Shown: positions 1-64,000 of the stretch, piece by piece
Numbering within the stretch: the stretch's first letter is position 1
Layout of the letters: each line of letters opens with the position of its first letter
IMG/VR virus record: IMGVR_UViG_3300017565_000017
Location: 128,779 to 192,778 of that record
Source: a virus
Taxonomy: Duplodnaviria > Heunggongvirae > Uroviricota > Caudoviricetes
Strand: one strand, 5' to 3'
Length of the DNA stretch: 64,000 nucleotides
The notes under the pieces: generated by a model
Databases searched by the model: none
What the model was told of the DNA's origin: nothing
Seen by the model: the letters and a program-made list of their open reading frames with translations, nothing else
Position numbers and translations under genes: made by a program

Positions 1-163
1 AAACGTGGGGAACGCCGGTAATGCGGCTATCGTCACCCGCCAAACCGTAGTCCCAGCTTTTCAAGTCGTAGACGATATCACCGACCTTAACACTTGCGTT
101 GGCAGCGTCAGCTCGTGTGACGACGTAAGACTTCGGCACCCAAGTGCTTTTGGACTCAGACAT
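1..163 (-). CDS. hypothetical protein, 3' truncated by window edge
   Basis: Hand translation MSESKSTWVPKSYVVTRADAANASVKVGDIVYDLKSWDYGLAGDDSRITGVPHV; start overlaps upstream stop; frame open to position 1. Confidence 0.6.
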   Translation of the reverse strand, partial: MSESKSTWVPKSYVVTRADAANASVKVGDIVYDLKSWDYGLAGDDSRITGVPHV

Positions 164-674
164 TGCCTGCTCCAACGCCCGAGAACGTGAGGTTGCCTTC
201 ACGGATAGCCGCCGCCTCCTGGGACAGAATCTGGCGCAGGAACGCCGACGGGATAAGCCCCTGGCGGCGAGCTTCCGCCTCCAACAGGTCGTATTCCGTC
301 TTGGACATACGGAAGCTCACGGTCTCGAGATTGAGCGCCTTGTCCACAGCTTCTGCGTCCTTGGCCGAAGCCACACGCAGCGTGTCGAGACGGATCACGT
401 GAACTATCTCGGAGTCCGGCTGGTTGGATACCGAGTAGTATTCGCCTTGCTCGAAGGCCACACGCACAGCGGTATCCGTCCAGCGCATCACCACACCTTC
501 CGAACGCCAGATATTTTCACCCGTGGCCGGGTCTACCATGGACTGTTGACGCAACGTCACCAGCTTCTGGCGCAGCTTACCTGCGAGTTCGTCGTGGGAA
601 CCATATTCCGGCTGTTCCTTGAGGTCGACAAGGCTCAGAGCCTCCAACTGCAACTTTAGAGTATCTGCAAGCAT
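156..674 (-). CDS. hypothetical protein with C-terminal ribbon-helix-helix-like DNA-binding segment
   Basis: VSFRMSKTEYDLLEAEARRQGLIPSAFLRQIL fits the RHH/CopG pattern. Confidence 0.6.
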   Translation of the reverse strand: MLADTLKLQLEALSLVDLKEQPEYGSHDELAGKLRQKLVTLRQQSMVDPATGENIWRSEGVVMRWTDTAVRVAFEQGEYYSVSNQPDSEIVHVIRLDTLRVASAKDAEAVDKALNLETVSFRMSKTEYDLLEAEARRQGLIPSAFLRQILSQEAAAIREGNLTFSGVGAGNV

Positions 675-685
675 GGGGTATCCTT

Positions 686-761
686 TGGAGGCCTAGGTGG
701 GACTCGAACCCACGACCCGGGAATTTAGAGTTCCCTGCTCTGCCAACTGAGCTACTAGGCC
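686..761 (-). tRNA. amber suppressor tRNA, anticodon CUA
   Basis: 76-nt canonical cloverleaf: GGCCTAG TA GCTC AGTTGGCA GAGC A GGGAA CT-CTA-AA TTCCC GGGTC GTGGG TTCGAGT CCCAC CTAGGCC T CCA; all four stems pair; CCA encoded. Confidence 0.95.
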
Positions 762-1072
762 AAATGACCGACGTAAATGTGCCGGTGGTTAGGGTCATAA
801 TACATTTCACTGAACCGCGAATCGAGCTGAGCCCTCAAGGGCGAACCACATTTCGCAGTACATAGCAGATAGACACCAGTTTCGGATTGCTCACCGGGTT
901 CAAGTTGGCGACCACGCTTTACACGGAGGCGACGTACCTCCGAGTTAGAATCGTAGGACGCGCACAAATCTGCTACTAGCCGTGAAAACGTGAGGCGGAT
1001 CAACTTATCGCCCCTCACAACACCCCAAACTCGGTTGAATTTCGGGCGCTTGAATTCGCAAACCTAAGACAT
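755..1072 (-). CDS. candidate amber-readthrough ORF (ATG-TCT-TAG-then 102 sense codons) ending inside the suppressor tRNA
   Basis: SD AGGAG (1081-1085), 8-nt spacer, ATG at 1072, TAG at 1066-1064, then open in frame to TAG TAG at 757-752. Confidence 0.5.
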
Positions 1073-1115
1073 GGTGTAATCTCCTAATGTAGCGGCCAGG
1101 GTAGGCCGTGGGGTA

Positions 1116-1144
1116 ATTATAGCCCTGTACGGGGGCCAGGGCAA
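1116..1144 (-). promoter_or_regulatory. sigma70-type promoter for amber ORF/tRNA
   Basis: TTGCCC-17 nt-TATAAT. Confidence 0.75.
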
Positions 1145-1147
1145 GCC

Positions 1148-1345
1148 CTATTTAAAGCGGGTAAGGCTCGGGAGGGCGGCTAGTCGCTGAGCTTTTTCTT
1201 CTGCGGTAAAGAGGTGAATACGTGACATCCGCATAGAGCTGGATTGTAGTGGAATTCGCTCATACACGGCGTTGCGCGCAGAACGTGCTTTTCGCCGATA
1301 GGCTTTCCACGTCGAGTGCTTATGACGAGCATGGCGCTGCTTCAT
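1148..1345 (-). CDS. small basic hypothetical protein
   Basis: ORF coupled to upstream gene (ATGA overlap); N-terminus MKQRHARHK. Confidence 0.6.
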   Translation of the reverse strand: MKQRHARHKHSTWKAYRRKARSARNAVYERIPLQSSSMRMSRIHLFTAEEKAQRLAALPSLTRFK

Positions 1346-1596
1346 AGGCGACCTTTGTATTTCACTAGGAACGGGATCGGTCCGGTGTTGTTCGCAATGA
1401 ACTGGCGCTGGTGCTCGCGGAACTGATGCATTTGAGCTTCATCGTTAGGATCTAGGCGCTTGCCTTCCAGTTGAGCCACCGCGAATTGCATGGCTCCAAT
1501 CCGGACTAACGTCTGAGCTCGTAGCTGGATTACGTAATTGTGGACGCAGTACGATTCCCACAACTGCCTCTTATGTCTACGATGGCGCTGCTTCAT
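1342..1596 (-). CDS. hypothetical protein
   Basis: ORF with ATGA overlaps; N-terminus MKQRHRRHK. Confidence 0.65.
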   Translation of the reverse strand: MKQRHRRHKRQLWESYCVHNYVIQLRAQTLVRIGAMQFAVAQLEGKRLDPNDEAQMHQFREHQRQFIANNTGPIPFLVKYKGRL

Positions 1597-1931
1597 AGGC
1601 TTCTCATGAACTCTTGAGTGAAGCTAATAACCCAGATACCCTCCTCGTGACGCTGCGTAGGATGGGCGTAGATGTCCGTGACAGTGTGAATGCCGTGATA
1701 CGTGGACAGGGGTCCCTTAGTGGCTTCAGTTGCCGACCCCGCTGCGTGACCTTCACCTAGCGGGTAGCGATTGATAAAGTCCATCGTCAGCGCTTGACCT
1801 GCGATCAGGACAATAGTGTCCTTGGCCGATGGGTCTGCCGCGTAGGTGTCGAATTCTGACCAGGACATAAGCCGATCTGCTCGGCAAATGCCCTGACCCA
1901 ACATGATTTGAATGTCTTCGTAAGTAGTCAT
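1593..1931 (-). CDS. hypothetical protein
   Basis: ORF in coupled gene string. Confidence 0.65.
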   Translation of the reverse strand: MTTYEDIQIMLGQGICRADRLMSWSEFDTYAADPSAKDTIVLIAGQALTMDFINRYPLGEGHAAGSATEATKGPLSTYHGIHTVTDIYAHPTQRHEEGIWVISFTQEFMRSL

Positions 1932-2173
1932 TTAGGCTCGTTGTGCGCAAAGATACGCGCGAGTAGATTTATACGGAACTCCGAAGCGCTTTTGTCAGCA
2001 GATGCTTCTACCGAAGCGTGGGCCATCTTCTTGAAGATTTCGGTGATATACGCATAGTTATCACCTTTACCTTCTTCCTTAGCCTTCGCCTTAGCGTCGC
2101 TCCATTTCTTCTCCAGAGAATCAATGGAACCTTTGCCTTCGGAGGCGAGTTTTTTGATGTAAGGTACGGGCAT
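1928..2173 (-). CDS. hypothetical protein
   Basis: ORF with CAGGAG SD. Confidence 0.7.
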   Translation of the reverse strand: MPVPYIKKLASEGKGSIDSLEKKWSDAKAKAKEEGKGDNYAYITEIFKKMAHASVEASADKSASEFRINLLARIFAHNEPK

Positions 2174-2209
2174 GGTCAGCTCCTGGTCAGTTAACCTTAT
2201 AAAACTGAC

Positions 2210-2428
2210 CTAGCGCCGCAAGCTCTGGACAATACGGTCCCAATCCTCACGGGGGAACCTGGAATGGAATTCATCGTCCAAACGCTTCCATTCCTTGTCC
2301 ACTTTGGTCTGGAGTTCCTTACGGTCCTTGGGGCTTTTGGCTTTGTCCAATTCCTCAAGGAGTTCGTAGAAGGCGCAACCCTGGCCGATAGTCGTACCCT
2401 TATACTGTCTGGATTTCTTGCCGGACAT
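2210..2428 (-). CDS. hypothetical protein (start re-assigned to MSGKKS)
   Basis: GAGGA SD 5 nt before ATG at 2428; ends TAG. Confidence 0.55.
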   Translation of the reverse strand: MSGKKSRQYKGTTIGQGCAFYELLEELDKAKSPKDRKELQTKVDKEWKRLDDEFHSRFPREDWDRIVQSLRR

Positions 2429-3008
2429 AACCATCCTCACGATTGCGAACGTTCTCGTGCATACGGGGCTTGCGATCACGTAGCATCGCAATAACCTCAT
2501 CGTGGTTCCACGGCAACATCAAGTTGTCAGGGCGGTTGTCCACACCAACATCGAACATGCGCCATTCGGGGAACCGAATCACGTGGCCGTGGCTGTGACC
2601 ATGTAGGTGGTAAGCCCCGTAGTGAGCGCCATCCCACTCGTAGATGGGAAAGTGGCAGTACACCATGTGGTCCCGACCGATCGAATTGTTGACAATAAGC
2701 GGAATGTGTACGTTCTCGAACAGTTCGTACAGGTAACGGTTCCGCTTAATGACCTTATCGTGATTGCCCGGAACGAGCTCGATCTTGCCTTGGAGGCGCT
2801 TGACCACCGCCTCAATTTGTTGGGGATTACCGAAGGAGAAGTCGCCAAGGAACCAGATAGTGTCCTCGGGCTTTACCACGGAATTCCAGGCTTCGATCAG
2901 GAGCTCGCCCATTTCCTCCACAGTTTCGCCCCGGCGCGTCGCCCGAGCGAACTTGAGGATGTTGTTGTGGTCAAAGTGTGTATCTGACGTGTACCACGTA
3001 TTAGCCAT
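2400..3008 (-). CDS. calcineurin-like metallophosphoesterase
   Basis: Motifs SDTHFDH, LGDF, GNHD, HFP, HGHSHG. Confidence 0.9.
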   Translation of the reverse strand: MANTWYTSDTHFDHNNILKFARATRRGETVEEMGELLIEAWNSVVKPEDTIWFLGDFSFGNPQQIEAVVKRLQGKIELVPGNHDKVIKRNRYLYELFENVHIPLIVNNSIGRDHMVYCHFPIYEWDGAHYGAYHLHGHSHGHVIRFPEWRMFDVGVDNRPDNLMLPWNHDEVIAMLRDRKPRMHENVRNREDGYVRQEIQTV

Positions 3009-4443
3009 CGTTATAACCTAATTGTGAATAGACTTGATCCACAGACTGCCTCAGGACCCACACGCGCTGCTCACTGTCCGTTAAGGACGTGAGCGCAGCA
3101 TTTAGCGGAGTACCTTTAGCCATCATTTGGTAGAGAGGCATCAGGTCTTCGCCATAGGCGTTGGAAAGCGCAGCCGTATCACATATGATTCTATTTACGT
3201 TTTGGGGTTCGGTACGACCAATCCGCTTAATAAGCGCATAGTAGCGAGACTTCATCTTGATTAGACGTCCGGTTTCCGGATCCTGGACCACAAAACCCTC
3301 GTGACGGCAGCGCTTCAGTTCCTGACGGAGATCACCCACCAGAGCCTTGCTCGTTCCCAACAGCTCCGCATTCTGTCGGTGAGGACGAAGTGCTATAGGG
3401 GTTGCCCCACTAGCTTCAACTACAATGTGTGGGTCCGTAGGGTCGCAAATCTCAAAGAGCCACGTACATAGACCTTCCGATTTGGCTTGGATACCCTCCA
3501 GATGCTCTTTCGCCATATCTACAAAGCGCGAATCCATAGAGCCTGTGGTAGAGAACAGAGGACCGTACTTAGGATGATCCGTATACGCGGCCATGAATCC
3601 GTTGACCTTGCGAGCGTAAGTAACGCACTGGTCATCCCGGAAGCGCACTACGGGCAAAATACCCAGCGCTTCCCCCTCGGCTGCCAGCTTCGTAAACGGA
3701 TGCACTACAATGTTCCAGTTCTCGTCCACCACAAGACCACGCATTTCGATAGCCGCGTAATCCCAGAGGTTGCGGTACATGCAATCGTGTGTGTACTTCA
3801 GGATGCGCAGGCCCGGATAGTTCTTAACTTGACGCACACTGACAAGCATACGATTGGTGTCCACCCACGCTTTGAGCTGGGCCGGGTCGTAAACATTGAA
3901 TTCGGGACCGGCTACAACAGACCGCACCTTTTCAAAGCCAATGTCGTCTGGAACCCACTGTACGTCTGCGTAATAACGGCGCAGGTCCGAAACATTGATC
4001 TTGGAATGCTGTTCGCGCACAGAGTCTTCGGGGACAGCTTTGTCCCCTCGGCCTACCTGACGAGCGATACACTCGTCGAGCGGCGTATTGACGACAATCG
4101 CCCTCAGCTCGTACCCATACTGATACTTGGCGTTCACATACTTCATGCGGCGCGCGGGCGTGAGGTTGGTGGAGTCTGCGATAATGCCGACACCGGAACG
4201 CACCAGATTGGCTAAGAATGTCTTGGCGTACTGGCCGTACTCGCGGTCATTCTCGGAGCAGTATCGGAACGCGTCCCGTGCGTCCGGAGTGCGCCCTGTG
4301 CGCTTCACATAGAACTCAGCGCGGAGGTCATCATGCGAATACACCTTGTAATCCGGGTGCTGCTCCAGCAGCTTCTGGCGAATCGTTGACTTACCAGAAC
4401 CGGCTACCCCGATCAATACAATGATCTCTTTACTCATGGTCAA
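3001..4443 (-). CDS. polynucleotide kinase (AAA_33 P-loop) fused to Rnl1-type RNA ligase
   Basis: N-terminal GVAGSGKST, D-x-x-R and DSTNL; C-terminal nucleotidyltransferase motifs KVNG (I), LFEI (III), EGFVV (IV), KMK (V). Confidence 0.85.
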   Translation of the reverse strand: MTMSKEIIVLIGVAGSGKSTIRQKLLEQHPDYKVYSHDDLRAEFYVKRTGRTPDARDAFRYCSENDREYGQYAKTFLANLVRSGVGIIADSTNLTPARRMKYVNAKYQYGYELRAIVVNTPLDECIARQVGRGDKAVPEDSVREQHSKINVSDLRRYYADVQWVPDDIGFEKVRSVVAGPEFNVYDPAQLKAWVDTNRMLVSVRQVKNYPGLRILKYTHDCMYRNLWDYAAIEMRGLVVDENWNIVVHPFTKLAAEGEALGILPVVRFRDDQCVTYARKVNGFMAAYTDHPKYGPLFSTTGSMDSRFVDMAKEHLEGIQAKSEGLCTWLFEICDPTDPHIVVEASGATPIALRPHRQNAELLGTSKALVGDLRQELKRCRHEGFVVQDPETGRLIKMKSRYYALIKRIGRTEPQNVNRIICDTAALSNAYGEDLMPLYQMMAKGTPLNAALTSLTDSEQRVWVLRQSVDQVYSQLGYNDG

Positions 4444-4645
4444 TATCCAGCTTATTTAAGAGATAAACTTTACTTTGAAGCTCAATTCGTAGCTCTTCGA
4501 TCTCAGCATCCTTACTCTCAAGTAGCCGAGCCACACTGTTTAGGAACGCCTCGGGGTCTTTGGAAGTACTCTGCATAACCCGTAGCTCAGTACGGTAAAA
4601 AGAGGTGGCTTGGTTCTGCGTGTTTTCAGTGTTTTCCTGTTCCAT
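4430..4645 (-). CDS. hypothetical protein
   Basis: ORF in operon. Confidence 0.55.
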   Translation of the reverse strand: MEQENTENTQNQATSFYRTELRVMQSTSKDPEAFLNSVARLLESKDAEIEELRIELQSKVYLLNKLDIDHE

Positions 4646-4662
4646 AGTCCACGACCGGTAGA

Positions 4663-4688
4663 GAAATAAAAACGCCCCTCAGGGCGTC
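4663..4688 (-). terminator. intrinsic terminator
   Basis: GACGCCC-TGAG-GGGCGTT followed by TTTATTT. Confidence 0.7.
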
Positions 4689-4694
4689 CTAGGG

Positions 4695-5072
4695 TTATTT
4701 GGGGTCTAGAAGAGCCCGCATAGCAAGCGTCGGGTCCGTAGCCTTTGCAATAGGCTCCTCTTCGATGGGTCCGTAATGAATGGGATTCACCCGATATTCC
4801 ACACGAACAGCCGAGCCGTGATTGGCAGTGCTACGACGGCGCTCACGCGTGTTCATGGTCTGAACCCAGGATTCGGCGCGTTTCAACGTCTCGAAGTCCT
4901 TGTGGTGCTCCCACACTGGAGTGCGCCCAGTCTGGACGACGCGCCACTGCACAGAGAAGTTCTTGGGCTCGTGTCGTACGAATTTAGGTTGCTTGATGTC
5001 CTCTTCCACCGGCGTCGCTCTTTGATCGCGCGCCCAGGTCGACGGACCCCACCAACTACCCGACTTACTCAT
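4695..5072 (-). CDS. hypothetical protein
   Basis: GGAG SD then ATG (MSKSGSWW). Confidence 0.6.
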   Translation of the reverse strand: MSKSGSWWGPSTWARDQRATPVEEDIKQPKFVRHEPKNFSVQWRVVQTGRTPVWEHHKDFETLKRAESWVQTMNTRERRRSTANHGSAVRVEYRVNPIHYGPIEEEPIAKATDPTLAMRALLDPK

Positions 5073-5442
5073 GGTTTGCTCCAACTAGAATTATTTCAGT
5101 TCTCCATTCATACCCAGGTATGTCCTCGTGTGCCTGGGAATGACGCTGCAACATGCAGCCCCGTTCATTAGAAAGGGCCATCAAGACCCGTATTTCAGGA
5201 AGACCTGAACGGACATCGTACAAGTAGTCAAAATGATGCCACAGCTTCAAATCGCCCGGCACGGCCAAATACTCTTCCCGGGTGATCGTGTGAAAATTGC
5301 GCGCTTGCAGGAGGGGCCATTGAACACGTGAATGCGGCTTATCCTCGACAAACCTTACATAACCCGGACGACCGAAATTGTCCACTATCCACATATACTG
5401 ACCAACGAGTGAGTTGATCTTCAGCTTGTTTTTATCCTGCAT
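5065..5442 (-). CDS. hypothetical protein (start re-assigned to MQDKNK)
   Basis: First ATG downstream of promoter with TAAGG SD. Confidence 0.6.
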   Translation of the reverse strand: MQDKNKLKINSLVGQYMWIVDNFGRPGYVRFVEDKPHSRVQWPLLQARNFHTITREEYLAVPGDLKLWHHFDYLYDVRSGLPEIRVLMALSNERGCMLQRHSQAHEDIPGYEWRTEIILVGANHE

Positions 5443-5511
5443 GCTGCGCCTTATGCGTGGGGTAAGGGCCAGCCCATAAAGCAACGGCCCCGCATTGGTG
5501 TATACGGGGCC

Positions 5512-5540
5512 ATTATAGCGCGTTTACGGCGTTTGCGTAA
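5512..5540 (-). promoter_or_regulatory. sigma70-type promoter in TC/GA-free tract 5436-5578
   Basis: TTACGC-17 nt-TATAAT. Confidence 0.6.
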
Positions 5541-5552
5541 CGGGGTAATGGG

Positions 5553-6296
5553 CTAACCTTTAGCCCGCTGTACGGCCTCCGCCAGCGTCTTGAACTCTTG
5601 AGGTGTTGGAATGCTGTCGAAGAGTTGATATCGGCTGAACCAGCGTTTCCGGGCGCGGTCTGAGAATAGAAACCGTGACCATTCAAGCACGCTAGATGCT
5701 GCCATCAGCAGATCTTGATTCACCGACATCGGTGGCGAGACTTCCACCGGGACTGCGTAAATGGCATACCGACCTTCCGGCAGATCTGGCATCCAGAAGG
5801 CGCGCACGAACTGCTTTTCCTTCTTATCTTGGCCTCCCACTATATTGTCAACGCGCACATAGCCCATGACTTTGTCGGAGGCGTCCTGCGGGATCTTATC
5901 CAGCAGAGAAACCTCGTTCATAAGGCGGCAGAGGCGTCGTGCGTACATCAGCTTGGAAGCAGTGGCACCGAAGTCTCCGGTGATCTCTGCGTAGACGGCT
6001 ACATCTGCAAAGAAATCGTCAGACTGCAAGCCAATCTTGCGCGGGTTGAGCTTGTCCACCGACACCTGCCACGGACCGGCGTCCGGAACAGGCGGCACCT
6101 TAGCCCCGAGACCTATACGGAACGCCTGGAACAGATCATACCGGGTGTGAGGCATTTCGTCAGCGACCTGGGCCGGGGTCTTATCCCCGTGCAGTTCAAC
6201 CCACTTCTCGGAGCCGAATTCCTTAAGGTCGCTTTCCAAGAGCTCTGTGTAGAGTTGGATAAAGAGAATTTCGTCTTGCGTGTATACGCGAGCCAT
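5553..6296 (-). CDS. hypothetical protein
   Basis: 247-aa ORF abutting upstream stop. Confidence 0.7.
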   Translation of the reverse strand: MARVYTQDEILFIQLYTELLESDLKEFGSEKWVELHGDKTPAQVADEMPHTRYDLFQAFRIGLGAKVPPVPDAGPWQVSVDKLNPRKIGLQSDDFFADVAVYAEITGDFGATASKLMYARRLCRLMNEVSLLDKIPQDASDKVMGYVRVDNIVGGQDKKEKQFVRAFWMPDLPEGRYAIYAVPVEVSPPMSVNQDLLMAASSVLEWSRFLFSDRARKRWFSRYQLFDSIPTPQEFKTLAEAVQRAKG

Positions 6297-6884
6297 TTAG
6301 CCTCTGTTCATTGCGAGTTCAAAGCGAGGCTCTGCGAGCCCCGTTCCGTAGATATACTTACCCCACGGCACGGTACGGATACCGTAGGATCCTACCTCCA
6401 AGCCGTTAAGGTTGATGTCGAAACCTTCCGGCGTAGCTACTGTCACCAGATTGGCTTCGTCTTCCGGATCCAGAAACATCTGCATGCACTGGATAGCGCT
6501 GGTCATCACATCCATCAACGAATCCGCGTCAACCTCATCGTTGCGGAACAGTTCCACCTTCATGAAGGTGTACCGGTGCGTGGGGCCAAACTCACGGCCC
6601 TCGTCCCGGAAGCATGGTGTGATAGCCACGTAAGACCCAGGGCTCTGGCTCAGATTCAGCTCCAGAAAACCCTGTTCCGCGGAACCTACGAGATCGCCGT
6701 GGTAAGGAACCCCCATAAGCCGACCCGTATCCGGGCAGGTCAGGATTGAGGTATGGCGGTCGACCAGCCATGGGACGCTACTATACGTGTACCCACAGTT
6801 CTCGTAAAACTCCAAGGCCGTTGTCAGACGTTGCCAGCCTGACGAGGAAATCTTGGGGTCACTGTTACGGTAGCGCGAGATCAT
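6297..6884 (-). CDS. minimal class II aminoacyl-tRNA synthetase-like protein (SerRS-like catalytic core only)
   Basis: Motif 1 GYTYSSVPW, LVGSAEQ, motif 2 TPCFRDE...FMKVEL, motif 3 GTGLAEPRF; only 195 aa. Confidence 0.8.
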   Translation of the reverse strand: MISRYRNSDPKISSSGWQRLTTALEFYENCGYTYSSVPWLVDRHTSILTCPDTGRLMGVPYHGDLVGSAEQGFLELNLSQSPGSYVAITPCFRDEGREFGPTHRYTFMKVELFRNDEVDADSLMDVMTSAIQCMQMFLDPEDEANLVTVATPEGFDINLNGLEVGSYGIRTVPWGKYIYGTGLAEPRFELAMNRG

Positions 6885-7183
6885 GAACGTCTCCCGCTCT
6901 GGAAGGCGCGCTTGGTAGCGTCGCTCATGATGCGAATATCTTCCATGGTGATGCCCGGGTGATTCTTCGCCAAGAACGCTTCCATGGCCCCATACATATC
7001 GGCCATTTCCGCCAGGGTCATGATCTTGTTCCCTTGCAGGTATGCGTCGATCAGTTCCGACAGTTCTTCCTGGATCTTGGAGATATCACCCAGCACACCC
7101 TTCTTGATGTGCGTCGTGTGATAACCCGCAGGGCGGGTGTCCGGCAGAGGGAAAGAATCTTCAGCGGAGTGTGCCATAATCAA
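6881..7183 (-). CDS. MazG-like all-alpha NTP pyrophosphohydrolase
   Basis: KIQEELSELIDA...AEMADMYG resembles the EExxE...ExxD metal motif. Confidence 0.6.
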   Translation of the reverse strand: MIMAHSAEDSFPLPDTRPAGYHTTHIKKGVLGDISKIQEELSELIDAYLQGNKIMTLAEMADMYGAMEAFLAKNHPGITMEDIRIMSDATKRAFQSGRRS

Positions 7184-8013
7184 CCTTTACGGTGGCGGAA
7201 CGATTGTTTGAGGTCAAAACCCGCAGCCACAATCTTTTCCTTGTCGGTCATTTGGGTAGCGGGCATCGTGTCCGGGCTTTCGTTCATCGTGTTGGCGATG
7301 AAATATTCCAGGTCTTGGTAGAGCTGGTACGGATCAACAACCGATTGGAAATCATGCTCTTGGAGGACCGGCAGATAGTAGCCGATGTGGTACGAAACTT
7401 CCGTCTGCTTGGTCGTCTGTGCGGGGCCAAAGATGCTGAACACCGGAGCTTGCAGCTTGCGGTGAATAGCCAGCAGCGTCTCCCCTCCGTCGATGGGGGT
7501 CGAGAACCGGGCGCGGGCCGCGTTACTCATGAGGGGCCATGCCGCGTGACCTTCGTGCAGCAGCGTATAGGATTTAGGATCATCCTCGACCCGGCGCTTA
7601 CGCTCTCGGGTTTCCCCAACTTGGCGCTCACGCTCTTCTTCTGTCATGCCCTTGCGCCCGATAACTGCGTACACCTTGCCCGCGACAGCAATCCAGTATG
7701 TGTCGTATTGACTCAGACGAGACGCAAAGTCCTTCTTGGTCTTCTTGTCCAGAGGACGGCCTTCTTCATCGACTTCCCGATAATCTAGGGAGCGACTCAC
7801 CCACGAGTATTTGCGGTACGGGGAATAGATATCGATGAGGCCGAGCCCCGCCGAAGTACCCTCCACGGTGGTCACGAACGTCGGGTGACGGTTTAGAAAG
7901 TAGGGGTTCGGAGCGCCTTCAAAGGCACGCCGGACATATGTATGCTTCTCGTCACGACCATGGACGTGGCTGACGAAGTCATAGAAATCACGGAAGGGGC
8001 TGAGAATTTTCAT
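7180..8013 (-). CDS. phage hypothetical protein (start MKILSPFRDFYD)
   Basis: Long ORF; MKI-x-S-x-F-x-D-[FY]-YD type N-terminus recalled from phage hypotheticals. Confidence 0.7.
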   Translation of the reverse strand: MKILSPFRDFYDFVSHVHGRDEKHTYVRRAFEGAPNPYFLNRHPTFVTTVEGTSAGLGLIDIYSPYRKYSWVSRSLDYREVDEEGRPLDKKTKKDFASRLSQYDTYWIAVAGKVYAVIGRKGMTEEERERQVGETRERKRRVEDDPKSYTLLHEGHAAWPLMSNAARARFSTPIDGGETLLAIHRKLQAPVFSIFGPAQTTKQTEVSYHIGYYLPVLQEHDFQSVVDPYQLYQDLEYFIANTMNESPDTMPATQMTDKEKIVAAGFDLKQSFRHRKG

Positions 8014-8185
8014 CAGGCTTATATCGCTCTTTTCCAGTGCCTCCGCAGCAGCCACAATACGGGCTGCCGTCAGAGTCGTAGTATCCAGAACCGCTACACG
8101 CCGTGCAGGGTCTGAGCTTCCAGCCCTTCACCTGCTTCTCGTAGTACTCAGTTCGTTGGCGTTTGCGCTCGGCGAAGTTGTTCAA
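7988..8185 (-). CDS. small DnaJ-type zinc-finger protein
   Basis: CTACSGSG...CGCCGGTG repeats. Confidence 0.65.
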   Translation of the reverse strand: MNNFAERKRQRTEYYEKQVKGWKLRPCTACSGSGYYDSDGSPYCGCCGGTGKERYKPDENSQPLP

Positions 8186-8438
8186 TTGCTTCCTTGGAGG
8201 CTGCGTAGACGCAGGTCACGACCTGACCGTCACGGTTGAATTTGACGCCACCGAAAGCTTGATGGGAATGTACGGGGAAGCGCACATACACTACACCATC
8301 ATAGCAGTATTCGTCGGCAGTGAAGTTTTCCACGACCTTACCCTCGGACGTGAGATACTTAGGAGTTTCCTTGGAGCTGGAAGTGGATTCACCACAACCT
8401 ACCAGAGCCAGCAGACCGACCAACAACAGTTTCTTCAT
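8148..8438 (-). CDS. lipoprotein
   Basis: MKKLLLVGLLALVG-C lipobox. Confidence 0.75.
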   Translation of the reverse strand: MKKLLLVGLLALVGCGESTSSSKETPKYLTSEGKVVENFTADEYCYDGVVYVRFPVHSHQAFGGVKFNRDGQVVTCVYAASKEAIEQLRRAQTPTN

Positions 8439-8447
8439 CTGGGTTCC

Positions 8448-8687
8448 TTATACTTCGCGGGGCCAGCCCCGACAGATGGGGATTTGCGCCTTATCATGGA
8501 CGAACCACGCTCGGTTCACCTCGTGGCGGGGCATGAATTGCGACAGAGTGGCCCCTGCCCGCTCCTTAGGTGTAGCAAGACGCATACGCTTGCGTGCTGC
8601 TTCACTGATAAGTGCGCGCAGATGCTCAACGTTGAGGTTGCGCTCCAGCTCGACCAGCGGCTGATTGAGGTTGATTTCCATGGTCAT
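8448..8687 (-). CDS. hypothetical protein
   Basis: ATGA overlap with upstream stop (MTMEINL). Confidence 0.55.
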   Translation of the reverse strand: MTMEINLNQPLVELERNLNVEHLRALISEAARKRMRLATPKERAGATLSQFMPRHEVNRAWFVHDKAQIPICRGWPREV

Positions 8688-8935
8688 TGGCCGTTGCAAG
8701 TGCGGGGCTTGCCTTCCGGCGTGACTGCTACAGTCACCGCCTGGACAGCCGCCGTCCTGGAACTCACCCATTTGTAGTGAACGATGCCGTCGACGCATAC
8801 TCTTGCCGGATTGTCCTGGTAGAGCGACGAAGCTGAAGCGTGGGCTTTGGGTTGGTAGACGCCCAAGAGGGTTCCAAAGGAACCAGCCACGACAACTCCC
8901 AGCAAGACCTTCAAACCGAGCAGCTTCATGTTCAT
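8684..8935 (-). CDS. exported small protein
   Basis: Signal-like N-terminus ending AHA; two Cys. Confidence 0.65.
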   Translation of the reverse strand: MNMKLLGLKVLLGVVVAGSFGTLLGVYQPKAHASASSLYQDNPARVCVDGIVHYKWVSSRTAAVQAVTVAVTPEGKPRTCNGQ

Positions 8936-8964
8936 GGGGTATCCTATACGGTTAGGAGTTAGGG

Positions 8965-9279
8965 TTACGCACGAAGCATTGAGCTAAAGCTCCTCCGCAC
9001 GTCGATTACGGTTGTTTCACAAAACTCTGCACGAGCTCTGTTGTATAGGCCAGCAAGCTGCGAAGCTGATAGAGCTCCCACGAGCGTTAATCGTGGAAGG
9101 GTCCGCAACGAGTTAAGGGTGTAAGGTGTGTATAAGACCGCTTCGGTGCGAATCAACTTAGACCAAGCTAGTTGATCCCTGGAAGCAACCACGATAATAC
9201 CGCCACACAGCCGGAAATGGAGCTCCAACTCTGTATCGGCTACGGGGCCGACTCCCTGGAAAAACCTAACTTCCTTCAC
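8965..9279 (-). CDS. hypothetical protein (GTG start downstream of promoter)
   Basis: AGGTGG SD + GTG at 9279. Confidence 0.45.
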   Translation of the reverse strand: MKEVRFFQGVGPVADTELELHFRLCGGIIVVASRDQLAWSKLIRTEAVLYTPYTLNSLRTLPRLTLVGALSASQLAGLYNRARAEFCETTVIDVRRSFSSMLRA

Positions 9280-9300
9280 AGCTTGCCACCTATTAAAACA

Positions 9301-9329
9301 ATTATACGCCAAAACGGCCCCCATGTAAA
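9301..9329 (-). promoter_or_regulatory. sigma70-type promoter in TC/GA-free tract 9277-9366
   Basis: TTTACA-17 nt-TATAAT. Confidence 0.8.
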
Positions 9330-9360
9330 GCGGGGCCGTGCCTAGCTACAGTTAACCTAG

Positions 9361-9792
9361 TTAGTGATTACGGATACTGCTCGATATTTCTTGAGCACGT
9401 TTACGAGCGGCGTCTGCATGCTCTTTATTCTTACGATCTGCCCTAGCCTGTCTAGCAGCCGCCGAGTCCGGAACCAACGGGAAATCGAACACCCGACCTA
9501 GCCACTTGAAGAGACGGTGGAACAGATGAGGTCCCGCGTGGAACACGGCACACACCAGATTCGCAACCGGCACGCCAATTGTCAAGATCCAGCCTAGGAT
9601 ACGACCTACCGTCAGTGTGGGTACGTAGTAGTCAGATTCTTCCCGGTGCTTCACATCAATGGCGTATTCCTTAATGAATTGCTTGGCGAAGTACACCGCG
9701 CAAATCACAAGAGGCAGCCAGTACAGCAGCAGACCCCAGATAACCGAATTGTCGATCATGAACTGCGGAATAATGCTAGTAAGTTTTTCCAT
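9361..9792 (-). CDS. membrane protein
   Basis: Two hydrophobic segments, basic C-terminus. Confidence 0.7.
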   Translation of the reverse strand: MEKLTSIIPQFMIDNSVIWGLLLYWLPLVICAVYFAKQFIKEYAIDVKHREESDYYVPTLTVGRILGWILTIGVPVANLVCAVFHAGPHLFHRLFKWLGRVFDFPLVPDSAAARQARADRKNKEHADAARKRAQEISSSIRNH

Positions 9793-10223
9793 TAACTATT
9801 AACCTCCGGAAGTAGATCCTGGACACCTAGGGAAACAAATGCGGCCTCTACTTTCTTCTGCACGTCTGCGGCCACGCTAGGATCCACAGCGATATGCAAG
9901 CAGCGTAGAGCCTTTCGGGCTTCCTCTACGGCTGGGTTATTCGACATAGGGGGCTCAACGATCTGTTCCAGGTGAGCCTTAACCCCGTCAGCCTTGGCCT
10001 TCCACAGCAGGGTCTCCAGCTTCTTATCGCGTTTAATATTTGGAGCCCACGCCATGAAGGCGTCACCCCATTCACCGAACCAGCGCCCGCTGACCTGGAT
10101 ACCGCCGATTGTCAGCAACTGCACTTTGGACCCGCGATCAGATGGAGGCTCATAGTTCCAGTGAATTGAACCAGGCTCTGCCGCTACATAATTTCGAATA
10201 GAAAACTGAGTAGAATCAGACAT
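9792..10223 (-). CDS. hypothetical protein
   Basis: Coupled ORF. Confidence 0.65.
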   Translation of the reverse strand: MSDSTQFSIRNYVAAEPGSIHWNYEPPSDRGSKVQLLTIGGIQVSGRWFGEWGDAFMAWAPNIKRDKKLETLLWKAKADGVKAHLEQIVEPPMSNNPAVEEARKALRCLHIAVDPSVAADVQKKVEAAFVSLGVQDLLPEVNS

Positions 10224-10758
10224 TGTCTACCTCATTGAACCAAGTTGGTACTTCCGTTTCCGGCCATTGCGCTATATCACGCTTGTGAATTCTGTAGTAA
10301 TTTCGGTACGATTGAACCACGGAATCTACTTTACAATCATCCGGCATTGCCAGAGGCCTTGGAGTTTTGCCGATGTCCGGCAGAGAAACAAGGTTCTCAG
10401 GCAAATTCTGCAAAACGATACTAGACTTGTGAATTTTGCCGTATCTTCTGGTGTACACTGCACCAAGTTCTATCCCTAGAGCTCGTAGAAGTGCGTAGTT
10501 GTCTTGGCTCTGGCGTACCCACACTGCACACGGATGATTCTTGTGAGTTATCAGAAATGGAGAGCCCTCGGATCTAGAGGGCCTCCCAGTTTCACTATTC
10601 AGTGTTTCCCCAGACATTAGACCTGCGGTACCTCCTATGGACATACGCACCGCCGTGGACAATAGTTGTGCGTACTCGGTGATCATTTTCACCACGTGCT
10701 TATTGCAGTGGTCCGAAGCACAGCGCTCTAGATCATCATCAAGCCAGAATATATTCAC
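10216..10758 (-). CDS. pyrimidine-dimer DNA glycosylase (DenV-related family)
   Basis: MNIF-x-LD...KHVVKMITEYAQLLSTA...THKNHPCAVW...RYGKIHKS signature. Confidence 0.75.
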   Translation of the reverse strand: MNIFWLDDDLERCASDHCNKHVVKMITEYAQLLSTAVRMSIGGTAGLMSGETLNSETGRPSRSEGSPFLITHKNHPCAVWVRQSQDNYALLRALGIELGAVYTRRYGKIHKSSIVLQNLPENLVSLPDIGKTPRPLAMPDDCKVDSVVQSYRNYYRIHKRDIAQWPETEVPTWFNEVDNV

Positions 10759-10769
10759 AGCCTATACTC

Positions 10770-10795
10770 AAAAAGAAGGAGCCCCGTGAGGCTCC
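10770..10795 (-). terminator. intrinsic terminator
   Basis: GGAGCC-TCACGG-GGCTCC then TTCTTTTT. Confidence 0.75.
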
Positions 10796-10820
10796 AGGTA
10801 CAGTTATTTAGGGTCTGGAT

Positions 10821-11891
10821 TTACCAGAGGCGGTAAATGGTATTCTTGAGGCTCTCCCGCTGATTGGGGATCGTCATGATGTCCAGCGCCTTGACAATGA
10901 CTTCGTCAAACTCCGGACCCCAGCACGGGCCAATGATAGCCAGCGCTTCGCCGGTAGCCAGTGACGTACCCTTGGGTAGAGCAAACACCATGGGATCGCC
11001 CACTGCGAACCAGTCGAAGGCGCGACTGCTCTCAGCGCGAGCGCGGATCAAATCTTCTTCCAGTTTCTTGATTTGAATCTGCTCCAGCAGTCGTTGTTCC
11101 TGCTGTTCATCGACGCGCTTGCTCAGCTCTGTCATGCGCTTGTCCATGAGTTCGAGGCCGCGCACCGTGCTCTTGACCGTCGATTCCAAGGAATCCAGGC
11201 GCTTGAAGATTGACTGCAAGTCTGAGCCAATGTTAACGATGGCATCCGACATCATAACCAGGGCGGGCATCGTCATTTGCAGACTTTCGAACGCGGTGTT
11301 GTGATGCAAGCTGTACATCTGACCGCCGGGGTCCTGGGACTTGATTTGGCGCAGAACGTCGTAGTGGCGAACAGGAGCCATGACATACACGTCCATTTCC
11401 TGTTCATGCGCGGCCTTCCGGAACAGGTTTACCTGATTCTCGACGCTGTACGAGCCTTGGTACGACTTCTTGCTCAGGTAGTCGACCGGGATAATCGTCA
11501 GGGCCAGCGCGTCTGACAGGGAGCGCAGGTCGCTGAGCTTGGCCCGAGGCGATTCCGCTAGACGGCCCACGTTGGACCCCAGAATCTGGACTGCCGAGCG
11601 GTTCACAAGTTTGGTCCCGTCGTAGCTGCTGTGCGATACCGTAACGAGCTCCACGTCCGGCAGTGCATCGTTCTTTTTGAAATAGTCGAGCAGGAACTTG
11701 TTGCTCTTGTCGGCGACTTCAATACGAAGACGGTCAATTACCTCGTTGGTAGCCCGATCGTGGGACAGCGAACGGCTGATGGTTTCGATTGCGTCGATCA
11801 ATGGCTTTTGGGAAGCCACGAGGTCGGCCAGACCAGCGGGACGCTTGGTCGTTTTGACCTTCTGGAGCGGCACTACGTCGTGCAGATTCAT
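10821..11891 (-). CDS. hypothetical protein with coiled coil
   Basis: 356-aa ORF with heptad-rich segment. Confidence 0.75.
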   Translation of the reverse strand: MNLHDVVPLQKVKTTKRPAGLADLVASQKPLIDAIETISRSLSHDRATNEVIDRLRIEVADKSNKFLLDYFKKNDALPDVELVTVSHSSYDGTKLVNRSAVQILGSNVGRLAESPRAKLSDLRSLSDALALTIIPVDYLSKKSYQGSYSVENQVNLFRKAAHEQEMDVYVMAPVRHYDVLRQIKSQDPGGQMYSLHHNTAFESLQMTMPALVMMSDAIVNIGSDLQSIFKRLDSLESTVKSTVRGLELMDKRMTELSKRVDEQQEQRLLEQIQIKKLEEDLIRARAESSRAFDWFAVGDPMVFALPKGTSLATGEALAIIGPCWGPEFDEVIVKALDIMTIPNQRESLKNTIYRLW

Positions 11892-11905
11892 AGGTACAGT
11901 CCTAT

Positions 11906-12352
11906 TCAGTCATTACTGAGGATCGTCTGGACCAGGGCAGAGAGTTCCTTGCCCGGATACAGATTGCCCACGCGGGCGCGCACCGGCTTCATGAGGGTAG
12001 CCATGTTAACCGGCTGGCCCTCAGGGATCTTGCGCGCTTCTTCCACGATGACGACGATGACTTCGTCTTCCGTCATTTGCTTGGGCAGGAATTGGCTGAT
12101 GAAAGCCACTTCTGCCAATTCTTGGGCGGCTTTGTCGCCAGCGCCACCCTTAAGGAACTGCTGTGCCGCGTCCTTGCGCTTGGCCGATTCCTTGACCAGC
12201 AAGGCAATACCCTCGTCCTCGGTCAGTTCGTGGCCGAGCTCAATTGCCTTGTTCTGGAAGGCGCTCACCAGCATCTGGAGCAGGGTGATCGTGTCCTGGT
12301 TCTTGGCACGGCGGGCTTCCACCAGCATCACCCGCAGTTGGTGAATGGTCAT
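11906..12352 (-). CDS. yqeY: GatB/YqeY domain protein
   Basis: A-x-x-AK...LL-x-ML...KRKDAAQQF-x-x-GG...ELAEV-x-F-I-x-x-FLPKQMTEDEV...NMATLMK. Confidence 0.85.
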   Translation of the reverse strand: MTIHQLRVMLVEARRAKNQDTITLLQMLVSAFQNKAIELGHELTEDEGIALLVKESAKRKDAAQQFLKGGAGDKAAQELAEVAFISQFLPKQMTEDEVIVVIVEEARKIPEGQPVNMATLMKPVRARVGNLYPGKELSALVQTILSND

Positions 12353-12848
12353 TCGCTTTCTCCTTCTTGATAGCGACCATGATTACGACGCAACCGCTTT
12401 CCGTATCTTGCAGGTGCATCGAATGGGGTTTTTCGTGGTCAAATTCGTAAACGTGGTTGAGTTTGACAAACGTACAATGCGTCGGCGTAATACCGTCCGC
12501 CCCAGCAACTCCTTTGGCGACTATAAGACCGCCGCTTTCGGGGAGGATCACTGGGATAACGAAGGTCCTGGACTCGAAGACTTCAGGGTCCAACAAATCC
12601 GTATGTTCCTCTGCCCCTTTGCACACAGAGAAGTATACGAAATCCAGCCTCGAGACTGGCACCTTAATGCGATCTGCTAATTCCTGCATAAGAGCAGACG
12701 CCTCTTCGTTGTGAAGAGGCTGCACCTGGAAGTTCTTGGGTGTGTTGGTCTTATAGTTTTGGAGCTTTATAGCGTCTGCGGCCTGCACGATGGCAGGCCC
12801 GACGTTCACAGCTCCGTGGTGCCGGATTAAAAGGGGGTCCATGCTCAA
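12240..12848 (-). CDS. putative 2OG-Fe(II)/cupin dioxygenase-like protein
   Basis: H-x-D (EHTD), beta-rich core, distal FDHEKPHSM; 3' end overlaps yqeY by 113 nt. Confidence 0.55.
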   Translation of the reverse strand: MSMDPLLIRHHGAVNVGPAIVQAADAIKLQNYKTNTPKNFQVQPLHNEEASALMQELADRIKVPVSRLDFVYFSVCKGAEEHTDLLDPEVFESRTFVIPVILPESGGLIVAKGVAGADGITPTHCTFVKLNHVYEFDHEKPHSMHLQDTESGCVVIMVAIKKEKANDHSPTAGDAGGSPPCQEPGHDHPAPDAGERLPEQGN

Positions 12849-13273
12849 TGGAGCGTGCGGGTGCTGGGGATAATTACGCCAGCAGCGGCAGGGGCCGGCT
12901 CATGGTCGTCGTCTTCCTCTTCGTCGTCCATGGCCTGCATAACATGCACAACTTCCGTGTCGGTCATGTCTTCAAACACTTCCAGCATGGTGTTGTCGGG
13001 GCGGGTCATATCCATCAGCTCTTGCATCGAATATGGCACCTGACCTTCCGACGACGCTTGGCCGTCACGGAGGGTCTTGAGGGCGTAATACGCGCCGGTC
13101 TTAACGGTGTCAGACAGCAGCTTCTGCATGTCTTCACCTACTTGCATACCGATGCGTTCCAGAAAGTCAGTGATGCGTGCCGTTACATGATCGAAGGGCG
13201 TGTCCGGCGCGACTTCGACCTCGGTGGCATTTGCAGGCAGGGCGGCTAGAGAATTGGCGTCAACTTTGCTCAT
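12845..13273 (-). CDS. hypothetical acidic protein
   Basis: AAGGAA SD; first gene after promoter tract. Confidence 0.7.
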   Translation of the reverse strand: MSKVDANSLAALPANATEVEVAPDTPFDHVTARITDFLERIGMQVGEDMQKLLSDTVKTGAYYALKTLRDGQASSEGQVPYSMQELMDMTRPDNTMLEVFEDMTDTEVVHVMQAMDDEEEDDDHEPAPAAAGVIIPSTRTLH

Positions 13274-13281
13274 GTGACGTT

Positions 13282-13487
13282 CCTTGCGTAAGGCACAAAT
13301 TTATGTAGGGGCAAAAACATATTATACCGCAAATAAGTGTAATACGGCGGCTAAATGTGCTTTAAACCCGCGTAAAAGCCCTAGGGGCCGTTTTGTTACG
13401 TTTAGGGTACTACCCTAGGTTAACCCCGTTTTGCGGCCTTGCGCGCCCGTTTTGCGGCTGCCGCTGCTAGTGCCGCTTTGCTGGCAT
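13282..13487 (-). promoter_or_regulatory. 206-nt TC/GA-free promoter tract, -10 TATAAT at 13321-13326
   Basis: Manual scan; tract ends at the SD. Confidence 0.65.
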
Positions 13488-13593
13488 CGCTTTCAGGGTC
13501 CTTCACTTTCGGTGGCGTCTTGAACAGAGTCTGAGCCAGATGTTCTGCCGGAAGCTGTTCAACAAACTTGTGTGCGAGTTTCAAACCAATCAT
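13420..13593 (-). CDS. small protein with Ala/Lys/Arg-rich tail
   Basis: GGAG SD + ATG 13593. Confidence 0.5.
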   Translation of the reverse strand: MIGLKLAHKFVEQLPAEHLAQTLFKTPPKVKDPESDASKAALAAAAAKRARKAAKRG

Positions 13594-13634
13594 AATCAAC
13601 TCCAAATAGTGACTAGCTGTATTAACGGTATGGC

Positions 13635-14012
13635 CTACCGTTTTACATTATATTTTTGGGAATCGTCGGTTTCAGCGATCATAAAACGAAGACGCTGTTG
13701 AACAGGAAGCATCATGACTCGGGTCAACCAGGGCAAGTCTGCCAGCTTCAGGGCTAGGATCCGCGTCCTGTCAGACGTTCCGGCGTTCACACGGCCTACA
13801 CCAGATACAAGACGCTTGCGGCTTTCCGGTGTGAATTTGCCAATACGCTCGATCAGCTCTTGGAGCTTCAGGGAATGCGCAGCTTCCATAGTGTGGCCCT
13901 TATCGTAGGAAGCTCTCAGATCCGTGGCCAGAAACGATATCTCGTAGTACATGTCGGTGACCTCGGATCCCTGATTCCAGGTCTTGAGCAAATTACGAAT
14001 GTATTGAATCAT
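13635..14012 (-). CDS. hypothetical protein
   Basis: Coupled ORF. Confidence 0.6.
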   Translation of the reverse strand: MIQYIRNLLKTWNQGSEVTDMYYEISFLATDLRASYDKGHTMEAAHSLKLQELIERIGKFTPESRKRLVSGVGRVNAGTSDRTRILALKLADLPWLTRVMMLPVQQRLRFMIAETDDSQKYNVKR

Positions 14013-14362
14013 AGCGTCCCCTCGTCACGGCGTTTGCGCATGGAATCTGACACGTCACGAATTCGCTGATTATGATGTTTAATCATGGTCGAGATCTCAG
14101 AGAGACGGGCACTGGCGATCTGGCGCTCGTTTTCGTCGTTGGATTTAGCTATTATATGAAGTTGCTCGTAGGCCTCTTCTATAGCCCACATAGAAGTTTT
14201 GTTGTGGGCCTGTGCCTGTTCGATATCGATCAAGATGCGATCCCGGCGCTTATACAGCATAGCCCACGACTCTTTCAGAGGCTGTGCCGAAATGTACCAG
14301 CACAGAAAGAACCCAGCTTCAAAGAGCAGGATATACGTGATCAAGCGTTCTAGCAGTTCCAT
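14009..14362 (-). CDS. membrane-anchored coiled-coil protein
   Basis: N-terminal hydrophobic helix then coiled coil. Confidence 0.6.
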   Translation of the reverse strand: MELLERLITYILLFEAGFFLCWYISAQPLKESWAMLYKRRDRILIDIEQAQAHNKTSMWAIEEAYEQLHIIAKSNDENERQIASARLSEISTMIKHHNQRIRDVSDSMRKRRDEGTL

Positions 14363-16264
14363 TTACAGCCCCTTGATAAAGTCTTCCCAGTGACGGGCTC
14401 GAGCGCCAGCCTTCTCGATCTTGCTGCTCTTCTTGCCGCCAACTTTCCAGAAGAGAACCGTGGTCGAACCGCTAACTGAGGAAGAGATCGTGCCCCCGCC
14501 ATCCACCCAAATCTTTTCCTGCTCCGGGCTGCGGTAGCCAGTCCAGCAGGCGGACATACCCTTGAACGGGCCTTCTTTGGGCGCTACCTTTACCACTTTC
14601 TTGTCCGGGATGATCTCAATGTGATTCCGGGCCTCTTCATAAATAGGACGGAAGCGCTTGAAGCCCTCCACCACCTTCTGAGCTGAGGTCTCCTGGAAGC
14701 CGGGTACTTGGGTCAGGAGGCGATCCATAATCACTTGGTCGCTGCACTGGAGCATGTTTTGCAGCGTGTAGTGCTCCTGAATATCCGTGAGCTTGCGCTC
14801 CCCCATACCGGCAGGCATACACGCAGTAGCCAGGATAAAAGTCTTGAGGCCGACCTTCTGAATCTTAGCCAATTCCTTGATTAGCGTCTCGGTCTTGGCG
14901 GGACCAATGCCCGACTTCAGGATTTCTCGTTGCACCCAGCCCCGGCGCGGTCCCATCATGAGCTTGGGGATCATAATGTAGGACATGATATCCTGGAAGC
15001 CCACTTCATACAGAGCTTCGATCGACTTGATCGCAATGTTCTCCACGCCGCACGTAACAAAGAAGTGGAGAATCTTCTGGTGCTCAGCGGCTGCGCTGAA
15101 TTCCGTGGCAAACAGCCAGCAACCCTTACGCTCGTAAGGAACAGACGGCCACTTTAGGGGCGCAGGCTGCACCGTACCTACGTAGAACGGGATAACGTCG
15201 CCACCACGCACCACCTTGATAATGGCTCCAGGGCCGACCTGTCGCTCTTCCATGAGGGAGGCATTGTGCATCGTAACTTGCGTCACCGTAACGCCGCCAA
15301 TCTCGGTAGGCTCAATGATTGCCACCGGAGTCAGTTTCTTGGATTTGGCTTCCTCGTAAATGATATCCAGGACCTTAGCCTCAGGAGCATTCTCTTCTGC
15401 CGTGTTTTCCTTGAACGCAAACGTCCACTTAGGTTTGTCGGCGTCTGTGTACTCAAAGGGGTGGTCAGCCGGTACGTATACCAGACCGTCCATCTCGAAT
15501 TCGGAATCTGCAAGGCGCTCGTTTAGATGCTTGCTCGGCAACGTGGGGTCCGCTACGATAGAGCCCTTCATAACGGCTCGGTAGTGCGCCACATCAAAGC
15601 CGTTGTATTGAGCCCATTTCAGGCCCTCTTCCATGGGTTTGCCGTATACGCCGAGGACCTTCATGTAGACGAACTGAAAATCATCCTTGGTGGCGTCGCC
15701 CTTGTCGGCACTGCGATTGAAGAGGCCATTAACCGCAGCGCGGGCATTCTTCTTGCCCTTCTTTTCACCGGCAGCCTGTATGGAAAAGCGCTCGTTGAAG
15801 TCCTGAATCGTGAGCATGCCTTCAATGCGCAAGTCCACAGTGGACTTGTCCTTAATTTGCTCCGGAATATTCAGGAGCGGAATCAAGAAGGATACATCCT
15901 TGCCCAGCGTGCCGTCCCCACGGGTCCCCAGGAAGATAGGCTTACCGCCCACGTACCGCAGCAGCAACGAAGTGCCGTCGTACTTGATGAGTTCGAGCCA
16001 TCGCAGCACCTTCTTCTTGGTGAAGGTTTTCTCCACAGCGTCTGGGTAAATCTTGTCCAGGCTCGGCATCAGTTGAGGCAGCGGTACTTCGACTTTCTTG
16101 TCGAGAATGCGCACGCCTGTCTGTTTTAGACCTTTCCAGTCGGGGTCTGCCTTACGAAGCTTGTTTTCCAGCGCGTCGAACACGTGATCTTCGACTTCGG
16201 GATCGCCGTTGTAGTAGGCATTCTTCCAACGCATGTAAAGGGCTTTGTCTTGGTCGAGGCTCAT
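14363..16264 (-). CDS. ligA: NAD+-dependent DNA ligase
   Basis: YYNG, MPSLDK, KYDG adenylation motif, TRGDG, DGLV, AFK, OB fold (VRGGDVIP), HhH, C-terminal BRCT-like. Confidence 0.93.
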   Translation of the reverse strand: MSLDQDKALYMRWKNAYYNGDPEVEDHVFDALENKLRKADPDWKGLKQTGVRILDKKVEVPLPQLMPSLDKIYPDAVEKTFTKKKVLRWLELIKYDGTSLLLRYVGGKPIFLGTRGDGTLGKDVSFLIPLLNIPEQIKDKSTVDLRIEGMLTIQDFNERFSIQAAGEKKGKKNARAAVNGLFNRSADKGDATKDDFQFVYMKVLGVYGKPMEEGLKWAQYNGFDVAHYRAVMKGSIVADPTLPSKHLNERLADSEFEMDGLVYVPADHPFEYTDADKPKWTFAFKENTAEENAPEAKVLDIIYEEAKSKKLTPVAIIEPTEIGGVTVTQVTMHNASLMEERQVGPGAIIKVVRGGDVIPFYVGTVQPAPLKWPSVPYERKGCWLFATEFSAAAEHQKILHFFVTCGVENIAIKSIEALYEVGFQDIMSYIMIPKLMMGPRRGWVQREILKSGIGPAKTETLIKELAKIQKVGLKTFILATACMPAGMGERKLTDIQEHYTLQNMLQCSDQVIMDRLLTQVPGFQETSAQKVVEGFKRFRPIYEEARNHIEIIPDKKVVKVAPKEGPFKGMSACWTGYRSPEQEKIWVDGGGTISSSVSGSTTVLFWKVGGKKSSKIEKAGARARHWEDFIKGL

Positions 16265-16340
16265 AATAAGCTCCGAGGGTCGACCCGGATTCCAGGACGA
16301 CCCTCTTATTTTGGGTTATAGGCTAGGGGTTACAGTATGT

Positions 16341-16370
16341 ATTATACCGCAGTTTGCAGGTTTGCGGTAA
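16341..16370 (-). promoter_or_regulatory. promoter in TC/GA-free tract 16305-16386
   Basis: TATAAT at 16341-16346 overlapping the upstream stop. Confidence 0.55.
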
Positions 16371-16662
16371 TTTGCGTAAGCCACGGAAGTAGTTCTTGGA
16401 CCTTCTTGTCAAAAGCGTTCACGTAAGCCTTGAAGTCCTCTTCGTAGGTGGTATCAGGATCGTAATACTCCAGGCTTAGGCCCAACGTGTCCAGACACGC
16501 ATGAACTTGCTTCGACATCTTGAAACCGATCTCGAATTTGGTTTCCCACGAGGCGTCTTCCAGATTGAACAGCAGCATAGTCAAGCGATGCAATTCCAGA
16601 AGCTCATGGGCCGCTCTCTTGATCGAGTCTGTGTACAGTTCCTCGGTGTTTTCATCTACCAT
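16342..16662 (-). CDS. hypothetical protein
   Basis: Coupled ORF. Confidence 0.65.
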   Translation of the reverse strand: MVDENTEELYTDSIKRAAHELLELHRLTMLLFNLEDASWETKFEIGFKMSKQVHACLDTLGLSLEYYDPDTTYEEDFKAYVNAFDKKVQELLPWLTQITANLQTAV

Positions 16663-17183
16663 AGATCCTCCGTATACAATTCAGGCTTGTCCGAGGGGGC
16701 CAGAAGTTGGCCCGCGCTCACAGCTATCTTCATAGCCTCAGTGCGGTTCACGAATAGATTATCGTTGGTCAGAAATCCGTACCGGGTAGGGCCACCGAAC
16801 CCGCCGAAGTGGCGAAGGATATCCGGATGACGGGCTGGTGGAGGCAACGAATACACCTTGCCGTCAAACCAAATCGCGGCTTTAGCAATACACTCAGCCT
16901 CCGAGCTCTTGCTTGAGGGCGTCACCCGGCTATTCCACGCGTTAATCGCCTGTTCCAAGTTCGAGCCCGCCAGTATGAGTGCCCGTTGAGGTTGGCGCTC
17001 ACGAGATTCGCACCAGTGCTTGACTTCCACAGAAATCAAGGACTTGCGGCTTCCAGTCCAGAACCAATGTGGTACAATCTGGGTCGTACCCGCGCCACAG
17101 TACGGACACGGTGTGAGCAAGGCTTCTGCCTCAGCCTGGATTTCACTGAAACCCGACGGGGTCTCGAACGTTGGGATAGTCAT
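16656..17183 (-). CDS. Lar-like zinc-ribbon domain fused to a second small domain
   Basis: LTPCPYCG N-terminal module; C-terminal GFLT...FVNRTEA...LYTEDLW module. Confidence 0.6.
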   Translation of the reverse strand: MTIPTFETPSGFSEIQAEAEALLTPCPYCGAGTTQIVPHWFWTGSRKSLISVEVKHWCESRERQPQRALILAGSNLEQAINAWNSRVTPSSKSSEAECIAKAAIWFDGKVYSLPPPARHPDILRHFGGFGGPTRYGFLTNDNLFVNRTEAMKIAVSAGQLLAPSDKPELYTEDLW

Positions 17184-17184
17184 A

Positions 17185-17805
17185 TCAGGCCCGAATTTTG
17201 GTTGCGCGGGGAACTACCTGATAGAACGGGGATCCCTGGTTATCACGCTGATGGGTGCGGGCCAGGAAATGCGTGGCTGAGCGGATGTTGGCCCCATTGA
17301 AGCGCACCGCCGCCGCAAATTTCTGCCCCAAAGACAGCTTCAGGGGACGGGGAAGAGATTCCCATGACTGATTCGTGAACAAGTCACGCACTGCAAACTG
17401 GGTATTTGCGTTACGGCGTAGGGCTAGAGCCAGAACTTGACGTAGAATCTTGGGGGATTCGGTAATCGGATACGCCCGGTAGTCCACGTCCAGCACAGGT
17501 TCGCTGTTTGCGTCCTGGGTCTGGCCCAGGAACTGCATTCCCATCAACGGAGCTTTGGTTGGAGTCTTCGGCACCGGCTTCTTGGAAGCTGCCGTAGCAG
17601 GCAAACGCCGGATAGGCGTGGGCTTCACTGCTTTCGGAGCCGCCTTAACCGCGTCGGCTTCGATGTCCAGGAGACGGATGCCGCGTGAAAGTGCGTTCAC
17701 TACCACGTCGGCAAACGGCGTCTTTGTGGAAGCTGCGTAGGCAAATAAGCTCGCCAGTAAGGCATCCGGAACGGAGCAGTTGATATCGGTCAGGGAATCA
17801 GCCAT
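17185..17805 (-). CDS. putative DNA-binding protein (RHH-like N-terminus, DUF1413-like C-terminus)
   Basis: INCSVPDALLASL...; FAVRDLF...W...KLSLGQKF. Confidence 0.45.
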   Translation of the reverse strand: MADSLTDINCSVPDALLASLFAYAASTKTPFADVVVNALSRGIRLLDIEADAVKAAPKAVKPTPIRRLPATAASKKPVPKTPTKAPLMGMQFLGQTQDANSEPVLDVDYRAYPITESPKILRQVLALALRRNANTQFAVRDLFTNQSWESLPRPLKLSLGQKFAAAVRFNGANIRSATHFLARTHQRDNQGSPFYQVVPRATKIRA

Positions 17806-17817
17806 GGGGTTCTCGGC

Positions 17818-18285
17818 TTAGGGTTGAGTTGTGGTGGGTTCGGCGTCGGATTCCGGCTCATCGGAAACGCCGTCGGTGAGGGTCGGGAAGACCGAAGACA
17901 GAAGCAGTACCATGTTGCGAACTTCGGGGCGAATGCACGCGGCCATCGCTTCTTCCGCAGTCATCCAGCGGCGTTCACGCGTCTGGGATTCCGGATACGA
18001 TTCCAGCTCCAGAACCACGTGCATGGAGTACATATGCACTTCCTGCACGGTTTCGCCCCGGGTGTAGTTGAAGACACCCAGCTTGGAGCCAAGGCCACCG
18101 ACCACACCGCCCTCTTCGGCCACTTCTTTGATGGCGTTCTTGCGCTTGGACAGGTTGGCTTCAACGCCACCCTTCGGGAACACCCAGTATTCACCGGAGG
18201 TCGATTTGACCATCAAGACTTCAAACTTACCGTCTTCGTTGTAACGATAAGGGATGGCACCGCTGCAAATTCGAGGTTTCGGCAT
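17818..18285 (-). CDS. NUDIX hydrolase
   Basis: WVFPKGGVE...A-x-KEVAEEGG Nudix box. Confidence 0.88.
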   Translation of the reverse strand: MPKPRICSGAIPYRYNEDGKFEVLMVKSTSGEYWVFPKGGVEANLSKRKNAIKEVAEEGGVVGGLGSKLGVFNYTRGETVQEVHMYSMHVVLELESYPESQTRERRWMTAEEAMAACIRPEVRNMVLLLSSVFPTLTDGVSDEPESDAEPTTTQP

Positions 18286-18506
18286 TAGATTGGATCGTGA
18301 AGTTTCTTTGAATCCTGTCCCCGGATCACCACTTTGCGATCACGGACAGGGACGAACGATTTTTTGCTCTGGTAGGTCGCGCCGAAGGCATTGACCGAAG
18401 TCGGGCAAAACAACTTCCCTATGGAATGCAGACGCTTTTCATAGGAACACAGCTCACATTTATGATTGTCTGGAAACTGAAACCCGATGAGCTTCTTACT
18501 AGGCAT
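18285..18506 (-). CDS. small Cys-containing hypothetical protein
   Basis: AGAGGA SD; first gene after promoter. Confidence 0.55.
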   Translation of the reverse strand: MPSKKLIGFQFPDNHKCELCSYEKRLHSIGKLFCPTSVNAFGATYQSKKSFVPVRDRKVVIRGQDSKKLHDPI

Positions 18507-18549
18507 TGATTCCTCTGTAAACGCGGTTAACAGGGTATGTATTTACGGC

Positions 18550-18558
18550 ATTATACCA
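18550..18558 (-). promoter_or_regulatory. extended -10 promoter in TC/GA-free tract 18515-18599
   Basis: TGG-TATAAT. Confidence 0.6.
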
Positions 18559-18576
18559 TGTGCCGCGCTATACCGC

Positions 18577-19104
18577 CTAGCGCATTACCGGGCGCTGCTC
18601 TATGACGCGCACTTGGTCCATACGTAGCTCCCAGAAAGTAGCTTGGACTAGGACCTCACCCAGGCGAGGGCGCTCTCGGGCAGTACGCCACTCTAGATCT
18701 AGAACCAGTCTTTCCCAGAGCGATCTTTGACGGGCGTTTGCGGTTTGCCCGTTGAGGACAAGGTGCCAGAGGTGGTAGTCCGAGAGGAGGACGTGGTCGT
18801 CGGGGAGCTCGATTTCGAGGAAAACGTTGTTGACTGTCCAGAACTTGGAGCGACGTTTATAACGCGCCCATTCTTCATATGCCACGACATGATCTCTCCA
18901 CGCCCAGAGGGGGTACTGGTTAGGGTCAACTGGATCCGGCTTAACACCGCGCTTGCGCATTTGTTCGCGCATCCAGTCGTAAGCAAACTTGAAATTATCG
19001 CCGTCCGGTTCGGCGGCGGAGGTTACAGAAAGGGGTGCCCGAAGCACCCCCGTCTTTTGAAGCTCACGCCACGCACTAGCGGACTGGCTAGTCCACAGCT
19101 TCAT
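18577..19104 (-). CDS. DUF3841-like protein
   Basis: MKLWT-x-Q...AYDWM-x-x-QM...YPLWAW...VLLSDY-x-x-WH-x-VLN...QAT-x-WEL. Confidence 0.65.
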   Translation of the reverse strand: MKLWTSQSASAWRELQKTGVLRAPLSVTSAAEPDGDNFKFAYDWMREQMRKRGVKPDPVDPNQYPLWAWRDHVVAYEEWARYKRRSKFWTVNNVFLEIELPDDHVLLSDYHLWHLVLNGQTANARQRSLWERLVLDLEWRTARERPRLGEVLVQATFWELRMDQVRVIEQRPVMR

Positions 19105-19399
19105 CTCGATTAGCTCCGTTACGGACTTTGGCAATCCACGGAGCCTGTTGCTCCTCGGACAGGCTGGACCACGCAGGCGTATCACCCGTAGTCTCGTAGG
19201 CAGCTTGCGCTTGACGCTGCAAACGAATACCCTGCTGGATAAGCTCCTCAGCGTCTTTGCTGATACGCGGGTCCAGAGCCATGATCTGAACTATCCGTAG
19301 AAGGGCGTCAACCGATTCCTTGGGGTCGTCGCGGAGCTGGACCCAATGGGTAATCAGCGCATCCTCGACGGCATCACGCCACGGGTTACGCTTTTCCAT
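19088..19399 (-). CDS. hypothetical protein
   Basis: MEKRNPWRDAVEDAL... Confidence 0.6.
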   Translation of the reverse strand: MEKRNPWRDAVEDALITHWVQLRDDPKESVDALLRIVQIMALDPRISKDAEELIQQGIRLQRQAQAAYETTGDTPAWSSLSEEQQAPWIAKVRNGANRDEAVD

Positions 19400-20024
19400 C
19401 GGAAGCCTTCTTACGGATGGTTTCCACCCATTTGCGGCGCTCACTGCTGCCGATCTGCGCCCATGTCGGGAATCGGTTGGAGTGGATGTCCGGATGGCTG
19501 TTGGTGTATTCGATGTACGCCGCTTCAGCCGCTTTCAGCTCCTGGACCGTTGGCAAATATTCCCGAATCTCTTCTGCTTTAGCGGCCTTCTCCAAACGTT
19601 CCAGCTTCTGCCAGCGCTTAACCCCCGACTCCCCATAAGCTGCATGGAAATAATCGCGTGGGGCCGGAGCGGCGATCAGTCCCCGACACATATTCGTGTG
19701 AACGATAATCGGGTCAAGCAGATCGCGTCGAATCTGTTCCAGAGCCGCCTTCAGTTGCCGGATCTCGTCATCCTTCTGGGCAAGCGCTGGATCCACTTCC
19801 GGCATGGGCATCGGCACGTGTAGCGGAAGCAGCTTGTCCCCGGCAAAGGCAGCAGTGGAAGCGGCGCTCTCCAAGGAAGCAGCCGACTTCAGGATCTCTT
19901 CACGGGCCTGTGGGTACAGGCCCGCATTATCTCGCGCTCGCTTGCCTTCTGCTCGCAAGTTCTGTGCGATGGCGATCCAAACCTCGGAATCGTGCTTAAC
20001 CTGCGCGTCGTTCCTGGAGCTCAC
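19386..20024 (-). CDS. mosaic hypothetical protein
   Basis: Coupled ORF. Confidence 0.6.
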   Translation of the reverse strand: MSSRNDAQVKHDSEVWIAIAQNLRAEGKRARDNAGLYPQAREEILKSAASLESAASTAAFAGDKLLPLHVPMPMPEVDPALAQKDDEIRQLKAALEQIRRDLLDPIIVHTNMCRGLIAAPAPRDYFHAAYGESGVKRWQKLERLEKAAKAEEIREYLPTVQELKAAEAAYIEYTNSHPDIHSNRFPTWAQIGSSERRKWVETIRKKASDGKA

Positions 20025-20364
20025 GATTTCCCTTCCAGTTCAGGTTGTTGTGGTAGTCGGATACCGCGAGACCGAGCTCGGTTTCCGAGCCGTACTTCTT
20101 CTTGAGTCCGCGCCATTGGTGGGTCTCAAACCGGCCGAAGATGGAAGGGGTCGGATCACCCTGGTACGAAGTCCACAACTCGCCGGTCCAGTACCGGAAA
20201 GGCGACCCGGTCAAGTGGGCCGAGTGGCGATTGTCCGTATACACCGAGTTACGAACTTCGTAGTAACCCGGGTATTCGGGGCGTACATCGTGCGGGAACC
20301 ATTCCGTGCAGAACAGTTCCGGCACGTCACGGGCCTGCTGGGCCACCAGCGTGATCTCGATCAT
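19996..20364 (-). CDS. hypothetical protein
   Basis: ATGA overlap; TEWFP-x-x-x-x-P-x-x-PG-x-YEV module. Confidence 0.6.
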   Translation of the reverse strand: MIEITLVAQQARDVPELFCTEWFPHDVRPEYPGYYEVRNSVYTDNRHSAHLTGSPFRYWTGELWTSYQGDPTPSIFGRFETHQWRGLKKKYGSETELGLAVSDYHNNLNWKGNRELQERRAG

Positions 20365-20681
20365 TTGGCGTCCGCCAGCGAGTTGATATCCTTGATCAGG
20401 CCGAGCTCGACGTGTGCCGTCAGGTCGGGGCGGTTGCGAATCAGGCGCTTGATGTCTTCCATGGCACGCACGTATTCGGCACCGACCGGAGCGGGTTCGG
20501 GGGTACGGCGGAAGTGGGTGACATCGCTGCCGATCTGCTCGTGGTCCCACTTGAGGGAACCGGCACGGGCGGCGGTAACGGTTTGGCCGCTGCGCAGAAC
20601 CACATCAACTTTCGTTTCGTGATCCACGGGGCAGTCGCCACCGCGCCAGAGATTGAAGTGAACGTTTTGAGTAGGTGCCAT
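20361..20681 (-). CDS. hypothetical protein
   Basis: AAGGAG SD; W-x-GG-x-CPV module. Confidence 0.7.
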   Translation of the reverse strand: MAPTQNVHFNLWRGGDCPVDHETKVDVVLRSGQTVTAARAGSLKWDHEQIGSDVTHFRRTPEPAPVGAEYVRAMEDIKRLIRNRPDLTAHVELGLIKDINSLADAK

Positions 20682-20689
20682 GAGTAGCT

Positions 20690-20808
20690 CCTTTATTACG
20701 GTTTGCGCTAGGGCGCGGGGTAGTGGGGTATTACACGCCTAATTATACAGGGCCGCGCCGTAAAACACCATAGCCAGCGCGGCCCTGTTGCGCAAAAATT
20801 ACACAAGT
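20690..20808 (-). promoter_or_regulatory. TC/GA-free promoter tract, TATAAT at 20742-20747
   Basis: Manual scan; tract ends at AAGGAG SD. Confidence 0.65.
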
Positions 20809-21062
20809 CGCTTGAGAGGCTCGCGGAAGCTCTGAGCGCGACTCGTGCCTGACACAGCCAAGGGCTCCGGCTGGTTGCTGGCGCTAAAAGCGCGGGCGCA
20901 AGGGCGGCAAACGCCCGTAAGCGTTTGCGTATGCGTTTGGCCGTAGGCGGTACGGGTGCGGGTAGCGCTAAAGCCTAAAACCGCCTTACGGGCGCATTTG
21001 GGGCATTGCAGGCGCGGGGCCAGGGTAACGGCTACGGTGCGGTTAATAGGGGTTACGGTCAT
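20799..21062 (-). CDS. small zinc-finger protein
   Basis: CPKC...CRPC. Confidence 0.5.
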   Translation of the reverse strand: MTVTPINRTVAVTLAPRLQCPKCARKAVLGFSATRTRTAYGQTHTQTLTGVCRPCARAFSASNQPEPLAVSGTSRAQSFREPLKRLV

Positions 21063-21084
21063 TTGATTAGGTTCCCGAGGAGGG

Positions 21085-21492
21085 TCAGGTTAAGGTCTTT
21101 TGTGGATCTGTGCCGTAGACATAAGCTTCTACGGAGCCATCGATAAAGTGGAGGCGGCACTCGCTGTGAAACATTTGAGCTTTGGAGCTGTAGATGGAAT
21201 CCCCATAAAGCTCGGGGCTGTCGGTGCCCTCATCTTCATGAGCATCGATATACCATCGAGCACCACAGCATTCACAATATTCGGAGTAATTCTCGAACAG
21301 CGCTTCGGCGCGCTTCGTAGCTTCCTCTGCAGAAGACGCCTGAATGAACACATCCTCAGCCACATCTTCATTGGTGATGAAGTACCCGCCACTGTTATTC
21401 TGGTCGAAATGCCACCAGCGCAGCTTGGATACAGGAGCTTCAGAAGCAGGTTCATGGATGGGAGTAGGGACGCCGAATAAAGGCTTGCTCAT
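21085..21492 (-). CDS. phage hypothetical protein
   Basis: F-x-QNNSGG-x-F...CECCG-x-RW motif. Confidence 0.7.
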   Translation of the reverse strand: MSKPLFGVPTPIHEPASEAPVSKLRWWHFDQNNSGGYFITNEDVAEDVFIQASSAEEATKRAEALFENYSEYCECCGARWYIDAHEDEGTDSPELYGDSIYSSKAQMFHSECRLHFIDGSVEAYVYGTDPQKTLT

Positions 21493-21578
21493 AGTAACAC
21501 CAGGGTTAAGGGTAAGGGGCCAGTGTAGCACGTATAAACACACCGCCCGGATTATATTCCGGCCCGTACCCGCTTACC

Positions 21579-21755
21579 CTAGTAGCAACCCGGGACCGAG
21601 CGGAGTGCGTCTTCGAGGTGCTTTTGGATCTCCTCGATAGCACGCTTGGTCATACCGGGCCACTGCGCCCCGTTGCGGTAGTCAGCCGCCAGCTTTTGAG
21701 CCAAGGCCGCTGCGATATCCAGCGACATGGAAGAAGAATCAGTTACTCTCGCCAT
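21579..21755 (-). CDS. small hypothetical protein
   Basis: GGAG SD + ATG (MARVTD). Confidence 0.45.
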   Translation of the reverse strand: MARVTDSSSMSLDIAAALAQKLAADYRNGAQWPGMTKRAIEEIQKHLEDALRSVPGCY

Positions 21756-21978
21756 TCTTGTACCCTTTACGGTCCATCCAGTTGTCTTTAGTAGCCCACG
21801 CCCGCCACGCGCCTTCCGTAGCCGCGTTGAGGTAACAGGCGGGGAACTTGCCGTCAGCGCAGTGCATGCCCGGGGCCGGAGTAAGGGGTAATCCCTGCTC
21901 AGTAGCCCACTCACGAAAATGAAGCTCGTTGAAGGCAACCTCAGCCTGAAGCCGCGCTGCGGTATCGTCGCCACTCAT
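21739..21978 (-). CDS. hypothetical protein
   Basis: Coupled ORF. Confidence 0.55.
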   Translation of the reverse strand: MSGDDTAARLQAEVAFNELHFREWATEQGLPLTPAPGMHCADGKFPACYLNAATEGAWRAWATKDNWMDRKGYKNGESN

Positions 21979-22163
21979 TCGAGGTGCGCCATGGGCTTGC
22001 AGGACCTGAGGCGGTCCACCATTATGCGGAAATCATCCCGCTTGTTGGACCGACCCTCTTCGAGCAGCCGTAGCAAGTGCCGTGCCGCGTCCGGGTTGTC
22101 GAGAATCCAGCGCAGGCGGGCGGCTTCAGCTTCGGCGGACTTGTCGAGCTCCGGCTTATCCAT
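21975..22163 (-). CDS. hypothetical protein
   Basis: GGAG SD; coupled ORF. Confidence 0.55.
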   Translation of the reverse strand: MDKPELDKSAEAEAARLRWILDNPDAARHLLRLLEEGRSNKRDDFRIMVDRLRSCKPMAHLE

Positions 22164-22506
22164 TCCCGCACTCCGGGGTGTAAACAGCGCGCCGAGGAAT
22201 ATTCACCGAAGCCACCCCGTAGGCACGGGCAAAGTCTGCCATGGAGCAGAAGCGCTGCTCTTGGACGGAGAGGTCCGTAGGAGTGTCATACTCGACTTTG
22301 AGCAAAACTTCGTGGTCGTGGCGATCGTAAAACAGGTCGTAGGTGGTAATCGAGCGCTTCTTCTTGCTGGAACCCTCGATCTTACGAACACGGCCGACCA
22401 CATTACCCGCGCCAGCCATCACACCTTCTGCGACTGCGGTAAGGCAGTGTTTGATCAGTTTGCGAGCGATCTTACGGGTGAGCTTGATTTCTTTGTTCGG
22501 GCACAT
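22156..22506 (-). CDS. hypothetical protein
   Basis: ORF after terminator. Confidence 0.5.
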   Translation of the reverse strand: MCPNKEIKLTRKIARKLIKHCLTAVAEGVMAGAGNVVGRVRKIEGSSKKKRSITTYDLFYDRHDHEVLLKVEYDTPTDLSVQEQRFCSMADFARAYGVASVNIPRRAVYTPECGNG

Positions 22507-22526
22507 TTCTTAGATCCTATAATGAA

Positions 22527-22554
22527 AGAAGCCCACTAGGATTCTAGCGGGCTC
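22527..22554 (-). terminator. intrinsic terminator after TAXI gene
   Basis: GAGCCCGCTAG-AATC-CTAGTGGGCTTC then TTT. Confidence 0.7.
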
Positions 22555-22566
22555 TTGTTCAGACGA

Positions 22567-23493
22567 TTAGCGATTGTACGCGGGCCAGTTGACCTTCGTG
22601 TCGTTTTCCACCTGCTTCCACTTCGGGTGGTTGCCCAGCTCTTCCTGGATTTCCGGCAGCTTTTCCGCCTTGCACTCGCGGAACTTGTTGAGCGCCGCCA
22701 CCATCTTGGGCGACTTGTAGTCCTGGACCACGAACAGGGCTTGCACAGCAATGCCGTCCACACCCTGGCTGTCAGTCAGGTTCTCGTAGGTCATCTCCTG
22801 CGTCGGCGTGTACCACTGCGAGAGCTCCTTGACCGGCTTGCCGCTGATGGGCAGGAGGCGGAACTCCTTGCCCAGAGCCGCGATAGCAGGCACCGGGAAG
22901 CCCTGCACGATGATGGCCGCGTCGATCTGCTTGTTGCGCAACGCTTCCAGCAGTTCGTCGTTCTTGGGGAACTCGACCACCTGGAAGTCGACGCCGGAGT
23001 TGGCAGCCATGAACTTGGCGGTGATGGAGGAGCCGCCCACCGCGCCCACGGGGCGACCATTCAGGTCGCTGAAGTCACGGAGTTGGACCTGGGTCGCACC
23101 GACCTTGTAGTTGCCGATACCCCAGCCGCCTTCCTTCTTGCCGTCGGCCAGCGCCAGGATCTGGACTTCTTCCTTGTGGAGGGGGAACAGAACCTTCACC
23201 TGCTCCGGCAGCTTCTTGGCGGACATGGCGCGGTATTCCAGCACGTCCGACTGGACGAGCGCACCATGAACCTTGTTACCGGCCAGCAGGTCGGTATTCG
23301 TGATCGAGCCATTGGTCTCGACTTCGTTGAAGTTCAGTCCGGAATCGATGCCGCACGCGGAAACGAGCTGCGTGAACATCGTGTTGTACGTGCCGCCCTT
23401 GCCGCCAGTGGCGATCTTGACTTGTTGAGCTTGAACAGTGACGGCAGCCAGCGACAGGAGGGTGCCAGCGACGAATGCGATACGGTTGCGCAT
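22567..23493 (-). CDS. TAXI-family TRAP solute-binding protein
   Basis: Signal peptide, IATGGKGGTY, T-x-GS-x-x-N-x-x-LL, ALVQSDV, PLHKEEVQIL, GS-x-x-TA, IDAA-x-x-V-x-G-x-P. Confidence 0.85.
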   Translation of the reverse strand: MRNRIAFVAGTLLSLAAVTVQAQQVKIATGGKGGTYNTMFTQLVSACGIDSGLNFNEVETNGSITNTDLLAGNKVHGALVQSDVLEYRAMSAKKLPEQVKVLFPLHKEEVQILALADGKKEGGWGIGNYKVGATQVQLRDFSDLNGRPVGAVGGSSITAKFMAANSGVDFQVVEFPKNDELLEALRNKQIDAAIIVQGFPVPAIAALGKEFRLLPISGKPVKELSQWYTPTQEMTYENLTDSQGVDGIAVQALFVVQDYKSPKMVAALNKFRECKAEKLPEIQEELGNHPKWKQVENDTKVNWPAYNR

Positions 23494-23508
23494 GTTAAGG
23501 TTCCTTGA

Positions 23509-23643
23509 TTAGCGTTTGAAGGCGTTGGGCTGCGAGGACTTCTGGGCAGCAGGTTTCGGGGTGCTCGATTCGGTGTTCATGACCAGAAACGCCAGGGCGC
23601 TAATGACGATGACAACCAAGCTCATGATAAGACGGAATTTCAT
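23509..23643 (-). CDS. 44-aa single-pass membrane peptide (not in ORF track)
   Basis: Hand translation MKFRLIMSLVVIVISALAFLVMNTESSTPKPAAQKSSQPNAFKR. Confidence 0.6.
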   Translation of the reverse strand: MKFRLIMSLVVIVISALAFLVMNTESSTPKPAAQKSSQPNAFKR

Positions 23644-23706
23644 GATCGTAGAGGTAGGTTAGGTGATGAATGGGGCTACCATAGGAGCCCCGGCTAGTAG
23701 CTCGGA

Positions 23707-24576
23707 TTAGTGGCGGGTGCTCTTGTCCGAGGGAGAATCGACAATCTCGGCAACCACGGTCGCCGGGATACGAATGTTGCCATCCAGGCCAGAGCTCGGG
23801 ATACTGCGCGTCTCGGACGACGTGTCCGGGACTTGGGGACCCGCAGAGCGGGTAAAGCCCTTGGACGCCACGGTCCCGAGGGTAGCCTTCGGGATATGCA
23901 GAGGCTTCACCCCCTGCTTGGAGGCATCCACCGCGCTGCGCATCTTGACCATGGAACTGTTGATGTTGTTCTGCATGGCCCGGAACGATTCTTCCATGGC
24001 GAGCTGGTCGTCGGCCGACATCGTACGGGCCTTGGACATGCGGTCGGCAAGACGCCCACTGGTCTTCGACATGCGGTTCTTGGCCTGCCACTTCCGAACT
24101 TCTTGCTCGGCTTGAGCGATCTGTTGGCCCAGCGCATCCAGGCCCTCAGCCATCTGGTGCAGCGCTTCTTTCTTGGCCTCGAGATAGTCGATTTGGTCCT
24201 GGGCATCCGAAGCCCCGAACTCGCGGATGTAGTTGGCGACCTCGGACTCGTAGTTGGCAACTTCGGTCGTCATCATCTCCAGATCACGCCGCCCCGCCCG
24301 TTGGTGTTCACGCAATTGATTGAGGAACGCACGTTGCACTTCCTCGGGATTGCGCTGGGCGACCGCCTTGATGGCCTTGATGCGCCACACGGAGAGCATG
24401 CGGCCAAACGCGGGGGCCAGATTGACGACCAGAAGTCCCGTAACCAGGAACGCCACGAGGGCCACCAGACCGGCCAGCGCCTTCATAATAAAGGCACCTG
24501 CCAAGCCGAGGCCGACGATAGCGAAGCCCCAGGTGCCCCACTTCTTGAGATTCTCTTCCTTCTTTTCCAAATCCAT
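23707..24576 (-). CDS. membrane-anchored PspA/IM30-like coiled-coil protein
   Basis: Two N-terminal TM helices, long coiled coil, disordered tail. Confidence 0.55.
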   Translation of the reverse strand: MDLEKKEENLKKWGTWGFAIVGLGLAGAFIMKALAGLVALVAFLVTGLLVVNLAPAFGRMLSVWRIKAIKAVAQRNPEEVQRAFLNQLREHQRAGRRDLEMMTTEVANYESEVANYIREFGASDAQDQIDYLEAKKEALHQMAEGLDALGQQIAQAEQEVRKWQAKNRMSKTSGRLADRMSKARTMSADDQLAMEESFRAMQNNINSSMVKMRSAVDASKQGVKPLHIPKATLGTVASKGFTRSAGPQVPDTSSETRSIPSSGLDGNIRIPATVVAEIVDSPSDKSTRH

Positions 24577-24623
24577 GATTACCTCACAAGTTACTGCGCC
24601 ACATCCAGACGCATAGGAGTTAT

Positions 24624-24836
24624 TTACAGGTTATGTTGACGCTGCTCGCGGCGGCTCTTGTACAGATAGAACTGTACGTAAGCCCACATACCCAGAGGCA
24701 CCATCCATACCAGGGTCAGGATGATGAAAAACAACCACTTGAGGCCGAAGGCCACGATGGGCCAGACCACATAGTAGGTCACCAGAAGCCCCAGCACGAT
24801 AGCCAGAGCCACATAGATTTTGTCACGAAGACGCAT
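24624..24836 (-). CDS. small two-TM membrane protein
   Basis: Hydrophobicity pattern. Confidence 0.65.
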   Translation of the reverse strand: MRLRDKIYVALAIVLGLLVTYYVVWPIVAFGLKWLFFIILTLVWMVPLGMWAYVQFYLYKSRREQRQHNL

Positions 24837-25542
24837 TGGCGGAGCTCCCCATCTGTTGGAATTCCTTCAGCTTTTCTGCCATGAGTTGGCACCGGGCGTT
24901 GAGGGCCTCGGCTTCCTCAGCATTCAGGCGGCGGTCCAGGTCCCCCGGCTCGATAACGCCCTTCATGATCTCGGACACGCCGGAAATGTGGATGTCGTAT
25001 TCGAGACTGCCGTCGAGGTGCGTATTGCGCACGATTTTGCGGGCCTCAGCTTGGGAACCGGCGGAGATCAGGTAGACGCCGTAGAAGCCGCCCTTGACAT
25101 TGGGTTTCGCCACAGACACCCACTTGAGGGTGGAATTCAGGCGCTGTTCCTGAACTTCCGGCGGCAAAATGCTCGCCACGCTGTCGAACATGCGGAGTTC
25201 ACGGTCATCCATTTCGTCCCCGCTGGCCACGACCATGTGCCAGTCGCTGAGGTCCTTGCCCAACACCGCTTCCAGCGCATCCATAGCCGGGTCGTTGAAC
25301 ACCATGGGATCTGCCGTTACGTGCAGATGGGACTCGTGGTTGCGGCCCTCGTGGTCCATCACAACCAACTGGTTGATCTTCTCCTCGAGATCCGCATCGG
25401 ACGTGGCGATGACATAGGCGTGAACTTCAGCCTCGATGATGTTGCCGTCGTTGTCGAAACGCACACAGCGGAGCAGTGCGACACGCTGGCGCGTGCTGTC
25501 GTCGGGGAAGAAATTGTGGTCGTGGCCGCATTTGGAGCACAT
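24823..25542 (-). CDS. hypothetical protein
   Basis: AAGGAA SD; N-terminal CSKC. Confidence 0.7.
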   Translation of the reverse strand: MCSKCGHDHNFFPDDSTRQRVALLRCVRFDNDGNIIEAEVHAYVIATSDADLEEKINQLVVMDHEGRNHESHLHVTADPMVFNDPAMDALEAVLGKDLSDWHMVVASGDEMDDRELRMFDSVASILPPEVQEQRLNSTLKWVSVAKPNVKGGFYGVYLISAGSQAEARKIVRNTHLDGSLEYDIHISGVSEIMKGVIEPGDLDRRLNAEEAEALNARCQLMAEKLKEFQQMGSSANASS

Positions 25543-25557
25543 AGGTATTCCTTTAGG

Positions 25558-25770
25558 TTAGGGTTGTCGGCTGAGCTTTTCGAGCTCACGGCAGAGAGTG
25601 CCAATTTTCCCCTGATGCTGGCGAATCTGCTTGAAGCGCACAGGAACAGGGAGCTTGGGGTCTTGCAAATCTACCAGGATATTCGTTTGGAACTGAAGGA
25701 TGCGAGCCTGAATCGCCAAGGCCCGTACGACCTTGTCGGTGGCAGACTGCTGTTCGGGGGGTTGCTGCAT
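25558..25770 (-). CDS. hypothetical protein
   Basis: First ORF after promoter tract. Confidence 0.55.
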   Translation of the reverse strand: MQQPPEQQSATDKVVRALAIQARILQFQTNILVDLQDPKLPVPVRFKQIRQHQGKIGTLCRELEKLSRQP

Positions 25771-25876
25771 GGGGTTGCGCCTATACGGTTAGGGCGGTGG
25801 GGTAAGGGCCAGTATACAACAAATACGGCCCTATTTGGTGGGGGCTTGCTTTTTATTTTTGGGCGGGTAGTAAACG
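25755..25876 (-). promoter_or_regulatory. TC/GA-free promoter tract, TATACT at 25811-25816
   Basis: Manual scan. Confidence 0.55.
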
Positions 25877-26289
25877 ATGGAGCCGCGTACACATTCCATC
25901 TGGCCCTTGGCGATATCTTCGAAGAAGCGACGCTCTGGATTCTCGATATGATATGCCAGTCTGCCCGAGAAGTAGACAGCGTAATCACCCTGAGGGCCCC
26001 GCACGATAACCGTGTACGCGGTAGTCATGGCCGCGCCGCCAATACCACCGAACCCCAGAGCCGTGGATCCCCAGGTTTGGGGGAACATATGCACGTCCAT
26101 TTCGTCAACGTAAGGACGGCGCTCGTCGAATTCATCGGTTTTGACTTTCTTCACACGGGACTTGGTCACAGGGTCCGGTGTGTCGCTGGTCACGTACTTG
26201 AATCGCGGACTCTTGACCGGGTACAGCGTCACAAGGCGAGCGTCGGCCAGGGAATCGTGCAGAGTAAGAAGAGGATCACCCGTTCTCAT
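25831..26289 (-). CDS. phage hypothetical protein
   Basis: MFPQTWGSTALGFGGIGGAAMTTAYTV motif. Confidence 0.7.
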   Translation of the reverse strand: MRTGDPLLTLHDSLADARLVTLYPVKSPRFKYVTSDTPDPVTKSRVKKVKTDEFDERRPYVDEMDVHMFPQTWGSTALGFGGIGGAAMTTAYTVIVRGPQGDYAVYFSGRLAYHIENPERRFFEDIAKGQMECVRGSIVYYPPKNKKQAPTK

Positions 26290-26437
26290 TGTCGTCCTTG
26301 GGAGCGAAGTTGATGATACCGATCTTGTGGAGTGCCCACCAGATAAGAGCCAGAAAGCCTGCAACCCCGAGCACAATCAGAAATGCTATGAAGAGCTTCA
26401 CATCAACTCCGTAATGAGCCAGATACAGGGCGCGCAT
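26276..26437 (-). CDS. small membrane protein
   Basis: Single long hydrophobic segment. Confidence 0.5.
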   Translation of the reverse strand: MRALYLAHYGVDVKLFIAFLIVLGVAGFLALIWWALHKIGIINFAPKDDNENG

Positions 26438-26439
26438 CG

Positions 26440-26679
26440 CTATTCGACGGTCTGGATCTGCACCCAGTTGGTCCAGAACCACTCATCAACCTTGAGATCA
26501 TCAGTGGTGTAAAAGATTTCCGGGATGGGGTCCAGCAACTTGCCCTCGGTGCGAAGGCGATTTACCACGGTCTGGCCGTAGCGGATGCACCAGGACTTCG
26601 GCTGGGCCTCCTGCTCCTCACGGCAGCTACGGAGAAACTCACCAGCCTCTTCAGGCGTAAACTTCTTGATGATAGTCAT
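26440..26679 (-). CDS. hypothetical protein
   Basis: GAGGAG SD. Confidence 0.65.
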   Translation of the reverse strand: MTIIKKFTPEEAGEFLRSCREEQEAQPKSWCIRYGQTVVNRLRTEGKLLDPIPEIFYTTDDLKVDEWFWTNWVQIQTVE

Positions 26680-26691
26680 CAGATATACTCC

Positions 26692-26901
26692 TCAAAGTTC
26701 TTTGTAGGAAGCGAGTTCCTGGATCTTGGCCTTGGACCAGCCCTTGCGCGACCACGCATCGGACAGGGATTCCCCGTCGATAACCTCGGAACCGCCTGCT
26801 TTCCAAGTAAGCTGATACGACTTCAGCTTCGGGTTAAACACCTTGGAAAAGGCGGAGTTCTTGCCAAAGATCTGGCGCATTTGTCGCTCAAAATTATTCA
26901 T
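26692..26901 (-). CDS. hypothetical protein (start MNNFERQ)
   Basis: First in-frame ATG after promoter. Confidence 0.55.
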   Translation of the reverse strand: MNNFERQMRQIFGKNSAFSKVFNPKLKSYQLTWKAGGSEVIDGESLSDAWSRKGWSKAKIQELASYKEL

Positions 26902-26940
26902 GAACTTTACAAGGGGGTAAAGGGGGTTTAGGGCTTTGCC

Positions 26941-26969
26941 ATTATACGGCACGGCCCTAGCCCCGGCAA
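26941..26969 (-). promoter_or_regulatory. sigma70-type promoter in TC/GA-free tract 26903-26994
   Basis: TTGCCG-17 nt-TATAAT. Confidence 0.75.
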
Positions 26970-26983
26970 CCCTTATTTACAAG

Positions 26984-27946
26984 TTAGCGCGCTTCCCAGC
27001 GAGCCCGGCGACGGACCTTACGGAAAAAGGTTTGGACTTGCGCAGCAGTAACGCCGAAATACCGCTGGACTTTCGATTGATAAGTTGTGAATTGAACGCG
27101 CTCCACCAGCACGGAATTGTCAGTGCCAAGATGCTCACTGAACTTCTTGTCGTATTGGCCGCTAAGAATCCAGAGGAATTTGCGGGCGCGTTTGGTCATG
27201 TACGGTTCGACCTTAGATAATGCTGTGAGACCCTCTTTCAGGAAGTTCTCGGGTTCTGCCTTCTGCTCCAGTTGTAGACCCGGGGTATCATACGGAACTA
27301 GAACATTGCTGTAGGTGCCGTCCGAATTCTTCACGATACGTTGGCGCGACTGAGTGGTTTGCTCCTTAATCAGGGACTGGCCGCTATCCTTAATCGCAGA
27401 CTTGGCAACGTTCACCATGTGCATGTGATTCTCGAAGAACGGATAGCGGCGATACAGTGCGTAGATTGCGGCCAGCTTCTCCCGCTGGGAGATATCCTGA
27501 CGGCCTTCCACGTAAGACTTAACGATGAAGGTATGCTTGCGAGTCGTGAACTTACCAATGTAGTCGTCGATCTTACGGCTAGTAAGGAACGCCATTTCCG
27601 AGCGAAACTGCGCTATTGAGTACGCCGGGTACTTGGGGTCAATATGGCTCAAGTCCAGAGCACGCAGTCTGCGAGCATCACCTTTGCTAACACCATATTC
27701 CAGACGTGAGGGCAGGTCACGACCTTCTAGCCGTGCCTTGTGAACTGCGTAGGCGTACAGCTTACAGTTGAGTAGAATGTACCCGGAACTATCCATTGTA
27801 GCTTTTGCCTCAATGCCATCCTGAAACATCTTGCGGAATTGGGCGTTGTCGATGTAACGGAACAGATACATGAACATTGCATTGAACTGTTCGGGGGTCA
27901 GTTCGTATCCCATAGCTTCAGTAACAGACTGGGCTTCCTTGCGCAT
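26984..27946 (-). CDS. putative divergent sigma-factor-like transcription protein
   Basis: DISQREKLAAIYAL-x-x-x-YP...VAKSAI...LIKEQTTQSRQR weakly resembles sigma region 2. Confidence 0.35.
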   Translation of the reverse strand: MRKEAQSVTEAMGYELTPEQFNAMFMYLFRYIDNAQFRKMFQDGIEAKATMDSSGYILLNCKLYAYAVHKARLEGRDLPSRLEYGVSKGDARRLRALDLSHIDPKYPAYSIAQFRSEMAFLTSRKIDDYIGKFTTRKHTFIVKSYVEGRQDISQREKLAAIYALYRRYPFFENHMHMVNVAKSAIKDSGQSLIKEQTTQSRQRIVKNSDGTYSNVLVPYDTPGLQLEQKAEPENFLKEGLTALSKVEPYMTKRARKFLWILSGQYDKKFSEHLGTDNSVLVERVQFTTYQSKVQRYFGVTAAQVQTFFRKVRRRARWEAR

Positions 27947-28315
27947 TTATAACTCCCGCACTCTAAACTCATAACGGCGGTCCCGGGCTTTGCGAGATAA
28001 CTGCTTCTCAGCCAGTTCCAGGGAGTCGTGTACTGATACAGGCTCCCACCCCTTGTCTGCACTCAAGCGTCGCTCAATAACAGCCTTAGCTTTCTTGACC
28101 GGAGTGGGATGTTCCGTAAATGGTAGAGGCGCACCAGAATCGAAGGCATACTCGCCGTCTAGTGCCGCCTTGGCCTGTGTAACTCTGTCGTCTAGCTCCT
28201 TGGTCAAGCGCTTGTGGGTATTAGCATCGACAGACCCATGTTTGGAACGGGCCTGCTCTGCCTCTAGCATGCGCATATATTCCCGGAACCTTGCATCATC
28301 CAGTTCCTGGCTCAT
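27947..28315 (-). CDS. hypothetical protein
   Basis: Coupled ORF. Confidence 0.65.
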   Translation of the reverse strand: MSQELDDARFREYMRMLEAEQARSKHGSVDANTHKRLTKELDDRVTQAKAALDGEYAFDSGAPLPFTEHPTPVKKAKAVIERRLSADKGWEPVSVHDSLELAEKQLSRKARDRRYEFRVREL

Positions 28316-28317
28316 AG

Positions 28318-29028
28318 TTACTCCGTGGGAAATTCGACTTCTTGTACCACGGACTTTTTCTTCTTGATAAGGTTGCCGTGTTCATCCACCTCGTCATCCT
28401 TGACTTTGCGGAACCAGTGGTCCGGGGCAGTATCCATGGACGGCGGCTCGTAATCGTCGAGAGTGGTTTTCTTGATGAAGGCGCGGCTCAGTTCCGGATC
28501 ATTGATCAAGTTCTGCTCCAGTAGCTGCGCACGTTTCTCACGCCACTCGGCGGGGGTCAGTATGCCTTCCTCGTCCTTGAGCAGAGCAATGTAGGAATTG
28601 CCTCGTTTGCTGGGGTCACGGTCACCCACAACCATGAGGTCACCTGTAGACGACATACCAAGAACAAAACCCGAACGGTAGTTGGACATATAGTCCTTAC
28701 CAATCGGGCGGAAATAGATTTTGGTGCCGAATTTGAAGCGTTTCTGGTCGGCCGACATGAGGGCAGCTAACACGCGCCGAGCAGTGCGCGGCAACGACAT
28801 CATAGCCGTAGCCTGGACCAGCAATTCAGAAGTAACACACAACTCTTGCACGTTGGGGGTAAAGCAAGACGGGGCGGTTCCCTGGGCGCGCACACCCATC
28901 TTCGAACACACTTCGCCTTTCTTGGAGGCGTGAGGCACGTTTTCAAAGTGTAGGCACGAGCCACACTTCATAGCCGGTAAGTTGTACGAAGTAGCGGGAC
29001 TACCATCTGCTACATCACGCTTTTGCAT
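28318..29028 (-). CDS. hypothetical protein with Cys-rich N-terminus
   Basis: C-x-x-C-x-H-F...C...C. Confidence 0.7.
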   Translation of the reverse strand: MQKRDVADGSPATSYNLPAMKCGSCLHFENVPHASKKGEVCSKMGVRAQGTAPSCFTPNVQELCVTSELLVQATAMMSLPRTARRVLAALMSADQKRFKFGTKIYFRPIGKDYMSNYRSGFVLGMSSTGDLMVVGDRDPSKRGNSYIALLKDEEGILTPAEWREKRAQLLEQNLINDPELSRAFIKKTTLDDYEPPSMDTAPDHWFRKVKDDEVDEHGNLIKKKKSVVQEVEFPTE

Positions 29029-29106
29029 CTTAGCTTCCTGAAAGGAATACGGATACGGTTCCGATACTTAACAATGGGAAGGGGTTTTGTTACAGCTATT
29101 AAATGT

Positions 29107-29135
29107 ATTATAACACAGAGGCGTCAAGAACGCAA
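29107..29135 (-). promoter_or_regulatory. sigma70-type promoter (contains TC/GA, an exception to the pattern)
   Basis: TTGCGT-17 nt-TATAAT with TGT extended -10. Confidence 0.6.
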
Positions 29136-29591
29136 GCTCCTGAAGTGTTGCAAATACAGATTTCTTATGGCGGTACGGATTAGGGCAGCACGGCCTCGGC
29201 ACTGAGGATACACTCCCCCTAGGGCATCTAGCATAGCCCGAGTTTCGGCGTCGAGACCTAATACGACTGAGGTCCGCTTATTGGGGTCATTGCGGGTACG
29301 TTCCTCAGCCCGCTGGATAACCTCCGCCAGATACTCCAACTTGGCGATCTGGGTTCGGTCATAGGTGCCGAGGAACTGGTGGTGAGGTTTGTTGTGACGG
29401 AGTGCCACCGCTATCTTGTGAATTGCAGTGTGATGGCCGTCACATAGACTTACAGTAGGACCATCTGTTCCACCGTAGGCTTGTGGAACTACGTGATGTT
29501 CTTCCCGCTGGGCAGGACCCGGTGGAAGCACGTCGTTAAACCGCTTACCACATACCCAGCAATGGTCTAGGGTAATGGTCTCGGTAATCAT
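29124..29591 (-). CDS. HNH endonuclease with C-terminal RHH-like domain
   Basis: CWVCG...EEHHVVPQAYGG...LCDGHHTAIH. Confidence 0.75.
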   Translation of the reverse strand: MITETITLDHCWVCGKRFNDVLPPGPAQREEHHVVPQAYGGTDGPTVSLCDGHHTAIHKIAVALRHNKPHHQFLGTYDRTQIAKLEYLAEVIQRAEERTRNDPNKRTSVVLGLDAETRAMLDALGGVYPQCRGRAALIRTAIRNLYLQHFRSLRS

Positions 29592-30073
29592 ACACGCATC
29601 CAGAGTTCGTTGTACTCTCGGCTGGGTTCGTCCAGAAAGTCCTCAGTTACTACTGTCTCCTGACCCCAAATGAATAGCGGAGCCTGCATATCGAGACTGA
29701 ATTGGTTCAGACGATTGCGGTTGCGGCGACGCAGGGGTGGGAAATGGCGCACGAGCATGGAGTGCGGAAAGTAATGGTAACCGAAAGCGGGTTCCACACC
29801 CATCTCGCATAGCTCTACAAATCGGGCCTCTGCATCCGGAGAAATCACGCCAGCCAATGGGGACGATCCTCCAACAGCCGTGCTGAAGTAGAGGGCAACT
29901 TCCTCAATTCTACTTTCATATTTACGGTCTGGATCGGGGTGGATAGTATCCCGCGAAATCATGATCGTAAGCTTTGGGTCTTGATCCAGCTGTAGGCGAT
30001 GAAGGGAAGCCAGTTGGCGATACTTAGCTAATGACTCCGGCTCAAGGGTAACGTATAAGTGCTGCAAGTACAT
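29588..30073 (-). CDS. hypothetical protein, possible degenerate 2H-phosphoesterase fold
   Basis: PKLTIMIS and YFPHSML at 2H-like spacing. Confidence 0.35.
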   Translation of the reverse strand: MYLQHLYVTLEPESLAKYRQLASLHRLQLDQDPKLTIMISRDTIHPDPDRKYESRIEEVALYFSTAVGGSSPLAGVISPDAEARFVELCEMGVEPAFGYHYFPHSMLVRHFPPLRRRNRNRLNQFSLDMQAPLFIWGQETVVTEDFLDEPSREYNELWMRV

Positions 30074-30075
30074 GA

Positions 30076-31056
30076 TTAGCCTCCAAAGCCGAAGCCCCAA
30101 TCGCTGATGTTAATGTTGCCTCCAGCAGCTTGTTGTAGGGCGCGCAGTGTCTGCCGGTCAGCAACCCAATACCAGGAGCCCCCCGCGTGCGCCTGAGCCT
30201 TAGCGCTTACCATAGTAAGCGGGGCCACGGCATCGCGTAGGCTAACCATATAGCGAGTTGCGGCTTCAATAGCTCGCTCAGGTTTACCCCGGGCATCGGC
30301 CTGGATGGCGTCACGGTTCACACCGATAATGCGTTGGTCGTAGATCATAGGATAGCCCCCGACCATTTCACACTTGATACCAGCCGCCTTGAGCTTGGCT
30401 AGATCGAGACGGCCAGCCAGGACCGGAATAATGGGAGCCATGCACAGGACATTCGGGCGGTTACGGATGGCATCTAGAGCACCCTTGGCGCGGGCCGTAG
30501 TGGTGAGCGCCTTAACCGAGCTCTCATCAATTTCCAGGGCTGGAGCCTTCGCAGCCGTAATAACTTCCATACGGGCTTCGGCCTTGGTTTTCAGGCCCGC
30601 CAAAATCTGACGGGCTTCGATGATTTCGGTGATCTCAAGACCGGCGCGTTCGGTCTTGGTGTAGGATCCTGTCATAAGACCCTCACGCACGGAAACCATA
30701 GCATTGCGGATGAGACGGAGTGGGCGGCTGGCACCCACGGGCAACTCGGGTTGGTCGCGTATTGAGTCCAGGGCTTCGAGGGCAGCGGTCAGTGTCATGA
30801 TCTGATCCGACTTGCTCTTGAGGCCAAACGTAGCAACCACTACGCCGAGTTCCTGGAGCTGTTTATCCAGGCTGTTAATGGAATTGATTCGAGCCTCCAG
30901 CTTGGCCCGGACTGCCGCATCTTGGCGCTCTGCGGCTTCGATACCCAGACCCATGTCACCAACCTTGGACATCTGGGAATTGTTCTTTACAGTAAGGCCA
31001 CGGCGGGCCTGGAGTCGGTCAAAATTATTGTCGTTTACTCGAATCAGATTTTCCAT
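30076..31056 (-). CDS. hypothetical coiled-coil protein
   Basis: 326-aa ORF with GGGAG SD. Confidence 0.7.
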   Translation of the reverse strand: MENLIRVNDNNFDRLQARRGLTVKNNSQMSKVGDMGLGIEAAERQDAAVRAKLEARINSINSLDKQLQELGVVVATFGLKSKSDQIMTLTAALEALDSIRDQPELPVGASRPLRLIRNAMVSVREGLMTGSYTKTERAGLEITEIIEARQILAGLKTKAEARMEVITAAKAPALEIDESSVKALTTTARAKGALDAIRNRPNVLCMAPIIPVLAGRLDLAKLKAAGIKCEMVGGYPMIYDQRIIGVNRDAIQADARGKPERAIEAATRYMVSLRDAVAPLTMVSAKAQAHAGGSWYWVADRQTLRALQQAAGGNINISDWGFGFGG

Positions 31057-31114
31057 TTATCTCTCCCAAAACGAACTAAAGGGGTGCGGCCTCTAAGGAC
31101 CACACCCCTATCTA

Positions 31115-31639
31115 TTACAGGCCGAACGTCTCTGCCTTAGCGGAAGCCTTTTCAGCCTTCACCGGGGCAGCCTTCTCAGCCTTTGCCTTCTTCTCGGTCT
31201 TGGCAGGCTTGTCAGCTTGCTTGACCACAACCTTCACATCCTTGCCAGCTTCAGCCTTCTTGGCTTTGCGAGCAGCGCGGCGAGCCGCCTTGTCTTCCTT
31301 CGACTCGGCGGCAGGCTTGGCAGCCTTAACCGGCTTTGCAGCCTTCTCAGCCTTCACCGGAGCCTTGGCAGCGGCGGCGGCTTCCTTAGCGGCCTTACGG
31401 GCAGCGCGGCGAGCAGCCTTGGCGTCAGCAGCGGGAGCCGCTGCGGTCTTGGCCGGAGCAGCCTTCTTAGCAGCCGGAGCCGTCTTAGCAGCGGCAGGAG
31501 CCTTGCCCGAAGCAGCCTTAGCTGCGGTGGCGGCGATCTTAGCTTCCAGACGCTGAACTTGCTTGGTCAGGGCAGCGATTTGGCTTTCTTGCGACTTGGC
31601 GGTCTTGGCCGCGTCTTGGAGGGATTTAACGATACTCAT
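31115..31639 (-). CDS. histone H1/AlgP-like Lys-Ala-Pro-rich DNA-binding protein
   Basis: N-terminal coiled coil; KAAPAK, KAARRAARKA x2. Confidence 0.75.
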   Translation of the reverse strand: MSIVKSLQDAAKTAKSQESQIAALTKQVQRLEAKIAATAAKAASGKAPAAAKTAPAAKKAAPAKTAAAPAADAKAARRAARKAAKEAAAAAKAPVKAEKAAKPVKAAKPAAESKEDKAARRAARKAKKAEAGKDVKVVVKQADKPAKTEKKAKAEKAAPVKAEKASAKAETFGL

Positions 31640-31744
31640 GTTGTTTTCTCTTAGTGAGGTTAGATGCAAGGGTCTTTCGAATTGACCCCTGCGGACAGGG
31701 GACTTGCTAAAGAACGTGTGCTTTTAAATTGGAGCACACATAAT

Positions 31745-33259
31745 TTACGCTTTGGACTTACGAGCAGATTTTGAAGCGTTGATCGCAGCCATTTCAGCAT
31801 CAGGGTTGTAGTGCCAGAACTTCTTGGCTCCCAACTCTACGATCTCAGCCCGAACCTTCTTCTTGGGTCGCAGCAACCACTTTTCAAGTACAGCCAAGTG
31901 CTTCTTCTGAGAGGCCAAAGTTTCCAGAATAGCTGCTTGATCCAGACGGGAGAGAGTCTTGATCTTGAGCTCCAGTAATTCCTTGGCCTGCTCTTCAGTA
32001 AGCTTGCTGTTCTTGACAAGAAACTTCACATCATCAGGAGCATCCCACGCCTTGCGGATAACATCCTTGATTGATGCCGCGTAGATCAACAGCTCAGACT
32101 TAGCGATAAGTCGGTTCTGCTTCTCAATGCGATAGTTCAGGCTACGAGTCTCAAGCTCGATACGCATCCGCAACCACGTAATGAGAATGTCTGGGATGGA
32201 CATCGACAAGAACTCAGTCTTATGCTTAGTCACACCGTCAACAGTCGTTGCGGAACGGCGGGTAACGTTCATCTTGTAAGATTTACGCACCGTCGTGATC
32301 TTCTGTACCTTCTTGACGAATGCTTGGAACTGAGCGAGATTGTAACCGCGCTTCATAGTAATCGTGTATTCGGAATTACCCGATGAGTTGTACACGTCCT
32401 CGCAACCGTCAATAGCTCGAACCTTCTTGACCAAGGCTTCAGGAGTAAGGCCCGGGGGCCACTCACGAATGATAATACGGCGGCGGTCCTCGTCAACCTC
32501 AAGATTGGGAGTATACTGCACAGCGCCGGAAGTTCCTTTGAACAGGTTCTCCCAGGCTTCCATATTGTCTTTGGTCTTAACCAGACGACCGCCCCACTTA
32601 AGCTCCGGCTTGAGCGTATTCGCAAAATCCGTTGCGGTGAGCTTTTCGCCAGCAAGTAGGCGGTCGATTACTGCGCAAACACTCTCCACGGTAAACGCAG
32701 GGAGGTTTGTCGTAATGCCAACCCCGATACCTTCGTTGCTGTTGAGCAGCACGTTAGGCAGCAGAGCAGGCAGCGTAACCGGCTCCACAGTACGATCGTC
32801 GAAGTTCGGCACGAATGTCGTAACCTCAGGAACGATGTAATTGGGGTCGAAAAATGTAGCCCCGTATTCACTGAGCTTTGCGTTTGTGTAACGATAAGCC
32901 GCAGCCTCTTCCGTAAGAGAGCCGAAGTTACCGTCACCAAACATAGTTGGGAGCTGACCCTGCACCAGCGTGACCAGTGCGCCGTACACAGAGCCGTCAC
33001 CCTTCGGGTGGTACTTACCCAGAACATCACCGACGATTGTGGCACTCTTAACCGGCTCACCGTTGTACTTAGCGACATGGTGGGCTGACCACAGGATGCG
33101 GCGATGCACCGGCTTGAGTCCGTCGTAAACGTCAGGAACAGAACGCTCCAGGTTTACTTCGGTCGCGTAGTGAATGATTTGCCGTTCACTAAACGAATAC
33201 AGATCCTGGTCCTGGACATTAGCATCCACGGCAACAGGCGATGATAATTTGCGTGCCAT
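31745..33259 (-). CDS. gyrA: type IIA topoisomerase A subunit (GyrA/ParC-like, no CTD)
   Basis: RSVPDVYDGLKPVHRRIL, GKYHPKGD, GNFGS, AAAYRYT (catalytic Tyr), GIGVG. Confidence 0.93.
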   Translation of the reverse strand: MARKLSSPVAVDANVQDQDLYSFSERQIIHYATEVNLERSVPDVYDGLKPVHRRILWSAHHVAKYNGEPVKSATIVGDVLGKYHPKGDGSVYGALVTLVQGQLPTMFGDGNFGSLTEEAAAYRYTNAKLSEYGATFFDPNYIVPEVTTFVPNFDDRTVEPVTLPALLPNVLLNSNEGIGVGITTNLPAFTVESVCAVIDRLLAGEKLTATDFANTLKPELKWGGRLVKTKDNMEAWENLFKGTSGAVQYTPNLEVDEDRRRIIIREWPPGLTPEALVKKVRAIDGCEDVYNSSGNSEYTITMKRGYNLAQFQAFVKKVQKITTVRKSYKMNVTRRSATTVDGVTKHKTEFLSMSIPDILITWLRMRIELETRSLNYRIEKQNRLIAKSELLIYAASIKDVIRKAWDAPDDVKFLVKNSKLTEEQAKELLELKIKTLSRLDQAAILETLASQKKHLAVLEKWLLRPKKKVRAEIVELGAKKFWHYNPDAEMAAINASKSARKSKA

Positions 33260-33261
33260 GG

Positions 33262-35646
33262 TTAAACTCCAAACAGGTTCTTGCGGAACTCGACGTCTTC
33301 GTTCATCAGGCGATTGAAGTTGTCGTGTAGCTCTGCCGTGGCTGGCGGCTTAACCCGGATAAGACGGCGAGTAGCTGCATCCATAGCCAGAGTGCGCAAC
33401 TGAGGAGCGTTAATCTCACCCCAGCCCTTGATGTGCTTAATGTGCGTCTTGGCCGGAGCCCCCGCTGCATCAAGCTTCTTACGCACCTCTGACAGAGTAT
33501 CACCCGAGTACATCTGGTTCTTGTACATAGCATAGAACTCAGGAGCGTCTACCACGTACACCATACCCAGCTCAAACAATTGCGGCATGAACTTGTAGAA
33601 CAAGGTCAAGAGCAGTGTATTGATGTGGCAGTTGGAACTCACATGACCCGAAGGAGTAACGAAGTTCCCCATTCCCTTAACCGACAAGCAGTACACTGGC
33701 ACGGCTTCTTTGAGTCGCTGAAGCTTGGATTTCGATACGATCGTAAACGGTTTCGTCTCTCGCTTATTAGCTTTCGCGCCAGGGGTGAAAATGTGGTCCC
33801 CACTCGTAATGTCGCGCGCACGCTTCCACGCAATATCGTGCGCTTCATCAAGGATGACTTTTCCTTCACTTACTTCCCACTGCTTGAAGTTGGTGATTGC
33901 CCACTTGTGATCTGGATCCACCTTGTACTTGGTGCCACCGATCTCCATGGAGACAATCTCATCCGTGTGTCGAACCTGCATTGCCGTAGCAGGCATGAGC
34001 TTAATCGAGTTACCCGTCCATGAGGGGACCTTGAACTTGACGCCGGAAGTGACTAGATCCTCAATCTGAACTTGGCGGAGAATCTCCTCACCTTCCAACT
34101 GAATCGTAATCAGAGTGCCTGCAACAAACGGGCCGTCTGGGTCCGGGTCAGCGAGGCAGATAATCTTGCCGACGTTGAGCTTGGAATACGGGTCAGATGC
34201 ACGAGCATCGAACCCCATAGCCGCCAGAATGTGGGCCACCGACTCCGATTCCAGGGCGCGGGCATCCGTGGACTTAGCCGCGTTAAGAATCTTACCCTTA
34301 AGCGGGAGAATGGCTTGCCAGCCAAACCGAGCGCTCTTGGCCGTACCGCCTGCCGAGTCACCCTCAACCAGGAACAGTTCCCGATCTTCTGGACGACCCT
34401 CAGTTGCCTTAGCGAACTTCGTAGGCATCTGCTTGCTGGCCTTGGCAATCTCCTTCAGAGCGTTCTTACTTGCCCGGAACTTAGACTTCAGCTCGTTAAT
34501 GGCAGAACTACGCTCACAGATCTTGGCAGCAAGGCCCGGGTTCTTGGCAAAGAACGCCTTAGCCTGGGTATACACCCACTCTTCGAAGTCAGCTCCCATA
34601 CGCTCGTCGGTAAGCTGTACCTTGGCCTGAGAACTGAATTTGGCACCGCTGAGTTTCGCGTTAACGATACCCACGAGGCCTTCACGGAAGTCTAGTGCCG
34701 TGAACACTTGCTTCTTCTTGATGTGCTCCTTAACTGCACGGAACAGGCCACTCTGGACCGAGTTCACGTGAGTGCCGCCCTGACTGTTGGTCAAACCGTT
34801 AGTAGCACCCCGCAAGTCTTGCCCGTCGTAGTTTGTGAACGATACCGCAATATCGCACAGAGGGCTAGTTGCCTCAAATGCCAGACGCTCAGACAGAGGC
34901 GTGGCCTTCAGCAATTCAACGCGCTTATCAAGGTACTCACGCGGACCCACCTTGGAGTAGTACTCCTTAGTATCGCCCTTGTACGTAACCTGGATCTTGA
35001 ACTTCGGGTTGAGGTAGGCAGTGAGCTCCGACCATTCGTGGAGCATAACCGCCGGGAAGGTCTTGGCACTGAAAATCTTCGTGTCAGGTACGAAATGGAT
35101 TAGGGTGCCGCTTGCAATCTTACCGAAGGGGTTATCGGTCGGTGGGCGCTTGGACTCAACGCCCTTCGAAACCAGCTTGCCTTCAGAGAACTCGATATAG
35201 TGCCACTTGCCTTCAAAGAAGGTCCACACCTGGAACTGTGTAGACAGAGCGTTAGTACCTTTAGCACCGACGCCGTGAACACCACGAGCCGTCTCGTAGG
35301 CATCACTATGCTTACCCGAAGTATGCAGATTGCCGAAAATGGCCTGCATCGTCGGGAGCTTGGATTTGACAGGCTTCCCGTCAACTTCCACGGTTGTTTC
35401 TTTCACACCTTGCGGAACGCCAGTACCGTCGTCGAGAACCCAATAGCCGGTTGCGTCTACGTGAGCCTTGGCAAACGTGGCACGACCAGCACCGAATTCG
35501 TCAACGACGTTATCCAGCAGTTCCCGCAGGATCAGAAAGAGGCCATCCTCACCGGTATCCCCGATGTACATCGAGGGGTGTTCCCGGACTTGGTTCAGGC
35601 CGGACAGTAATCGAATACTGTCGCTTGTGTAGGCTTTGCGCGCCAT
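33262..35646 (-). CDS. gyrB: type IIA topoisomerase B subunit (GyrB/ParE-like) containing an intein
   Basis: HPSMYIG, ELLDNVVDE, DDGTG, GVHGVG, VEGDSAGG, PLKGKILN, DPDPDG|intein|CHI-x-TLLLT, IKGWGE; start set to ATG 35646 because 35700 lies inside a tRNA. Confidence 0.93.
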   Translation of the reverse strand: MARKAYTSDSIRLLSGLNQVREHPSMYIGDTGEDGLFLILRELLDNVVDEFGAGRATFAKAHVDATGYWVLDDGTGVPQGVKETTVEVDGKPVKSKLPTMQAIFGNLHTSGKHSDAYETARGVHGVGAKGTNALSTQFQVWTFFEGKWHYIEFSEGKLVSKGVESKRPPTDNPFGKIASGTLIHFVPDTKIFSAKTFPAVMLHEWSELTAYLNPKFKIQVTYKGDTKEYYSKVGPREYLDKRVELLKATPLSERLAFEATSPLCDIAVSFTNYDGQDLRGATNGLTNSQGGTHVNSVQSGLFRAVKEHIKKKQVFTALDFREGLVGIVNAKLSGAKFSSQAKVQLTDERMGADFEEWVYTQAKAFFAKNPGLAAKICERSSAINELKSKFRASKNALKEIAKASKQMPTKFAKATEGRPEDRELFLVEGDSAGGTAKSARFGWQAILPLKGKILNAAKSTDARALESESVAHILAAMGFDARASDPYSKLNVGKIICLADPDPDGPFVAGTLITIQLEGEEILRQVQIEDLVTSGVKFKVPSWTGNSIKLMPATAMQVRHTDEIVSMEIGGTKYKVDPDHKWAITNFKQWEVSEGKVILDEAHDIAWKRARDITSGDHIFTPGAKANKRETKPFTIVSKSKLQRLKEAVPVYCLSVKGMGNFVTPSGHVSSNCHINTLLLTLFYKFMPQLFELGMVYVVDAPEFYAMYKNQMYSGDTLSEVRKKLDAAGAPAKTHIKHIKGWGEINAPQLRTLAMDAATRRLIRVKPPATAELHDNFNRLMNEDVEFRKNLFGV
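33631..34131 (-). mobile_element. 167-aa mini-intein, class 3 type (Pro1; W/C/S triad), no endonuclease
   Basis: Block A PFVAGTLI, block B KVDPDHKW, block F VPVYCLSV, block G GHVSSN|C. Confidence 0.85.
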
Positions 35647-35674
35647 TAATCTACCTTCATCTTGGTTACTTCGA

Positions 35675-35749
35675 TGGTGGACCCGGTGTGACTTGAACAC
35701 ACACTCTTGGAATTATGAGTTCCCTGCTTCACCTTTAAGCTACAGGTCC
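35675..35749 (-). tRNA. tRNA with CAU anticodon (elongator; Ile2-like or Met)
   Basis: GGACCTG TA GCTT AAAGGTG AAGC A GGGAA CT-CAT-AA TTCCA AGAGT GTGTG TTCAAGT CACAC CGGGTCC A CCA; G1-C72 so not an initiator; C4-G69 and C5-G68 as in Ile2. Confidence 0.9.
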
Positions 35750-35776
35750 AGAGGTTTTAAAACTGCACACCATCTA

Positions 35777-36451
35777 TTAACGCTTCTGCATTTCGATGAG
35801 CGACCCGATGAAGGCCAGTGGGTTGTTCAGCTCATCAAGTGTGCAACTCGAAGAATGCTTCTCAATCCAGTTGTCACCCGACTTCTGTTCGAATGACCAG
35901 TGCAGGAAATGCTTGTCACGGCGCATTGTCAAGCGATTGAACCCAAACGTGAGAATGCTGGGTTCGATATCCTGAACGTCTTTCTTAATCGTCACAGATG
36001 GCATGCGCTTGACATCCATCTTGAAGTTGATCACCAACTTGAGGCGCTCGCGGCTTTCGGAAGGCACGAATTCACCAACGAAACCCCAACGATCGAAAAA
36101 CTCACGAAGGCTACGCTCCAGCTTAGGCAGCGCCTCACGGGCAGCCACATACGCATCAGCCTTCTTCGTAGAGAAGATCCACTGACGCGTGCGGAACTCA
36201 GCATCGCAGTTAGGGTGAACGCTTTTCCAGAACTCAGCCAACTTGGCTTCGGCTTTGGCTCTGACGTTAGCCCACAACTTACCCCGCAACTCATAACCCT
36301 TAGCCAGAGCAGCGCTCTTAACCATGGGGATCAGGTCCTCGTGAATACGAGTGCTGGGCATACCAAGCTCGCAAAGAGCTTTGTACGAGGCAGCATTAGC
36401 CGGGATGTAGAACTTCTTGTACACCACAAGAAGAATAACTTTGGGTTCCAC
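35777..36451 (-). CDS. hypothetical protein
   Basis: GGAG SD; 224 aa. Confidence 0.7.
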   Translation of the reverse strand: MEPKVILLVVYKKFYIPANAASYKALCELGMPSTRIHEDLIPMVKSAALAKGYELRGKLWANVRAKAEAKLAEFWKSVHPNCDAEFRTRQWIFSTKKADAYVAAREALPKLERSLREFFDRWGFVGEFVPSESRERLKLVINFKMDVKRMPSVTIKKDVQDIEPSILTFGFNRLTMRRDKHFLHWSFEQKSGDNWIEKHSSSCTLDELNNPLAFIGSLIEMQKR

Positions 36452-36474
36452 AGGATACTCCGGATACGATTTGG

Positions 36475-36786
36475 TTAGATACCCATGACGTCGAAAATGC
36501 GGCGCTGGACCTCGGGACTTTCCTTAACGACTTCCTCCCAAATCTTGGCAACCTCTGGAGCATTACGGGCAGCCTGAGCTTTCTCGATCCTGTCGATATA
36601 AGCTCGCACTTTACCGCTAGTCATGATCCGGATTGCGATTGCCGGACAGTCAGGATTGCCCTGGCTATAGTGGCACTTGGTGAAAGTCTTCTCTGCACCG
36701 TCAACTAGATGAGAGCAACGAAAGCACCGTTCCGAGTAGAGTACAATGCACTCCCGGCTCTCGTCTATTGTATGTGAATCTTTCAT
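36475..36786 (-). CDS. Cys-rich hypothetical protein
   Basis: CFRC-x-H...C...DCP. Confidence 0.65.
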   Translation of the reverse strand: MKDSHTIDESRECIVLYSERCFRCSHLVDGAEKTFTKCHYSQGNPDCPAIAIRIMTSGKVRAYIDRIEKAQAARNAPEVAKIWEEVVKESPEVQRRIFDVMGI

Positions 36787-36856
36787 ATTGAGAACTCCGG
36801 TTAGGGGAGGCCCGCAAAGACCTCCCCGGTCTACTCTATGGCGGCACTACAAAGAC

Positions 36857-37750
36857 TTAGGCGTCGTCTTCTTCGTCTTCGTCTTCGTCCTCATCTTCAT
36901 CGGAGTCTTCGTCGCTGTCCTCGTCCTCATCTTCGTCCGAGTCTTCATCCTCATCGGAATCCTCGTCCTCATCTTCGTCCGAGTCTTCATCCTCGTCTTC
37001 GTCTTCGTCTTCGTCTTCCTCGTCGTCACCCGAGAGGCTCACGATGCCGTCATCTTCCTCGTCGTCTTCGTCATCTTCTTCGACGGCAACGGCTTTCTTA
37101 CCACCCTTACCACGCACGGGCGGCTCGTCCTCTTCGTCGTCGTCCTCGTCGTCCGAAACGTCGATGGTGTCATCTTCGTCTTCGTCGTCTTCTTCGACAA
37201 CCGGAGCCTTGGTCTTCTTGCCCGGTTTCTGGGCTACCGGAGCCGGCTCATCCTCGTCTTCATCTTCCTCGGTGTCGGTGTCTTCTGAGGAGGTGTCTTC
37301 CTCAGCCGAGGCTTCGACGACAACCAGCGTCGAGACGTACGAGGGTTGCAGGACTTGCACACCAGCTTCCAGAGCGAAAACCGTGCGAACGTAGGCCAGA
37401 TCGCTGGAGGCAGCGATAACAGCCGACGCCGGAACCGAGACCGAACCGATGGTGAACGAATCACCGTTGTTCGACACAGCACCGCGCAATTCACGCACGA
37501 TGGTCAGGAACTGAGGAGTGGTTTCCAGAGCAGCCTTGGCCTTGCGGACATTGCTGGTCTTGGGCTTTGCCGGGGCCGCAGCCGGGGCAGCTTCCTTCTT
37601 GGAAGCGGCGCGGGTCGTCTTAGCCGGGGTCTTGGTAGGAGTTGCCTCAGCGACTTCGGCAGCCTTCTTGGCCTTGCGGGCAGCGCGAGCAGCGCGGCGA
37701 GCAGCCTTCTTTTCGGCTTCCAGTTGTTCAGCTTTGGTCATCTTAGCCAT
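36857..37750 (-). CDS. bipartite protein: basic H1-like N-terminus, long Asp/Glu-rich C-terminus
   Basis: KKAARRAARAARKAKK; C-terminal EDEDSD repeats. Confidence 0.75.
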   Translation of the reverse strand: MAKMTKAEQLEAEKKAARRAARAARKAKKAAEVAEATPTKTPAKTTRAASKKEAAPAAAPAKPKTSNVRKAKAALETTPQFLTIVRELRGAVSNNGDSFTIGSVSVPASAVIAASSDLAYVRTVFALEAGVQVLQPSYVSTLVVVEASAEEDTSSEDTDTEEDEDEDEPAPVAQKPGKKTKAPVVEEDDEDEDDTIDVSDDEDDDEEDEPPVRGKGGKKAVAVEEDDEDDEEDDGIVSLSGDDEEDEDEDEDEDEDSDEDEDEDSDEDEDSDEDEDEDSDEDSDEDEDEDEDEEDDA

Positions 37751-37884
37751 GAGTAAAACCTCAAAAGAGATAGAGTTTTGGTTTGGACCCGGAAATGTAC
37801 CGGGTCCTTTTAATGCGGAGCAAGGAGCGCCACGCAGTAATGCAATATTAACGGTATTTGTGGGACTGCGCAACTAAATCCGTA

Positions 37885-38250
37885 TTAAAGGATTAGGCTG
37901 GACTTTCCTGTCGCGTTATCCGGCATCGTAGTTGCCAGATCAAGTCCACTCGTCACTTTGGTGTACAGAGCTTCAATGGCCGCGTCAGACCATTCCCAGA
38001 CGACAACGTGGATTGCCTGCAGAGGCAGAACCAACAGACCTTCACCTACATGCGGAATAACTGAGTACGGCATCATGGCAGGCGACGGCTGGCCGTCACG
38101 ACCACGAACAAACGCAAACTCATGAGGTCCGTGGACAATATGAGTGCGCTTCAGTTGCTCTTCATAAGAAGGGTCATCCTGGTAATCTTCAGGGTCCACG
38201 CGGCCGACAATCACACGACCGTTAACCAGTTGGAATGCAGCGAGTTTCAT
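37885..38250 (-). CDS. hypothetical small beta-rich (Sm-like) protein
   Basis: FQLVNG-x-x-IVG N-terminus. Confidence 0.55.
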   Translation of the reverse strand: MKLAAFQLVNGRVIVGRVDPEDYQDDPSYEEQLKRTHIVHGPHEFAFVRGRDGQPSPAMMPYSVIPHVGEGLLVLPLQAIHVVVWEWSDAAIEALYTKVTSGLDLATTMPDNATGKSSLIL

Positions 38251-38251
38251 A

Positions 38252-38980
38252 TTAATAGTCCTCGCCTTCGTCTTCTTCAACCTTCTTGGGGCGGCGACCC
38301 TTCGGCGGTTGCATCATCGATTTGAACGCGCAAGCTAGGAACTTGGTAGCCCCGGCAAACATACGGCGGAACGGGTCCTTGGTGTTCAGTTCCACAACTT
38401 TGGTTGTGGTTTCGCCGGTCTTCTTGTTCTTCACACGCTTGGTGATAAAGACATGACGCAGGGTCACACCCAGAATCTTCTCGTGAACGCCATTCGGGTC
38501 CTTCTTGGCGATAACACGGAACACCACACGGTAGACCTTGTTCGGTTCCAGGCGCTTCGGCACTTCTGCACCTTCCTTGTTTACCAGCTTGCGGCCCGTA
38601 GCGTGGAACAGCTTGGGCGACAGGCGGGCAAACACAGAAGCCACCGTCTTGGGATCGAATTCCCACATATCGTACTTCTTCTTTTCGTCATCGTCATAAC
38701 GGCCCTTGTGATAATTCACTTGGAAGTCGTTATGCAGGTTGACCATACCGTCCTGTTCCGTCTTGAACGTGATTTCCAGGAAGAACGGCTTGAAGTCCGA
38801 AGGCGGCACATACGTGTAGGTGCGCTGGTCTTCGAAGGTGGTCAGGGTATGGGCCACGTCCGGGATAACCGGCTTGCCTTCACGAGCCTTGGATGCTACC
38901 TCTACCTTCTCTTCCTTGCGCTTCTTGAGCGCCTTAGTCACTACTTCTTTACCGCTTCTGACTTTCTCAGCTTTAGCCAT
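38252..38980 (-). CDS. hypothetical basic protein
   Basis: GGAG SD; strong codon bias. Confidence 0.75.
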   Translation of the reverse strand: MAKAEKVRSGKEVVTKALKKRKEEKVEVASKAREGKPVIPDVAHTLTTFEDQRTYTYVPPSDFKPFFLEITFKTEQDGMVNLHNDFQVNYHKGRYDDDEKKKYDMWEFDPKTVASVFARLSPKLFHATGRKLVNKEGAEVPKRLEPNKVYRVVFRVIAKKDPNGVHEKILGVTLRHVFITKRVKNKKTGETTTKVVELNTKDPFRRMFAGATKFLACAFKSMMQPPKGRRPKKVEEDEGEDY

Positions 38981-39029
38981 TCATGGCTCCACGAGGAGGG
39001 GTGATAAAAAGGACCGGGTTATACCGGCC

Positions 39030-39773
39030 TTATTTATGGGATTCCGGGCGCAGTATTGGGTCCGCGCCTTGGACTATTCCCTGTTTTCGGTTGTACACGT
39101 ATTTAAGCTCTTCCATAAGCGCGTTTGCGCGCCTTTGGAGTTCTTCTTCCATAAGGGCGGCAGCGCGTTCCTTATTGCCGGATACGTGGGCCGACATGAC
39201 CTTAAAAATTGGCAGCGCCTGTAGACGCTCCTTATTTATGATGGCCCGTTCCTGCTGCTCGGACCAAAACTTCTCCCCTTCCTGGGCTTGCCAATCCACG
39301 TCCATACCCTTGAATTGGGTGAAGAACTGGAGGCGCAGATAATCCACATCCCCCATAGTCATGGCATTGCGCAAGCTTACGAAGTAGTCTACATCACCCC
39401 CTTTGTCGGGGTGAAATTTCTGGGCCAGCGAGCGATAGTAACGCTTACACTCATACAGGCGGGTATCGTCTGCTCTAGTGGACTCACCTTCAACAGTAAG
39501 CTCACTGACGTTGCGAAAGGTTCGGCCTTCCCGGTCTGGGGCCATGCCCTTACCGTAATGTACTTCCCGTATTTGCTGCTGCAAGCGTAGCATGTGGGCG
39601 CGCAAAACGGGGTGCTGGTGCTCGTAATCGCTTAGGACTCGGTTTACCCCGCCCAGGAACAATAAAAGCCGCTCTCGGGCGGCTAATGCGTGTTTACGGG
39701 CTACCCGGGCGCGGTATAGGCGCGGCAGGTAATCGGGGGGCCGGTATAGGGCTAAGGGCCATTGTTGCGCCAT
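39030..39773 (-). CDS. J-domain (DnaJ-like) protein
   Basis: KRYYRSLAQKFHPDKGG (HPD motif). Confidence 0.75.
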   Translation of the reverse strand: MAQQWPLALYRPPDYLPRLYRARVARKHALAARERLLLFLGGVNRVLSDYEHQHPVLRAHMLRLQQQIREVHYGKGMAPDREGRTFRNVSELTVEGESTRADDTRLYECKRYYRSLAQKFHPDKGGDVDYFVSLRNAMTMGDVDYLRLQFFTQFKGMDVDWQAQEGEKFWSEQQERAIINKERLQALPIFKVMSAHVSGNKERAAALMEEELQRRANALMEELKYVYNRKQGIVQGADPILRPESHK

Positions 39774-39786
39774 AGCAGGCTCCAAA

Positions 39787-39812
39787 TGAAAAGCCCCGCA
39801 CGGGGCGGGGCT
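39787..39812 (-). terminator. intrinsic terminator
   Basis: AGCCCCGC-CCCGT-GCGGGGCT then TTTCATTT. Confidence 0.7.
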
Positions 39813-39831
39813 GGACAAGACTAGGGTTGGG

Positions 39832-40167
39832 TCAGAGCGTAATGGGAACCCCTCGCGCTCCTCGGCCGTTTTGCGTTATGGACATAACGCGAACATGCGT
39901 GGTGTCCTTGGTAACGGGGCCGAGAATGAACAGAATCATTCCCTTTTTCGAGCCATCGGGATGGCGGGAATCCTTAGGAATGACTACCCATTTATCAAGC
40001 TCACGCTCGTAATGGATAGTGATGGTCGGTGTGAACGTAGTTTGAGCCTTCGGGTTGGCTTTCAGATCACGCGTGGTTGGATTGCGTGGTTCCAGAAACA
40101 CATGGGCGTGAGTAAGCTCAATCAGGGTGTCCACACGCGGGACCAAAGTTGCAGCGGACATTTGCAT
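39832..40167 (-). CDS. hypothetical protein
   Basis: ORF in operon. Confidence 0.55.
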   Translation of the reverse strand: MQMSAATLVPRVDTLIELTHAHVFLEPRNPTTRDLKANPKAQTTFTPTITIHYERELDKWVVIPKDSRHPDGSKKGMILFILGPVTKDTTHVRVMSITQNGRGARGVPITL

Positions 40168-40176
40168 ACAGAAACT

Positions 40177-40539
40177 CTACAGCGACGTCAAGACGCCAAC
40201 GCAGGCCAGGGCCATTAGGACCCAACCCACGAATCCCCAATTGATCCGGATAGGGTCGCCCTGCTGCAATCGAGGGTCTACAACGAGATTAGAAGGACCG
40301 GCACCCAACTGATTAAGGCACCGGGCGGTGAAAATAGGAGTGACACCCGTCTTGGGAGTATCCGGGTGCATGATCTTCCAGGCAGACCCGATGATAACCT
40401 TGGGGTTTGCTTGGTACTCTTCTTTGAGTTGCTTGCGAATTGCAGCAGGCAACTCAAAATGAGGTTCATTGCCTGGGGCAACCGGGCACTCAAAATCAAG
40501 TCCATGAATAGGAATGACCGGAACTGTAAGGCGTCCCAT
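40177..40539 (-). CDS. hypothetical protein with C-terminal TM anchor
   Basis: AAGGAG SD; hydrophobic C-terminus. Confidence 0.6.
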   Translation of the reverse strand: MGRLTVPVIPIHGLDFECPVAPGNEPHFELPAAIRKQLKEEYQANPKVIIGSAWKIMHPDTPKTGVTPIFTARCLNQLGAGPSNLVVDPRLQQGDPIRINWGFVGWVLMALACVGVLTSL

Positions 40540-40549
40540 GATAGTCTCC

Positions 40550-41647
40550 TTAGTAGGAATCGACTGAGCGGTTGCCCAGCACAATGGCTTCGTTGATTTC
40601 ACGCAGGCGAGCCACCCCTTTAACATTGGGGTAAATGCGCTTGACTTGGCTACGATAGTTCTTCGGCAGATGAGCTGAAAACTTTTCTAGCTGGATAAGG
40701 TGGGTGTTGGCGTTGCGCTTCTGCTCCAACTCGCGAAGCTCTTGCACGTAGTGGATACGCACGTTCTGGAACCACGGTTTGTCACGCATTGCCAACTTGA
40801 TCGACTCGCGATTGGCAGGCCAGATACCCAGAACAACGATGTTGTCCGTCTCCGCATCCCAGTAGTTGTTGAGGCGAAGAGGCTTCGGTTCGGCCAAAGG
40901 GGCCGGAGTTTGCAGCAGGGTCGAAGTCTGCGGAGGCTCCGAAGCGCTTGCGACTTCGGGTACTACCTGACTAACCTGGGATTGAACGTGATCCCTGATC
41001 TTCTGCGTATTGGCCGCGATTGCGCCCTGGATAGCCCCGTCGACTGCCGACGTGAGCTTTTCCTGGAGCTTGGGCACCACGTACTCGTTATGGAGCTTGT
41101 CGATGACTGTGTCAAGCATCGGCTTGACCAGCACCGTAACGTAGTCTTGCACCGCAGCCAGCAGATTCTGCTCCACACGGCCGAGGGCCGAAATGGGAAG
41201 TGCCGGTACGATGGGACTGATGATTGGTGTGGGAGCCGGTGCCGGAGTGGGCTCTGGCTCGGGTTCCGGGGCGGGGGCCGCAGCAACGGGGGGCGTCTCA
41301 ACCACCGGGGCTGGAGCGGGCTCGGCGGCAGGTGGAGCAGTGTCCAGATTGGCTTGCGCCGTGGCCTTTTCGGCCACGGTGTCGAGCGAAACCAGATCAT
41401 GCTCTGCTACGAGAGCCCGAAGATCCACTGGCAACATGCACTGGAGGGTGTCCAGAAACGAGGCGAACTTAGGCCCGAGCCACGCATTGTCACATTTCCG
41501 ACGCCTGTCCTTGGGAAGGCATTCAAGCTGTGCGTTGAGCATGGCTTCGCGCTTTTCTTGCCCACGGCGCATCAATTCCATGGTCCTGAGCGCAACTTGC
41601 AGATGCTCTCGCTCTTCCCAAATAATGTGCTTGCGAACGGTACTCAC
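40550..41647 (-). CDS. multidomain hypothetical protein with Pro/Ala linkers
   Basis: GGGAG SD + GTG; first gene after promoter tract. Confidence 0.75.
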   Translation of the reverse strand: MSTVRKHIIWEEREHLQVALRTMELMRRGQEKREAMLNAQLECLPKDRRRKCDNAWLGPKFASFLDTLQCMLPVDLRALVAEHDLVSLDTVAEKATAQANLDTAPPAAEPAPAPVVETPPVAAAPAPEPEPEPTPAPAPTPIISPIVPALPISALGRVEQNLLAAVQDYVTVLVKPMLDTVIDKLHNEYVVPKLQEKLTSAVDGAIQGAIAANTQKIRDHVQSQVSQVVPEVASASEPPQTSTLLQTPAPLAEPKPLRLNNYWDAETDNIVVLGIWPANRESIKLAMRDKPWFQNVRIHYVQELRELEQKRNANTHLIQLEKFSAHLPKNYRSQVKRIYPNVKGVARLREINEAIVLGNRSVDSY

Positions 41648-41657
41648 TAGGGTAACT

Positions 41658-41810
41658 CCCTTACGGTTGGGGTTTAGGTAGGCGCGTAGGGGTACACGCC
41701 GGTATACGTATTATATACCCGCGCCCCGTAAAACGCTATTACGCTTATGTAACTATAGCCCTAGCGGTACGGGTAAGGGCTACATAATACCCCGTTGTTT
41801 GTAGTAATGG
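41658..41810 (-). promoter_or_regulatory. 153-nt TC/GA-free promoter tract, TATAAT at 41710-41715
   Basis: Manual scan; tract ends at GGGAG SD. Confidence 0.65.
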
Positions 41811-42025
41811 ATCGTGTCGTCGATATCGTCGTTCGTTACAACGATACGATCCAGCTCTTCCTGATATTCTTCAGCGGCCTGTTCGGCGCTCACGCGACCT
41901 TGCTGACGCTCAGTGCGATGCGTCATCTTTTTCGCAAAAGCGCCGCGACTCATGCGGCCTTTCCCTGGCCGACGGGACCAGAATTCATATCCGGGCGGTT
42001 TTGAACCCCTGATAGTGTTGCTCAC
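41780..42025 (-). CDS. phage hypothetical protein
   Basis: GGAGG SD + GTG; GSK-x-PGYE-x-WSRRP motif. Confidence 0.6.
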   Translation of the reverse strand: MSNTIRGSKPPGYEFWSRRPGKGRMSRGAFAKKMTHRTERQQGRVSAEQAAEEYQEELDRIVVTNDDIDDTIHYYKQRGIM

Positions 42026-42203
42026 GTTTAAATCCTCCAACAATAGGGTCTATGAAGATAAAGCCAACGCACACCATGGTCACGGGCCACACGATGGGGA
42101 CGAAGATGACGTCCAACTCCGCCGCTTCCCATACAAGGTACATACCTTCAAACACTGCATAGGCGATCAAAGCGAGAACAACAGCAATCAGGGTCTGTTT
42201 CAT
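41985..42203 (-). CDS. small two-TM membrane protein
   Basis: Hydrophobicity; AGGA SD. Confidence 0.6.
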   Translation of the reverse strand: MKQTLIAVVLALIAYAVFEGMYLVWEAAELDVIFVPIVWPVTMVCVGFIFIDPIVGGFKREQHYQGFKTARI

Positions 42204-42214
42204 GCTCTTTCCTG

Positions 42215-42865
42215 TCAGTTATGAGGAACGGGTTTGGGCATAATCTCAACGATACCGGGGCGACCGCCCAAATCGGTGCCGTCCGGGCGATACGTCCGCA
42301 CGACGTTGGTGCCGAGCAGGCGGACATGGTACTTCCACGGGTTCGCCGGATACACACCGACGACTACGCCCGCCATACCACCCACGAGGCCGACGCGCTG
42401 ACCCTCAATCAAATTAAGGTCATCACCGATTTCAGCAAGCGGACGGCTCCACATCTGCTGTTCGTTGTCATAGGTAGGCTGAGGACGCTTGGGAGCAACC
42501 TTCGTCGGGCGGGGGTCGCTCACTTCTGCTGCCTTGATCAGATTACCGCTGAACGTGCGGAGCAGGCCGCGATTCAGGCGGGCAATGATCGGGGTGTTCA
42601 CACCTTTCTGATAGCCCATCGACAGATGGTTCGGCACGATAGCCGGAGTGCGCATGTGACCGTACACGCGGGTCAGCTTGTTCTTCTCGTTGATCGTGTC
42701 TTGCATGGTCTTGGCGTAGAAATAGCGGGTAACACCGCTTTCTACGTCCATGGCCGTCCAGATTTCAGGACGCGAGCTATGCTTCGTCATGATCCAGTAG
42801 AAGCGATCATTGGTCGAACGCCATACTTGGCCGTAATGCAGAGCGCCGGGTTGGGTAACGTTCAT
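42215..42865 (-). CDS. hypothetical protein
   Basis: TAGGA SD; 216 aa. Confidence 0.7.
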   Translation of the reverse strand: MNVTQPGALHYGQVWRSTNDRFYWIMTKHSSRPEIWTAMDVESGVTRYFYAKTMQDTINEKNKLTRVYGHMRTPAIVPNHLSMGYQKGVNTPIIARLNRGLLRTFSGNLIKAAEVSDPRPTKVAPKRPQPTYDNEQQMWSRPLAEIGDDLNLIEGQRVGLVGGMAGVVVGVYPANPWKYHVRLLGTNVVRTYRPDGTDLGGRPGIVEIMPKPVPHN

Positions 42866-42908
42866 AGAAAATCCTATTGTGGGGTGGATACCGATATATT
42901 TACGGTAC

Positions 42909-42928
42909 GGTCCGGGTTTCCCCGGACC
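42909..42928 (-). terminator. GNRA hairpin after the Nampt-like gene
   Basis: GGTCCGGG-GAAA-CCCGGACC; no U tract. Confidence 0.45.
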
Positions 42929-42934
42929 CTGGAC

Positions 42935-44719
42935 TTACGCGGCAGGATAAGCGTCAGACCAACCGAGGCGCGCACGCATGTTGCTCAAGGTCTCGTCGAC
43001 CAGAAGCTGACCATTACGGAATGTTGGGACGAGTTCACCGGAACCGAAGTTACCACCCATGACCTCCGTAGGTTCAGCCAAAATGCCGTCCAGAAGCTTG
43101 TAATCGCCACCTTCCGCCTGCACTACAAGGAGGCCCGTAGCCGACTTCTTGCCGGGGTCCGTCTTAGGATCCTTGATAATGGCTCTCCCCACGCCCTTCA
43201 CGGCACCGTAGGTCGCCTTGACGGCAGCCCCGAGGGTATCACGAGTGACGTATTGGTACGTATAGGAACCGACACCAACCACGAGGTTGCTGTGGCTGAA
43301 GCCCATGTCCGTGAGACGCTTGAGAATGGCGTCGTACAGTTGCGGCGTGATGCTATCGCCGTAAATCAGGCCCACGTGGGGGTCCAAGTCAATAAAGCCC
43401 TTGGAGTTCTTGGCACCTCCGAACACTTCGTACAGGCAGTAATACGCGCCCTTGACTTCCGGAGGTACGATGGCGCTATCGAGCAATTCGCCTGTGTAGT
43501 AGTGCCAGTCTCGACCATCACCCTTGTCTATCGGGTGGCGTACTACACGATAGAAGCTACCGTCGCATACGACGGTCTTACCTTCAGGCCGTGTGTGACC
43601 GTTGTCCAGGAGCCAGTTGGTCAGGGTATTGCGGTCCACGCCGGGTACGGTGATGGCCGTACCAGTAATGATATCCAGCGGGTTGCCAGAGTCCGGCCGG
43701 AACACTACACGACCCTCGCGGGCCATGATAGTATCGTACAGGCGGCGCGTGAACATGGTAATGACCTGCCAGAAGTCGTAGGTGTCGCTCACGATGCTGA
43801 CAATGCCAGACGTGTACAGAGCCAGCAGGCGAACGTAAGTGTCGAACTCCTTGTCCGAGCCGTCGATACACATCACAGAGTGCTCGGTGGCTGGAACCGA
43901 ACCGCCTACGAAGTGACGGCGCGGCTCTGCATTGTACAGCAAGCGAGCAGCGTGGATTGCCGACACCGTGTCGGTGCCCGTGAAGGCCAACAGGTGAGCC
44001 ATACCACAAGCGCGGCTATCCCACCGGCCGGACATGCCCCGGGAACTGAAGTCATGGCAGCCCCACTGAAGCATGTAGTCTGGACTGCCGTTGACCTGGG
44101 ACCAGTACTCGGCCGTGGCCCGGTAGTTGGCCGCGATAGTTGCCGCGACCATGGGCTTCCACGTCTCGTTGCTGAGTACAGTTTCCAGCGCATTGGTCAG
44201 CCAATAAAACTCCGGCAGCGTGTTGTGGATGGTGAAGACCGGGATCTTCATACCGACTCGAATGCCCTCCGGCAGCGCGCGGATTTCCACCGGCAAATAG
44301 CCCAGCGTGTGGAGTGCCTTCAGGTGGCTGATGTCGAGTACCGTGTTGAGGCCGGTGTCGACCGATTCGCGGTACTCGTATTCAACATGCGACCACGGGC
44401 GCTGGAAGAAATCGCGGTTCCACGTGTCGATCAGGTATTCCTTGATGAATGCTTGAAGGCCGAAAACGACAGCTTTGTAATCCCACACACGGGGATTCAT
44501 CTTGGCTTCCGCGTGCTTGTCGTTACGCGGCGTCATGTTCGAGTAGACAACCGTCGTACCCGTGGGGTACTGGTGGACGTGCCCGACCTTGTAGAAGTCC
44601 ACGTCCAGGAATGGCGGCGCGGCGCAAGCCACGTAACCCTCGGGCGCTACGCCCGGAGTATAGTCACTGCCCGTGGCGGGGGTAGACGCCCAGATGGACG
44701 GTTCGGTGGGAAAACCCAT
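42935..44719 (-). CDS. nicotinamide phosphoribosyltransferase-like protein (Nampt/Namat)
   Basis: DVDFYKVGH, HDFSSRG, FTGTDT, VPATEHSVM, SIVSDTYD, RPDSG, IYGDSI, GVGSYTY, KKSATG; start at MGFPTEP. Confidence 0.92.
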   Translation of the reverse strand: MGFPTEPSIWASTPATGSDYTPGVAPEGYVACAAPPFLDVDFYKVGHVHQYPTGTTVVYSNMTPRNDKHAEAKMNPRVWDYKAVVFGLQAFIKEYLIDTWNRDFFQRPWSHVEYEYRESVDTGLNTVLDISHLKALHTLGYLPVEIRALPEGIRVGMKIPVFTIHNTLPEFYWLTNALETVLSNETWKPMVAATIAANYRATAEYWSQVNGSPDYMLQWGCHDFSSRGMSGRWDSRACGMAHLLAFTGTDTVSAIHAARLLYNAEPRRHFVGGSVPATEHSVMCIDGSDKEFDTYVRLLALYTSGIVSIVSDTYDFWQVITMFTRRLYDTIMAREGRVVFRPDSGNPLDIITGTAITVPGVDRNTLTNWLLDNGHTRPEGKTVVCDGSFYRVVRHPIDKGDGRDWHYYTGELLDSAIVPPEVKGAYYCLYEVFGGAKNSKGFIDLDPHVGLIYGDSITPQLYDAILKRLTDMGFSHSNLVVGVGSYTYQYVTRDTLGAAVKATYGAVKGVGRAIIKDPKTDPGKKSATGLLVVQAEGGDYKLLDGILAEPTEVMGGNFGSGELVPTFRNGQLLVDETLSNMRARLGWSDAYPAA

Positions 44720-44721
44720 GG

Positions 44722-45615
44722 TTACTTTCTCCGGAAGTAGAGACTTGTGTAAGGGGGAATGTCTTGGTCGGAAAAGATCGTGTAATCCGGAGTATACTCC
44801 GGGGCGCGCTGGAGGGCGTATCCGTTGAACGGGAACGGCGTGTATATGCGCGAATACGCGGACAGTGGCTTCAGTCCCTTGCTGAGAATGCCGTGTGTCA
44901 CATAGAGGTTTAGCGAAGCAGGCATATAGGATGCCACGGCCTCGGCTAGACCTGCAAACGTGCCTCCGCCGTCGCAGATATCGTCGCAGACCAGAATGTG
45001 CTTTCCGCAAATAGCGGATCCGCCGCTGATCGTCATGGGGCCGATTTCGCCAGTGGCCTCGTTACGATTCTTCTGGGCGTACAGAACAGTCTGGATGCCG
45101 TATTTGTGTGCGATCTGTTGCGTGGCTTTCACAGCCCCGAGATCCGGAGCCACCAACACCACGTCCTTCAGCTCCACATCTTCCTTGAGCATCCGGCGGA
45201 TGAAATTGTCCACGTATTCGGCGCGGTCCACGACCACCACACGGTCAATGAGACTCGTGCTCACGCCCGAATGGGGGTCGCTCACCGTGACCGTTGACCA
45301 CTTCATGGCGTTGATAAGCCACGAGAACGCCTTAATCGAGAGCGTAGCGTTGTTGTCGGCACTGGAACGGCGGTCTTGACGCGCATACGGAATGTATGGC
45401 ATCATGAGATGTGGCATGACCCCACCCAAGTTCTGGTAGTACTCGGCCAGAAGCATGAGCGCCATGATGTCATCACTGGATTCAAGCTGAGCTCGCACTG
45501 AGAGTGCCGGTCCCTGAGGGATTTGCGGAAGGCGCAGCTCGCCACCGGGGTAACGCTCCGGCTGTATATAGGACAAAGTGCCGTCAGTGCCGACGACTAC
45601 GATCTGGTTAATCAC
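44722..45615 (-). CDS. ribose-phosphate pyrophosphokinase-like protein (Prs/Adps)
   Basis: YPGGE, MPYIPYARQDR, DPHS, VAPDLGA, DDICDGGGTF, YVTHGILS. Confidence 0.92.
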   Translation of the reverse strand: MINQIVVVGTDGTLSYIQPERYPGGELRLPQIPQGPALSVRAQLESSDDIMALMLLAEYYQNLGGVMPHLMMPYIPYARQDRRSSADNNATLSIKAFSWLINAMKWSTVTVSDPHSGVSTSLIDRVVVVDRAEYVDNFIRRMLKEDVELKDVVLVAPDLGAVKATQQIAHKYGIQTVLYAQKNRNEATGEIGPMTISGGSAICGKHILVCDDICDGGGTFAGLAEAVASYMPASLNLYVTHGILSKGLKPLSAYSRIYTPFPFNGYALQRAPEYTPDYTIFSDQDIPPYTSLYFRRK

Positions 45616-45965
45616 GTAGCACTCCTGAAGAATTCGTTGTAGTGGGTGTCGCTTAGAACTAGATGCTGACCTTCACCCATCGAGATCACCCAGTCGCCGG
45701 GGCTTACGAACAGCTTACCCTTCTGAGAGTCAATGACCCCCATCACGTTGTGGGTCCACCACGGGTAGTCCTTCGAGCACCCGCACGTACCGAGGCCCGC
45801 AGACACTTCATCGTAGGACGTGGGGCGCACAGACGGATGGTCGTTGCATTCCCGTGCAAGCTTGGGGCGTCCCTTACCCTGAGCAGCATCTTTTGGGAGA
45901 GCGTTCCAGCGTATAGCCAGAAATGGAGTGTTCGGTTCAATCGTCACAGGCACGGCAGTAATCAT
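45612..45965 (-). CDS. hypothetical protein
   Basis: Coupled ORF. Confidence 0.65.
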   Translation of the reverse strand: MITAVPVTIEPNTPFLAIRWNALPKDAAQGKGRPKLARECNDHPSVRPTSYDEVSAGLGTCGCSKDYPWWTHNVMGVIDSQKGKLFVSPGDWVISMGEGQHLVLSDTHYNEFFRSAT

Positions 45966-46258
45966 TTCTCAACCTCCATGAGGATATAAATCTTGCCCGT
46001 GTCGAAATACACCGACTGGCGGACGATCTTGGTGTAGCCCTGCCGCTGAGCCCACGACTGAGGGGAAATCTCAGAAATGGTAGATTGTGTGCGGGAAGCC
46101 GACGCTCCATCCACACGGCACTGGCCGACGCCAATCTGTTCGCAAACCAGTAGAGCTCGCCCTTCCTGAATTTCCAGCTTAGGGGTTTGCTGGGGCGCGG
46201 CGGTCGCGGGCAGTGCTAGGAACAGAGGCAACAACAGCCCGAACAGTTTCAAGTTCAC
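45962..46258 (-). CDS. exported small protein
   Basis: Signal peptide KLFGLLLPLFLALPATA-APQ; start uncertain. Confidence 0.55.
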   Translation of the reverse strand: MNLKLFGLLLPLFLALPATAAPQQTPKLEIQEGRALLVCEQIGVGQCRVDGASASRTQSTISEISPQSWAQRQGYTKIVRQSVYFDTGKIYILMEVEK

Positions 46259-46670
46259 GATCAATTTCTCCAAGCATCCAATCAATCCAGGCCATGCGGG
46301 TCTGGCGCATCTTGTCACGATATTCGTGTTCCGGCAGGTGGGCAACCAAATCCAGATGGATATTCTTCATCCAGACATCCAAGTACACGTAGTCTTTATA
46401 GCGAACACGGCCCTTGGGAGTCGTACCGACCTTCACCCGGAGCATGTCAAGAATCCAATCCCGTACCCGATGGCGCGATTTTTCAAAACGGTCGTAGATT
46501 ACAGAGTACGGCCCAGCTTGCTGATGGCTCCGGAGTTCGCTCGATGCGCGAAAGAGCGCAAAGCAAATGTATCGCTCCGCGCCCGATTCGATGTGGGTCC
46601 TGGCCTGTTTCAGCATCTGCTGGTCAGCTCGGAGATCGCTTTCGGTAAGAACCGGGGATTTCTTGCTCAC
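46179..46670 (-). CDS. hypothetical protein
   Basis: Coupled ORF. Confidence 0.6.
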   Translation of the reverse strand: MSKKSPVLTESDLRADQQMLKQARTHIESGAERYICFALFRASSELRSHQQAGPYSVIYDRFEKSRHRVRDWILDMLRVKVGTTPKGRVRYKDYVYLDVWMKNIHLDLVAHLPEHEYRDKMRQTRMAWIDWMLGEIDRELETVRAVVASVPSTARDRRAPANP

Positions 46671-47104
46671 GAACGTCTCCGGAGTAGACCCTGGCGCTCA
46701 TCCGCGAGATCAGAGTCAGTCATATATTGAGGCCCCATCTTATTACCGACGGGGCCAACTCGGGCCTGCATTTCCTTGGTACGCTGGAGGGCGGCGGCTT
46801 CGCGCTCTGCCATTTCACCATCGTATTTCGGTTCTGCGACCACCTTGGGGGCCGGGTCGGCCTTGGCCGGTAGGCGCTGGTTAATCGCCATATTAAGGCG
46901 CGGGCCAAAGCGCATCAATTGCGCCGTTTGTGCGGCCTTTTGGCGGATACCTGGGGCCGCAGTAGTGCCGGGGCGGGCAAAGCCCCCGGTAAGGCTACGC
47001 AAGCGCTTTAGGTTTTGCGCCAGAGCCTTATCAAGGACTTCATGCTCCCGGAGCTTGCGCTCCCGATCCCGTTGTGCCAGCAATTTCTGTCGTTTTGATG
47101 CCAT
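46667..47104 (-). CDS. basic hypothetical protein
   Basis: GGAAAG SD; Arg/Ala-rich. Confidence 0.65.
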   Translation of the reverse strand: MASKRQKLLAQRDRERKLREHEVLDKALAQNLKRLRSLTGGFARPGTTAAPGIRQKAAQTAQLMRFGPRLNMAINQRLPAKADPAPKVVAEPKYDGEMAEREAAALQRTKEMQARVGPVGNKMGPQYMTDSDLADERQGLLRRRS

Positions 47105-47615
47105 ATCGTTCTTTCCATTTATTTAGTTCTTCTTGTACGCCTGCATACGTCTCACGGATTTTACGTTGTTCTTCCTGGTACGCGGCTAGGCGCTTGTCGG
47201 ACTCCTTCCGCAGCCACACTTCGCGCTTGTCGTCATCGAGGTAGAGGCGGCGTCTGACGAATTCGTGAAACGTCAAATCAGGCATAACATCCGACAAGTG
47301 GAGAAAGCGCTGATAGCGCTCTTGCCCACGGGTCAACTTGGGGCGCTTGGCGCTGTGCGTCTTCACATACTGGCGGCCAGCTTCCGTGACAAAGAACCAC
47401 GGGCTACCGCCCGAGATAGCGGTGGCCGGACGCTCTTTCATGAGCCCGAGCTTCAGCATCTGCTGAATGTACTGCCAATCGTGGTGGCCTTCGCTCGCAA
47501 CAAAGTGATTGCGAAACCCTTCCGGGCGGCTCGGGTCACGGCTTTCACCGTATTCGTCAAAGCCGATGGTATGTTGGAGGATCGACAGGAACCGCTTGTT
47601 GAATTCAGTCGTCAC
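47040..47615 (-). CDS. phage hypothetical protein (winged-helix-like)
   Basis: RNHFVA...M-x-x-x-GLM...FFVTEAGR...LTRGQERYQRFL. Confidence 0.6.
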   Translation of the reverse strand: MTTEFNKRFLSILQHTIGFDEYGESRDPSRPEGFRNHFVASEGHHDWQYIQQMLKLGLMKERPATAISGGSPWFFVTEAGRQYVKTHSAKRPKLTRGQERYQRFLHLSDVMPDLTFHEFVRRRLYLDDDKREVWLRKESDKRLAAYQEEQRKIRETYAGVQEELNKWKERYGIKTTEIAGTTGSGAQAPGA

Positions 47616-47859
47616 GGGTATAAGCCTTGAGAAACGCCATCACGTTGGGATGCTGCTCGCTCTTGGTCGTATCCGACTGGCAGTCATGCTCACTTACGGT
47701 GATGGCACCGTTAGTAGCCAACTGCACTTCCATGACATACGTAGGAAACGTAAAGCGGAGCAACTGCTCGGAACCTGCCAGACTCGCATTGGAAAACACG
47801 ACACCGATAGCCATGGCTTCACGGCTATTAAGGATGTCGCCTACTCGTTCAGAAAGCAT
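47605..47859 (-). CDS. hypothetical protein
   Basis: ORF in operon. Confidence 0.5.
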   Translation of the reverse strand: MLSERVGDILNSREAMAIGVVFSNASLAGSEQLLRFTFPTYVMEVQLATNGAITVSEHDCQSDTTKSEQHPNVMAFLKAYTRDD

Positions 47860-47863
47860 GCGC

Positions 47864-48214
47864 TTAACCTCCGATGAAGATCATGTTGTGGTGGACCGAA
47901 ATCGGCACGTAGGCACCCATAGCCGACAGACCCGGCTTCTCGTAGTACTCGGTGAGGAACTCGTTGGCCTGCTTGGGGGTAATTTTCAGGCAGCCGCGCA
48001 CCCGATAGTTCACGTCGGTGGGAGTTCCATGGGCGACGCTCGGGACTTCATGACGAACATGGAGCAGTAGAGCTCGGCCCGTACCATGGGTCGCAAACTT
48101 CAGGATCTTGCGCGTTTCGGTAACGGAGGCGATACCCTGGACCGAAGCTTCTGCCTCGCTCTGGGGCAGAACGGGCAGCGTGTCAAGGGTGAGGATTTGG
48201 TTGGGAGTGGTCAT
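47864..48214 (-). CDS. hypothetical protein
   Basis: First gene after promoter. Confidence 0.6.
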   Translation of the reverse strand: MTTPNQILTLDTLPVLPQSEAEASVQGIASVTETRKILKFATHGTGRALLLHVRHEVPSVAHGTPTDVNYRVRGCLKITPKQANEFLTEYYEKPGLSAMGAYVPISVHHNMIFIGG

Positions 48215-48253
48215 GCAGAACCTATACAGCTAGGGGGTTTACGGGTTAGGCAA

Positions 48254-48282
48254 ATAATACAGCGCCGGGGCCGGTATGTAAA
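48254..48282 (-). promoter_or_regulatory. sigma70-type promoter in TC/GA-free tract 48219-48297
   Basis: TTTACA-17 nt-TATTAT. Confidence 0.7.
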
Positions 48283-48285
48283 GGG

Positions 48286-48756
48286 TTAAGCGGGCTGAAC
48301 GGCGTATCGCTTCTGGAAGTCTTCAACGTTCACGAAGGATTTGAATTCGTCCAATGACTGGGTGTCGTGAAGCTCAATGGAGCCATCCGCCATACGCCGA
48401 ATCGCCATGCGACCCGCACCTACGTAAGTGACGCCGCTGACAGAAATGGCGGTAACGAGGCGTTCCAGGGTTTCCGGAGTCAGGAAATCCAAGCAGTCTT
48501 CCCGAGCATACGCCTTGCGGAAGTTTTCCAGGGAGGAGAAAAGCTCATCCTGGCTGCGGAAGCCACCTACGGGGACGCGGGTAATGGATACCGACTGGTC
48601 ACCGGGCAGACGGGTCACTTCATAAGTGTGAGTGTCGTCCACAAATGCGATGAGTTGCTGACCTCCCCAGGGGAGCAGAGTAAGCATATCGGCAAGGTGG
48701 AGGGCGAGGGAACGCGTGAGAAGAATGCCGACTTCGGGGTCGCGGGACAGACTCAT
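48286..48756 (-). CDS. hypothetical protein
   Basis: AGGAT SD; first gene after promoter. Confidence 0.7.
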   Translation of the reverse strand: MSLSRDPEVGILLTRSLALHLADMLTLLPWGGQQLIAFVDDTHTYEVTRLPGDQSVSITRVPVGGFRSQDELFSSLENFRKAYAREDCLDFLTPETLERLVTAISVSGVTYVGAGRMAIRRMADGSIELHDTQSLDEFKSFVNVEDFQKRYAVQPA

Positions 48757-48793
48757 TTGAATATCCTATACGGTTAGGGTTTACGGTGTAGCT

Positions 48794-48822
48794 ATTATAT
48801 AGCGGCTGGCCCATAAACGCAA
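48794..48822 (-). promoter_or_regulatory. sigma70-type promoter in TC/GA-free tract 48765-48868
   Basis: TTGCGT-17 nt-TATAAT. Confidence 0.7.
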
Positions 48823-48854
48823 ACGGGGCAAGCCCTTTTTATAGGCTTGCCCCG
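48822..48854 (-). terminator. hairpin terminator immediately upstream of promoter
   Basis: CGGGGCAAGCC-TATAAAAAG-GGCTTGCCCCG then TTTG. Confidence 0.65.
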
Positions 48855-48859
48855 GTGTT

Positions 48860-49537
48860 TTAGGCGCGACCGATAGCGCGGTTCAGCATCGCAACAGTCT
48901 TGGGGAAGTTATCCGAATCCAGGACATGCAGCAGATACAGAACTTGGCGCTTGCGCAATTGGTCTTGCGACTGTACTTCGTTCTTGACGTCGATATCGTC
49001 TTTGCCGTCAGCGAGACGATCAGCCCACGCCTTAAAGCGGGGTTCCAGGCCGTTTGCCGGGTCTTCCGATTCTTGCGACTTGCCGTTGAGGCTAATGTAT
49101 TCCTCAGGCTGGTCAACCTTACCATCTTGACCAACGATGGTGACGTTAGCCATGGCGATAGTGCGGGCGGAACCGGCTGCGGCGACGTTATCTTCCTTGG
49201 CTTTCAGGCGAGCGTGCTCACGCTTGGCTTCCGGCTTTGCCAGAAGGCGCGTGGCCGTCTGGTCGTCGATCAGAACAATCAGCTCCTTAAATAGAGCATC
49301 GCGGAATTCATTGCTCGTAAGAATTTGCTCACGTGTAAACTTGATGTTAACGCGCTGAGGGAGCCACGTTTGTAGGATCACCAGAGGATCCGTACGGTCA
49401 CCACGTAGTTGCTGGATACCGATAATAATATTACCGGCGTCTCGAATACGTGAGCGCTTACTGTTGTTTAGGACCCAAATGGGTTCGTTGGGTTTTTGAG
49501 CCTCAACGTCGAAAATACTTAGAGTCTTGACTGCCAT
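48860..49537 (-). CDS. hypothetical protein
   Basis: AAGGA SD; 225 aa. Confidence 0.75.
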   Translation of the reverse strand: MAVKTLSIFDVEAQKPNEPIWVLNNSKRSRIRDAGNIIIGIQQLRGDRTDPLVILQTWLPQRVNIKFTREQILTSNEFRDALFKELIVLIDDQTATRLLAKPEAKREHARLKAKEDNVAAAGSARTIAMANVTIVGQDGKVDQPEEYISLNGKSQESEDPANGLEPRFKAWADRLADGKDDIDVKNEVQSQDQLRKRQVLYLLHVLDSDNFPKTVAMLNRAIGRA

Positions 49538-49539
49538 GG

Positions 49540-49824
49540 TTAATCCTTTTTCATTAAAGACTGGCGGAGCCTGTCAAATATCACTGGAGACTCAACAGGG
49601 CTCGCTATTTCAGAGCCTGCCAATCCGTTGAGTATCTTGCTCAGTTCCTCGTTAGTAGGCAGTGGAGCACCAACTAACGCGGCTAAATCTTCTGGAGGTA
49701 AGAGTTTAGCGTCATCATCGTACATACAGATTCCTGTATCTCTGTGACGCCAAAAGCATGCCCCTCTATGGAGTGGGCAACTGGAAGTAGCCAGCTCACG
49801 CTCCACAACGCAGCAGAACGTCAT
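49540..49824 (-). CDS. Cys-rich hypothetical protein
   Basis: CPL-x-x-G-x-C-x-W...C. Confidence 0.6.
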   Translation of the reverse strand: MTFCCVVERELATSSCPLHRGACFWRHRDTGICMYDDDAKLLPPEDLAALVGAPLPTNEELSKILNGLAGSEIASPVESPVIFDRLRQSLMKKD

Positions 49825-50828
49825 GCTCTTCTCCTAAGTATCGACCGTCTCAGCTTTAAAACAGCCGCCCGATCGTCGTCATTTATCTCGGTTTGGGTAT
49901 CGAGCCATGCCTTAAAGAATTCCGTTGTATCTACGGTAATCTGCTCAGACTGAGCTAAGTCTTCGGATAATACCGACTCTAGCTCTTCCCTTGACTTATA
50001 CCCGGTTGTTTTAACAACATTTGTCTTTGAGGCCCATTCCGAAACATCGACATCTGCACCGTCACGTAGAATAAGCTTAACCAAGTCTTTCTTATCGTCA
50101 GGAATAAGCTCCAGGTCTCGCTTCGATTTGACTACGATGTTGTGCAACCGATACTCGGGTCTAGTGCGGATACTTTCTATGTCAAAGTCTTTAACCGACT
50201 CAAACCGAATATGGTGAAAGTATTTCTTAATACCTTCACCGAAGTTCTGCTGAAATGGTGTCCCTGAGAAATAAGTATTCCGCACTACTTGGTTCGTATG
50301 AAGATGCCCTGCAACGATAACTGCGTTACCTGCATAAAGACCCTCAGGATCCATTTCACGACCTGAATCGGATTTAGATCCCGCAGTCTCTATGTGAGCA
50401 ACGTTGAGCATACGCTTTGAAAACGCACGGCTAGGCCACGGCAAGAACCGCACACCCACACCATCAATCTCAACATCAGTCGGTTCTGTGTACACATGAG
50501 TATTGGGTATCATGTCAAGCCAGTCCACCAACAATTCTAGGGAGTGACCCGCGCTAGAATCTGGCGCAAACTTATCATGGTTGCCCAAAATAATATGAAA
50601 CTCAACAGAGGGGTTTGACCGGAGTAGCTTAGTAAACGCGGTATACGCTTCATAGGACATGCGAGGTGAGTCGCAGAGGTCGCCATAGAAGATTACGCGA
50701 TCTATGCCCCGTTTTGTGCCCCAATCCACGATTTTCTGCACTTCACGACATATAACCGTATTACCGTTCGGGACCAATTTAGTGAATGGGCCGTCTAGAT
50801 GTAGGTCACCGCACCCTAGGGCTTCCAT
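49821..50828 (-). CDS. sbcD: SbcD/Mre11-family nuclease subunit (gp47-like)
   Basis: GDLHL, GDLCD, GNHD, GHLH, YFSGTPFQQNFGE. Confidence 0.9.
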   Translation of the reverse strand: MEALGCGDLHLDGPFTKLVPNGNTVICREVQKIVDWGTKRGIDRVIFYGDLCDSPRMSYEAYTAFTKLLRSNPSVEFHIILGNHDKFAPDSSAGHSLELLVDWLDMIPNTHVYTEPTDVEIDGVGVRFLPWPSRAFSKRMLNVAHIETAGSKSDSGREMDPEGLYAGNAVIVAGHLHTNQVVRNTYFSGTPFQQNFGEGIKKYFHHIRFESVKDFDIESIRTRPEYRLHNIVVKSKRDLELIPDDKKDLVKLILRDGADVDVSEWASKTNVVKTTGYKSREELESVLSEDLAQSEQITVDTTEFFKAWLDTQTEINDDDRAAVLKLRRSILRRRA

Positions 50829-51499
50829 TTCCCACCCTCCCACACCGAAGTATACTCACCAACCCAACCTTTGTAGTTTGAGCGTTCGCCCCGACACACT
50901 TCTCGCATGGAAGAGGCTGCCAACCCATGATCTTTGCAGAATTGACTTAGATTTCGACCAGCGTGTACTGTTCCGTCTGGATCGATGATTCGGAATTCCA
51001 TGCTACGCTTATAAGCTATAAGCGCTAGATGTTCGTGGGTTAGCTTAGACCTACCCGTTAGCTTCAGGGAAGCAGCGGCTTTTGAAGCGTCTAACTCTTT
51101 AGTTCTCCCAGATAAGGCGGAGCTTATCTTTCGTTTCGAGCGCTCTACGCCACCGTTTAGCATTTTCTCTTCCAGATTCACGGAAGCCAGCACAAACCTA
51201 CAATTCCCGATACAGTAGTCACCACTATCTGAGGGTCGAGCCATCTGATACTGGTCCATCCTAAGGCCAATCTGGGTCGGATGCTTAATACCCGCAGCTT
51301 TCGCTAGATTCATATAGTCTATGAACGATAAAAGGCACGTCACCCCTCTACGAGTAGCATTTGCGGATAAGGCTTTCCATTTCTTACGCCACTCAGAAAA
51401 GTCGGCTCTCTGGAATCCTAGCGTAACAATATACTCTTTTCTATAATTGGAAAGCTCGGATTTATTTAGCCCGAGCTCTTCGATTGAGTATACGGCCAT
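50816..51499 (-). mobile_element. free-standing HNH (His-Me finger) homing endonuclease with NUMOD-like C-terminus
   Basis: MARPSDSGDYCIGNCRF...N; KISSALSGR repeats; GRNLSQFCKDHGL...SM-x-x-VCRG-x-R-x-x-YKGW HTH; AT-rich. Confidence 0.75.
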
Positions 51500-51933
51500 T
51501 AGCCCACCTGTTCCGTACCCGGTGCGCCCTTAGGAACTCTGAACCAGTTGGACTCAATCGCCACCAGCAGATCCCCAGGCTCAAAATCCGCGTAAGAGCC
51601 TGACGCAACGTAATACGAGCCCACAGGATAGGTATTCGGCGGAAACAGATGGTTGACGCTTTCGTTGGGGTCCCAGTCGCCCTGTTTCTCACCCAGAGGC
51701 ACTGTAAGTTCGAGCAGCGTTACGGGTCTGGTGAATTGCTGATAATACTGAACAGCCAACTCGGCGGTACGCAGCAGATCCAGCGCATACTGCTCAGCAA
51801 CCACATAGTGACGCCCCGCACCGGCTTCCGTCATACGGTTCAGGACTCCGTTCACACTTGCCAAGGCTTGGGAAGTTCGGATGGCCAGAGGCTCCATCGG
51901 GTTGTAATTGGAGGGTACGTACTTCTTAACCAT
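51499..51933 (-). CDS. hypothetical protein
   Basis: AAGGA SD. Confidence 0.65.
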   Translation of the reverse strand: MVKKYVPSNYNPMEPLAIRTSQALASVNGVLNRMTEAGAGRHYVVAEQYALDLLRTAELAVQYYQQFTRPVTLLELTVPLGEKQGDWDPNESVNHLFPPNTYPVGSYYVASGSYADFEPGDLLVAIESNWFRVPKGAPGTEQVG

Positions 51934-51997
51934 GTTGAAATAATCCTTGTTAGGGGACGCGGACTAGAGCCGCATACCCCTTCTATTTAAGGTTTTA

Positions 51998-54169
51998 CTA
52001 TCGCAGTCCAGGCCAAATGTTCACTCCAGAGCGGCTAACAAACATAGCCGGAGCCGCAGAGGTAGTGCGCTTCATTTTCACTTCCCACTCGTCCAAAAGC
52101 TCGCGAATTCGTGGCAAGTGGATAAGAGAAGCCCCCAGGACCCATGCCCGGAAGATATCGTCCGTGAAACCATCGCCCTTTTCCGGAGGACGGCGGACGT
52201 GCGTATCCCTGACCGTAATCATCTGAGCAGCCAAGTGGGCTACAGGACGATTAAGGAAGAATTTGCGATACGACTCAAAAGACAGTTCCATAAGCTCTTC
52301 GAGAGGAATTTCAGTAAATGGCAGTCGGGCATTGCCCTCCTGCAAAAGAGCTTTAGCGGAGTCGAAGTGGCGGCGCATCGGTGTAAAGGTCTTAGCCGTA
52401 ACTCCGGGGATATCCGCGCTGATGCGATACAGCAGATCCAGAGAGTTCCAACGGTCGGCGATAACTACAGCAGCGTTAGTGTCCTTAGCCACCGGCAGGA
52501 TCACGTTGTTGTACATGTCGTTGAAGTTAATCTTCAGGCCGGAGCTTGGGATCACTTCCAGGACAGTTGACGTGACTGTCTGCCCAGTCTTCTTATCGAA
52601 GTGCTGACTGCACAGTGTAAACGAGTTGTTCACGTGACCGGCGTCAATCGTTAGGATGCTGGCGTGGTAGCATTCGCGGACTTTGCGAACACGGGCGCTG
52701 ATCTCTTCACCGGAGAATTCATACTCCAATGTGTGGGTATTGCGCGTCGGCCCAAACACGTCCTCACGCAACAGGTTGCGGTGAATATACGCTGATTGCA
52801 GGCGTGGCGGGTTAGCGCCAACGTCGCGCTCTGCGTCCTCAGGGTTCTTGGCGTAGGCTGCAACGATTTCAGGACTGTCTCGGTTGAAGTCGGGATGAAC
52901 GTCCCAGGTAGCCAGTTGGATGCCCAGCATTGTGTTGCACGTAGGCTCTACCTTAGACATGCCGAGCAGACGCATAACCATGTCACGCGGGCTAATAGGT
53001 GAGGATACCCCCAGCATGATGCCCGTCGGCATATGGTACATACCGCCCTCAAACAGCTTTGCCGCAGCCTTACGAATCGTCATCAGACTGGTGTTAACCG
53101 ACTGGTGTGCCTGATCGGCGTTAGCCATCTTCTTGTCGTTGGTGATCGTAAGACCCCCGTCGAAATCGAGCTCATTAACACTCACGTTAGGCAACGGGAA
53201 CAGACCCAATTCGTCGAAGCTGGCCCCGATACGAGTGGCACCCCGCAGCTTTTCCCAGCCTGGGTGAGTTGGAACTAAGTGAATGTTTTTGTGATAGAAC
53301 TTGATGAATTCCAGCTTACGGTTGTACAGTTCAACACCATACTTCTTACCGTAAAAGTCTAGAAGAGCAAAGAGGTCGTTGTACCACGCACTATCCTTGA
53401 TAATCGAGACAAAGGGTTCCCAGAGCAGGTTAATAGCTTTACCCAGGTCCAAGCTGATAAACGAGTACGTGAGGGGCGTACTGTTCTGCATGGTGTCGAT
53501 AAGAGTACCGAGCTTAGGCAGCTTCAGGAAGCGGTGAATATGGTACGCCGTCATCATCGAGGCAGATGTAGACTTACCACTCCGCTGACCCCACACCAGG
53601 ACCAGCTCGTTGTAAATCTTCATTTCTCCGCTCTTGGCAAATTCCAGCTTCGTGGCCTTGCATCTGGGACAGATACCGTATTCAAGTAACTGAAGCTCAC
53701 TAACCATCTTCTCGGTAGGCATTCCCTTGGGTACATTCATGATGTCCTTCAGGAACTTCTTATTCGAGCAACGGGGACACACCTCGCCAAACAGAACCAA
53801 GGCAGTCCACATCTGGCGAGCCCACGGCATAACCGGATCATCTAGTCGCAAAATATTCTGGCAAAAGTCAAAATAGTTTTTGGCTAGAGGAAGGTCCCGA
53901 TCATCGATCTTTAGATCGCGCATAAGGCCAGTGAGAGGATCTTTGGCAGACTGCATGGCAGCAGCAATGTCAAAGTCCTCTTCATCGTCACTGGTCCAAA
54001 TGCGCTTGCTTGCGGGGGTCCAAACTTTACCAGGCTCGTCAGACGTCGTCTTCGAGCTCAGTCCTTCTACTTCCTGTTCGGGATCGGGTTCGTCTTCGGC
54101 TTCCAGACGGCTGATTCCCATTAGTTCTGGGAAGAACAGGTTTGCTTTTCTTCGTAGGTCGTCGTTCAT
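51998..54169 (-). CDS. terL: terminase large subunit
   Basis: Walker A WGQRSGKST, Walker B ASFDELG, RNase H-like TIDAG...DDIFRA. Confidence 0.8.
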   Translation of the reverse strand: MNDDLRRKANLFFPELMGISRLEAEDEPDPEQEVEGLSSKTTSDEPGKVWTPASKRIWTSDDEEDFDIAAAMQSAKDPLTGLMRDLKIDDRDLPLAKNYFDFCQNILRLDDPVMPWARQMWTALVLFGEVCPRCSNKKFLKDIMNVPKGMPTEKMVSELQLLEYGICPRCKATKLEFAKSGEMKIYNELVLVWGQRSGKSTSASMMTAYHIHRFLKLPKLGTLIDTMQNSTPLTYSFISLDLGKAINLLWEPFVSIIKDSAWYNDLFALLDFYGKKYGVELYNRKLEFIKFYHKNIHLVPTHPGWEKLRGATRIGASFDELGLFPLPNVSVNELDFDGGLTITNDKKMANADQAHQSVNTSLMTIRKAAAKLFEGGMYHMPTGIMLGVSSPISPRDMVMRLLGMSKVEPTCNTMLGIQLATWDVHPDFNRDSPEIVAAYAKNPEDAERDVGANPPRLQSAYIHRNLLREDVFGPTRNTHTLEYEFSGEEISARVRKVRECYHASILTIDAGHVNNSFTLCSQHFDKKTGQTVTSTVLEVIPSSGLKINFNDMYNNVILPVAKDTNAAVVIADRWNSLDLLYRISADIPGVTAKTFTPMRRHFDSAKALLQEGNARLPFTEIPLEELMELSFESYRKFFLNRPVAHLAAQMITVRDTHVRRPPEKGDGFTDDIFRAWVLGASLIHLPRIRELLDEWEVKMKRTTSAAPAMFVSRSGVNIWPGLR

Positions 54170-54815
54170 CTTGCGACTCCATTTCGGGTAATGGGCTCCC
54201 TAGAGGTGGTCGTTCAATGACTAATTTCTTGGTATAGTCTACTTGGGCGAGCATCGCTTGTACTTCTTCCACTGGGAGATCAAAAAGTTCTGCAACGAAT
54301 TTGCATAGTCTTAAATTAGTCGCTTTGATCAAGAGCTGATGAAAAAAGTGCTCAGTTACCCCGTCTACTTTACCTCCCACAACCCGCTCAACAACTAATC
54401 GCGCTTGGTCGATACCTGTCAACGAGGCCATGGCTTTGGGCGCTAACTCGGTAAGCATAAACTCCCGAGTTCGTACCATTATGTCTTCCATCTGTGCAGG
54501 CAACTCTACCGAGTAGGCATCAGCCCGGTCATCAACTTGCCTCGATGATCGGGGTAATTCCGGTGCAGCAGTGAGCTCCTCCCGACGTAGGTCTTCATCC
54601 GAGGGTCCCTGTAACGTGAATATAAATCGGGACCGATGCGGGTTTAAAGACCGGCGCTTACCAAAACGCCGGGAAGGGTCTCTATATGAAGTAGCAATGG
54701 AAGACAACTCAGATACAATGCTGTCCATGTCGGCTTTGGCATCGCGGGGCGTTTCCCGCTTAACCGGAACCACTTCGACCACAGCATCGGCCGGTTTAAT
54801 CCGCTTCACCCTCAT
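54039..54815 (-). CDS. hypothetical protein upstream of terL (possible small terminase)
   Basis: Position; overlaps terL 5' end; start uncertain. Confidence 0.45.
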   Translation of the reverse strand: MRVKRIKPADAVVEVVPVKRETPRDAKADMDSIVSELSSIATSYRDPSRRFGKRRSLNPHRSRFIFTLQGPSDEDLRREELTAAPELPRSSRQVDDRADAYSVELPAQMEDIMVRTREFMLTELAPKAMASLTGIDQARLVVERVVGGKVDGVTEHFFHQLLIKATNLRLCKFVAELFDLPVEEVQAMLAQVDYTKKLVIERPPLGSPLPEMESQDERRPTKKSKPVLPRTNGNQPSGSRRRTRSRTGSRRTELEDDV

Positions 54816-56283
54816 CGTCATCATCCTTACCCTTAGAGTTCTTGTACGCAACATACAAGCGCTCCGCTACACCCTCTTCCATCTGGTGGAAGCAGAACTT
54901 GCGGATATCTATGGGCTTGTAACCGAGCTTGGCACACACTTCCGCCTTCTCTTCCTTGGTCCCGATAACCCAGCGCTTAAAGTCGATCCACGTAATGGTC
55001 TTAGCGCCAGCACCCAGACCCTCCAGGTTGAAGTTAATGGCGTTACGCTTACTGCCCTTAGCTTGGCCCGTGTAGAAGAGATACCAGTAAGTGTCGTACA
55101 CGGGGTCTAAGCCCTGGGCCTCGCCGTTGGCGTCTTCCACCCAAATACGAATCCAGGCTACGCGCTTAGGGGTCCACAGCTTATTCTTGTCTGCCTTAAC
55201 CGCAATATACCGATACGTATCCTGGCCTTCGTACTGCACGCTGGCCTCGACTTCCGTGCTCTTGTCATCCGGATTTTCCTTGGGCTTGGGCGACGTAGGT
55301 ACGCCACTAATAGCTCGCGAGGTGTGCCGGATACGCACGTCAGAGAAGAACTTCAGGGCTTGGCCGCCCGGTTCCGATTCGGGCGGGCCATGGCGTGCCA
55401 TAGGATTGGAGCGGAGCTGGTTAACCCCGATAACGGCTACCATTTTGGAGGCTAGACGGCCCTTAACCCGAGGAATGTGCTTGGCAAACATGCGGGCCTG
55501 CAATGCCAGCGAGTTGTTAGCGTCATCATCGTCGTTAGCCTCAGGGTTCATACCTGGGTAGGAGTCAGTGATAATAAGCGCTTGCAGCTTGCCGTCCGGA
55601 GCCTTAACGTATATGCCGGGACCGTGCTTCTTAGCCATAGTTGGGACCGAGCGATCTCCGTACTTAGCCTTGTTTTGCTTGGTGTCCTCGAATACCAACC
55701 ACCAATCCTTACCGATTTTCTTCTTATCTGGCAGCGTCTTAAGCAGGTCGTGTAGGCGGTCGAAGAAAGCCTCACCCCGGGTTTCTGGAATGTAACCAAC
55801 AATCGGGCGAATCAGCCATTTGCCGGTATCAGGGTCTTTAACCCCGAACACTTCCTGTACTGACTTCTTGATGCCAGCACTACGGAAAATATTCTGCACG
55901 TAAGGAATCGAATTGCGGGTACTGCCCTCAAAGTCTTCCAGGCGCGAATACGGAATGGCAGCCTTAATAGCTGCGGCCAGAATTGTCAGGGTAGTGGTCG
56001 TCTTAGCAGACTGTTCCCCACCAAAGTTGGTGTACCACGCGGGGCGAATACCGCCGCCCATGACCATGTCTAGGGCCAACATACCTGTAGACATAGGCTC
56101 CATATCGGAGGCAAGACCATCGTCCATGCCTTGGCGCTTCCAGACATCATCTAGAATATCGCCGTAAATCGAGCTCACGTCATAAATGGCGTCATCAGAC
56201 ACCTCATCTTTAACAACCCGGCGCTTCTTGCGGGGCGTGATTTCCGTATCAACTGTTTCACCAACAGCAATCTTCTTTGGCAT
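54796..56283 (-). CDS. recA: RecA/UvsX-like recombinase
   Basis: STG-x-x-ALD-x-x-MGGG, GGEQSAKTT, ITDS, LQARM, NQLR, PGGQALKFFSDVRI. Confidence 0.88.
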   Translation of the reverse strand: MPKKIAVGETVDTEITPRKKRRVVKDEVSDDAIYDVSSIYGDILDDVWKRQGMDDGLASDMEPMSTGMLALDMVMGGGIRPAWYTNFGGEQSAKTTTTLTILAAAIKAAIPYSRLEDFEGSTRNSIPYVQNIFRSAGIKKSVQEVFGVKDPDTGKWLIRPIVGYIPETRGEAFFDRLHDLLKTLPDKKKIGKDWWLVFEDTKQNKAKYGDRSVPTMAKKHGPGIYVKAPDGKLQALIITDSYPGMNPEANDDDDANNSLALQARMFAKHIPRVKGRLASKMVAVIGVNQLRSNPMARHGPPESEPGGQALKFFSDVRIRHTSRAISGVPTSPKPKENPDDKSTEVEASVQYEGQDTYRYIAVKADKNKLWTPKRVAWIRIWVEDANGEAQGLDPVYDTYWYLFYTGQAKGSKRNAINFNLEGLGAGAKTITWIDFKRWVIGTKEEKAEVCAKLGYKPIDIRKFCFHQMEEGVAERLYVAYKNSKGKDDDDEGEAD

Positions 56284-56305
56284 TCGATGTTCCATAAATA
56301 GGAAA

Positions 56306-56335
56306 GGGGTCTACGCCGAACCTGACGTAGACCCC
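56306..56335 (-). terminator. intrinsic terminator after SSB
   Basis: 10-bp stem GGGGTCTACG/CGTAGACCCC then TTTCCTATTT. Confidence 0.7.
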
Positions 56336-56365
56336 AGAACTAGGTTAGCAGAGCCTACCTATGTA

Positions 56366-57997
56366 TTAACGCTTTGGCTTCTTAACCGGCTTCTTGGCAG
56401 GCTTCACTTCCTCTTCGTCCTCATCCTCGTCGTCTTCGATGTCGTCATCTTCATCTTCGTCAACGGGCTTCTTGACAGGCTTTTTAGCCGGAGCTTTCGA
56501 GGGCTTCTTAGCAGGCTTTACGTCCTCCTCTTCATCCTCGTCGTCTTCCTCATCTTCGTCTTCGTCTTCGTCTTCGTCTTCATCGACGGGCTTTTTCACC
56601 GGCTTTTTGGCAGGCTTCTTCGAAGGCTTGACTTCTTCCTCTTCTTCATCGTCGAGGTCGTCATCTTCGTCTTCGTCGTCCTCATCTTCATCGACAGGCT
56701 TCTTGACGGGTTTCTTAGCAGGCTTGGCCGGTTTCTTGGCGGGCTTTACCTCTTCTTCCTCGTCTTCGTCTTCGTCGTCGAGGTCGTCATCTTCGTCTTC
56801 GTCTTCGTCGACGGGTTTCTTGGCAGGCTTCTTTACCGGCTTCTTGGCGGGGGCTTCATCCTCATCTTCGTCGTCGAGGTCATCCTCCTCTTCCTCGTCG
56901 TCTTCCTCGTCTTCATCTTCGTCGACAGGCTTTTTCACCGGCTTCTTGCTAGGCTTCTTGACGGGCTTTTCGTCTTCGTCCTCATCATCGAGATCGTCGT
57001 CTTCATCATCGTCCTCATCCTCATCAACCACCTTAGCAGGCTTCTTGCTGGGCTTGGCAGGTTTCTTCTTAGGGGCCGGGGCTTCGTCCTCGTCGTCCTC
57101 TTCATCATCGAGGTCTTCGTCAACAATCTTGGCCTTCTTCTTTTTAACTTCCTCGTCCTTGGCCTTCGACTTCTTAATACCCTTGATGCTCATGTTTCCA
57201 ATCTCCACATCATTGCGTTTGGCCCACGATTCGAAATCGCGGATAAGTTCATCTTCGTCCATCGGCTCATCGATGAGCAGCTCCAGGTTCTGGAGCAAAA
57301 AGCCGCGCTCTTCTTCGGTCAGCGGAGTACGGTCACCCTTCTGCACGTCGTACATATTGGCCGGGGTGGAGGCGTCCGGATCAAACTTGATCATCAGATC
57401 GCAACCGTACTTCTCATCCGACATGTGGTAGGACTTGGTCTCACCAGACTTCTTGTTGAAGTGCGTGTTGGTCCCGCGTAGACCCTGGATACGCTCGACT
57501 AGCGTCTTGGTCATGCGAACAGCATAAACCGGAGTCCAGCTATCGCTATCCTTGTCCTTAAAGCCGGTTTCGCGCTCAGCTTTGGTGTGCTGAGGTTGGT
57601 TGGCTGGAGCGTTATCTTGCTCCGAACGGATGATAGCACCAATCCAAAAAGTCTTCTGGAAGCTGATGACCTTCTTGGAATTAGCCTTGTCTTCGGAGTA
57701 CTCGTTCAGCTCAGCAGCCGCGTCACGCCACGGGTCAACCTTGTTGTCATCGCGATCATGCGTGTCGTAGTCGTAGGAGTTGCACGGGGCGAAGAAACGA
57801 CCTTCCGTCTTGTCCTTCTTCTTGGTCGTGACCCAATAGCCAGCGGTCGTAACCATACCCGTCAGCAGGCGCAGGCGCACCCACTTATTCTTGGGAAACT
57901 TGTAGACGGCGACGCGCTCGTCCGGCTTGCTGCGCTTTTCCTTGTTGCCGGTGGGAATATCACCCAGATCGGACCATTTCGACTTCTTGTCTGCCAT
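56366..57997 (-). CDS. gp32-like single-stranded DNA-binding protein with long charge-block tail
   Basis: N-terminal ~270 aa fits gp32-type pattern (VRLRLL, DPW, GCDLMIK, MYDV); adjacent to recA. Confidence 0.65.
   Translation of the reverse strand: MADKKSKWSDLGDIPTGNKEKRSKPDERVAVYKFPKNKWVRLRLLTGMVTTAGYWVTTKKKDKTEGRFFAPCNSYDYDTHDRDDNKVDPWRDAAAELNEYSEDKANSKKVISFQKTFWIGAIIRSEQDNAPANQPQHTKAERETGFKDKDSDSWTPVYAVRMTKTLVERIQGLRGTNTHFNKKSGETKSYHMSDEKYGCDLMIKFDPDASTPANMYDVQKGDRTPLTEEERGFLLQNLELLIDEPMDEDELIRDFESWAKRNDVEIGNMSIKGIKKSKAKDEEVKKKKAKIVDEDLDDEEDDEDEAPAPKKKPAKPSKKPAKVVDEDEDDDEDDDLDDEDEDEKPVKKPSKKPVKKPVDEDEDEEDDEEEEDDLDDEDEDEAPAKKPVKKPAKKPVDEDEDEDDDLDDEDEDEEEEVKPAKKPAKPAKKPVKKPVDEDEDDEDEDDDLDDEEEEEVKPSKKPAKKPVKKPVDEDEDEDEDEDEEDDEDEEEDVKPAKKPSKAPAKKPVKKPVDEDEDDDIEDDEDEDEEEVKPAKKPVKKPKR
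56369..57170 (-). repeat. 7 alternating KP(A/V/S)K and poly-D/E blocks in the SSB C-terminus
   Basis: Unit approx. KPAKKPVKKPV-DEDEDE..DDLDDEDEE. Confidence 0.9.
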
Positions 57998-58085
57998 TTC
58001 GGCTCCTAGTAAAATCCATAGGACAGGCGGCTATACAACATTCCGCCCTTGTGCATTTATTAACGGTTCCGCTTGGGGCGGAACA

Positions 58086-58982
58086 TTAGGCCGGTGCCTG
58101 AGCACCATCCTTGGTGTACATATCCTGGATCACCTGATACATTGAATCTGCAGTCACAGTGATTTCAGGGGCGGACGCCAGGGAACGGGCGATTTCCATG
58201 ACGTGGGCATTATCCTCACGGCCGTCAGACCAAATCTTACGATACGGGGGCTTGCCTTCTTGGTCACCCTTATAGTTGTTGTCCTTGCGGAAACGATTCA
58301 GGGCGTTCTTGGCGTGGTACAAGGTAAACAGGGTTTCCGGGGTTACGCCATACACCGCACACATGGCCCAAAAATGGGGCATAGAGGCGCGTGGGCCGTC
58401 TAGTAGGAGTTTACCTAGCCAGCGGTTAGCGGCCTTAACAGGCGACCATTTAGGGGCCGCGCCGGTAAGTTCCGGCGGCATAAGAAAGCCGTCGGTAATG
58501 AACTCGGTGACTGGCTCGATAAGCATCTTCTGGGAAATCTTATCGTTCTGGGTAAGTACCGACGGGTCGTAGATATAGGGTTCCAGCAACGACACCCGGG
58601 CATAGTGGGCTTGCAGCAGACCCTGAATCAGGAAGTGGAAAATATCCACAATTTCCATAACGCAGTTTTCGTGATCAATGGGCTGCACACCCTTCGTCCA
58701 CCAGGACTTGTACCCTGCGCTTTCCATCAGCTCACCGGCTTCCACACGCATAGCGGAATCCGTGTCAACGCGGGCCGTGTTCTCCAGCCAATCTGCGCCA
58801 GCCAACTTGAAACTCAAGTCGTACTGCAAGCGCACGATATCGGAAATGCGCTTTCGGTTCTCGGGACTTTCTTCAGAAAGCCCTAGTACGTAATCCCGGC
58901 GCTTGATTAGGATAGCCGAGATGCGGCTAGAAATTGCTTGGCTGTTCTGTTTCAGCTCATCTGCACGTGAATTTTCGGTCAT
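58086..58982 (-). CDS. dimeric all-alpha dUTPase (dUTPase_2 family)
   Basis: VEAGEL...YKSWW...EIVDIFHF...Y-x-x-KN-x-LN-x-FR-x-x-x-x-YK...DGREDN. Confidence 0.85.
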   Translation of the reverse strand: MTENSRADELKQNSQAISSRISAILIKRRDYVLGLSEESPENRKRISDIVRLQYDLSFKLAGADWLENTARVDTDSAMRVEAGELMESAGYKSWWTKGVQPIDHENCVMEIVDIFHFLIQGLLQAHYARVSLLEPYIYDPSVLTQNDKISQKMLIEPVTEFITDGFLMPPELTGAAPKWSPVKAANRWLGKLLLDGPRASMPHFWAMCAVYGVTPETLFTLYHAKNALNRFRKDNNYKGDQEGKPPYRKIWSDGREDNAHVMEIARSLASAPEITVTADSMYQVIQDMYTKDGAQAPA

Positions 58983-59950
58983 TGTTCGAATGCGAAAGAT
59001 AAAAGTGTTTGACGGTCGTGTTGGGTAACGTACTGAGGTATACCGAGCACGGTTCTTACGACGCCTTCTGGATCATGTACCTGAGCTCGGTAGGCAAGGG
59101 CTTGGGAGTCTTCGGCGCTAGTATCCGGAGCCACACAGCCGATGTCCATACTATCGCCGAGCTTTTCGTACAACTCCTCTAGGGAATCGTCCTTCTGGCC
59201 AGAAGCTAACTCTGACACCTGAGAGCGCGCACCTTTTAGCCAGTTCTGGATAAAGGTAGTTAGCACCCCTCGTCTGGCGTCACATCGATCTACCGCCTTA
59301 GCAGCTACCATAAGGTAAATCTGAGTTACGTCGTCCAGATCAACATAGTGATTAAAGTCCACGTATGTCTTCTGAGCTTGGCCCAAGGCCATACGTGTGT
59401 ACTTTTCCAGAATAACGTTCTTCCAGGCACGTGCGCGCTTGTCCCAATACTCTACCTGACGAATTGCTTGGTAAAGGGTGTTTGAATCGCGAGCCCCCAA
59501 GGCAATCTCTAGAGCTTGGCACATAGAGCGCTGCTCGTATTTGGGGATATCGCTAAACGCGGAGTGCAGCCGTTCATAGGGTTCGGCTATCTTTAGAAAA
59601 GTGCTGATCATGCCAAAGAGCAGGCCACGATTGATATATAGCTTGCGAGCCTTTGCTAGTGCCGCTACCGGATCTATCTTGGACTCGACAAGCATTTGCA
59701 TCAAAATCGTTGGAAGTACTCCCTTTTCACCTGACGTGTATTTACTGTTAGGATACACGGACTGGTAAGCCACGCACTTGGACATAAACGTGTAGAAGAA
59801 GGAAGGGCATTCCAGAGCTATAGGCTCCAGAGCTTTCCACAGGAGCATGTCCAGCGTATTCAGGTATTGGGCGCTAGTGAGATTACCAGCAACCTGTTCC
59901 TTAGTGCGCTTCAGACTGTTAAACGTCAGTGAATGGGAGTATGTCTTCAT
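58979..59950 (-). CDS. divergent sigma70-family factor (region 2 recognisable)
   Basis: DLDDVTQIYLMVAAKAVDRCDARRGVLTTFIQNWLK aligns with RpoD region 2.2-2.4 pattern. Confidence 0.7.
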   Translation of the reverse strand: MKTYSHSLTFNSLKRTKEQVAGNLTSAQYLNTLDMLLWKALEPIALECPSFFYTFMSKCVAYQSVYPNSKYTSGEKGVLPTILMQMLVESKIDPVAALAKARKLYINRGLLFGMISTFLKIAEPYERLHSAFSDIPKYEQRSMCQALEIALGARDSNTLYQAIRQVEYWDKRARAWKNVILEKYTRMALGQAQKTYVDFNHYVDLDDVTQIYLMVAAKAVDRCDARRGVLTTFIQNWLKGARSQVSELASGQKDDSLEELYEKLGDSMDIGCVAPDTSAEDSQALAYRAQVHDPEGVVRTVLGIPQYVTQHDRQTLLSFAFEQ

Positions 59951-60378
59951 ATGCGGACCACTTGAGCCAATCTAGGTTGGATCGTCTGGTAAAGTTTCAC
60001 AAGGTGCTTGCAGGCGCTAGGCACCATCTGGGGATTGTTGATGACTGGAGGCTGACCGTTCGAGTATTCGATCTCAGCCGCATCCTTGCGTTCCAGTGCT
60101 ACTTCCCAGCGGAACTTGAAGTCACCGCAGGAGCAAGAACACTGAACATGGCCCCGTTTATTTAAGAGAACGATAACAGTCAAATACACGGGTTTTCCGG
60201 TAATCCGAATAATATTCCCGTTAGGCAAACGTTCTCTTACACTTTGTGTCTTAGCCGCGAAGAATACATCACCGCTATCCAGATAACCGGCCTTCTGCTG
60301 TAGGATCTTAACGAGACCCGCATCGGTAATACGCTGAGCCGGAGTGCGGCTCAGGATTAGTGGCATGGTAAGCATCAT
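59947..60378 (-). CDS. SWIM zinc-finger protein
   Basis: CSCSCGDF...CKHL. Confidence 0.75.
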   Translation of the reverse strand: MMLTMPLILSRTPAQRITDAGLVKILQQKAGYLDSGDVFFAAKTQSVRERLPNGNIIRITGKPVYLTVIVLLNKRGHVQCSCSCGDFKFRWEVALERKDAAEIEYSNGQPPVINNPQMVPSACKHLVKLYQTIQPRLAQVVRI

Positions 60379-60399
60379 TTACTCCTTCAAAGAATAAAA

Positions 60400-60855
60400 C
60401 TAAATGAGGTACTTAGCCACCTTCGTCTGATAGCAGGTAACGCCTAGGGAGCGCCACATATCGACAATGTCCTGCCGATCCTCAAATACCAGGAGCACAT
60501 CGTCCACCCGGCAACCATTCTCTTCCAACGTAATGAGCTTGGAGGGGCCACCGTCATCAGGAGTACGCTTACGGTCCCGATCACGCATCCAAAGTGGAAC
60601 TCCTTGGAACCCTAGACTGTCGAGCTGGGCCTGAGTATAGTGCCGATTACGCTCACTGCGGTCTGTTAGGAAAACACACTTGAGGCTAGGATCAGCACAC
60701 AAAGCACGGTACACAGAAAGACCGGCAGGGATAGGCGTATCTTCAACATGCGCCGCATGATAAGCAATCCAGTCTTGTCGTTGAAAGGCGTTAAAGCGAC
60801 CCGGGCCCGGTTCCAACAGACACCCGTCAATATCGAACAAGATTAGGTTTTTCAT
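60400..60855 (-). CDS. HAD phosphatase (PNKP-phosphatase-like)
   Basis: FDIDG, LTDR, K, FEDR..VDMWR-x-LGVTCYQ. Confidence 0.85.
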   Translation of the reverse strand: MKNLILFDIDGCLLEPGPGRFNAFQRQDWIAYHAAHVEDTPIPAGLSVYRALCADPSLKCVFLTDRSERNRHYTQAQLDSLGFQGVPLWMRDRDRKRTPDDGGPSKLITLEENGCRVDDVLLVFEDRQDIVDMWRSLGVTCYQTKVAKYLI

Positions 60856-61253
60856 TGGATATCGTCGTCTTCGTAGAGTTTCGTGCCGTTGACTACGGTG
60901 TAGCCCACTGAGCCTTTAACGGGACCAGATTCTTCAGGATCAAAGTCTTCTTCCTCGTCCTCATCATCGTCGTCGCCAATGTCACCCAGAAGCTCCGATG
61001 CTGCCTCGTGGATGTCCGCCATTGACACACCGACTACGTAGCCTTCACTATCCTGAGCGCCTTCCGATAGCATGTGTAGGGATGCCACAGAACCGGCGGC
61101 AAACACCTGCAGGAGCAGTCCCTTGATTTCTTCCGGGAATTCTGCACCCTGCGCCTGCATATTAACATAGAGTTCCATGAACGCAGTGACCAGGATATTG
61201 TCCGGGCCGACATCTTCGCTATCTTCTTGCAGGTCTTTCTGATCAGGATTCAT
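60852..61253 (-). CDS. acidic hypothetical protein
   Basis: Coupled ORF. Confidence 0.65.
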   Translation of the reverse strand: MNPDQKDLQEDSEDVGPDNILVTAFMELYVNMQAQGAEFPEEIKGLLLQVFAAGSVASLHMLSEGAQDSEGYVVGVSMADIHEAASELLGDIGDDDDEDEEEDFDPEESGPVKGSVGYTVVNGTKLYEDDDIQ

Positions 61254-61720
61254 TAAAAATCACCATAGTCGGTTTGGTAGCACTTGACACCACGATCACG
61301 CCAGCCTTTGACAACAATGTCACGATCATCGAAGGCCAGGAACACTTCGCTCAGCTTATAGCCCGCTTCTTGTAGCAAGAACGGCTTAATGTCGTACTCA
61401 GATACGTTCAGGGTGCGGCCCGTCTCGTAGTTGTTTTGCCGCATAAGCAGTCGAGCACGGTTCATTAACTGAGGGCCGAAAATACGCGTCAGTTGAGTAG
61501 TGGTGTTGGGGCGGTCTTCCTCGGAACGCGAAGTAATGAACAGGCACGTATAGGCCGGACTCATGAGGAAGGCCGAGTAGATAGCCACCCCTTGCGGGAT
61601 GGGCTTATCGGTTTCCCACATCTTGAGGTAGGTTTCATAATCACCCGCCACAAGATGTGGAAGACGCTCGCTGGGATCCACACAGCAACCGTCAATGTCA
61701 AATACGACTATTTGCCGCAT
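61253..61720 (-). CDS. HAD phosphatase (PNKP-phosphatase-like), paralog
   Basis: FDIDG, ITSR, IK, FDDRDIVV-x-x-WR-x-x-GVKCYQ-x-x-x-GDF. Confidence 0.85.
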   Translation of the reverse strand: MRQIVVFDIDGCCVDPSERLPHLVAGDYETYLKMWETDKPIPQGVAIYSAFLMSPAYTCLFITSRSEEDRPNTTTQLTRIFGPQLMNRARLLMRQNNYETGRTLNVSEYDIKPFLLQEAGYKLSEVFLAFDDRDIVVKGWRDRGVKCYQTDYGDF

Positions 61721-62298
61721 TCGTCCTCCGCAGGATCTTTAATTAAGCCCTTCCCTTTAAGGGCCTCCAAGTCGACGCCTGCCGCCTTAGCCCACATTTC
61801 GAGAGGAACCGAGGCACCGCCCGCGTGTACCGTATGGATGAAACCACCATCTGGATTGCGTTCAGCCTCTTGGAACTCCTTGATGAGACGCGCTTGCTCT
61901 TCCGGGGTCATTTCGATGTCAATTCCCGCTTGCCGACTACGACGAATAATCTCGGCATCACGCTCACGAATAGCCTTGCGCTTTTCGATCACGAGATACA
62001 GGTAGTTGGCAAAGTCACGCATAGTCTCGTCTAGAGACTCGGTGCTGTTGGGGTCGTCAGAGACGTCGAACATATTGAATTCGACCTTCTTGAGCTGCTC
62101 TTCCAGACGGTCGGCTTTGCGCCATACCGTGAAGAATGCTCCAACCCCACCACGGCGGCACCAACTTGCTCCGTACTCAGCATCCTTCTTGCGACACATT
62201 TCCAGGGTTTGATCCTGGATAGCTTGCATCTTATCGAAGTCAGTGTGCGGCAAGTCTTCGGTTGAATATGCGTAACGCTTGTCCAGTTGTTTGCTCAT
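61708..62298 (-). CDS. nucleotide-modification-associated domain 1 (Nmad1/DUF1599-like)
   Basis: KKDAEYGASW-x-x-RGGVGAF...RK-x-DRL...ETM-x-D-x-ANY. Confidence 0.7.
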   Translation of the reverse strand: MSKQLDKRYAYSTEDLPHTDFDKMQAIQDQTLEMCRKKDAEYGASWCRRGGVGAFFTVWRKADRLEEQLKKVEFNMFDVSDDPNSTESLDETMRDFANYLYLVIEKRKAIRERDAEIIRRSRQAGIDIEMTPEEQARLIKEFQEAERNPDGGFIHTVHAGGASVPLEMWAKAAGVDLEALKGKGLIKDPAEDECGK

Positions 62299-63359
62299 TG
62301 GGATGCCTTTGCCTTTCGGGCTGCAATACGACGCTCAATCCATTGTTTGCCGTTGACAAGCCAGTCGTAACGATTGTGATTCTCCAGAAGAGCTACAGCG
62401 TCTTCCAGCTTATCCTGCTTGTATAAGTCGTACGCCTTACCCATGGGGTCCAACACCTGAGTGCCAAACTTAGAGGCATAGAACGTACCAGTCAAGTGAC
62501 CCGCGCTATCAAATCTGTGGAAAAGATTCACTAGATCTTGATAGAACAAATCGCGGCCTTCTTGAGTGTAGTCGAATAGAAATGGGGTAACAGTGAGCCC
62601 CTGAGGGATCTTAGTCGAGCTCAAGAACACTTCGGTCAAGGAATAGCCAGTGTCCGCGTCACCTTGGATCAAGCGTTGCGCCACCGGGTTCTCCAGGTAG
62701 ATGTGAGCGTTGTTGCTGACTTGATAATAGTTACCCAGCATCAAGCCCACCGATTGGGCAACATATTCTTGCAGGAACGACATATGCACCAGATTGGCAC
62801 CGTATGCACCCCACACCAGATCATTGCTGCGATTAAACACCGTCATATTGAGGCGGTTTTCAACCACATCAAATGCGATGCTCAGATTGCACGGAACATC
62901 CTTAGTGCCGGTTTGGGCAGAGCGGGGGTCATTGCGGGCATCCCACATACCCAGGTGAGCCCGACGGCTATCCTTATTGGTCTTCAGTTCCGGCACGATG
63001 AAGTCATCAATCTGATCAATACCGAACTGGTAGCGCCAGCGCCATCCGTAAGCCCCGTTGAGAGTTACACCATCGTCCGAATAGGACCGCATTTGAGGTG
63101 TGAAATAACTGACAAATGCCAGATCCCGGCGACCCCGTAGCATCCACATAGATTCAAACAGATGCAGGAACGGATTGCAGTCGCGTACCGGGTTAAACAA
63201 CACCCGCGATTTCGGATCGACATACGTGGTTGTCAGGGGCATACGCGCACGCAGCACCGGCCCATTGCGCGACTCTGCCACAAGTGGGGAATTGTCGATA
63301 ACAGTCTGAAGGCCAGATTGCAGAGCGTCATCTGCGGAGGTCGTGAATACAGTCAGCAT
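62295..63359 (-). CDS. thymidylate-synthase-fold enzyme, likely dUMP hydroxymethylase
   Basis: SRNG, NPF-x-HLFES-x-WML-x-GR, GAYG-x-RWR, SRRA, DVPCN (catalytic Cys), NRSND-x-x-WGAYGAN (Asn = dUMP specificity), SNNAH-x-Y. Confidence 0.85.
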   Translation of the reverse strand: MLTVFTTSADDALQSGLQTVIDNSPLVAESRNGPVLRARMPLTTTYVDPKSRVLFNPVRDCNPFLHLFESMWMLRGRRDLAFVSYFTPQMRSYSDDGVTLNGAYGWRWRYQFGIDQIDDFIVPELKTNKDSRRAHLGMWDARNDPRSAQTGTKDVPCNLSIAFDVVENRLNMTVFNRSNDLVWGAYGANLVHMSFLQEYVAQSVGLMLGNYYQVSNNAHIYLENPVAQRLIQGDADTGYSLTEVFLSSTKIPQGLTVTPFLFDYTQEGRDLFYQDLVNLFHRFDSAGHLTGTFYASKFGTQVLDPMGKAYDLYKQDKLEDAVALLENHNRYDWLVNGKQWIERRIAARKAKASQ

Positions 63360-63392
63360 TACATTCCTTAGTTGTAAGGGATACGTTCCTAT

Positions 63393-64000
63393 TTACGCTT
63401 TGCCACGGTAGGATGCGCGCATTTGGCCGGAACCTGTGGAAACGGCCATCCACTTGCTGAATTCGCAAAGCGAATTGGAATAGTTAGACATTTCCATAGG
63501 TGCAAAGCCTGTGCGGAAATCTCCGGTCCAGAGCGTTTTAGGTACTAGCGCCTGGATACGCTTGTTGGCTTCCTCTCGACCTGCAATCATCTGTTCCTGC
63601 ACCCCTACGAAGGAAGACGATTTGCCCAAAACCCCCGTCGTCAAGAATTGCTGGCCTTTTCTAGTACCAGGGCCGGGACTCGTAAACGTATTCAGGTCCA
63701 GCGCGTTAGCCAGCCAGTTCTCCGAGTACGAAAGGTCAACAATCACTTGATAGGACATGAACGCAGCCCACCCATGATAGGTACTCAGCTTCTTTACAGC
63801 ATGCTCCATGCCGACCTTCATATCTTTGGTCAACTCCTTACGGGTAGCCCACAAAGGGTCGATACCAAAGCGCGGAATGTAGTGGACCTTCGTGTTACCG
63901 AGTTCACTGCTGTCAAAGCCTTGAGGAAAGATCGAGTTAACGATGTAGGCACCCGTAACCACTTTTTCCCCACGCTGTTTACGAGCTTCTAGGACGTTGT
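63393..64000 (-). CDS. amino acid:DNA transferase / aGPT-pyrophosphorylase-like protein, 5' truncated
   Basis: Frame open to window edge; VVTGAYIV, F-x-S-Y-Q-V-x-x-DL, PGPGT-x-KG, NSLCEFSKW; next to TS-fold gene. Confidence 0.7.
   Translation of the reverse strand, partial: NVLEARKQRGEKVVTGAYIVNSIFPQGFDSSELGNTKVHYIPRFGIDPLWATRKELTKDMKVGMEHAVKKLSTYHGWAAFMSYQVIVDLSYSENWLANALDLNTFTSPGPGTRKGQQFLTTGVLGKSSSFVGVQEQMIAGREEANKRIQALVPKTLWTGDFRTGFAPMEMSNYSNSLCEFSKWMAVSTGSGQMRASYRGKA

Follow-up and report, generated by a model that had tools for sequence, protein, structure and literature searches.

TC/GA-free islands at the host-type promoters of an uncultured jumbo phage with 5-hmdU pathway genes

The metagenome-derived genome of an uncultured jumbo phage (242,859 bp, ~243 kb) contains ~50 host-type promoter regions, each of ~100 bases, in which neither TC nor GA occurs, and such TC/GA-free promoter islands appear to be new to the literature. 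The avoidance is real and stronger than first reported in an earlier note on a 64,000-nt stretch of this genome (the window). All twelve runs given there are present with exact coordinates and lengths and hold zero TC and zero GA, and two others had been overlooked (20867-21059, 193 nt; 46947-47023, 77 nt). TC/GA-free runs that reach 77 nt or more number 14 in the window, against 0.17 expected under a geometric model that uses the TC/GA frequency of the window itself (0.131 per nt), and the same model predicts 6e-9 runs of at least 200 nt per window. The note's coding density of 9-11 TC/GA per 60 nt was slightly high (mean 7.8) and its probability of 1e-14 for an empty 200-nt run is closer to 1e-12 per start position, corrections that leave the conclusion of TC/GA avoidance unchanged. 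The genome-wide count proposed in the note found TC/GA-free runs of 96 nt or longer 25 times (0.05 expected) and runs of 70 nt or longer 54 times, whereas each dinucleotide class of similar frequency (AA/TT, AC/GT, AG/CT, CA/TG, and CC/GG) has 1-6 of the latter and 0-1 runs above its own E=0.05 threshold in the whole genome. The TC/GA-free runs of the window are as follows, with orthologues in the relative L039 where given.

1083-1168, minus strand: island with -35 TTGCCC (1139-1144), 17-nt spacer and -10 TATAAT (1116-1121), ending at AGGag
5436-5578, minus strand: island of 143 nt with -10 TATAAT (5512-5517), spanning the 5'UTR and reaching into the start codon; orthologue L039 20095-20239
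9277-9366, minus strand: island with upstream hairpin, TTTACA-like -35 and -10 TATAAT (9301-9306); orthologue L039 16517-16614
13282-13487, minus strand: longest island, 206 nt, with -10 TATAAT (13321-13326), its upstream part overlapping the tail of a small upstream ORF; orthologue L039 12881-13058 (61% identity, one GA gained)
16305-16386, minus strand: island preceding the gene for NAD-dependent DNA ligase, with -10 TATAAT (16341-16346); orthologue L039 9872-9960
18515-18599, minus strand: island with -10 TATAAT (18550-18555), ending at CAGagg
20690-20808, minus strand: island with TTTACG-like -35 and -10 TATAAT (20742-20747); orthologue L039 5425-5504
20867-21059, minus strand: run of 193 nt with no recognizable promoter, covering ~64 codons at the start of an 87-aa CxxC...CxxC ORF (20799-21062); conserved in L039 5144-5327
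21490-21550, minus strand: shorter run of 61 nt with -10-like TACACT (21522-21527) and a 5'UTR that stops at ATG
25755-25876, minus strand: island with -10 TATACT (25811-25816) and 5'UTR motif CCCTAACCGTATAGG, reaching ~8 codons into the gene; orthologue L039 1-96
26903-26994, minus strand: island with -35 TTGCCG (26964-26969), 17-nt spacer and -10 TATAAT (26941-26946)
41658-41810, minus strand: island of 153 nt with -10 TATATAAT (41710-41717), ending at AAGGGag
46947-47023, minus strand: run of 77 nt within coding sequence, with no clear promoter
48219-48297, minus strand: island with TTTACA-like -35, -10 TATTAT (48254-48259) and a 5'UTR ending in GTATAGG
48765-48868, minus strand: island with upstream hairpin, -35 TTGCGT (48817-48822), -10 TATAAT (48794-48799) and 5'UTR motif CCCTAACCGTATAGG

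Each of the twelve runs first listed carries a -10 box, as had been claimed; it lies on the gene strand (minus) and reads TATAAT in nine and TATATAAT, TATACT, or TATTAT in the rest. Across the genome, ~45 of 61 islands contain a sigma70-like promoter composed of TTGC or TTTAC, a spacer of 16-18 nt, and TATAAT. The -35 element is never TTGACA, a hexamer with an internal GA, and is TTGC in 25 of 28 aligned promoters. Alignment to the -10 boxes confirms that the islands are centered on promoters, with both TC and GA falling to approximately zero from -50 to +45 and returning to normal beyond, a pattern confined to TC/GA; counts around the promoters likewise bear out the statement that TG/CA is not avoided. 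Measured from the first -10 base, the closest TC/GA has a median position of -46 on the upstream side and +43 on the downstream side; relative to the start site, the empty zone extends from ~-58 to +31. A bimodal distribution is seen among TTG-N19-21-TAnAnT matches solely in this genome and solely for TC/GA, ~25-30 of them having at most three TC/GA in 90 nt and the remainder 7-16, like chance matches. Promoters of tRNA genes are purged as well. The islands are depleted symmetrically on both strands, which indicates that the constraint acts on double-stranded DNA.

The islands share the recurrent short motifs TTGC, TATAAT, CCCTAACC, and GTATAGG, as would be expected if all derived from a single promoter cassette that happened to be devoid of TC/GA. 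Beyond these motifs they are dissimilar, however, and the -10 and -35 elements make up a small fraction of each 80-200-nt island. Islands are kept in two relatives whose ligases are 75% and 48% identical to that of this phage, and the seven islands compared with L039 are 19-39% diverged, with a single TC/GA created among 160 substitutions, although simulated substitutions nearly always create some (joint simulated P <= 1e-22). This test rejects the artefact of ancestry or composition in practice, leaving it an extremely small probability, and the islands are under strong purifying selection.

Outside promoter zones, TC/GA frequency is normal (observed/expected, o/e, 1.03-1.07). Coding DNA shows no TC avoidance, TTC and ATC accounting for 72% and 60% of their codon families and TC at codon junctions having an o/e of 1.12, and intergenic DNA of the late regions is undepleted. 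These distributions bear on the idea that early leader and intergenic RNA lacks UC and GA to evade an endoribonuclease from which ribosomes shield coding RNA. Islands do span the entire 5'UTR, often halting exactly at the Shine-Dalgarno sequence or start codon; the earlier observation that several stop at the Shine-Dalgarno GA holds for AGGag, AAGGaa, AAGag, AAAGGag, AAGGGag, and TAGGat, and GA-free AGG-type ribosome-binding sites (GTATAGG) are in use within islands. Against such an RNA-level constraint, the upstream half of each island (-60 to +1 of the start site) is purged equally, tRNA-gene promoters are affected too, and two RNA specificities (UC and GA) would be required in place of one duplex motif. 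Short untranslated spacers within operons of the island regions, furthermore, show only a mild reduction in TC/GA (0.095 per nt, vs. 0.13 genome-wide and 0.128 for spacers of late regions) and have GGAG-type ribosome-binding sites, and we regard this explanation as distinctly improbable.

The window was also correctly said to encode genes of a 5hmdU pathway, comprising a hydroxymethylase-type thymidylate synthase (TS) homologue and an aGPT-Pplase1/HMUDK_hel gene; these belong to a 5-hmdU module with two further members, a dUTPase_2-family protein and a candidate P-loop kinase of divergent sequence. The module and its neighbors are as follows.

58086-58982, minus strand: dUTPase_2-family (MazG-like) NTP pyrophosphohydrolase, a candidate for clearing dTTP/dUTP in the 5-hmdU pathway
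58979-59950, minus strand: phage-encoded sigma-factor-like protein (phrog_17569)
60400-61720, minus strand: two HAD_PNKP-type phosphatase genes (60400-60855; 61253-61720) beside the hydroxymethylase
62295-63359, minus strand: thymidylate-synthase-family protein of pyrimidine hydroxymethylase type, a probable dUMP hydroxymethylase (44% identity to the M6 homologue, 43% to phiRSL1 ORF230)
63393-64000, minus strand: 3' part of aGPT-Pplase1/HMUDK_hel (PF18723); whole gene G000 192171-193205
G000 231923-233215, outside the window: candidate P-loop kinase, divergent

The gene at the window's end encodes not the P-loop kinase but the aGPT-Pplase1/HMUDK_hel protein, which matches PF18723 (E=2.8e-40) and has homologues in phiW-14 gp72, M6 gp55, and SP10 gp186 (C-terminal half). 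The kinase candidate lies elsewhere, grouped in phrog_800 with M6 gp54 and phiW-14 gp37 (E=1.5e-14); its BLAST match to M6 gp54 has E=5e-5, its assignment as a kinase is weak by Pfam (PF18748, E=1e-4, below the curated cut-off), and homologues are found in the island-bearing clade only. The cluster of HAD_PNKP-type phosphatases and hydroxymethylase is conserved in relatives L045 and L046.

Thymidine hypermodification from 5hmdU is dinucleotide-specific, in TG/TC contexts (PMC6449724, PMC13458397), and the phage T-dioxygenase 5mYOX97 prefers NTC (PMC13229309). Transcription by E. coli RNA polymerase is raised on 5hmU templates and lowered on kinase-treated 5hmU templates (PMC6457204). The explanation we favor, to which we assign about an even chance, is that a TC-specific mark, likeliest a thymidine modification made by the 5-hmdU module, is excluded from host-RNA-polymerase promoters by removal of TC. 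The recognition context would be TC in duplex DNA, whichever strand carries it (hence TC or GA when a single strand is read). The mark itself would most likely arise after replication, through modification of 5-hydroxymethyluracil by the phage's own enzymes, and we infer that the phage DNA is modified in this context. The ~50 sigma70-type promoters, needed by the unmodified host RNA polymerase, would stay mark-free through deletion of every TC from both strands between ~-58 and +31 of the start site. The mark may block initiation and not elongation, and the island-free late regions may be read by a polymerase with a phage sigma-like factor, for which the 58979-59950 product is a candidate. TC would be the sole T-dinucleotide context that the sigma70 consensus can avoid, merely by changing TTGACA to TTGCNN; a TG-specific mark would be impossible to keep out of TTG, which could explain the absence of islands from TG-modifying phages.

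From the symmetry of the islands by itself, any of the four bases in TC/GA could be the marked one, and a GA context has been reported for some 7-deazaguanine phages. The marked base might thus be the G of GA (7-deazaguanine), or the A of GA or C of TC (methyltransferase). Six-frame searches of the complete genome, four of five of which matched control genomes while the TET/JBP model hit no control, found no gene for TGT/DpdA, for N6/N4, C5, or Dam-type methyltransferases, or for TET/JBP. The 7-deazaguanine alternative raised in the earlier note is therefore unsupported, TGT/DpdA being absent, and modification of another base is altogether very improbable.

The proposed TC-specific thymidine mark also meets objections. 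Like phiW-14, SP10, M6, ViI, and SH-Ab 15599, this phage has the hydroxymethylase-type TS homologue, aGPT-Pplase1/HMUDK_hel, a P-loop kinase-like protein, and the dUTPase_2-family pyrophosphatase; unlike the known 5-hmdU phages, it has a divergent kinase candidate and lacks an ADDT/aGPT-Pplase2 transferase gene, which counts against the reading. Nor do the tested reference 5-hmdU phages have promoter islands free of their own target dinucleotide. No dinucleotide-free islands of any class were found in six comparison phages, five with an aGPT-Pplase1 gene (M6, phiW-14, SH-Ab 15599, SP10, and phiRSL1, the first four with documented thymidine hypermodifications), and promoter exclusion is thus no general consequence of thymidine hypermodification. 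The earlier proposal of modification-exclusion islands accordingly stands in part, favored by promoter-centered, duplex-symmetric, selectively maintained islands and by the presence of 5-hmdU genes in the genome, and opposed by these island-free hypermodified phages. Thousands of genic TC sites, moreover, remain for the elongating polymerase to cross, the purge often extends to the start codon, past the classical polymerase footprint, and the 193-nt coding island has no detectable promoter.

In a different, rather unlikely explanation, some DNA-acting protein that has nothing to do with thymidine hypermodification targets TC/GA, and promoters are cleared since hits are most damaging there. Host or phage might encode it, as a nickase or nuclease with short specificity, a DNA deaminase specific for TC, or a roadblock or packaging protein that binds tightly. 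The constraint is the same on both strands and very strict: at ~45 promoters, ~95 nt hold zero sites, which suggests that one site is already harmful, and other phages with the thymidine hypermodification module are island-free. Among the relatives, L040 also has islands and L041 and L043 have smaller ones, and TC/GA is depleted across the whole genome of the relative L040/L045 (o/e 0.56 and 0.75-0.81). The depletion extends to synonymous sites (GTC makes up 7% of Val codons and CTC 3% of Leu codons) and codon junctions (o/e ~0.5), and TT and AA are raised. This resembles target avoidance or a TC-to-TT mutational footprint, and would be unexpected were a TC mark purely protective. Coding DNA of the present genome, however, is entirely without TC/GA depletion, so mutational pressure cannot be the cause here, and a nuclease or deaminase would be equally harmful to coding DNA. 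The zone fits polymerase-promoter contacts and not the ~13-nt open bubble, and no such protein has been identified.

As in restriction-site and motif avoidance in phages, selection removes a short sequence because something acts on it; classical avoidance, however, is genome-wide and concerns 4-8-mers, whereas here a dinucleotide is fully removed from ~100-nt promoter zones only. Vertebrate CpG islands are promoter-sized zones that escape a genome-covering, dinucleotide-specific DNA modification, yet they retain the target dinucleotide, and at raised frequency, and are shielded by trans-acting factors, whereas in the phage promoters the target dinucleotide itself is erased. Ralstonia phage phiRSL1 (Mieseafarmvirus), unlike this phage, has no TC/GA-free islands, excess of sigma70-like matches, or detectable P-loop kinase-like homologue, and carries an additional sulfotransferase/NDP-sugar/APS-kinase cluster that is missing here. 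With phiRSL1 and related jumbo phages, the present phage has in common ~100 proteins (25-60% identity) and the syntenic cluster of hydroxymethylase, aGPT-Pplase1, and HAD phosphatases.

Direct counting reproduced, at their exact coordinates, all of the runs devoid of TC and GA that an earlier note on this DNA had listed, and added two that were absent from its list, at window positions 20867-21059 (193 nt) and 46947-47023 (77 nt). The frequency of TC and GA in the window is 0.131 per nucleotide, at which a geometric model predicts 0.17 TC/GA-free runs of at least 77 nt; 14 are present. The same count, which the note had proposed for the whole genome, again gives runs in excess of expectation. 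The window corresponds to positions 128779-192778 of a single-contig virus record of 242,859 bp. In this record 54 TC/GA-free runs are 70 nt or longer and 25 are 96 nt or longer, 0.05 being the number expected at the latter length. Five other dinucleotide classes of like frequency yield 1-6 runs of 70 nt or more, and 0-1 that exceed the corresponding threshold for the class. The TC/GA-free islands make up 2.5% of the genome and are confined to three stretches (0-14, 80-178 and 231-243 kb), leaving the blocks for structure and replication at 14-80 and 178-231 kb without any.

When the 61 islands of at least 60 nt are read in the direction of the local genes, approximately 45 contain a sigma70-like promoter pointing to the downstream gene, composed of TTGC or TTTAC and, after a spacer of 16-18 nt, TATAAT or TATACT, and by their hexamers and spacing these are predicted to be bacterial promoters of the sigma70 type. 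TTGC is the -35 box in 25 of the 28 promoters aligned with a 17-nt spacer, with TTTAC as the alternative. TTGACA is never used; it contains GA and would break the rule, and a generic TTGACA/TATAAT scanner overlooks the island promoters because their -35 box is free of GA. All promoter pattern matches beyond the number expected by chance lie within islands. An independent pattern that permits TC and GA in the spacer and flanks gives bimodal counts per 90 nt, with ~25-30 matches holding 0-3 of these dinucleotides and the rest 7-16, as for the ~36 chance matches. Averaged over 38 promoters, TC and GA are both near zero from -50 to +45, counted from the first base of the -10 box, and at their normal level outside this interval, and no other dinucleotide shows the same dip. 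On the same scale, the nearest TC or GA of each promoter has a median position of -46 on the upstream side and +43 on the downstream side, and the purged zone converts to approximately -58 to +31 relative to the predicted start site. The footprint of RNA polymerase holoenzyme on the DNA it contacts is close in size to this zone.

A GC hairpin, TC/GA-free like the rest, stands at the start of many islands, and many run on through a 5'UTR bearing CCCTAACC and GTATAGG, the latter a GA-free, AGG-type ribosome-binding site. The leader motif CCCTAACC, of which 24 of the 40 genomic copies fall in islands, may be a GA-free ribosome-binding module, or alternatively a regulator or processing site; in island 5'UTRs (for example window 25770-25800 and 48770-48790) the leader motif often takes the form CCCTAACCGTATAGG, followed by 6-10 nt and then ATG. 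The predicted promoters of three islands have tRNA genes downstream.

Coding DNA is not depleted: Phe is encoded by TTC in 72% of cases and Ile by ATC in 60%, TC at codon junctions has an observed/expected (o/e) ratio of 1.12, and the o/e over the whole genome is 1.03-1.07. About 29% of the T in this genome is followed by C. Short untranslated intra-operon spacers in the same regions, which use GGAG-type sites, are mildly lower in TC/GA (0.095 per nt, compared with 0.128 in late-region spacers and 0.13 genome-wide), and TC and GA are freely present in late-region intergenic DNA and terminators. The constraint therefore belongs to promoters; it is not a feature of non-coding DNA or of untranslated RNA as a whole. 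A constraint acting on the RNA is very improbable, since the sequence upstream of +1 is purged too and the intra-operon spacers are only mildly depleted. TC and GA disappear to the same extent from one strand, which is most simply read as one motif, TC, recognised on both strands of the duplex. Avoidance of GATC or GANTC (Dam/CcrM) was considered and rejected, with 1117 and 902 copies present genome-wide and islands lacking any TC, as was avoidance of UV photoproducts, because TT is enriched inside islands.

Relatives were reached by protein searches and contig look-ups, which gave a graded series of uncultured phages; a megablast search of phage records with the ligase gene returned no match, and IMG/VR searches with single proteins (aGPT-Pplase1 and terminase) gave no confirmed relatives. 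For the relative L039, whose ligase is 75% identical, 22 kb of DNA is syntenic (67-76% nucleotide identity) and has seven TC/GA-free runs of at least 79 nt at orthologous positions; one further relative is 85% identical. Between the seven orthologous island pairs, 160 substitutions plus indels have created a single TC/GA. Simulated random substitutions keep an island clean with P of 1.4e-2 to <5e-5 per island (joint P <= 1e-22), which excludes shared ancestry or chance as the cause of the islands and leaves that explanation practically no weight. Promoter-containing islands of 167, 133, 123 and 112 nt are also found in the more distant L040 (ligase 48% identical; GC 48%), and smaller promoter islands in the relatives L041 and L043; none were found in L042 and L044. 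Within the L040/L045 lineage (JGI 3300075763, Ga0596950_0000013), TC o/e is 0.56 and GA o/e 0.75-0.81 throughout, synonymous and codon-junction positions included (junction o/e ~0.5; GTC 7% of Val codons), with TT and AA raised. The pressure on TC/GA in this lineage reaches beyond promoters.

One long island of the studied phage lies within a gene:

Window 20799-21062, minus strand: 87-aa CxxC...CxxC (zinc-ribbon) ORF, conserved in L039

The first ~64 codons of this ORF, which hold the 193-nt run, are without TC or GA and the last 22 contain 11, and the L039 counterpart (5141-5398; 64% amino-acid identity) shows the same split. A promoter search within the coding island detected none.

The studied phage is a phiRSL1-like jumbo phage, with ~100 proteins common to both at 25-60% identity. 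The right end of the window is a conserved cluster, listed here together with one gene outside the window (G000 denotes coordinates of the complete record, L047 those of the kinase-candidate locus):

Right-end cluster: dUTPase_2-family (MazG-like) pyrophosphatase
Right-end cluster, window 58979-59950: sigma-like protein
Right-end cluster: two HAD_PNKP phosphatases
Right-end cluster: thymidylate-synthase-family protein, closest solved relatives pyrimidine hydroxymethylases
Window 63393-64000, partial (whole gene G000 192171-193205): PF18723 gene
G000 231923-233215 (L047 3924-5216), outside the window, minus strand: candidate P-loop 5-hmdU DNA kinase, 430 aa

The thymidylate-synthase-family protein (PF00303, E=1.5e-18; phrog_5131, E=7e-101) has pyrimidine (CMP) hydroxymethylases, ahead of ThyA, as its best solved relatives, and is 44% identical to its M6 homologue and 43% to phiRSL1 ORF230, annotated as a deoxyuridylate hydroxymethyltransferase; it is a putative dUMP hydroxymethylase. 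The PF18723 match (E=2.8e-40, profile positions 4-274 of 281) points to the aGPT-Pplase1/HMUDK_hel component of a 5-hmdU system. Pfam names this family '5-hmdU DNA kinase helical domain', and the homologues of the protein are phiW-14 gp72, the C-terminal half of SP10 gp186 and M6 gp55, which belong to the aGPT-Pplase1 family and are distinct from the P-loop kinases M6 gp54 and phiW-14 gp37 (PMC5889632). By this homology (Table 3 of PMC5889632), a reading of the PF18723 protein as the kinase was rejected. Its gene is free-standing in the studied phage and kinase-fused in SP10 gp186, and M6 gp55 is dispensable in vitro (PMC8989533). Sequence searches of solved structures gave no match to the aGPT-Pplase1 protein, and relaxed-threshold Pfam, PHROGs and ESM Atlas searches returned nothing for the small ORFs adjoining its gene. 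L040 has this Pplase1-hydroxymethylase-HAD cluster too, and on the same contig.

Residues 9-191 of the kinase candidate match phrog_800 at E=1.5e-14, a family matched by M6 gp54 and phiW-14 gp37 at 2e-39 and 7e-46, and BLAST gives 5e-5 to gp54 and 4e-4 to gp37. A G-x-YE...GGLD motif is common to the three proteins; the score against PF18748 is 18.9 bits, below the cut-off of 27, and the C-terminal half is unrelated and of low complexity. Homologues of the candidate were found only in the close, island-bearing clade, and none was detectable in phiRSL1. Directly upstream of its gene (G000 233216-233520) lie a GA/TC-rich repeat array of GCAGGAGA units and a TAAATA-like box.

No match to the transferase ADDT/aGPT-Pplase2 (PF18724) was obtained at E<=1 in a six-frame search of the whole genome, nor did BLAST queries with every ORF from M6, phiW-14 and SH-Ab 15599 give a transferase hit; as a positive reference, M6 gp51 scores 1.4e-46 against this family. 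Of the 5hmdU/thymidine hypermodification pathway that the earlier note had taken as established, the hydroxymethylase-type thymidylate synthase homologue and the PF18723 gene are present and the transferase was not found, and on this gene content a 5-hmdU pathway is probable. The note's other option, a 7-deazaguanine in place of G in GA, receives no support, as the complete genome has no TGT/DpdA-family match (PF01702), a model that matched 14 of 14 control genomes. DNA methyltransferase genes were not found in the genome, nor was a Tet_JBP dioxygenase (PF12851), whose model matched no control genome either. That another modified base within the dinucleotide underlies the islands is highly improbable, as no supporting genes were found.

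Six comparator phages, tested as whole genomes, comprised phiRSL1, M6, phiW-14, SH-Ab 15599 and SP10, all with an aGPT-Pplase1 homologue, and BcepSauron, without one. In none of them do runs lacking a dinucleotide class, whichever the class, exceed expectation, and none has a bimodal promoter signal; promoter exclusion is therefore clade-specific and does not extend to thymidine-hypermodifying phages in general. TG is the reported modification context of SH-Ab 15599 and phiW-14 (PMC13458397, PMC6449724), and a BcepSauron-like phage shows no modification by HPLC (bioRxiv 10.64898/2026.10.21.760668). This clade specificity may arise because TC can be removed from a sigma70 promoter through the fourth -35 base alone; TG, as part of TTG, cannot be removed, which could account for the lack of islands in TG-modifying phages. 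Beside its aGPT-Pplase1 gene, phiRSL1 has sulfotransferase-like, nucleotidyltransferase, NDP-sugar pyrophosphorylase-like and APS-kinase genes (AB366653.2 165261-171498; L003 5678-11915 in its segment), a cluster absent from the studied phage and suggestive of a different thymidine derivative, which may be sulfated or glycosylated. For phiW-14 (L023-L030), which has putrescinyl-thymine at TG, the longest TG/CA-free stretch is 36 nt, where a geometric model expects ~34 runs of at least 37 nt, so that the target dinucleotide is unusually evenly spaced, the reverse of the island pattern; SH-Ab 15599 shows similarly even TG/CA spacing except for one 112-nt run.

In the best-supported model, which we consider to have about an even chance of being correct, TC on either strand would specify a DNA mark, most likely a kinase-initiated derivative of 5hmU, that would interfere with initiation by unmodified host polymerase. 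It is graded no higher because the transferase is missing, the comparators lack islands, and two facts do not follow from it, namely the 193-nt TC/GA-free coding stretch without a promoter and the genome-wide depletion in L040/L045. A TC-directed protein unrelated to such a mark, whether nuclease, deaminase or roadblock, is an unlikely though not negligible source of the constraint. Published in vitro transcription work fits a TC-specified mark: 5hmU templates raise transcription by E. coli polymerase up to 3.5-fold, bulky 5-substituents abolish it, and 5-HMUDK treatment of 5hmU templates reduces it to ~10% of the 5hmU level (PMC6457204). Specificity for a dinucleotide is known from other systems, namely TG/TC for 5hmdU-derived bases and NTC for the dioxygenase 5mYOX97 (PMC13229309). 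Extended to the biology of this uncultured phiRSL1-like jumbo clade, a picture we advance tentatively and rate just short of an even chance, TC-specific hypermodification would be genome-wide and TC erased on both strands at ~50 footprint-sized zones, where alone unmodified host sigma70 polymerase would start on incoming DNA, with the marked DNA transcribed later, by polymerase that phage factors have redirected.

Context-specific hypermodification, motif avoidance and sigma70 promoters are all known already. Full-text literature searches on motif depletion limited to promoters of modified phage genomes, and on the promoters of phiRSL1, returned nothing similar, and, as far as can be told, there is no earlier description of a dinucleotide that selection has removed completely, and only from promoter-sized zones. 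If the TC-mark explanation holds, this would be, to our knowledge, the first known virus to handle in cis the conflict between genome-wide hypermodification and its need for the host polymerase, through loss of the motif from its promoters. The context read by thymidine-modifying enzymes, the block of bacterial polymerase initiation in vivo by hypermodified thymidines, and the separation of early and late transcription in phiRSL1-like jumbo phages would all become testable. The sequence context of a DNA modification could then be deduced from genome sequence alone, and anomalous dinucleotide-free runs would provide a purely computational screen for modification contexts in uncultured phages. 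Even under another mechanism, a dinucleotide fully purged under strong selection from ~50 promoter zones has no description in the searched literature.

A search for a late-promoter motif yielded only scattered TAAATA-like boxes. TAAATA(G)-like boxes occur in several regions upstream of late genes (for example G000 180712-180775, upstream of 208729-209805 and upstream of 64063) and resemble T4 late promoters; it may be these boxes that are recognised with the help of the phage sigma-like protein. The genome has 25 tRNA genes, 24 of them in a cluster at G000 111-129.5 kb. At the margin of this cluster lies a tRNA with anticodon CUA (window 686-761, minus strand; G000 129464-129539), a predicted amber suppressor labelled 'tRNA-Pyl' by ARAGORN. 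A tRNA-Met gene (window 35675-35749, minus strand) overlaps the 5' end of the longest GyrB-like ORF (33262-35700), and the GyrB-like gene probably starts further downstream than this ORF.

Follow-up and report, generated by a model that had tools for sequence, protein, structure and literature searches.

A SerRS-like catalytic core and a HisE/MazG-type partner form a conserved gene module in large phages, CPR bacteria and DPANN archaea

What does a class II aminoacyl-tRNA synthetase core do in a phage, on its own and close to an amber tRNA gene? The question is raised by a 64,000-nucleotide stretch of a caudoviricete genome from IMG/VR, referred to here as the window, in which a short SerRS-like open reading frame overlaps a MazG-like gene 5.5 kb from a tRNA(CUA). 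The earlier note on this DNA proposed that the core either charges that tRNA as a mini orthogonal pair, or activates an amino acid for a target outside translation. Precedents exist for both: PylRS, a class II enzyme, works with a CUA tRNA, and class II synthetase cores have been reused outside translation as AsnA, HisZ, BirA/LplA, EpmA and the amino acid:carrier-protein ligases. Databases label the core family either 'histidyl' or 'seryl tRNA synthetase', in neither case on the basis of any test. Our literature search found no functional study of the family, and the mentions it returned are at the level of annotation: one paper labels a homologue of the core as SerRS, beside two MazG genes (PMC8953757), and the family is absent from the text of a survey of jumbo phages (PMC7824862).

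A SerRS-like core and its HisE/MazG-type neighbor

The core gene is part of a coupled string of genes (Table 1), in which the TGA of the upstream 291-aa ORF overlaps the TTG of the MazG-like gene, hereafter the partner, and the ATG of the downstream 247-aa ORF immediately follows the TAA of the core. Neither of these flanking ORFs is conserved with the core and partner. The translational coupling between core and partner that the earlier note described was borne out, as were the reading frame and the position of the tRNA gene.

Table 1. Features of the locus in the window
Feature	Position	Strand	Length	Family	Remarks
Mini class II aaRS core, SerRS-like	6297..6884	-	195 aa	phrog_4806	motif 1 GYTYSSVPW; GSAEQ loop; motif 2 TPCFRDE...FMKVEL; EVGSYG; motif 3 GTGLAEPR
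HisE/MazG-type all-alpha NTP pyrophosphohydrolase-like partner	6881..7183	-	100 aa from TTG 7183	phrog_6408	ATG at 7177 is the likelier start
ATGA overlap of core start and partner stop (TGA)	6881..6884	-			translational coupling; GGGAGA ribosome-binding site just upstream
Upstream ORF	7180..8055	-	291 aa	phrog_4243 (C-terminal part)
Downstream ORF	5553..6296	-	247 aa		zero family matches
tRNA(CUA)	686-761	-			canonical cloverleaf, 5-nt variable loop, U73, encoded CCA; not counted in the module
Pnk-Rnl RNA-repair gene(s)	3001-4443

The core matches its PHROGs family with an E-value of 5.4e-36, residues 19-194 covering profile positions 9-186 of 190; the name of this family, 'histidyl tRNA synthetase', is an automatic label. 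Pfam returned class II matches below threshold only (tRNA-synt_2, E 0.005). An AF2 model built on 58 relatives (pLDDT 94.6, pTM 0.90) matched class II cores only when searched with Foldseek, these being PylRS and SerRS (E 6e-10 to 2e-9), with the PylRS catalytic domain, which is likewise compact and of comparable size, at the top (TMq 0.69, E 6e-10). An exhaustive search with VIA-align placed SerRS catalytic domains first, with Z-scores of 19.6-18.5 over 189 of 195 residues at an rmsd of 2.4 and 17-21% identity. These were followed by HisZ/HisRS (Z 19.0-17.3), PylRS (17.5) and ProRS/ThrRS (about 17), and further down by the amino acid:carrier-protein ligase Bll0957 (16.8), GenX (13.6) and AsnA (13.3). 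A profile of the core family searched against the PDB likewise returned SerRS as its first match (E 7e-5); the single core sequence gave zero matches there with phmmer, such that SerRS is reached by the family profile only. SerRS is thus the best match by both structure and profile, in agreement with the earlier description of a stand-alone SerRS-like core. The core nevertheless scores just 11.1 bits against TIGR00414, for which the curated equivalog cut-off is 301.65.

The fold and the active-site motifs are shared with bacterial-type SerRS of class IIa, from motif 1 and T/S-x-E through motif 2 and E-V-G-S to motif 3 (T-x-x-A-x-x-R). The earlier note had aligned TPCFRDE and FMKVEL to the TPCFRSE and FDKVE of SerRS, and the pairing holds against two genuine SerRS from the fetched loci (TIGR00414 E 1e-135 and 2e-122): GSAEQ pairs with GT(S/A)E, TPCFRDE with (S)xC(F/Y)RxE, FMKVE with F(N/V)K(V/T)E, EVGSYG with EVGSCSN, and GTGLAEPR with NNTAIATSR. 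The residues that are invariant across the core family (S68, E70, R93, E95, F107, K109, E111, E163, S166, T181 and R187) all fall within these five SerRS active-site motifs. The elements of the seryl-adenylate pocket, T/S-x-E, R-x-E, K-V-E, E-x-x-S and T...R, are all kept and are invariant in the family; which of the residues contact serine or ATP we take to be as in T. thermophilus SerRS structures. The core therefore appears to keep all that is needed for aminoacyl-adenylate formation, in a pocket that resembles that of SerRS.

In other respects the core is much reduced. Genuine SerRS has an N-terminal coiled-coil arm for binding tRNA(Ser) at its long variable arm. The coiled-coil arm is missing from the core, as are the C-terminal tail and insertions that total about 55 residues, and in the model residues 2-195 of the core map to SerRS residues ~151-394 only. 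No coiled-coil arm or anticodon domain is present, as the earlier note had observed, and at 195 aa there is no room for either; nor is there any extra domain. Compared with SerRS, 5 residues are missing from the motif 2 loop. Across the family the median length is 191 aa, and no relatives longer than 342 aa were found in a search restricted to shared short words, which makes this absence weak evidence. Because all five active-site elements are matched and the family-invariant residues lie inside them, the core is, as judged from sequence and model, a SerRS-like catalytic core and nothing more.

HisE/MazG-type enzymes cleave the alpha-beta bond of a nucleoside triphosphate. The partner matches its own PHROGs family strongly (E 6e-34), and outside it resembles only PRA-PH/HisE and MazG. 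The Pfam PRA-PH match (E 0.0013, 19.6 bits) and the NCBIfam hisE domain match (E 5e-4, 20.2 bits) are below their respective cut-offs of 21.3 and 42.7, and profile matches in the PDB are to the MazG-like SSO3215 and to HisE. The model comprises three helices (pLDDT 90.5), and Foldseek returned HisE first (2a7w, probability 0.99), then MazG, these matches being weak, with all E-values above 0.1. The acidic motif EExxE...ExxD (E39, E40, E43, E59 and D62) is invariant across 55 sequences, and Y21, H22, K36 and T90 are invariant residues of the partner as well. These data suggest that the partner is a HisE/MazG-type protein with an intact metal and NTP site, and are consistent with the MazG-like assignment in the earlier note. 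A predicted complex of core and partner scored 0.00, which says nothing for or against binding.

Pairing, fusion and neighborhood of the module

To our knowledge, SerRS never has a HisE/MazG-like partner; the core does at nearly every locus. We collected 80 IMG/VR loci with a core relative, two phage records and the window, and searched these 83 phage loci with an iterated partner HMM. The partner was found in 82, on the same strand every time. It is adjacent to or overlaps the core upstream in 43 loci, is adjacent downstream in 10 and lies 200-2,000 nt upstream in 25; in 3 more it overlaps the start of the core's domain, and in 1 the two are fused. A single scan of 185,579 species genomes yielded a further 30 cellular core loci, mostly from CPR bacteria (Saccharibacteria, Woesebacteria and others) and DPANN archaea, with a few from Rhizobiales and Sphingobium. 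The partner is present in 27 of these (29 of 32 when two bacterial places that were fetched separately are counted), either adjacent or, in 11 of the 30, fused C-terminally to the core to give proteins of 265-298 aa. The cultured Microcystis phage MaMV-DC carries, as ORF129L, a fusion in the same arrangement as the cellular ones. Fusions make up 3 of 247 cluster representatives, and the fused lineages number about a dozen, comprising CPR bacteria, DPANN archaea and MaMV-DC.

The partner is the better conserved of the two proteins, given its 53% identity between the window phage and a Vequintavirinae phage of E. coli; mean column identity is 50% for the partner and 38% for the core. Core and partner are thus a conserved module with obligate pairing and occasional fusion. 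The earlier note had treated the MazG-like gene as a coupled neighbor, missing that it is an obligate and sometimes fused partner. Such a partner is more informative about function than is the spacing between core and tRNA gene.

The module is widespread. An exhaustive profile search at E <= 1e-30 gathered 1,209 core clusters at 50% identity, and tblastn detected the core in 276 phage records, among them phages of Escherichia, Acinetobacter, Caulobacter, Brevundimonas, Microcystis, Pectobacterium and Cronobacter. Phage groups with the module include the Vequintavirinae, the Stephanstirmvirinae, T4-like phages of Acinetobacter, the CbK-like phages and Microcystis phages. By megablast, a 20-kb part of the window had zero matches among phage records.

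No third conserved neighbor accompanies the pair, every other family being found in at most 14 of the 83 loci; ribonucleotide reductase (RNR), NAD-dependent DNA ligase, helicases and tRNA arrays recur. Three candidates for an additional component were considered and rejected. The phrog_4784 domain is fused to or beside the partner in 8 loci only, two of them bacterial. A YqeY domain comes directly after the module in phage PD06; in the window it is 5 kb away, and the other fetched loci have none. The ORFs that separate partner and core in 25 loci are heterogeneous and have no family in common. PADLOC returned zero defense-system matches for the core, the partner, their neighbors or the fused form.

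The amber tRNA gene

The proposal that the core and the tRNA(CUA) form an orthogonal pair can be examined from the tRNA gene, from the genetic code of the phage, and from the distribution of the family. The window phage, a jumbo phage with a genome of 242,859 bp, carries 25 tRNA genes, 24 of them in a single block, and the tRNA(CUA) is the last of that block, a membership that the earlier note had not recorded. The 5.5-kb spacing therefore reflects a module beside a tRNA block, and the module lies near an amber tRNA because it often sits among the tRNA, nucleotide-metabolism and replication genes of large phages. The tRNA itself is a standard cloverleaf, with GG in a standard D loop and a GTTCGAGT T loop, and is not of the tRNA(Pyl) type, for which a short D loop, a 3-nt variable loop and the lack of GG/T-psi-C are characteristic. 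ARAGORN labels it 'Pyl', a label that reflects the anticodon only.

The genetic code of the phage appears conventional at TAG. This codon ends 74 of 329 ORFs (22%) in the window phage genome, and the standard code yields a coding density of 90%. Genome-wide recoding was rejected, as treating TAG as sense gains no more than treating TGA or TAA as sense. TAG is thus an ordinary stop codon in this genome.

Co-occurrence with suppressor tRNAs was a check that the earlier note had set. A CUA tRNA lies no further than 10 kb from the module in just 4 of 82 loci. Whole-record tRNA scans covered nine module genomes, the window phage and eight others, of which six have no CUA tRNA and five of those six are complete. 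The five are CcrColossus (28 tRNAs), CR8 (18), PD06 (15), MaMV-DC (2) and an IMG/VR genome with terminal repeats that is rated 100% complete (28 tRNAs); the sixth is the partial UPEC06 record (6 tRNAs). A CUA tRNA is present in the window phage, in Acinetobacter phage AM101 and in one tRNA-rich IMG/VR fragment, and these CUA tRNAs are unrelated in backbone and differ in class and discriminator base. Homologs of the core thus occur independently of CUA tRNAs, since six of nine genomes have none and those that were found are unrelated. Nothing singles out the tRNA(CUA) for the core, although contact between the two is not disproved thereby.

Possible reactions of the module

Our analysis suggests that the two overlapping genes would comprise one functional unit, encoded as a pair here and as a single polypeptide elsewhere. 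The core would most likely bind ATP together with an amino acid, either serine or another small polar one that closely resembles it, and form an aminoacyl-adenylate and PPi. The partner domain of ~85 aa would cleave the alpha-beta bond of a substrate of the nucleoside triphosphate type, and the pair would act on a shared nucleotide-type substrate or product. Such a reaction might, for instance, attach serine to a nucleotide or a similar acceptor that is bound or processed by the partner; processing of a dinucleotide derived from the adenylate would be another example. Where core and partner are separate proteins, we infer that they physically associate. A joint reaction of this kind, its generic parts included, is the reading that we favor, at a probability of about 0.45. 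It is favored because the SerRS-like site is intact, the pyrophosphohydrolase is inseparable from it, no other partner is conserved, both proteins are acidic (median pI 5.0), and the recurrent neighbors encode RNR, DNA ligase, helicases and tRNAs. The acceptor is more likely not a dedicated tRNA. Activation of an amino acid for a non-standard purpose, the second proposal of the earlier note, is compatible with this intact and SerRS-like active site and with all other results of the analysis; the pairing with tRNA(CUA) did not find support.

A more specific form of the joint reaction is possible, though on balance doubtful. The module may be a two-domain enzyme, not recognized before, that applies seryl-adenylate chemistry to a nucleotide or RNA end, giving an aminoacyl-nucleotide, cap-like or tRNA-end product, and that is shared by large phages, CPR bacteria and DPANN archaea.

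A known parallel to such a reaction is offered by the amino acid:[carrier protein] ligases, truncated SerRS homologues in which an arm-less SerRS-like core activates an amino acid for a non-tRNA acceptor. These share the fold of the core (Bll0957, PDB 3MEY, Z 16.8). They descend from the zinc-dependent SerRS of methanogen type, measure about 300 aa and are encoded beside a carrier-protein gene, whereas the core described here appears to be of bacterial type, spans 175-200 aa and has a MazG/HisE-like gene, and no carrier-protein gene, as its sole conserved neighbor. Among methanogen-type proteins, Z is 16.8 for 3MEY and 15.3 for M. barkeri SerRS, compared with 18.5-19.6 for bacterial-type SerRS. 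The analysis turned up no sign of a protein acceptor, for which the invariant K36 of the partner would still leave room. Lysines of proteins are acylated from an adenylate by EpmA (GenX/PoxA), BirA and LplA, class II cores that no longer serve tRNA. These match the core much more weakly than SerRS does, GenX with Z 13.6.

The main rival is a minimalist seryl-tRNA synthetase, in which the core would charge tRNA 3' ends, of host or phage tRNA(Ser) or of tRNAs in general, through the acceptor end alone, to the benefit of translation or tRNA repair in the infected cell; the partner would help, for instance by binding the 5' end or nucleotides. We consider this unlikely, yet it remains live on account of its tRNA neighborhoods, the helix-hairpin-helix (HhH) fusion, YqeY in PD06, and the proximity of serS in two MAGs. 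The core retains an active site of the aminoacylation type, the module has tRNA genes within 10 kb in 24 of 82 loci, and the carriers are mostly large phages rich in tRNAs. RNA-repair genes are found near the module in the window, in the Vequintavirinae (a CCA enzyme and a nucleotidyltransferase) and at one bacterial locus (an RNA ligase). In the CbK-like phages the core carries an N-terminal HhH domain of the RNAP-alpha-CTD type, a domain that binds nucleic acid, and in the two MAGs the fused gene has a genuine serS close by. The tRNA neighbors, the HhH fusion, YqeY and the nearby serS fit a tRNA-directed role and the favored joint reaction equally well. Most members, however, have neither a tRNA arm nor another RNA-binding domain, and the shorter motif 2 loop and the acidity of the proteins, with a net charge of about -8 for the core family, argue against a self-sufficient tRNA binder. 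Moreover, MaMV-DC, which encodes the fused gene, has just two tRNAs and none for Ser, a normal SerRS is present beside the module in the CPR and DPANN genomes, and the obligate MazG/HisE partner is left unexplained.

Two further alternatives are less probable. The core could be a sensor resembling HisZ, a class IIa core without tRNA function, and would then bind an amino acid and ATP to regulate the pyrophosphatase partner, with no transfer of the amino acid. Chains of the HisZ/HisRS type come close to SerRS in the structural search (Z 19.0 versus 19.6), the nearest relatives of the partner are HisE enzymes (PR-ATP pyrophosphohydrolases), and the pairing is obligate and at times becomes a fusion. 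This is nonetheless improbable: the core is invariant, unlike HisZ, at the positions of the catalytic arginines of motifs 2 and 3 and of the Glu and Ser that bind Mg, which a pure sensor would not need, and no HisG-type neighbor is conserved near the module. The scores of the partner do not reach the cut-offs for HisE and PRA-PH.

Alternatively, the seryl-adenylate of the core could serve to make dinucleoside polyphosphates (Ap4A/Np4N) or to cap RNA with a 5'-triphosphate, with the partner cleaving or trimming the product. SerRS makes Ap4A, the chemistry of core and partner alike would be at the alpha-beta bond of nucleotides of the ATP type, and this reading would account for obligate pairing or fusion in neighborhoods of nucleotide metabolism. 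Pairing a synthase with a hydrolase would seem futile in the absence of regulation, the data fit other schemes with a nucleotide acceptor just as well, and we regard this alternative as a long shot.

An orthogonal pair of core and tRNA(CUA) that inserts an amino acid at amber codons would draw on the spacing of the two genes, on the lack of an arm in both the SerRS core and the (class I) tRNA, which would make recognition of a long variable arm unnecessary, on PylRS cores among the top fold matches and on a CUA tRNA in three of nine module genomes, but its distribution leaves it close to refuted, and we give it very little probability, also because the core ranks SerRS above PylRS in profile E-value, identity and Z-score.

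The core gene thus gives no evidence for a phage-encoded orthogonal amber pair. If the more specific form of the joint reaction is borne out, the enzyme would serve to manipulate translation or nucleotide pools in large phages, CPR bacteria and DPANN archaea alike. The product of the module might reveal new aminoacyl-nucleotide or RNA-end chemistry during infection. The module would be another, and very common, reuse of the class II core, and would represent a large and misannotated family of two-part enzymes, such that identifying its product would correct a widespread misannotation.

Annotation of the core locus and the phage tRNA set

When a simple longest-ORF gene caller was applied, an antisense ORF was chosen over the real gene of the mini-SerRS (the SerRS-like class II catalytic core), so automatic annotation at this locus may err. 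The phage carries 25 tRNA genes, in which all 20 amino acids are represented. The tRNA(CUA) possesses a G1-C72/G2-C71/C3-G70 acceptor stem and discriminator U73, and is not closely similar to any other tRNA of the same phage. TAG is retained as a stop in the phage genome; possibilities for the role of this tRNA include read-through, counter-defence and a relic.

Genes neighboring the module

An RNA-repair enzyme, in which a P-loop polynucleotide-kinase-like domain is fused to an RNA-ligase-like domain, is encoded in the interval that separates the tRNA block from the module (the core and its HisE/MazG-like partner). Homologs of the NAD-dependent DNA ligase recur in 11 loci at no more than 10 kb from the module, and RNR subunits within the same distance in 12. 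Amongst the 30 cellular loci, a genuine serS lies close to a fused mini-SerRS/MazG gene in two, at 0.9 kb in a Nanoarchaeota MAG and 5 kb in a Woesebacteria MAG, a proximity above chance expectation, albeit a small number. A YqeY gene immediately follows the module in E. coli phage PD06, and another occurs in the window; YqeY is missing from the remaining loci, and was therefore rejected as a regular partner. In Agrobacterium rubi, a Wadjet (JetABC) locus lies about 3 kb from the module.

Coordinates of features in the window and in related loci (L-numbers)
Feature	Position	Strand	Details
tRNA(CUA)	window 686-761	-	set at genome 111-129.5 kb
Kinase/ligase fusion, 480 aa	window 3001-4443	-	AAA_33, E 2e-21, phrog_505; phrog_562
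Antisense ORF, 344 aa	window 5715-6749	+	overlaps mini-SerRS gene, exceeds its length
YqeY/GatB-tail domain protein	window 11906-12352	-	PF09424, E 3e-24; 5 kb upstream of module
NAD-dependent DNA ligase	window 14363-16264	-	adenylation + OB domains
serS	L116:5804-7099		Nanoarchaeota MAG
serS	L127:13795-15069		Woesebacteria MAG
YqeY	L136:4523-4957		phage PD06
phrog_4784	L101:6612-7436; L102:7144-7998; L004, L009, L015, L028, L076, L003
Core with N-terminal HhH	L002:4749-5603		Caulobacter phage CcrColossus gp133; PF03118, E 3e-6

Additional domains on the partner and the core

A phrog_4784 domain of ~190 aa was found in eight loci, either as an N-terminal fusion to the MazG-like partner or placed between the two module genes. 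In CbK-like phages, the core itself features an N-terminal helix-hairpin-helix domain of the RNA-polymerase-alpha-CTD type, a domain assignment which hints that at least these versions of the core bind nucleic acid.
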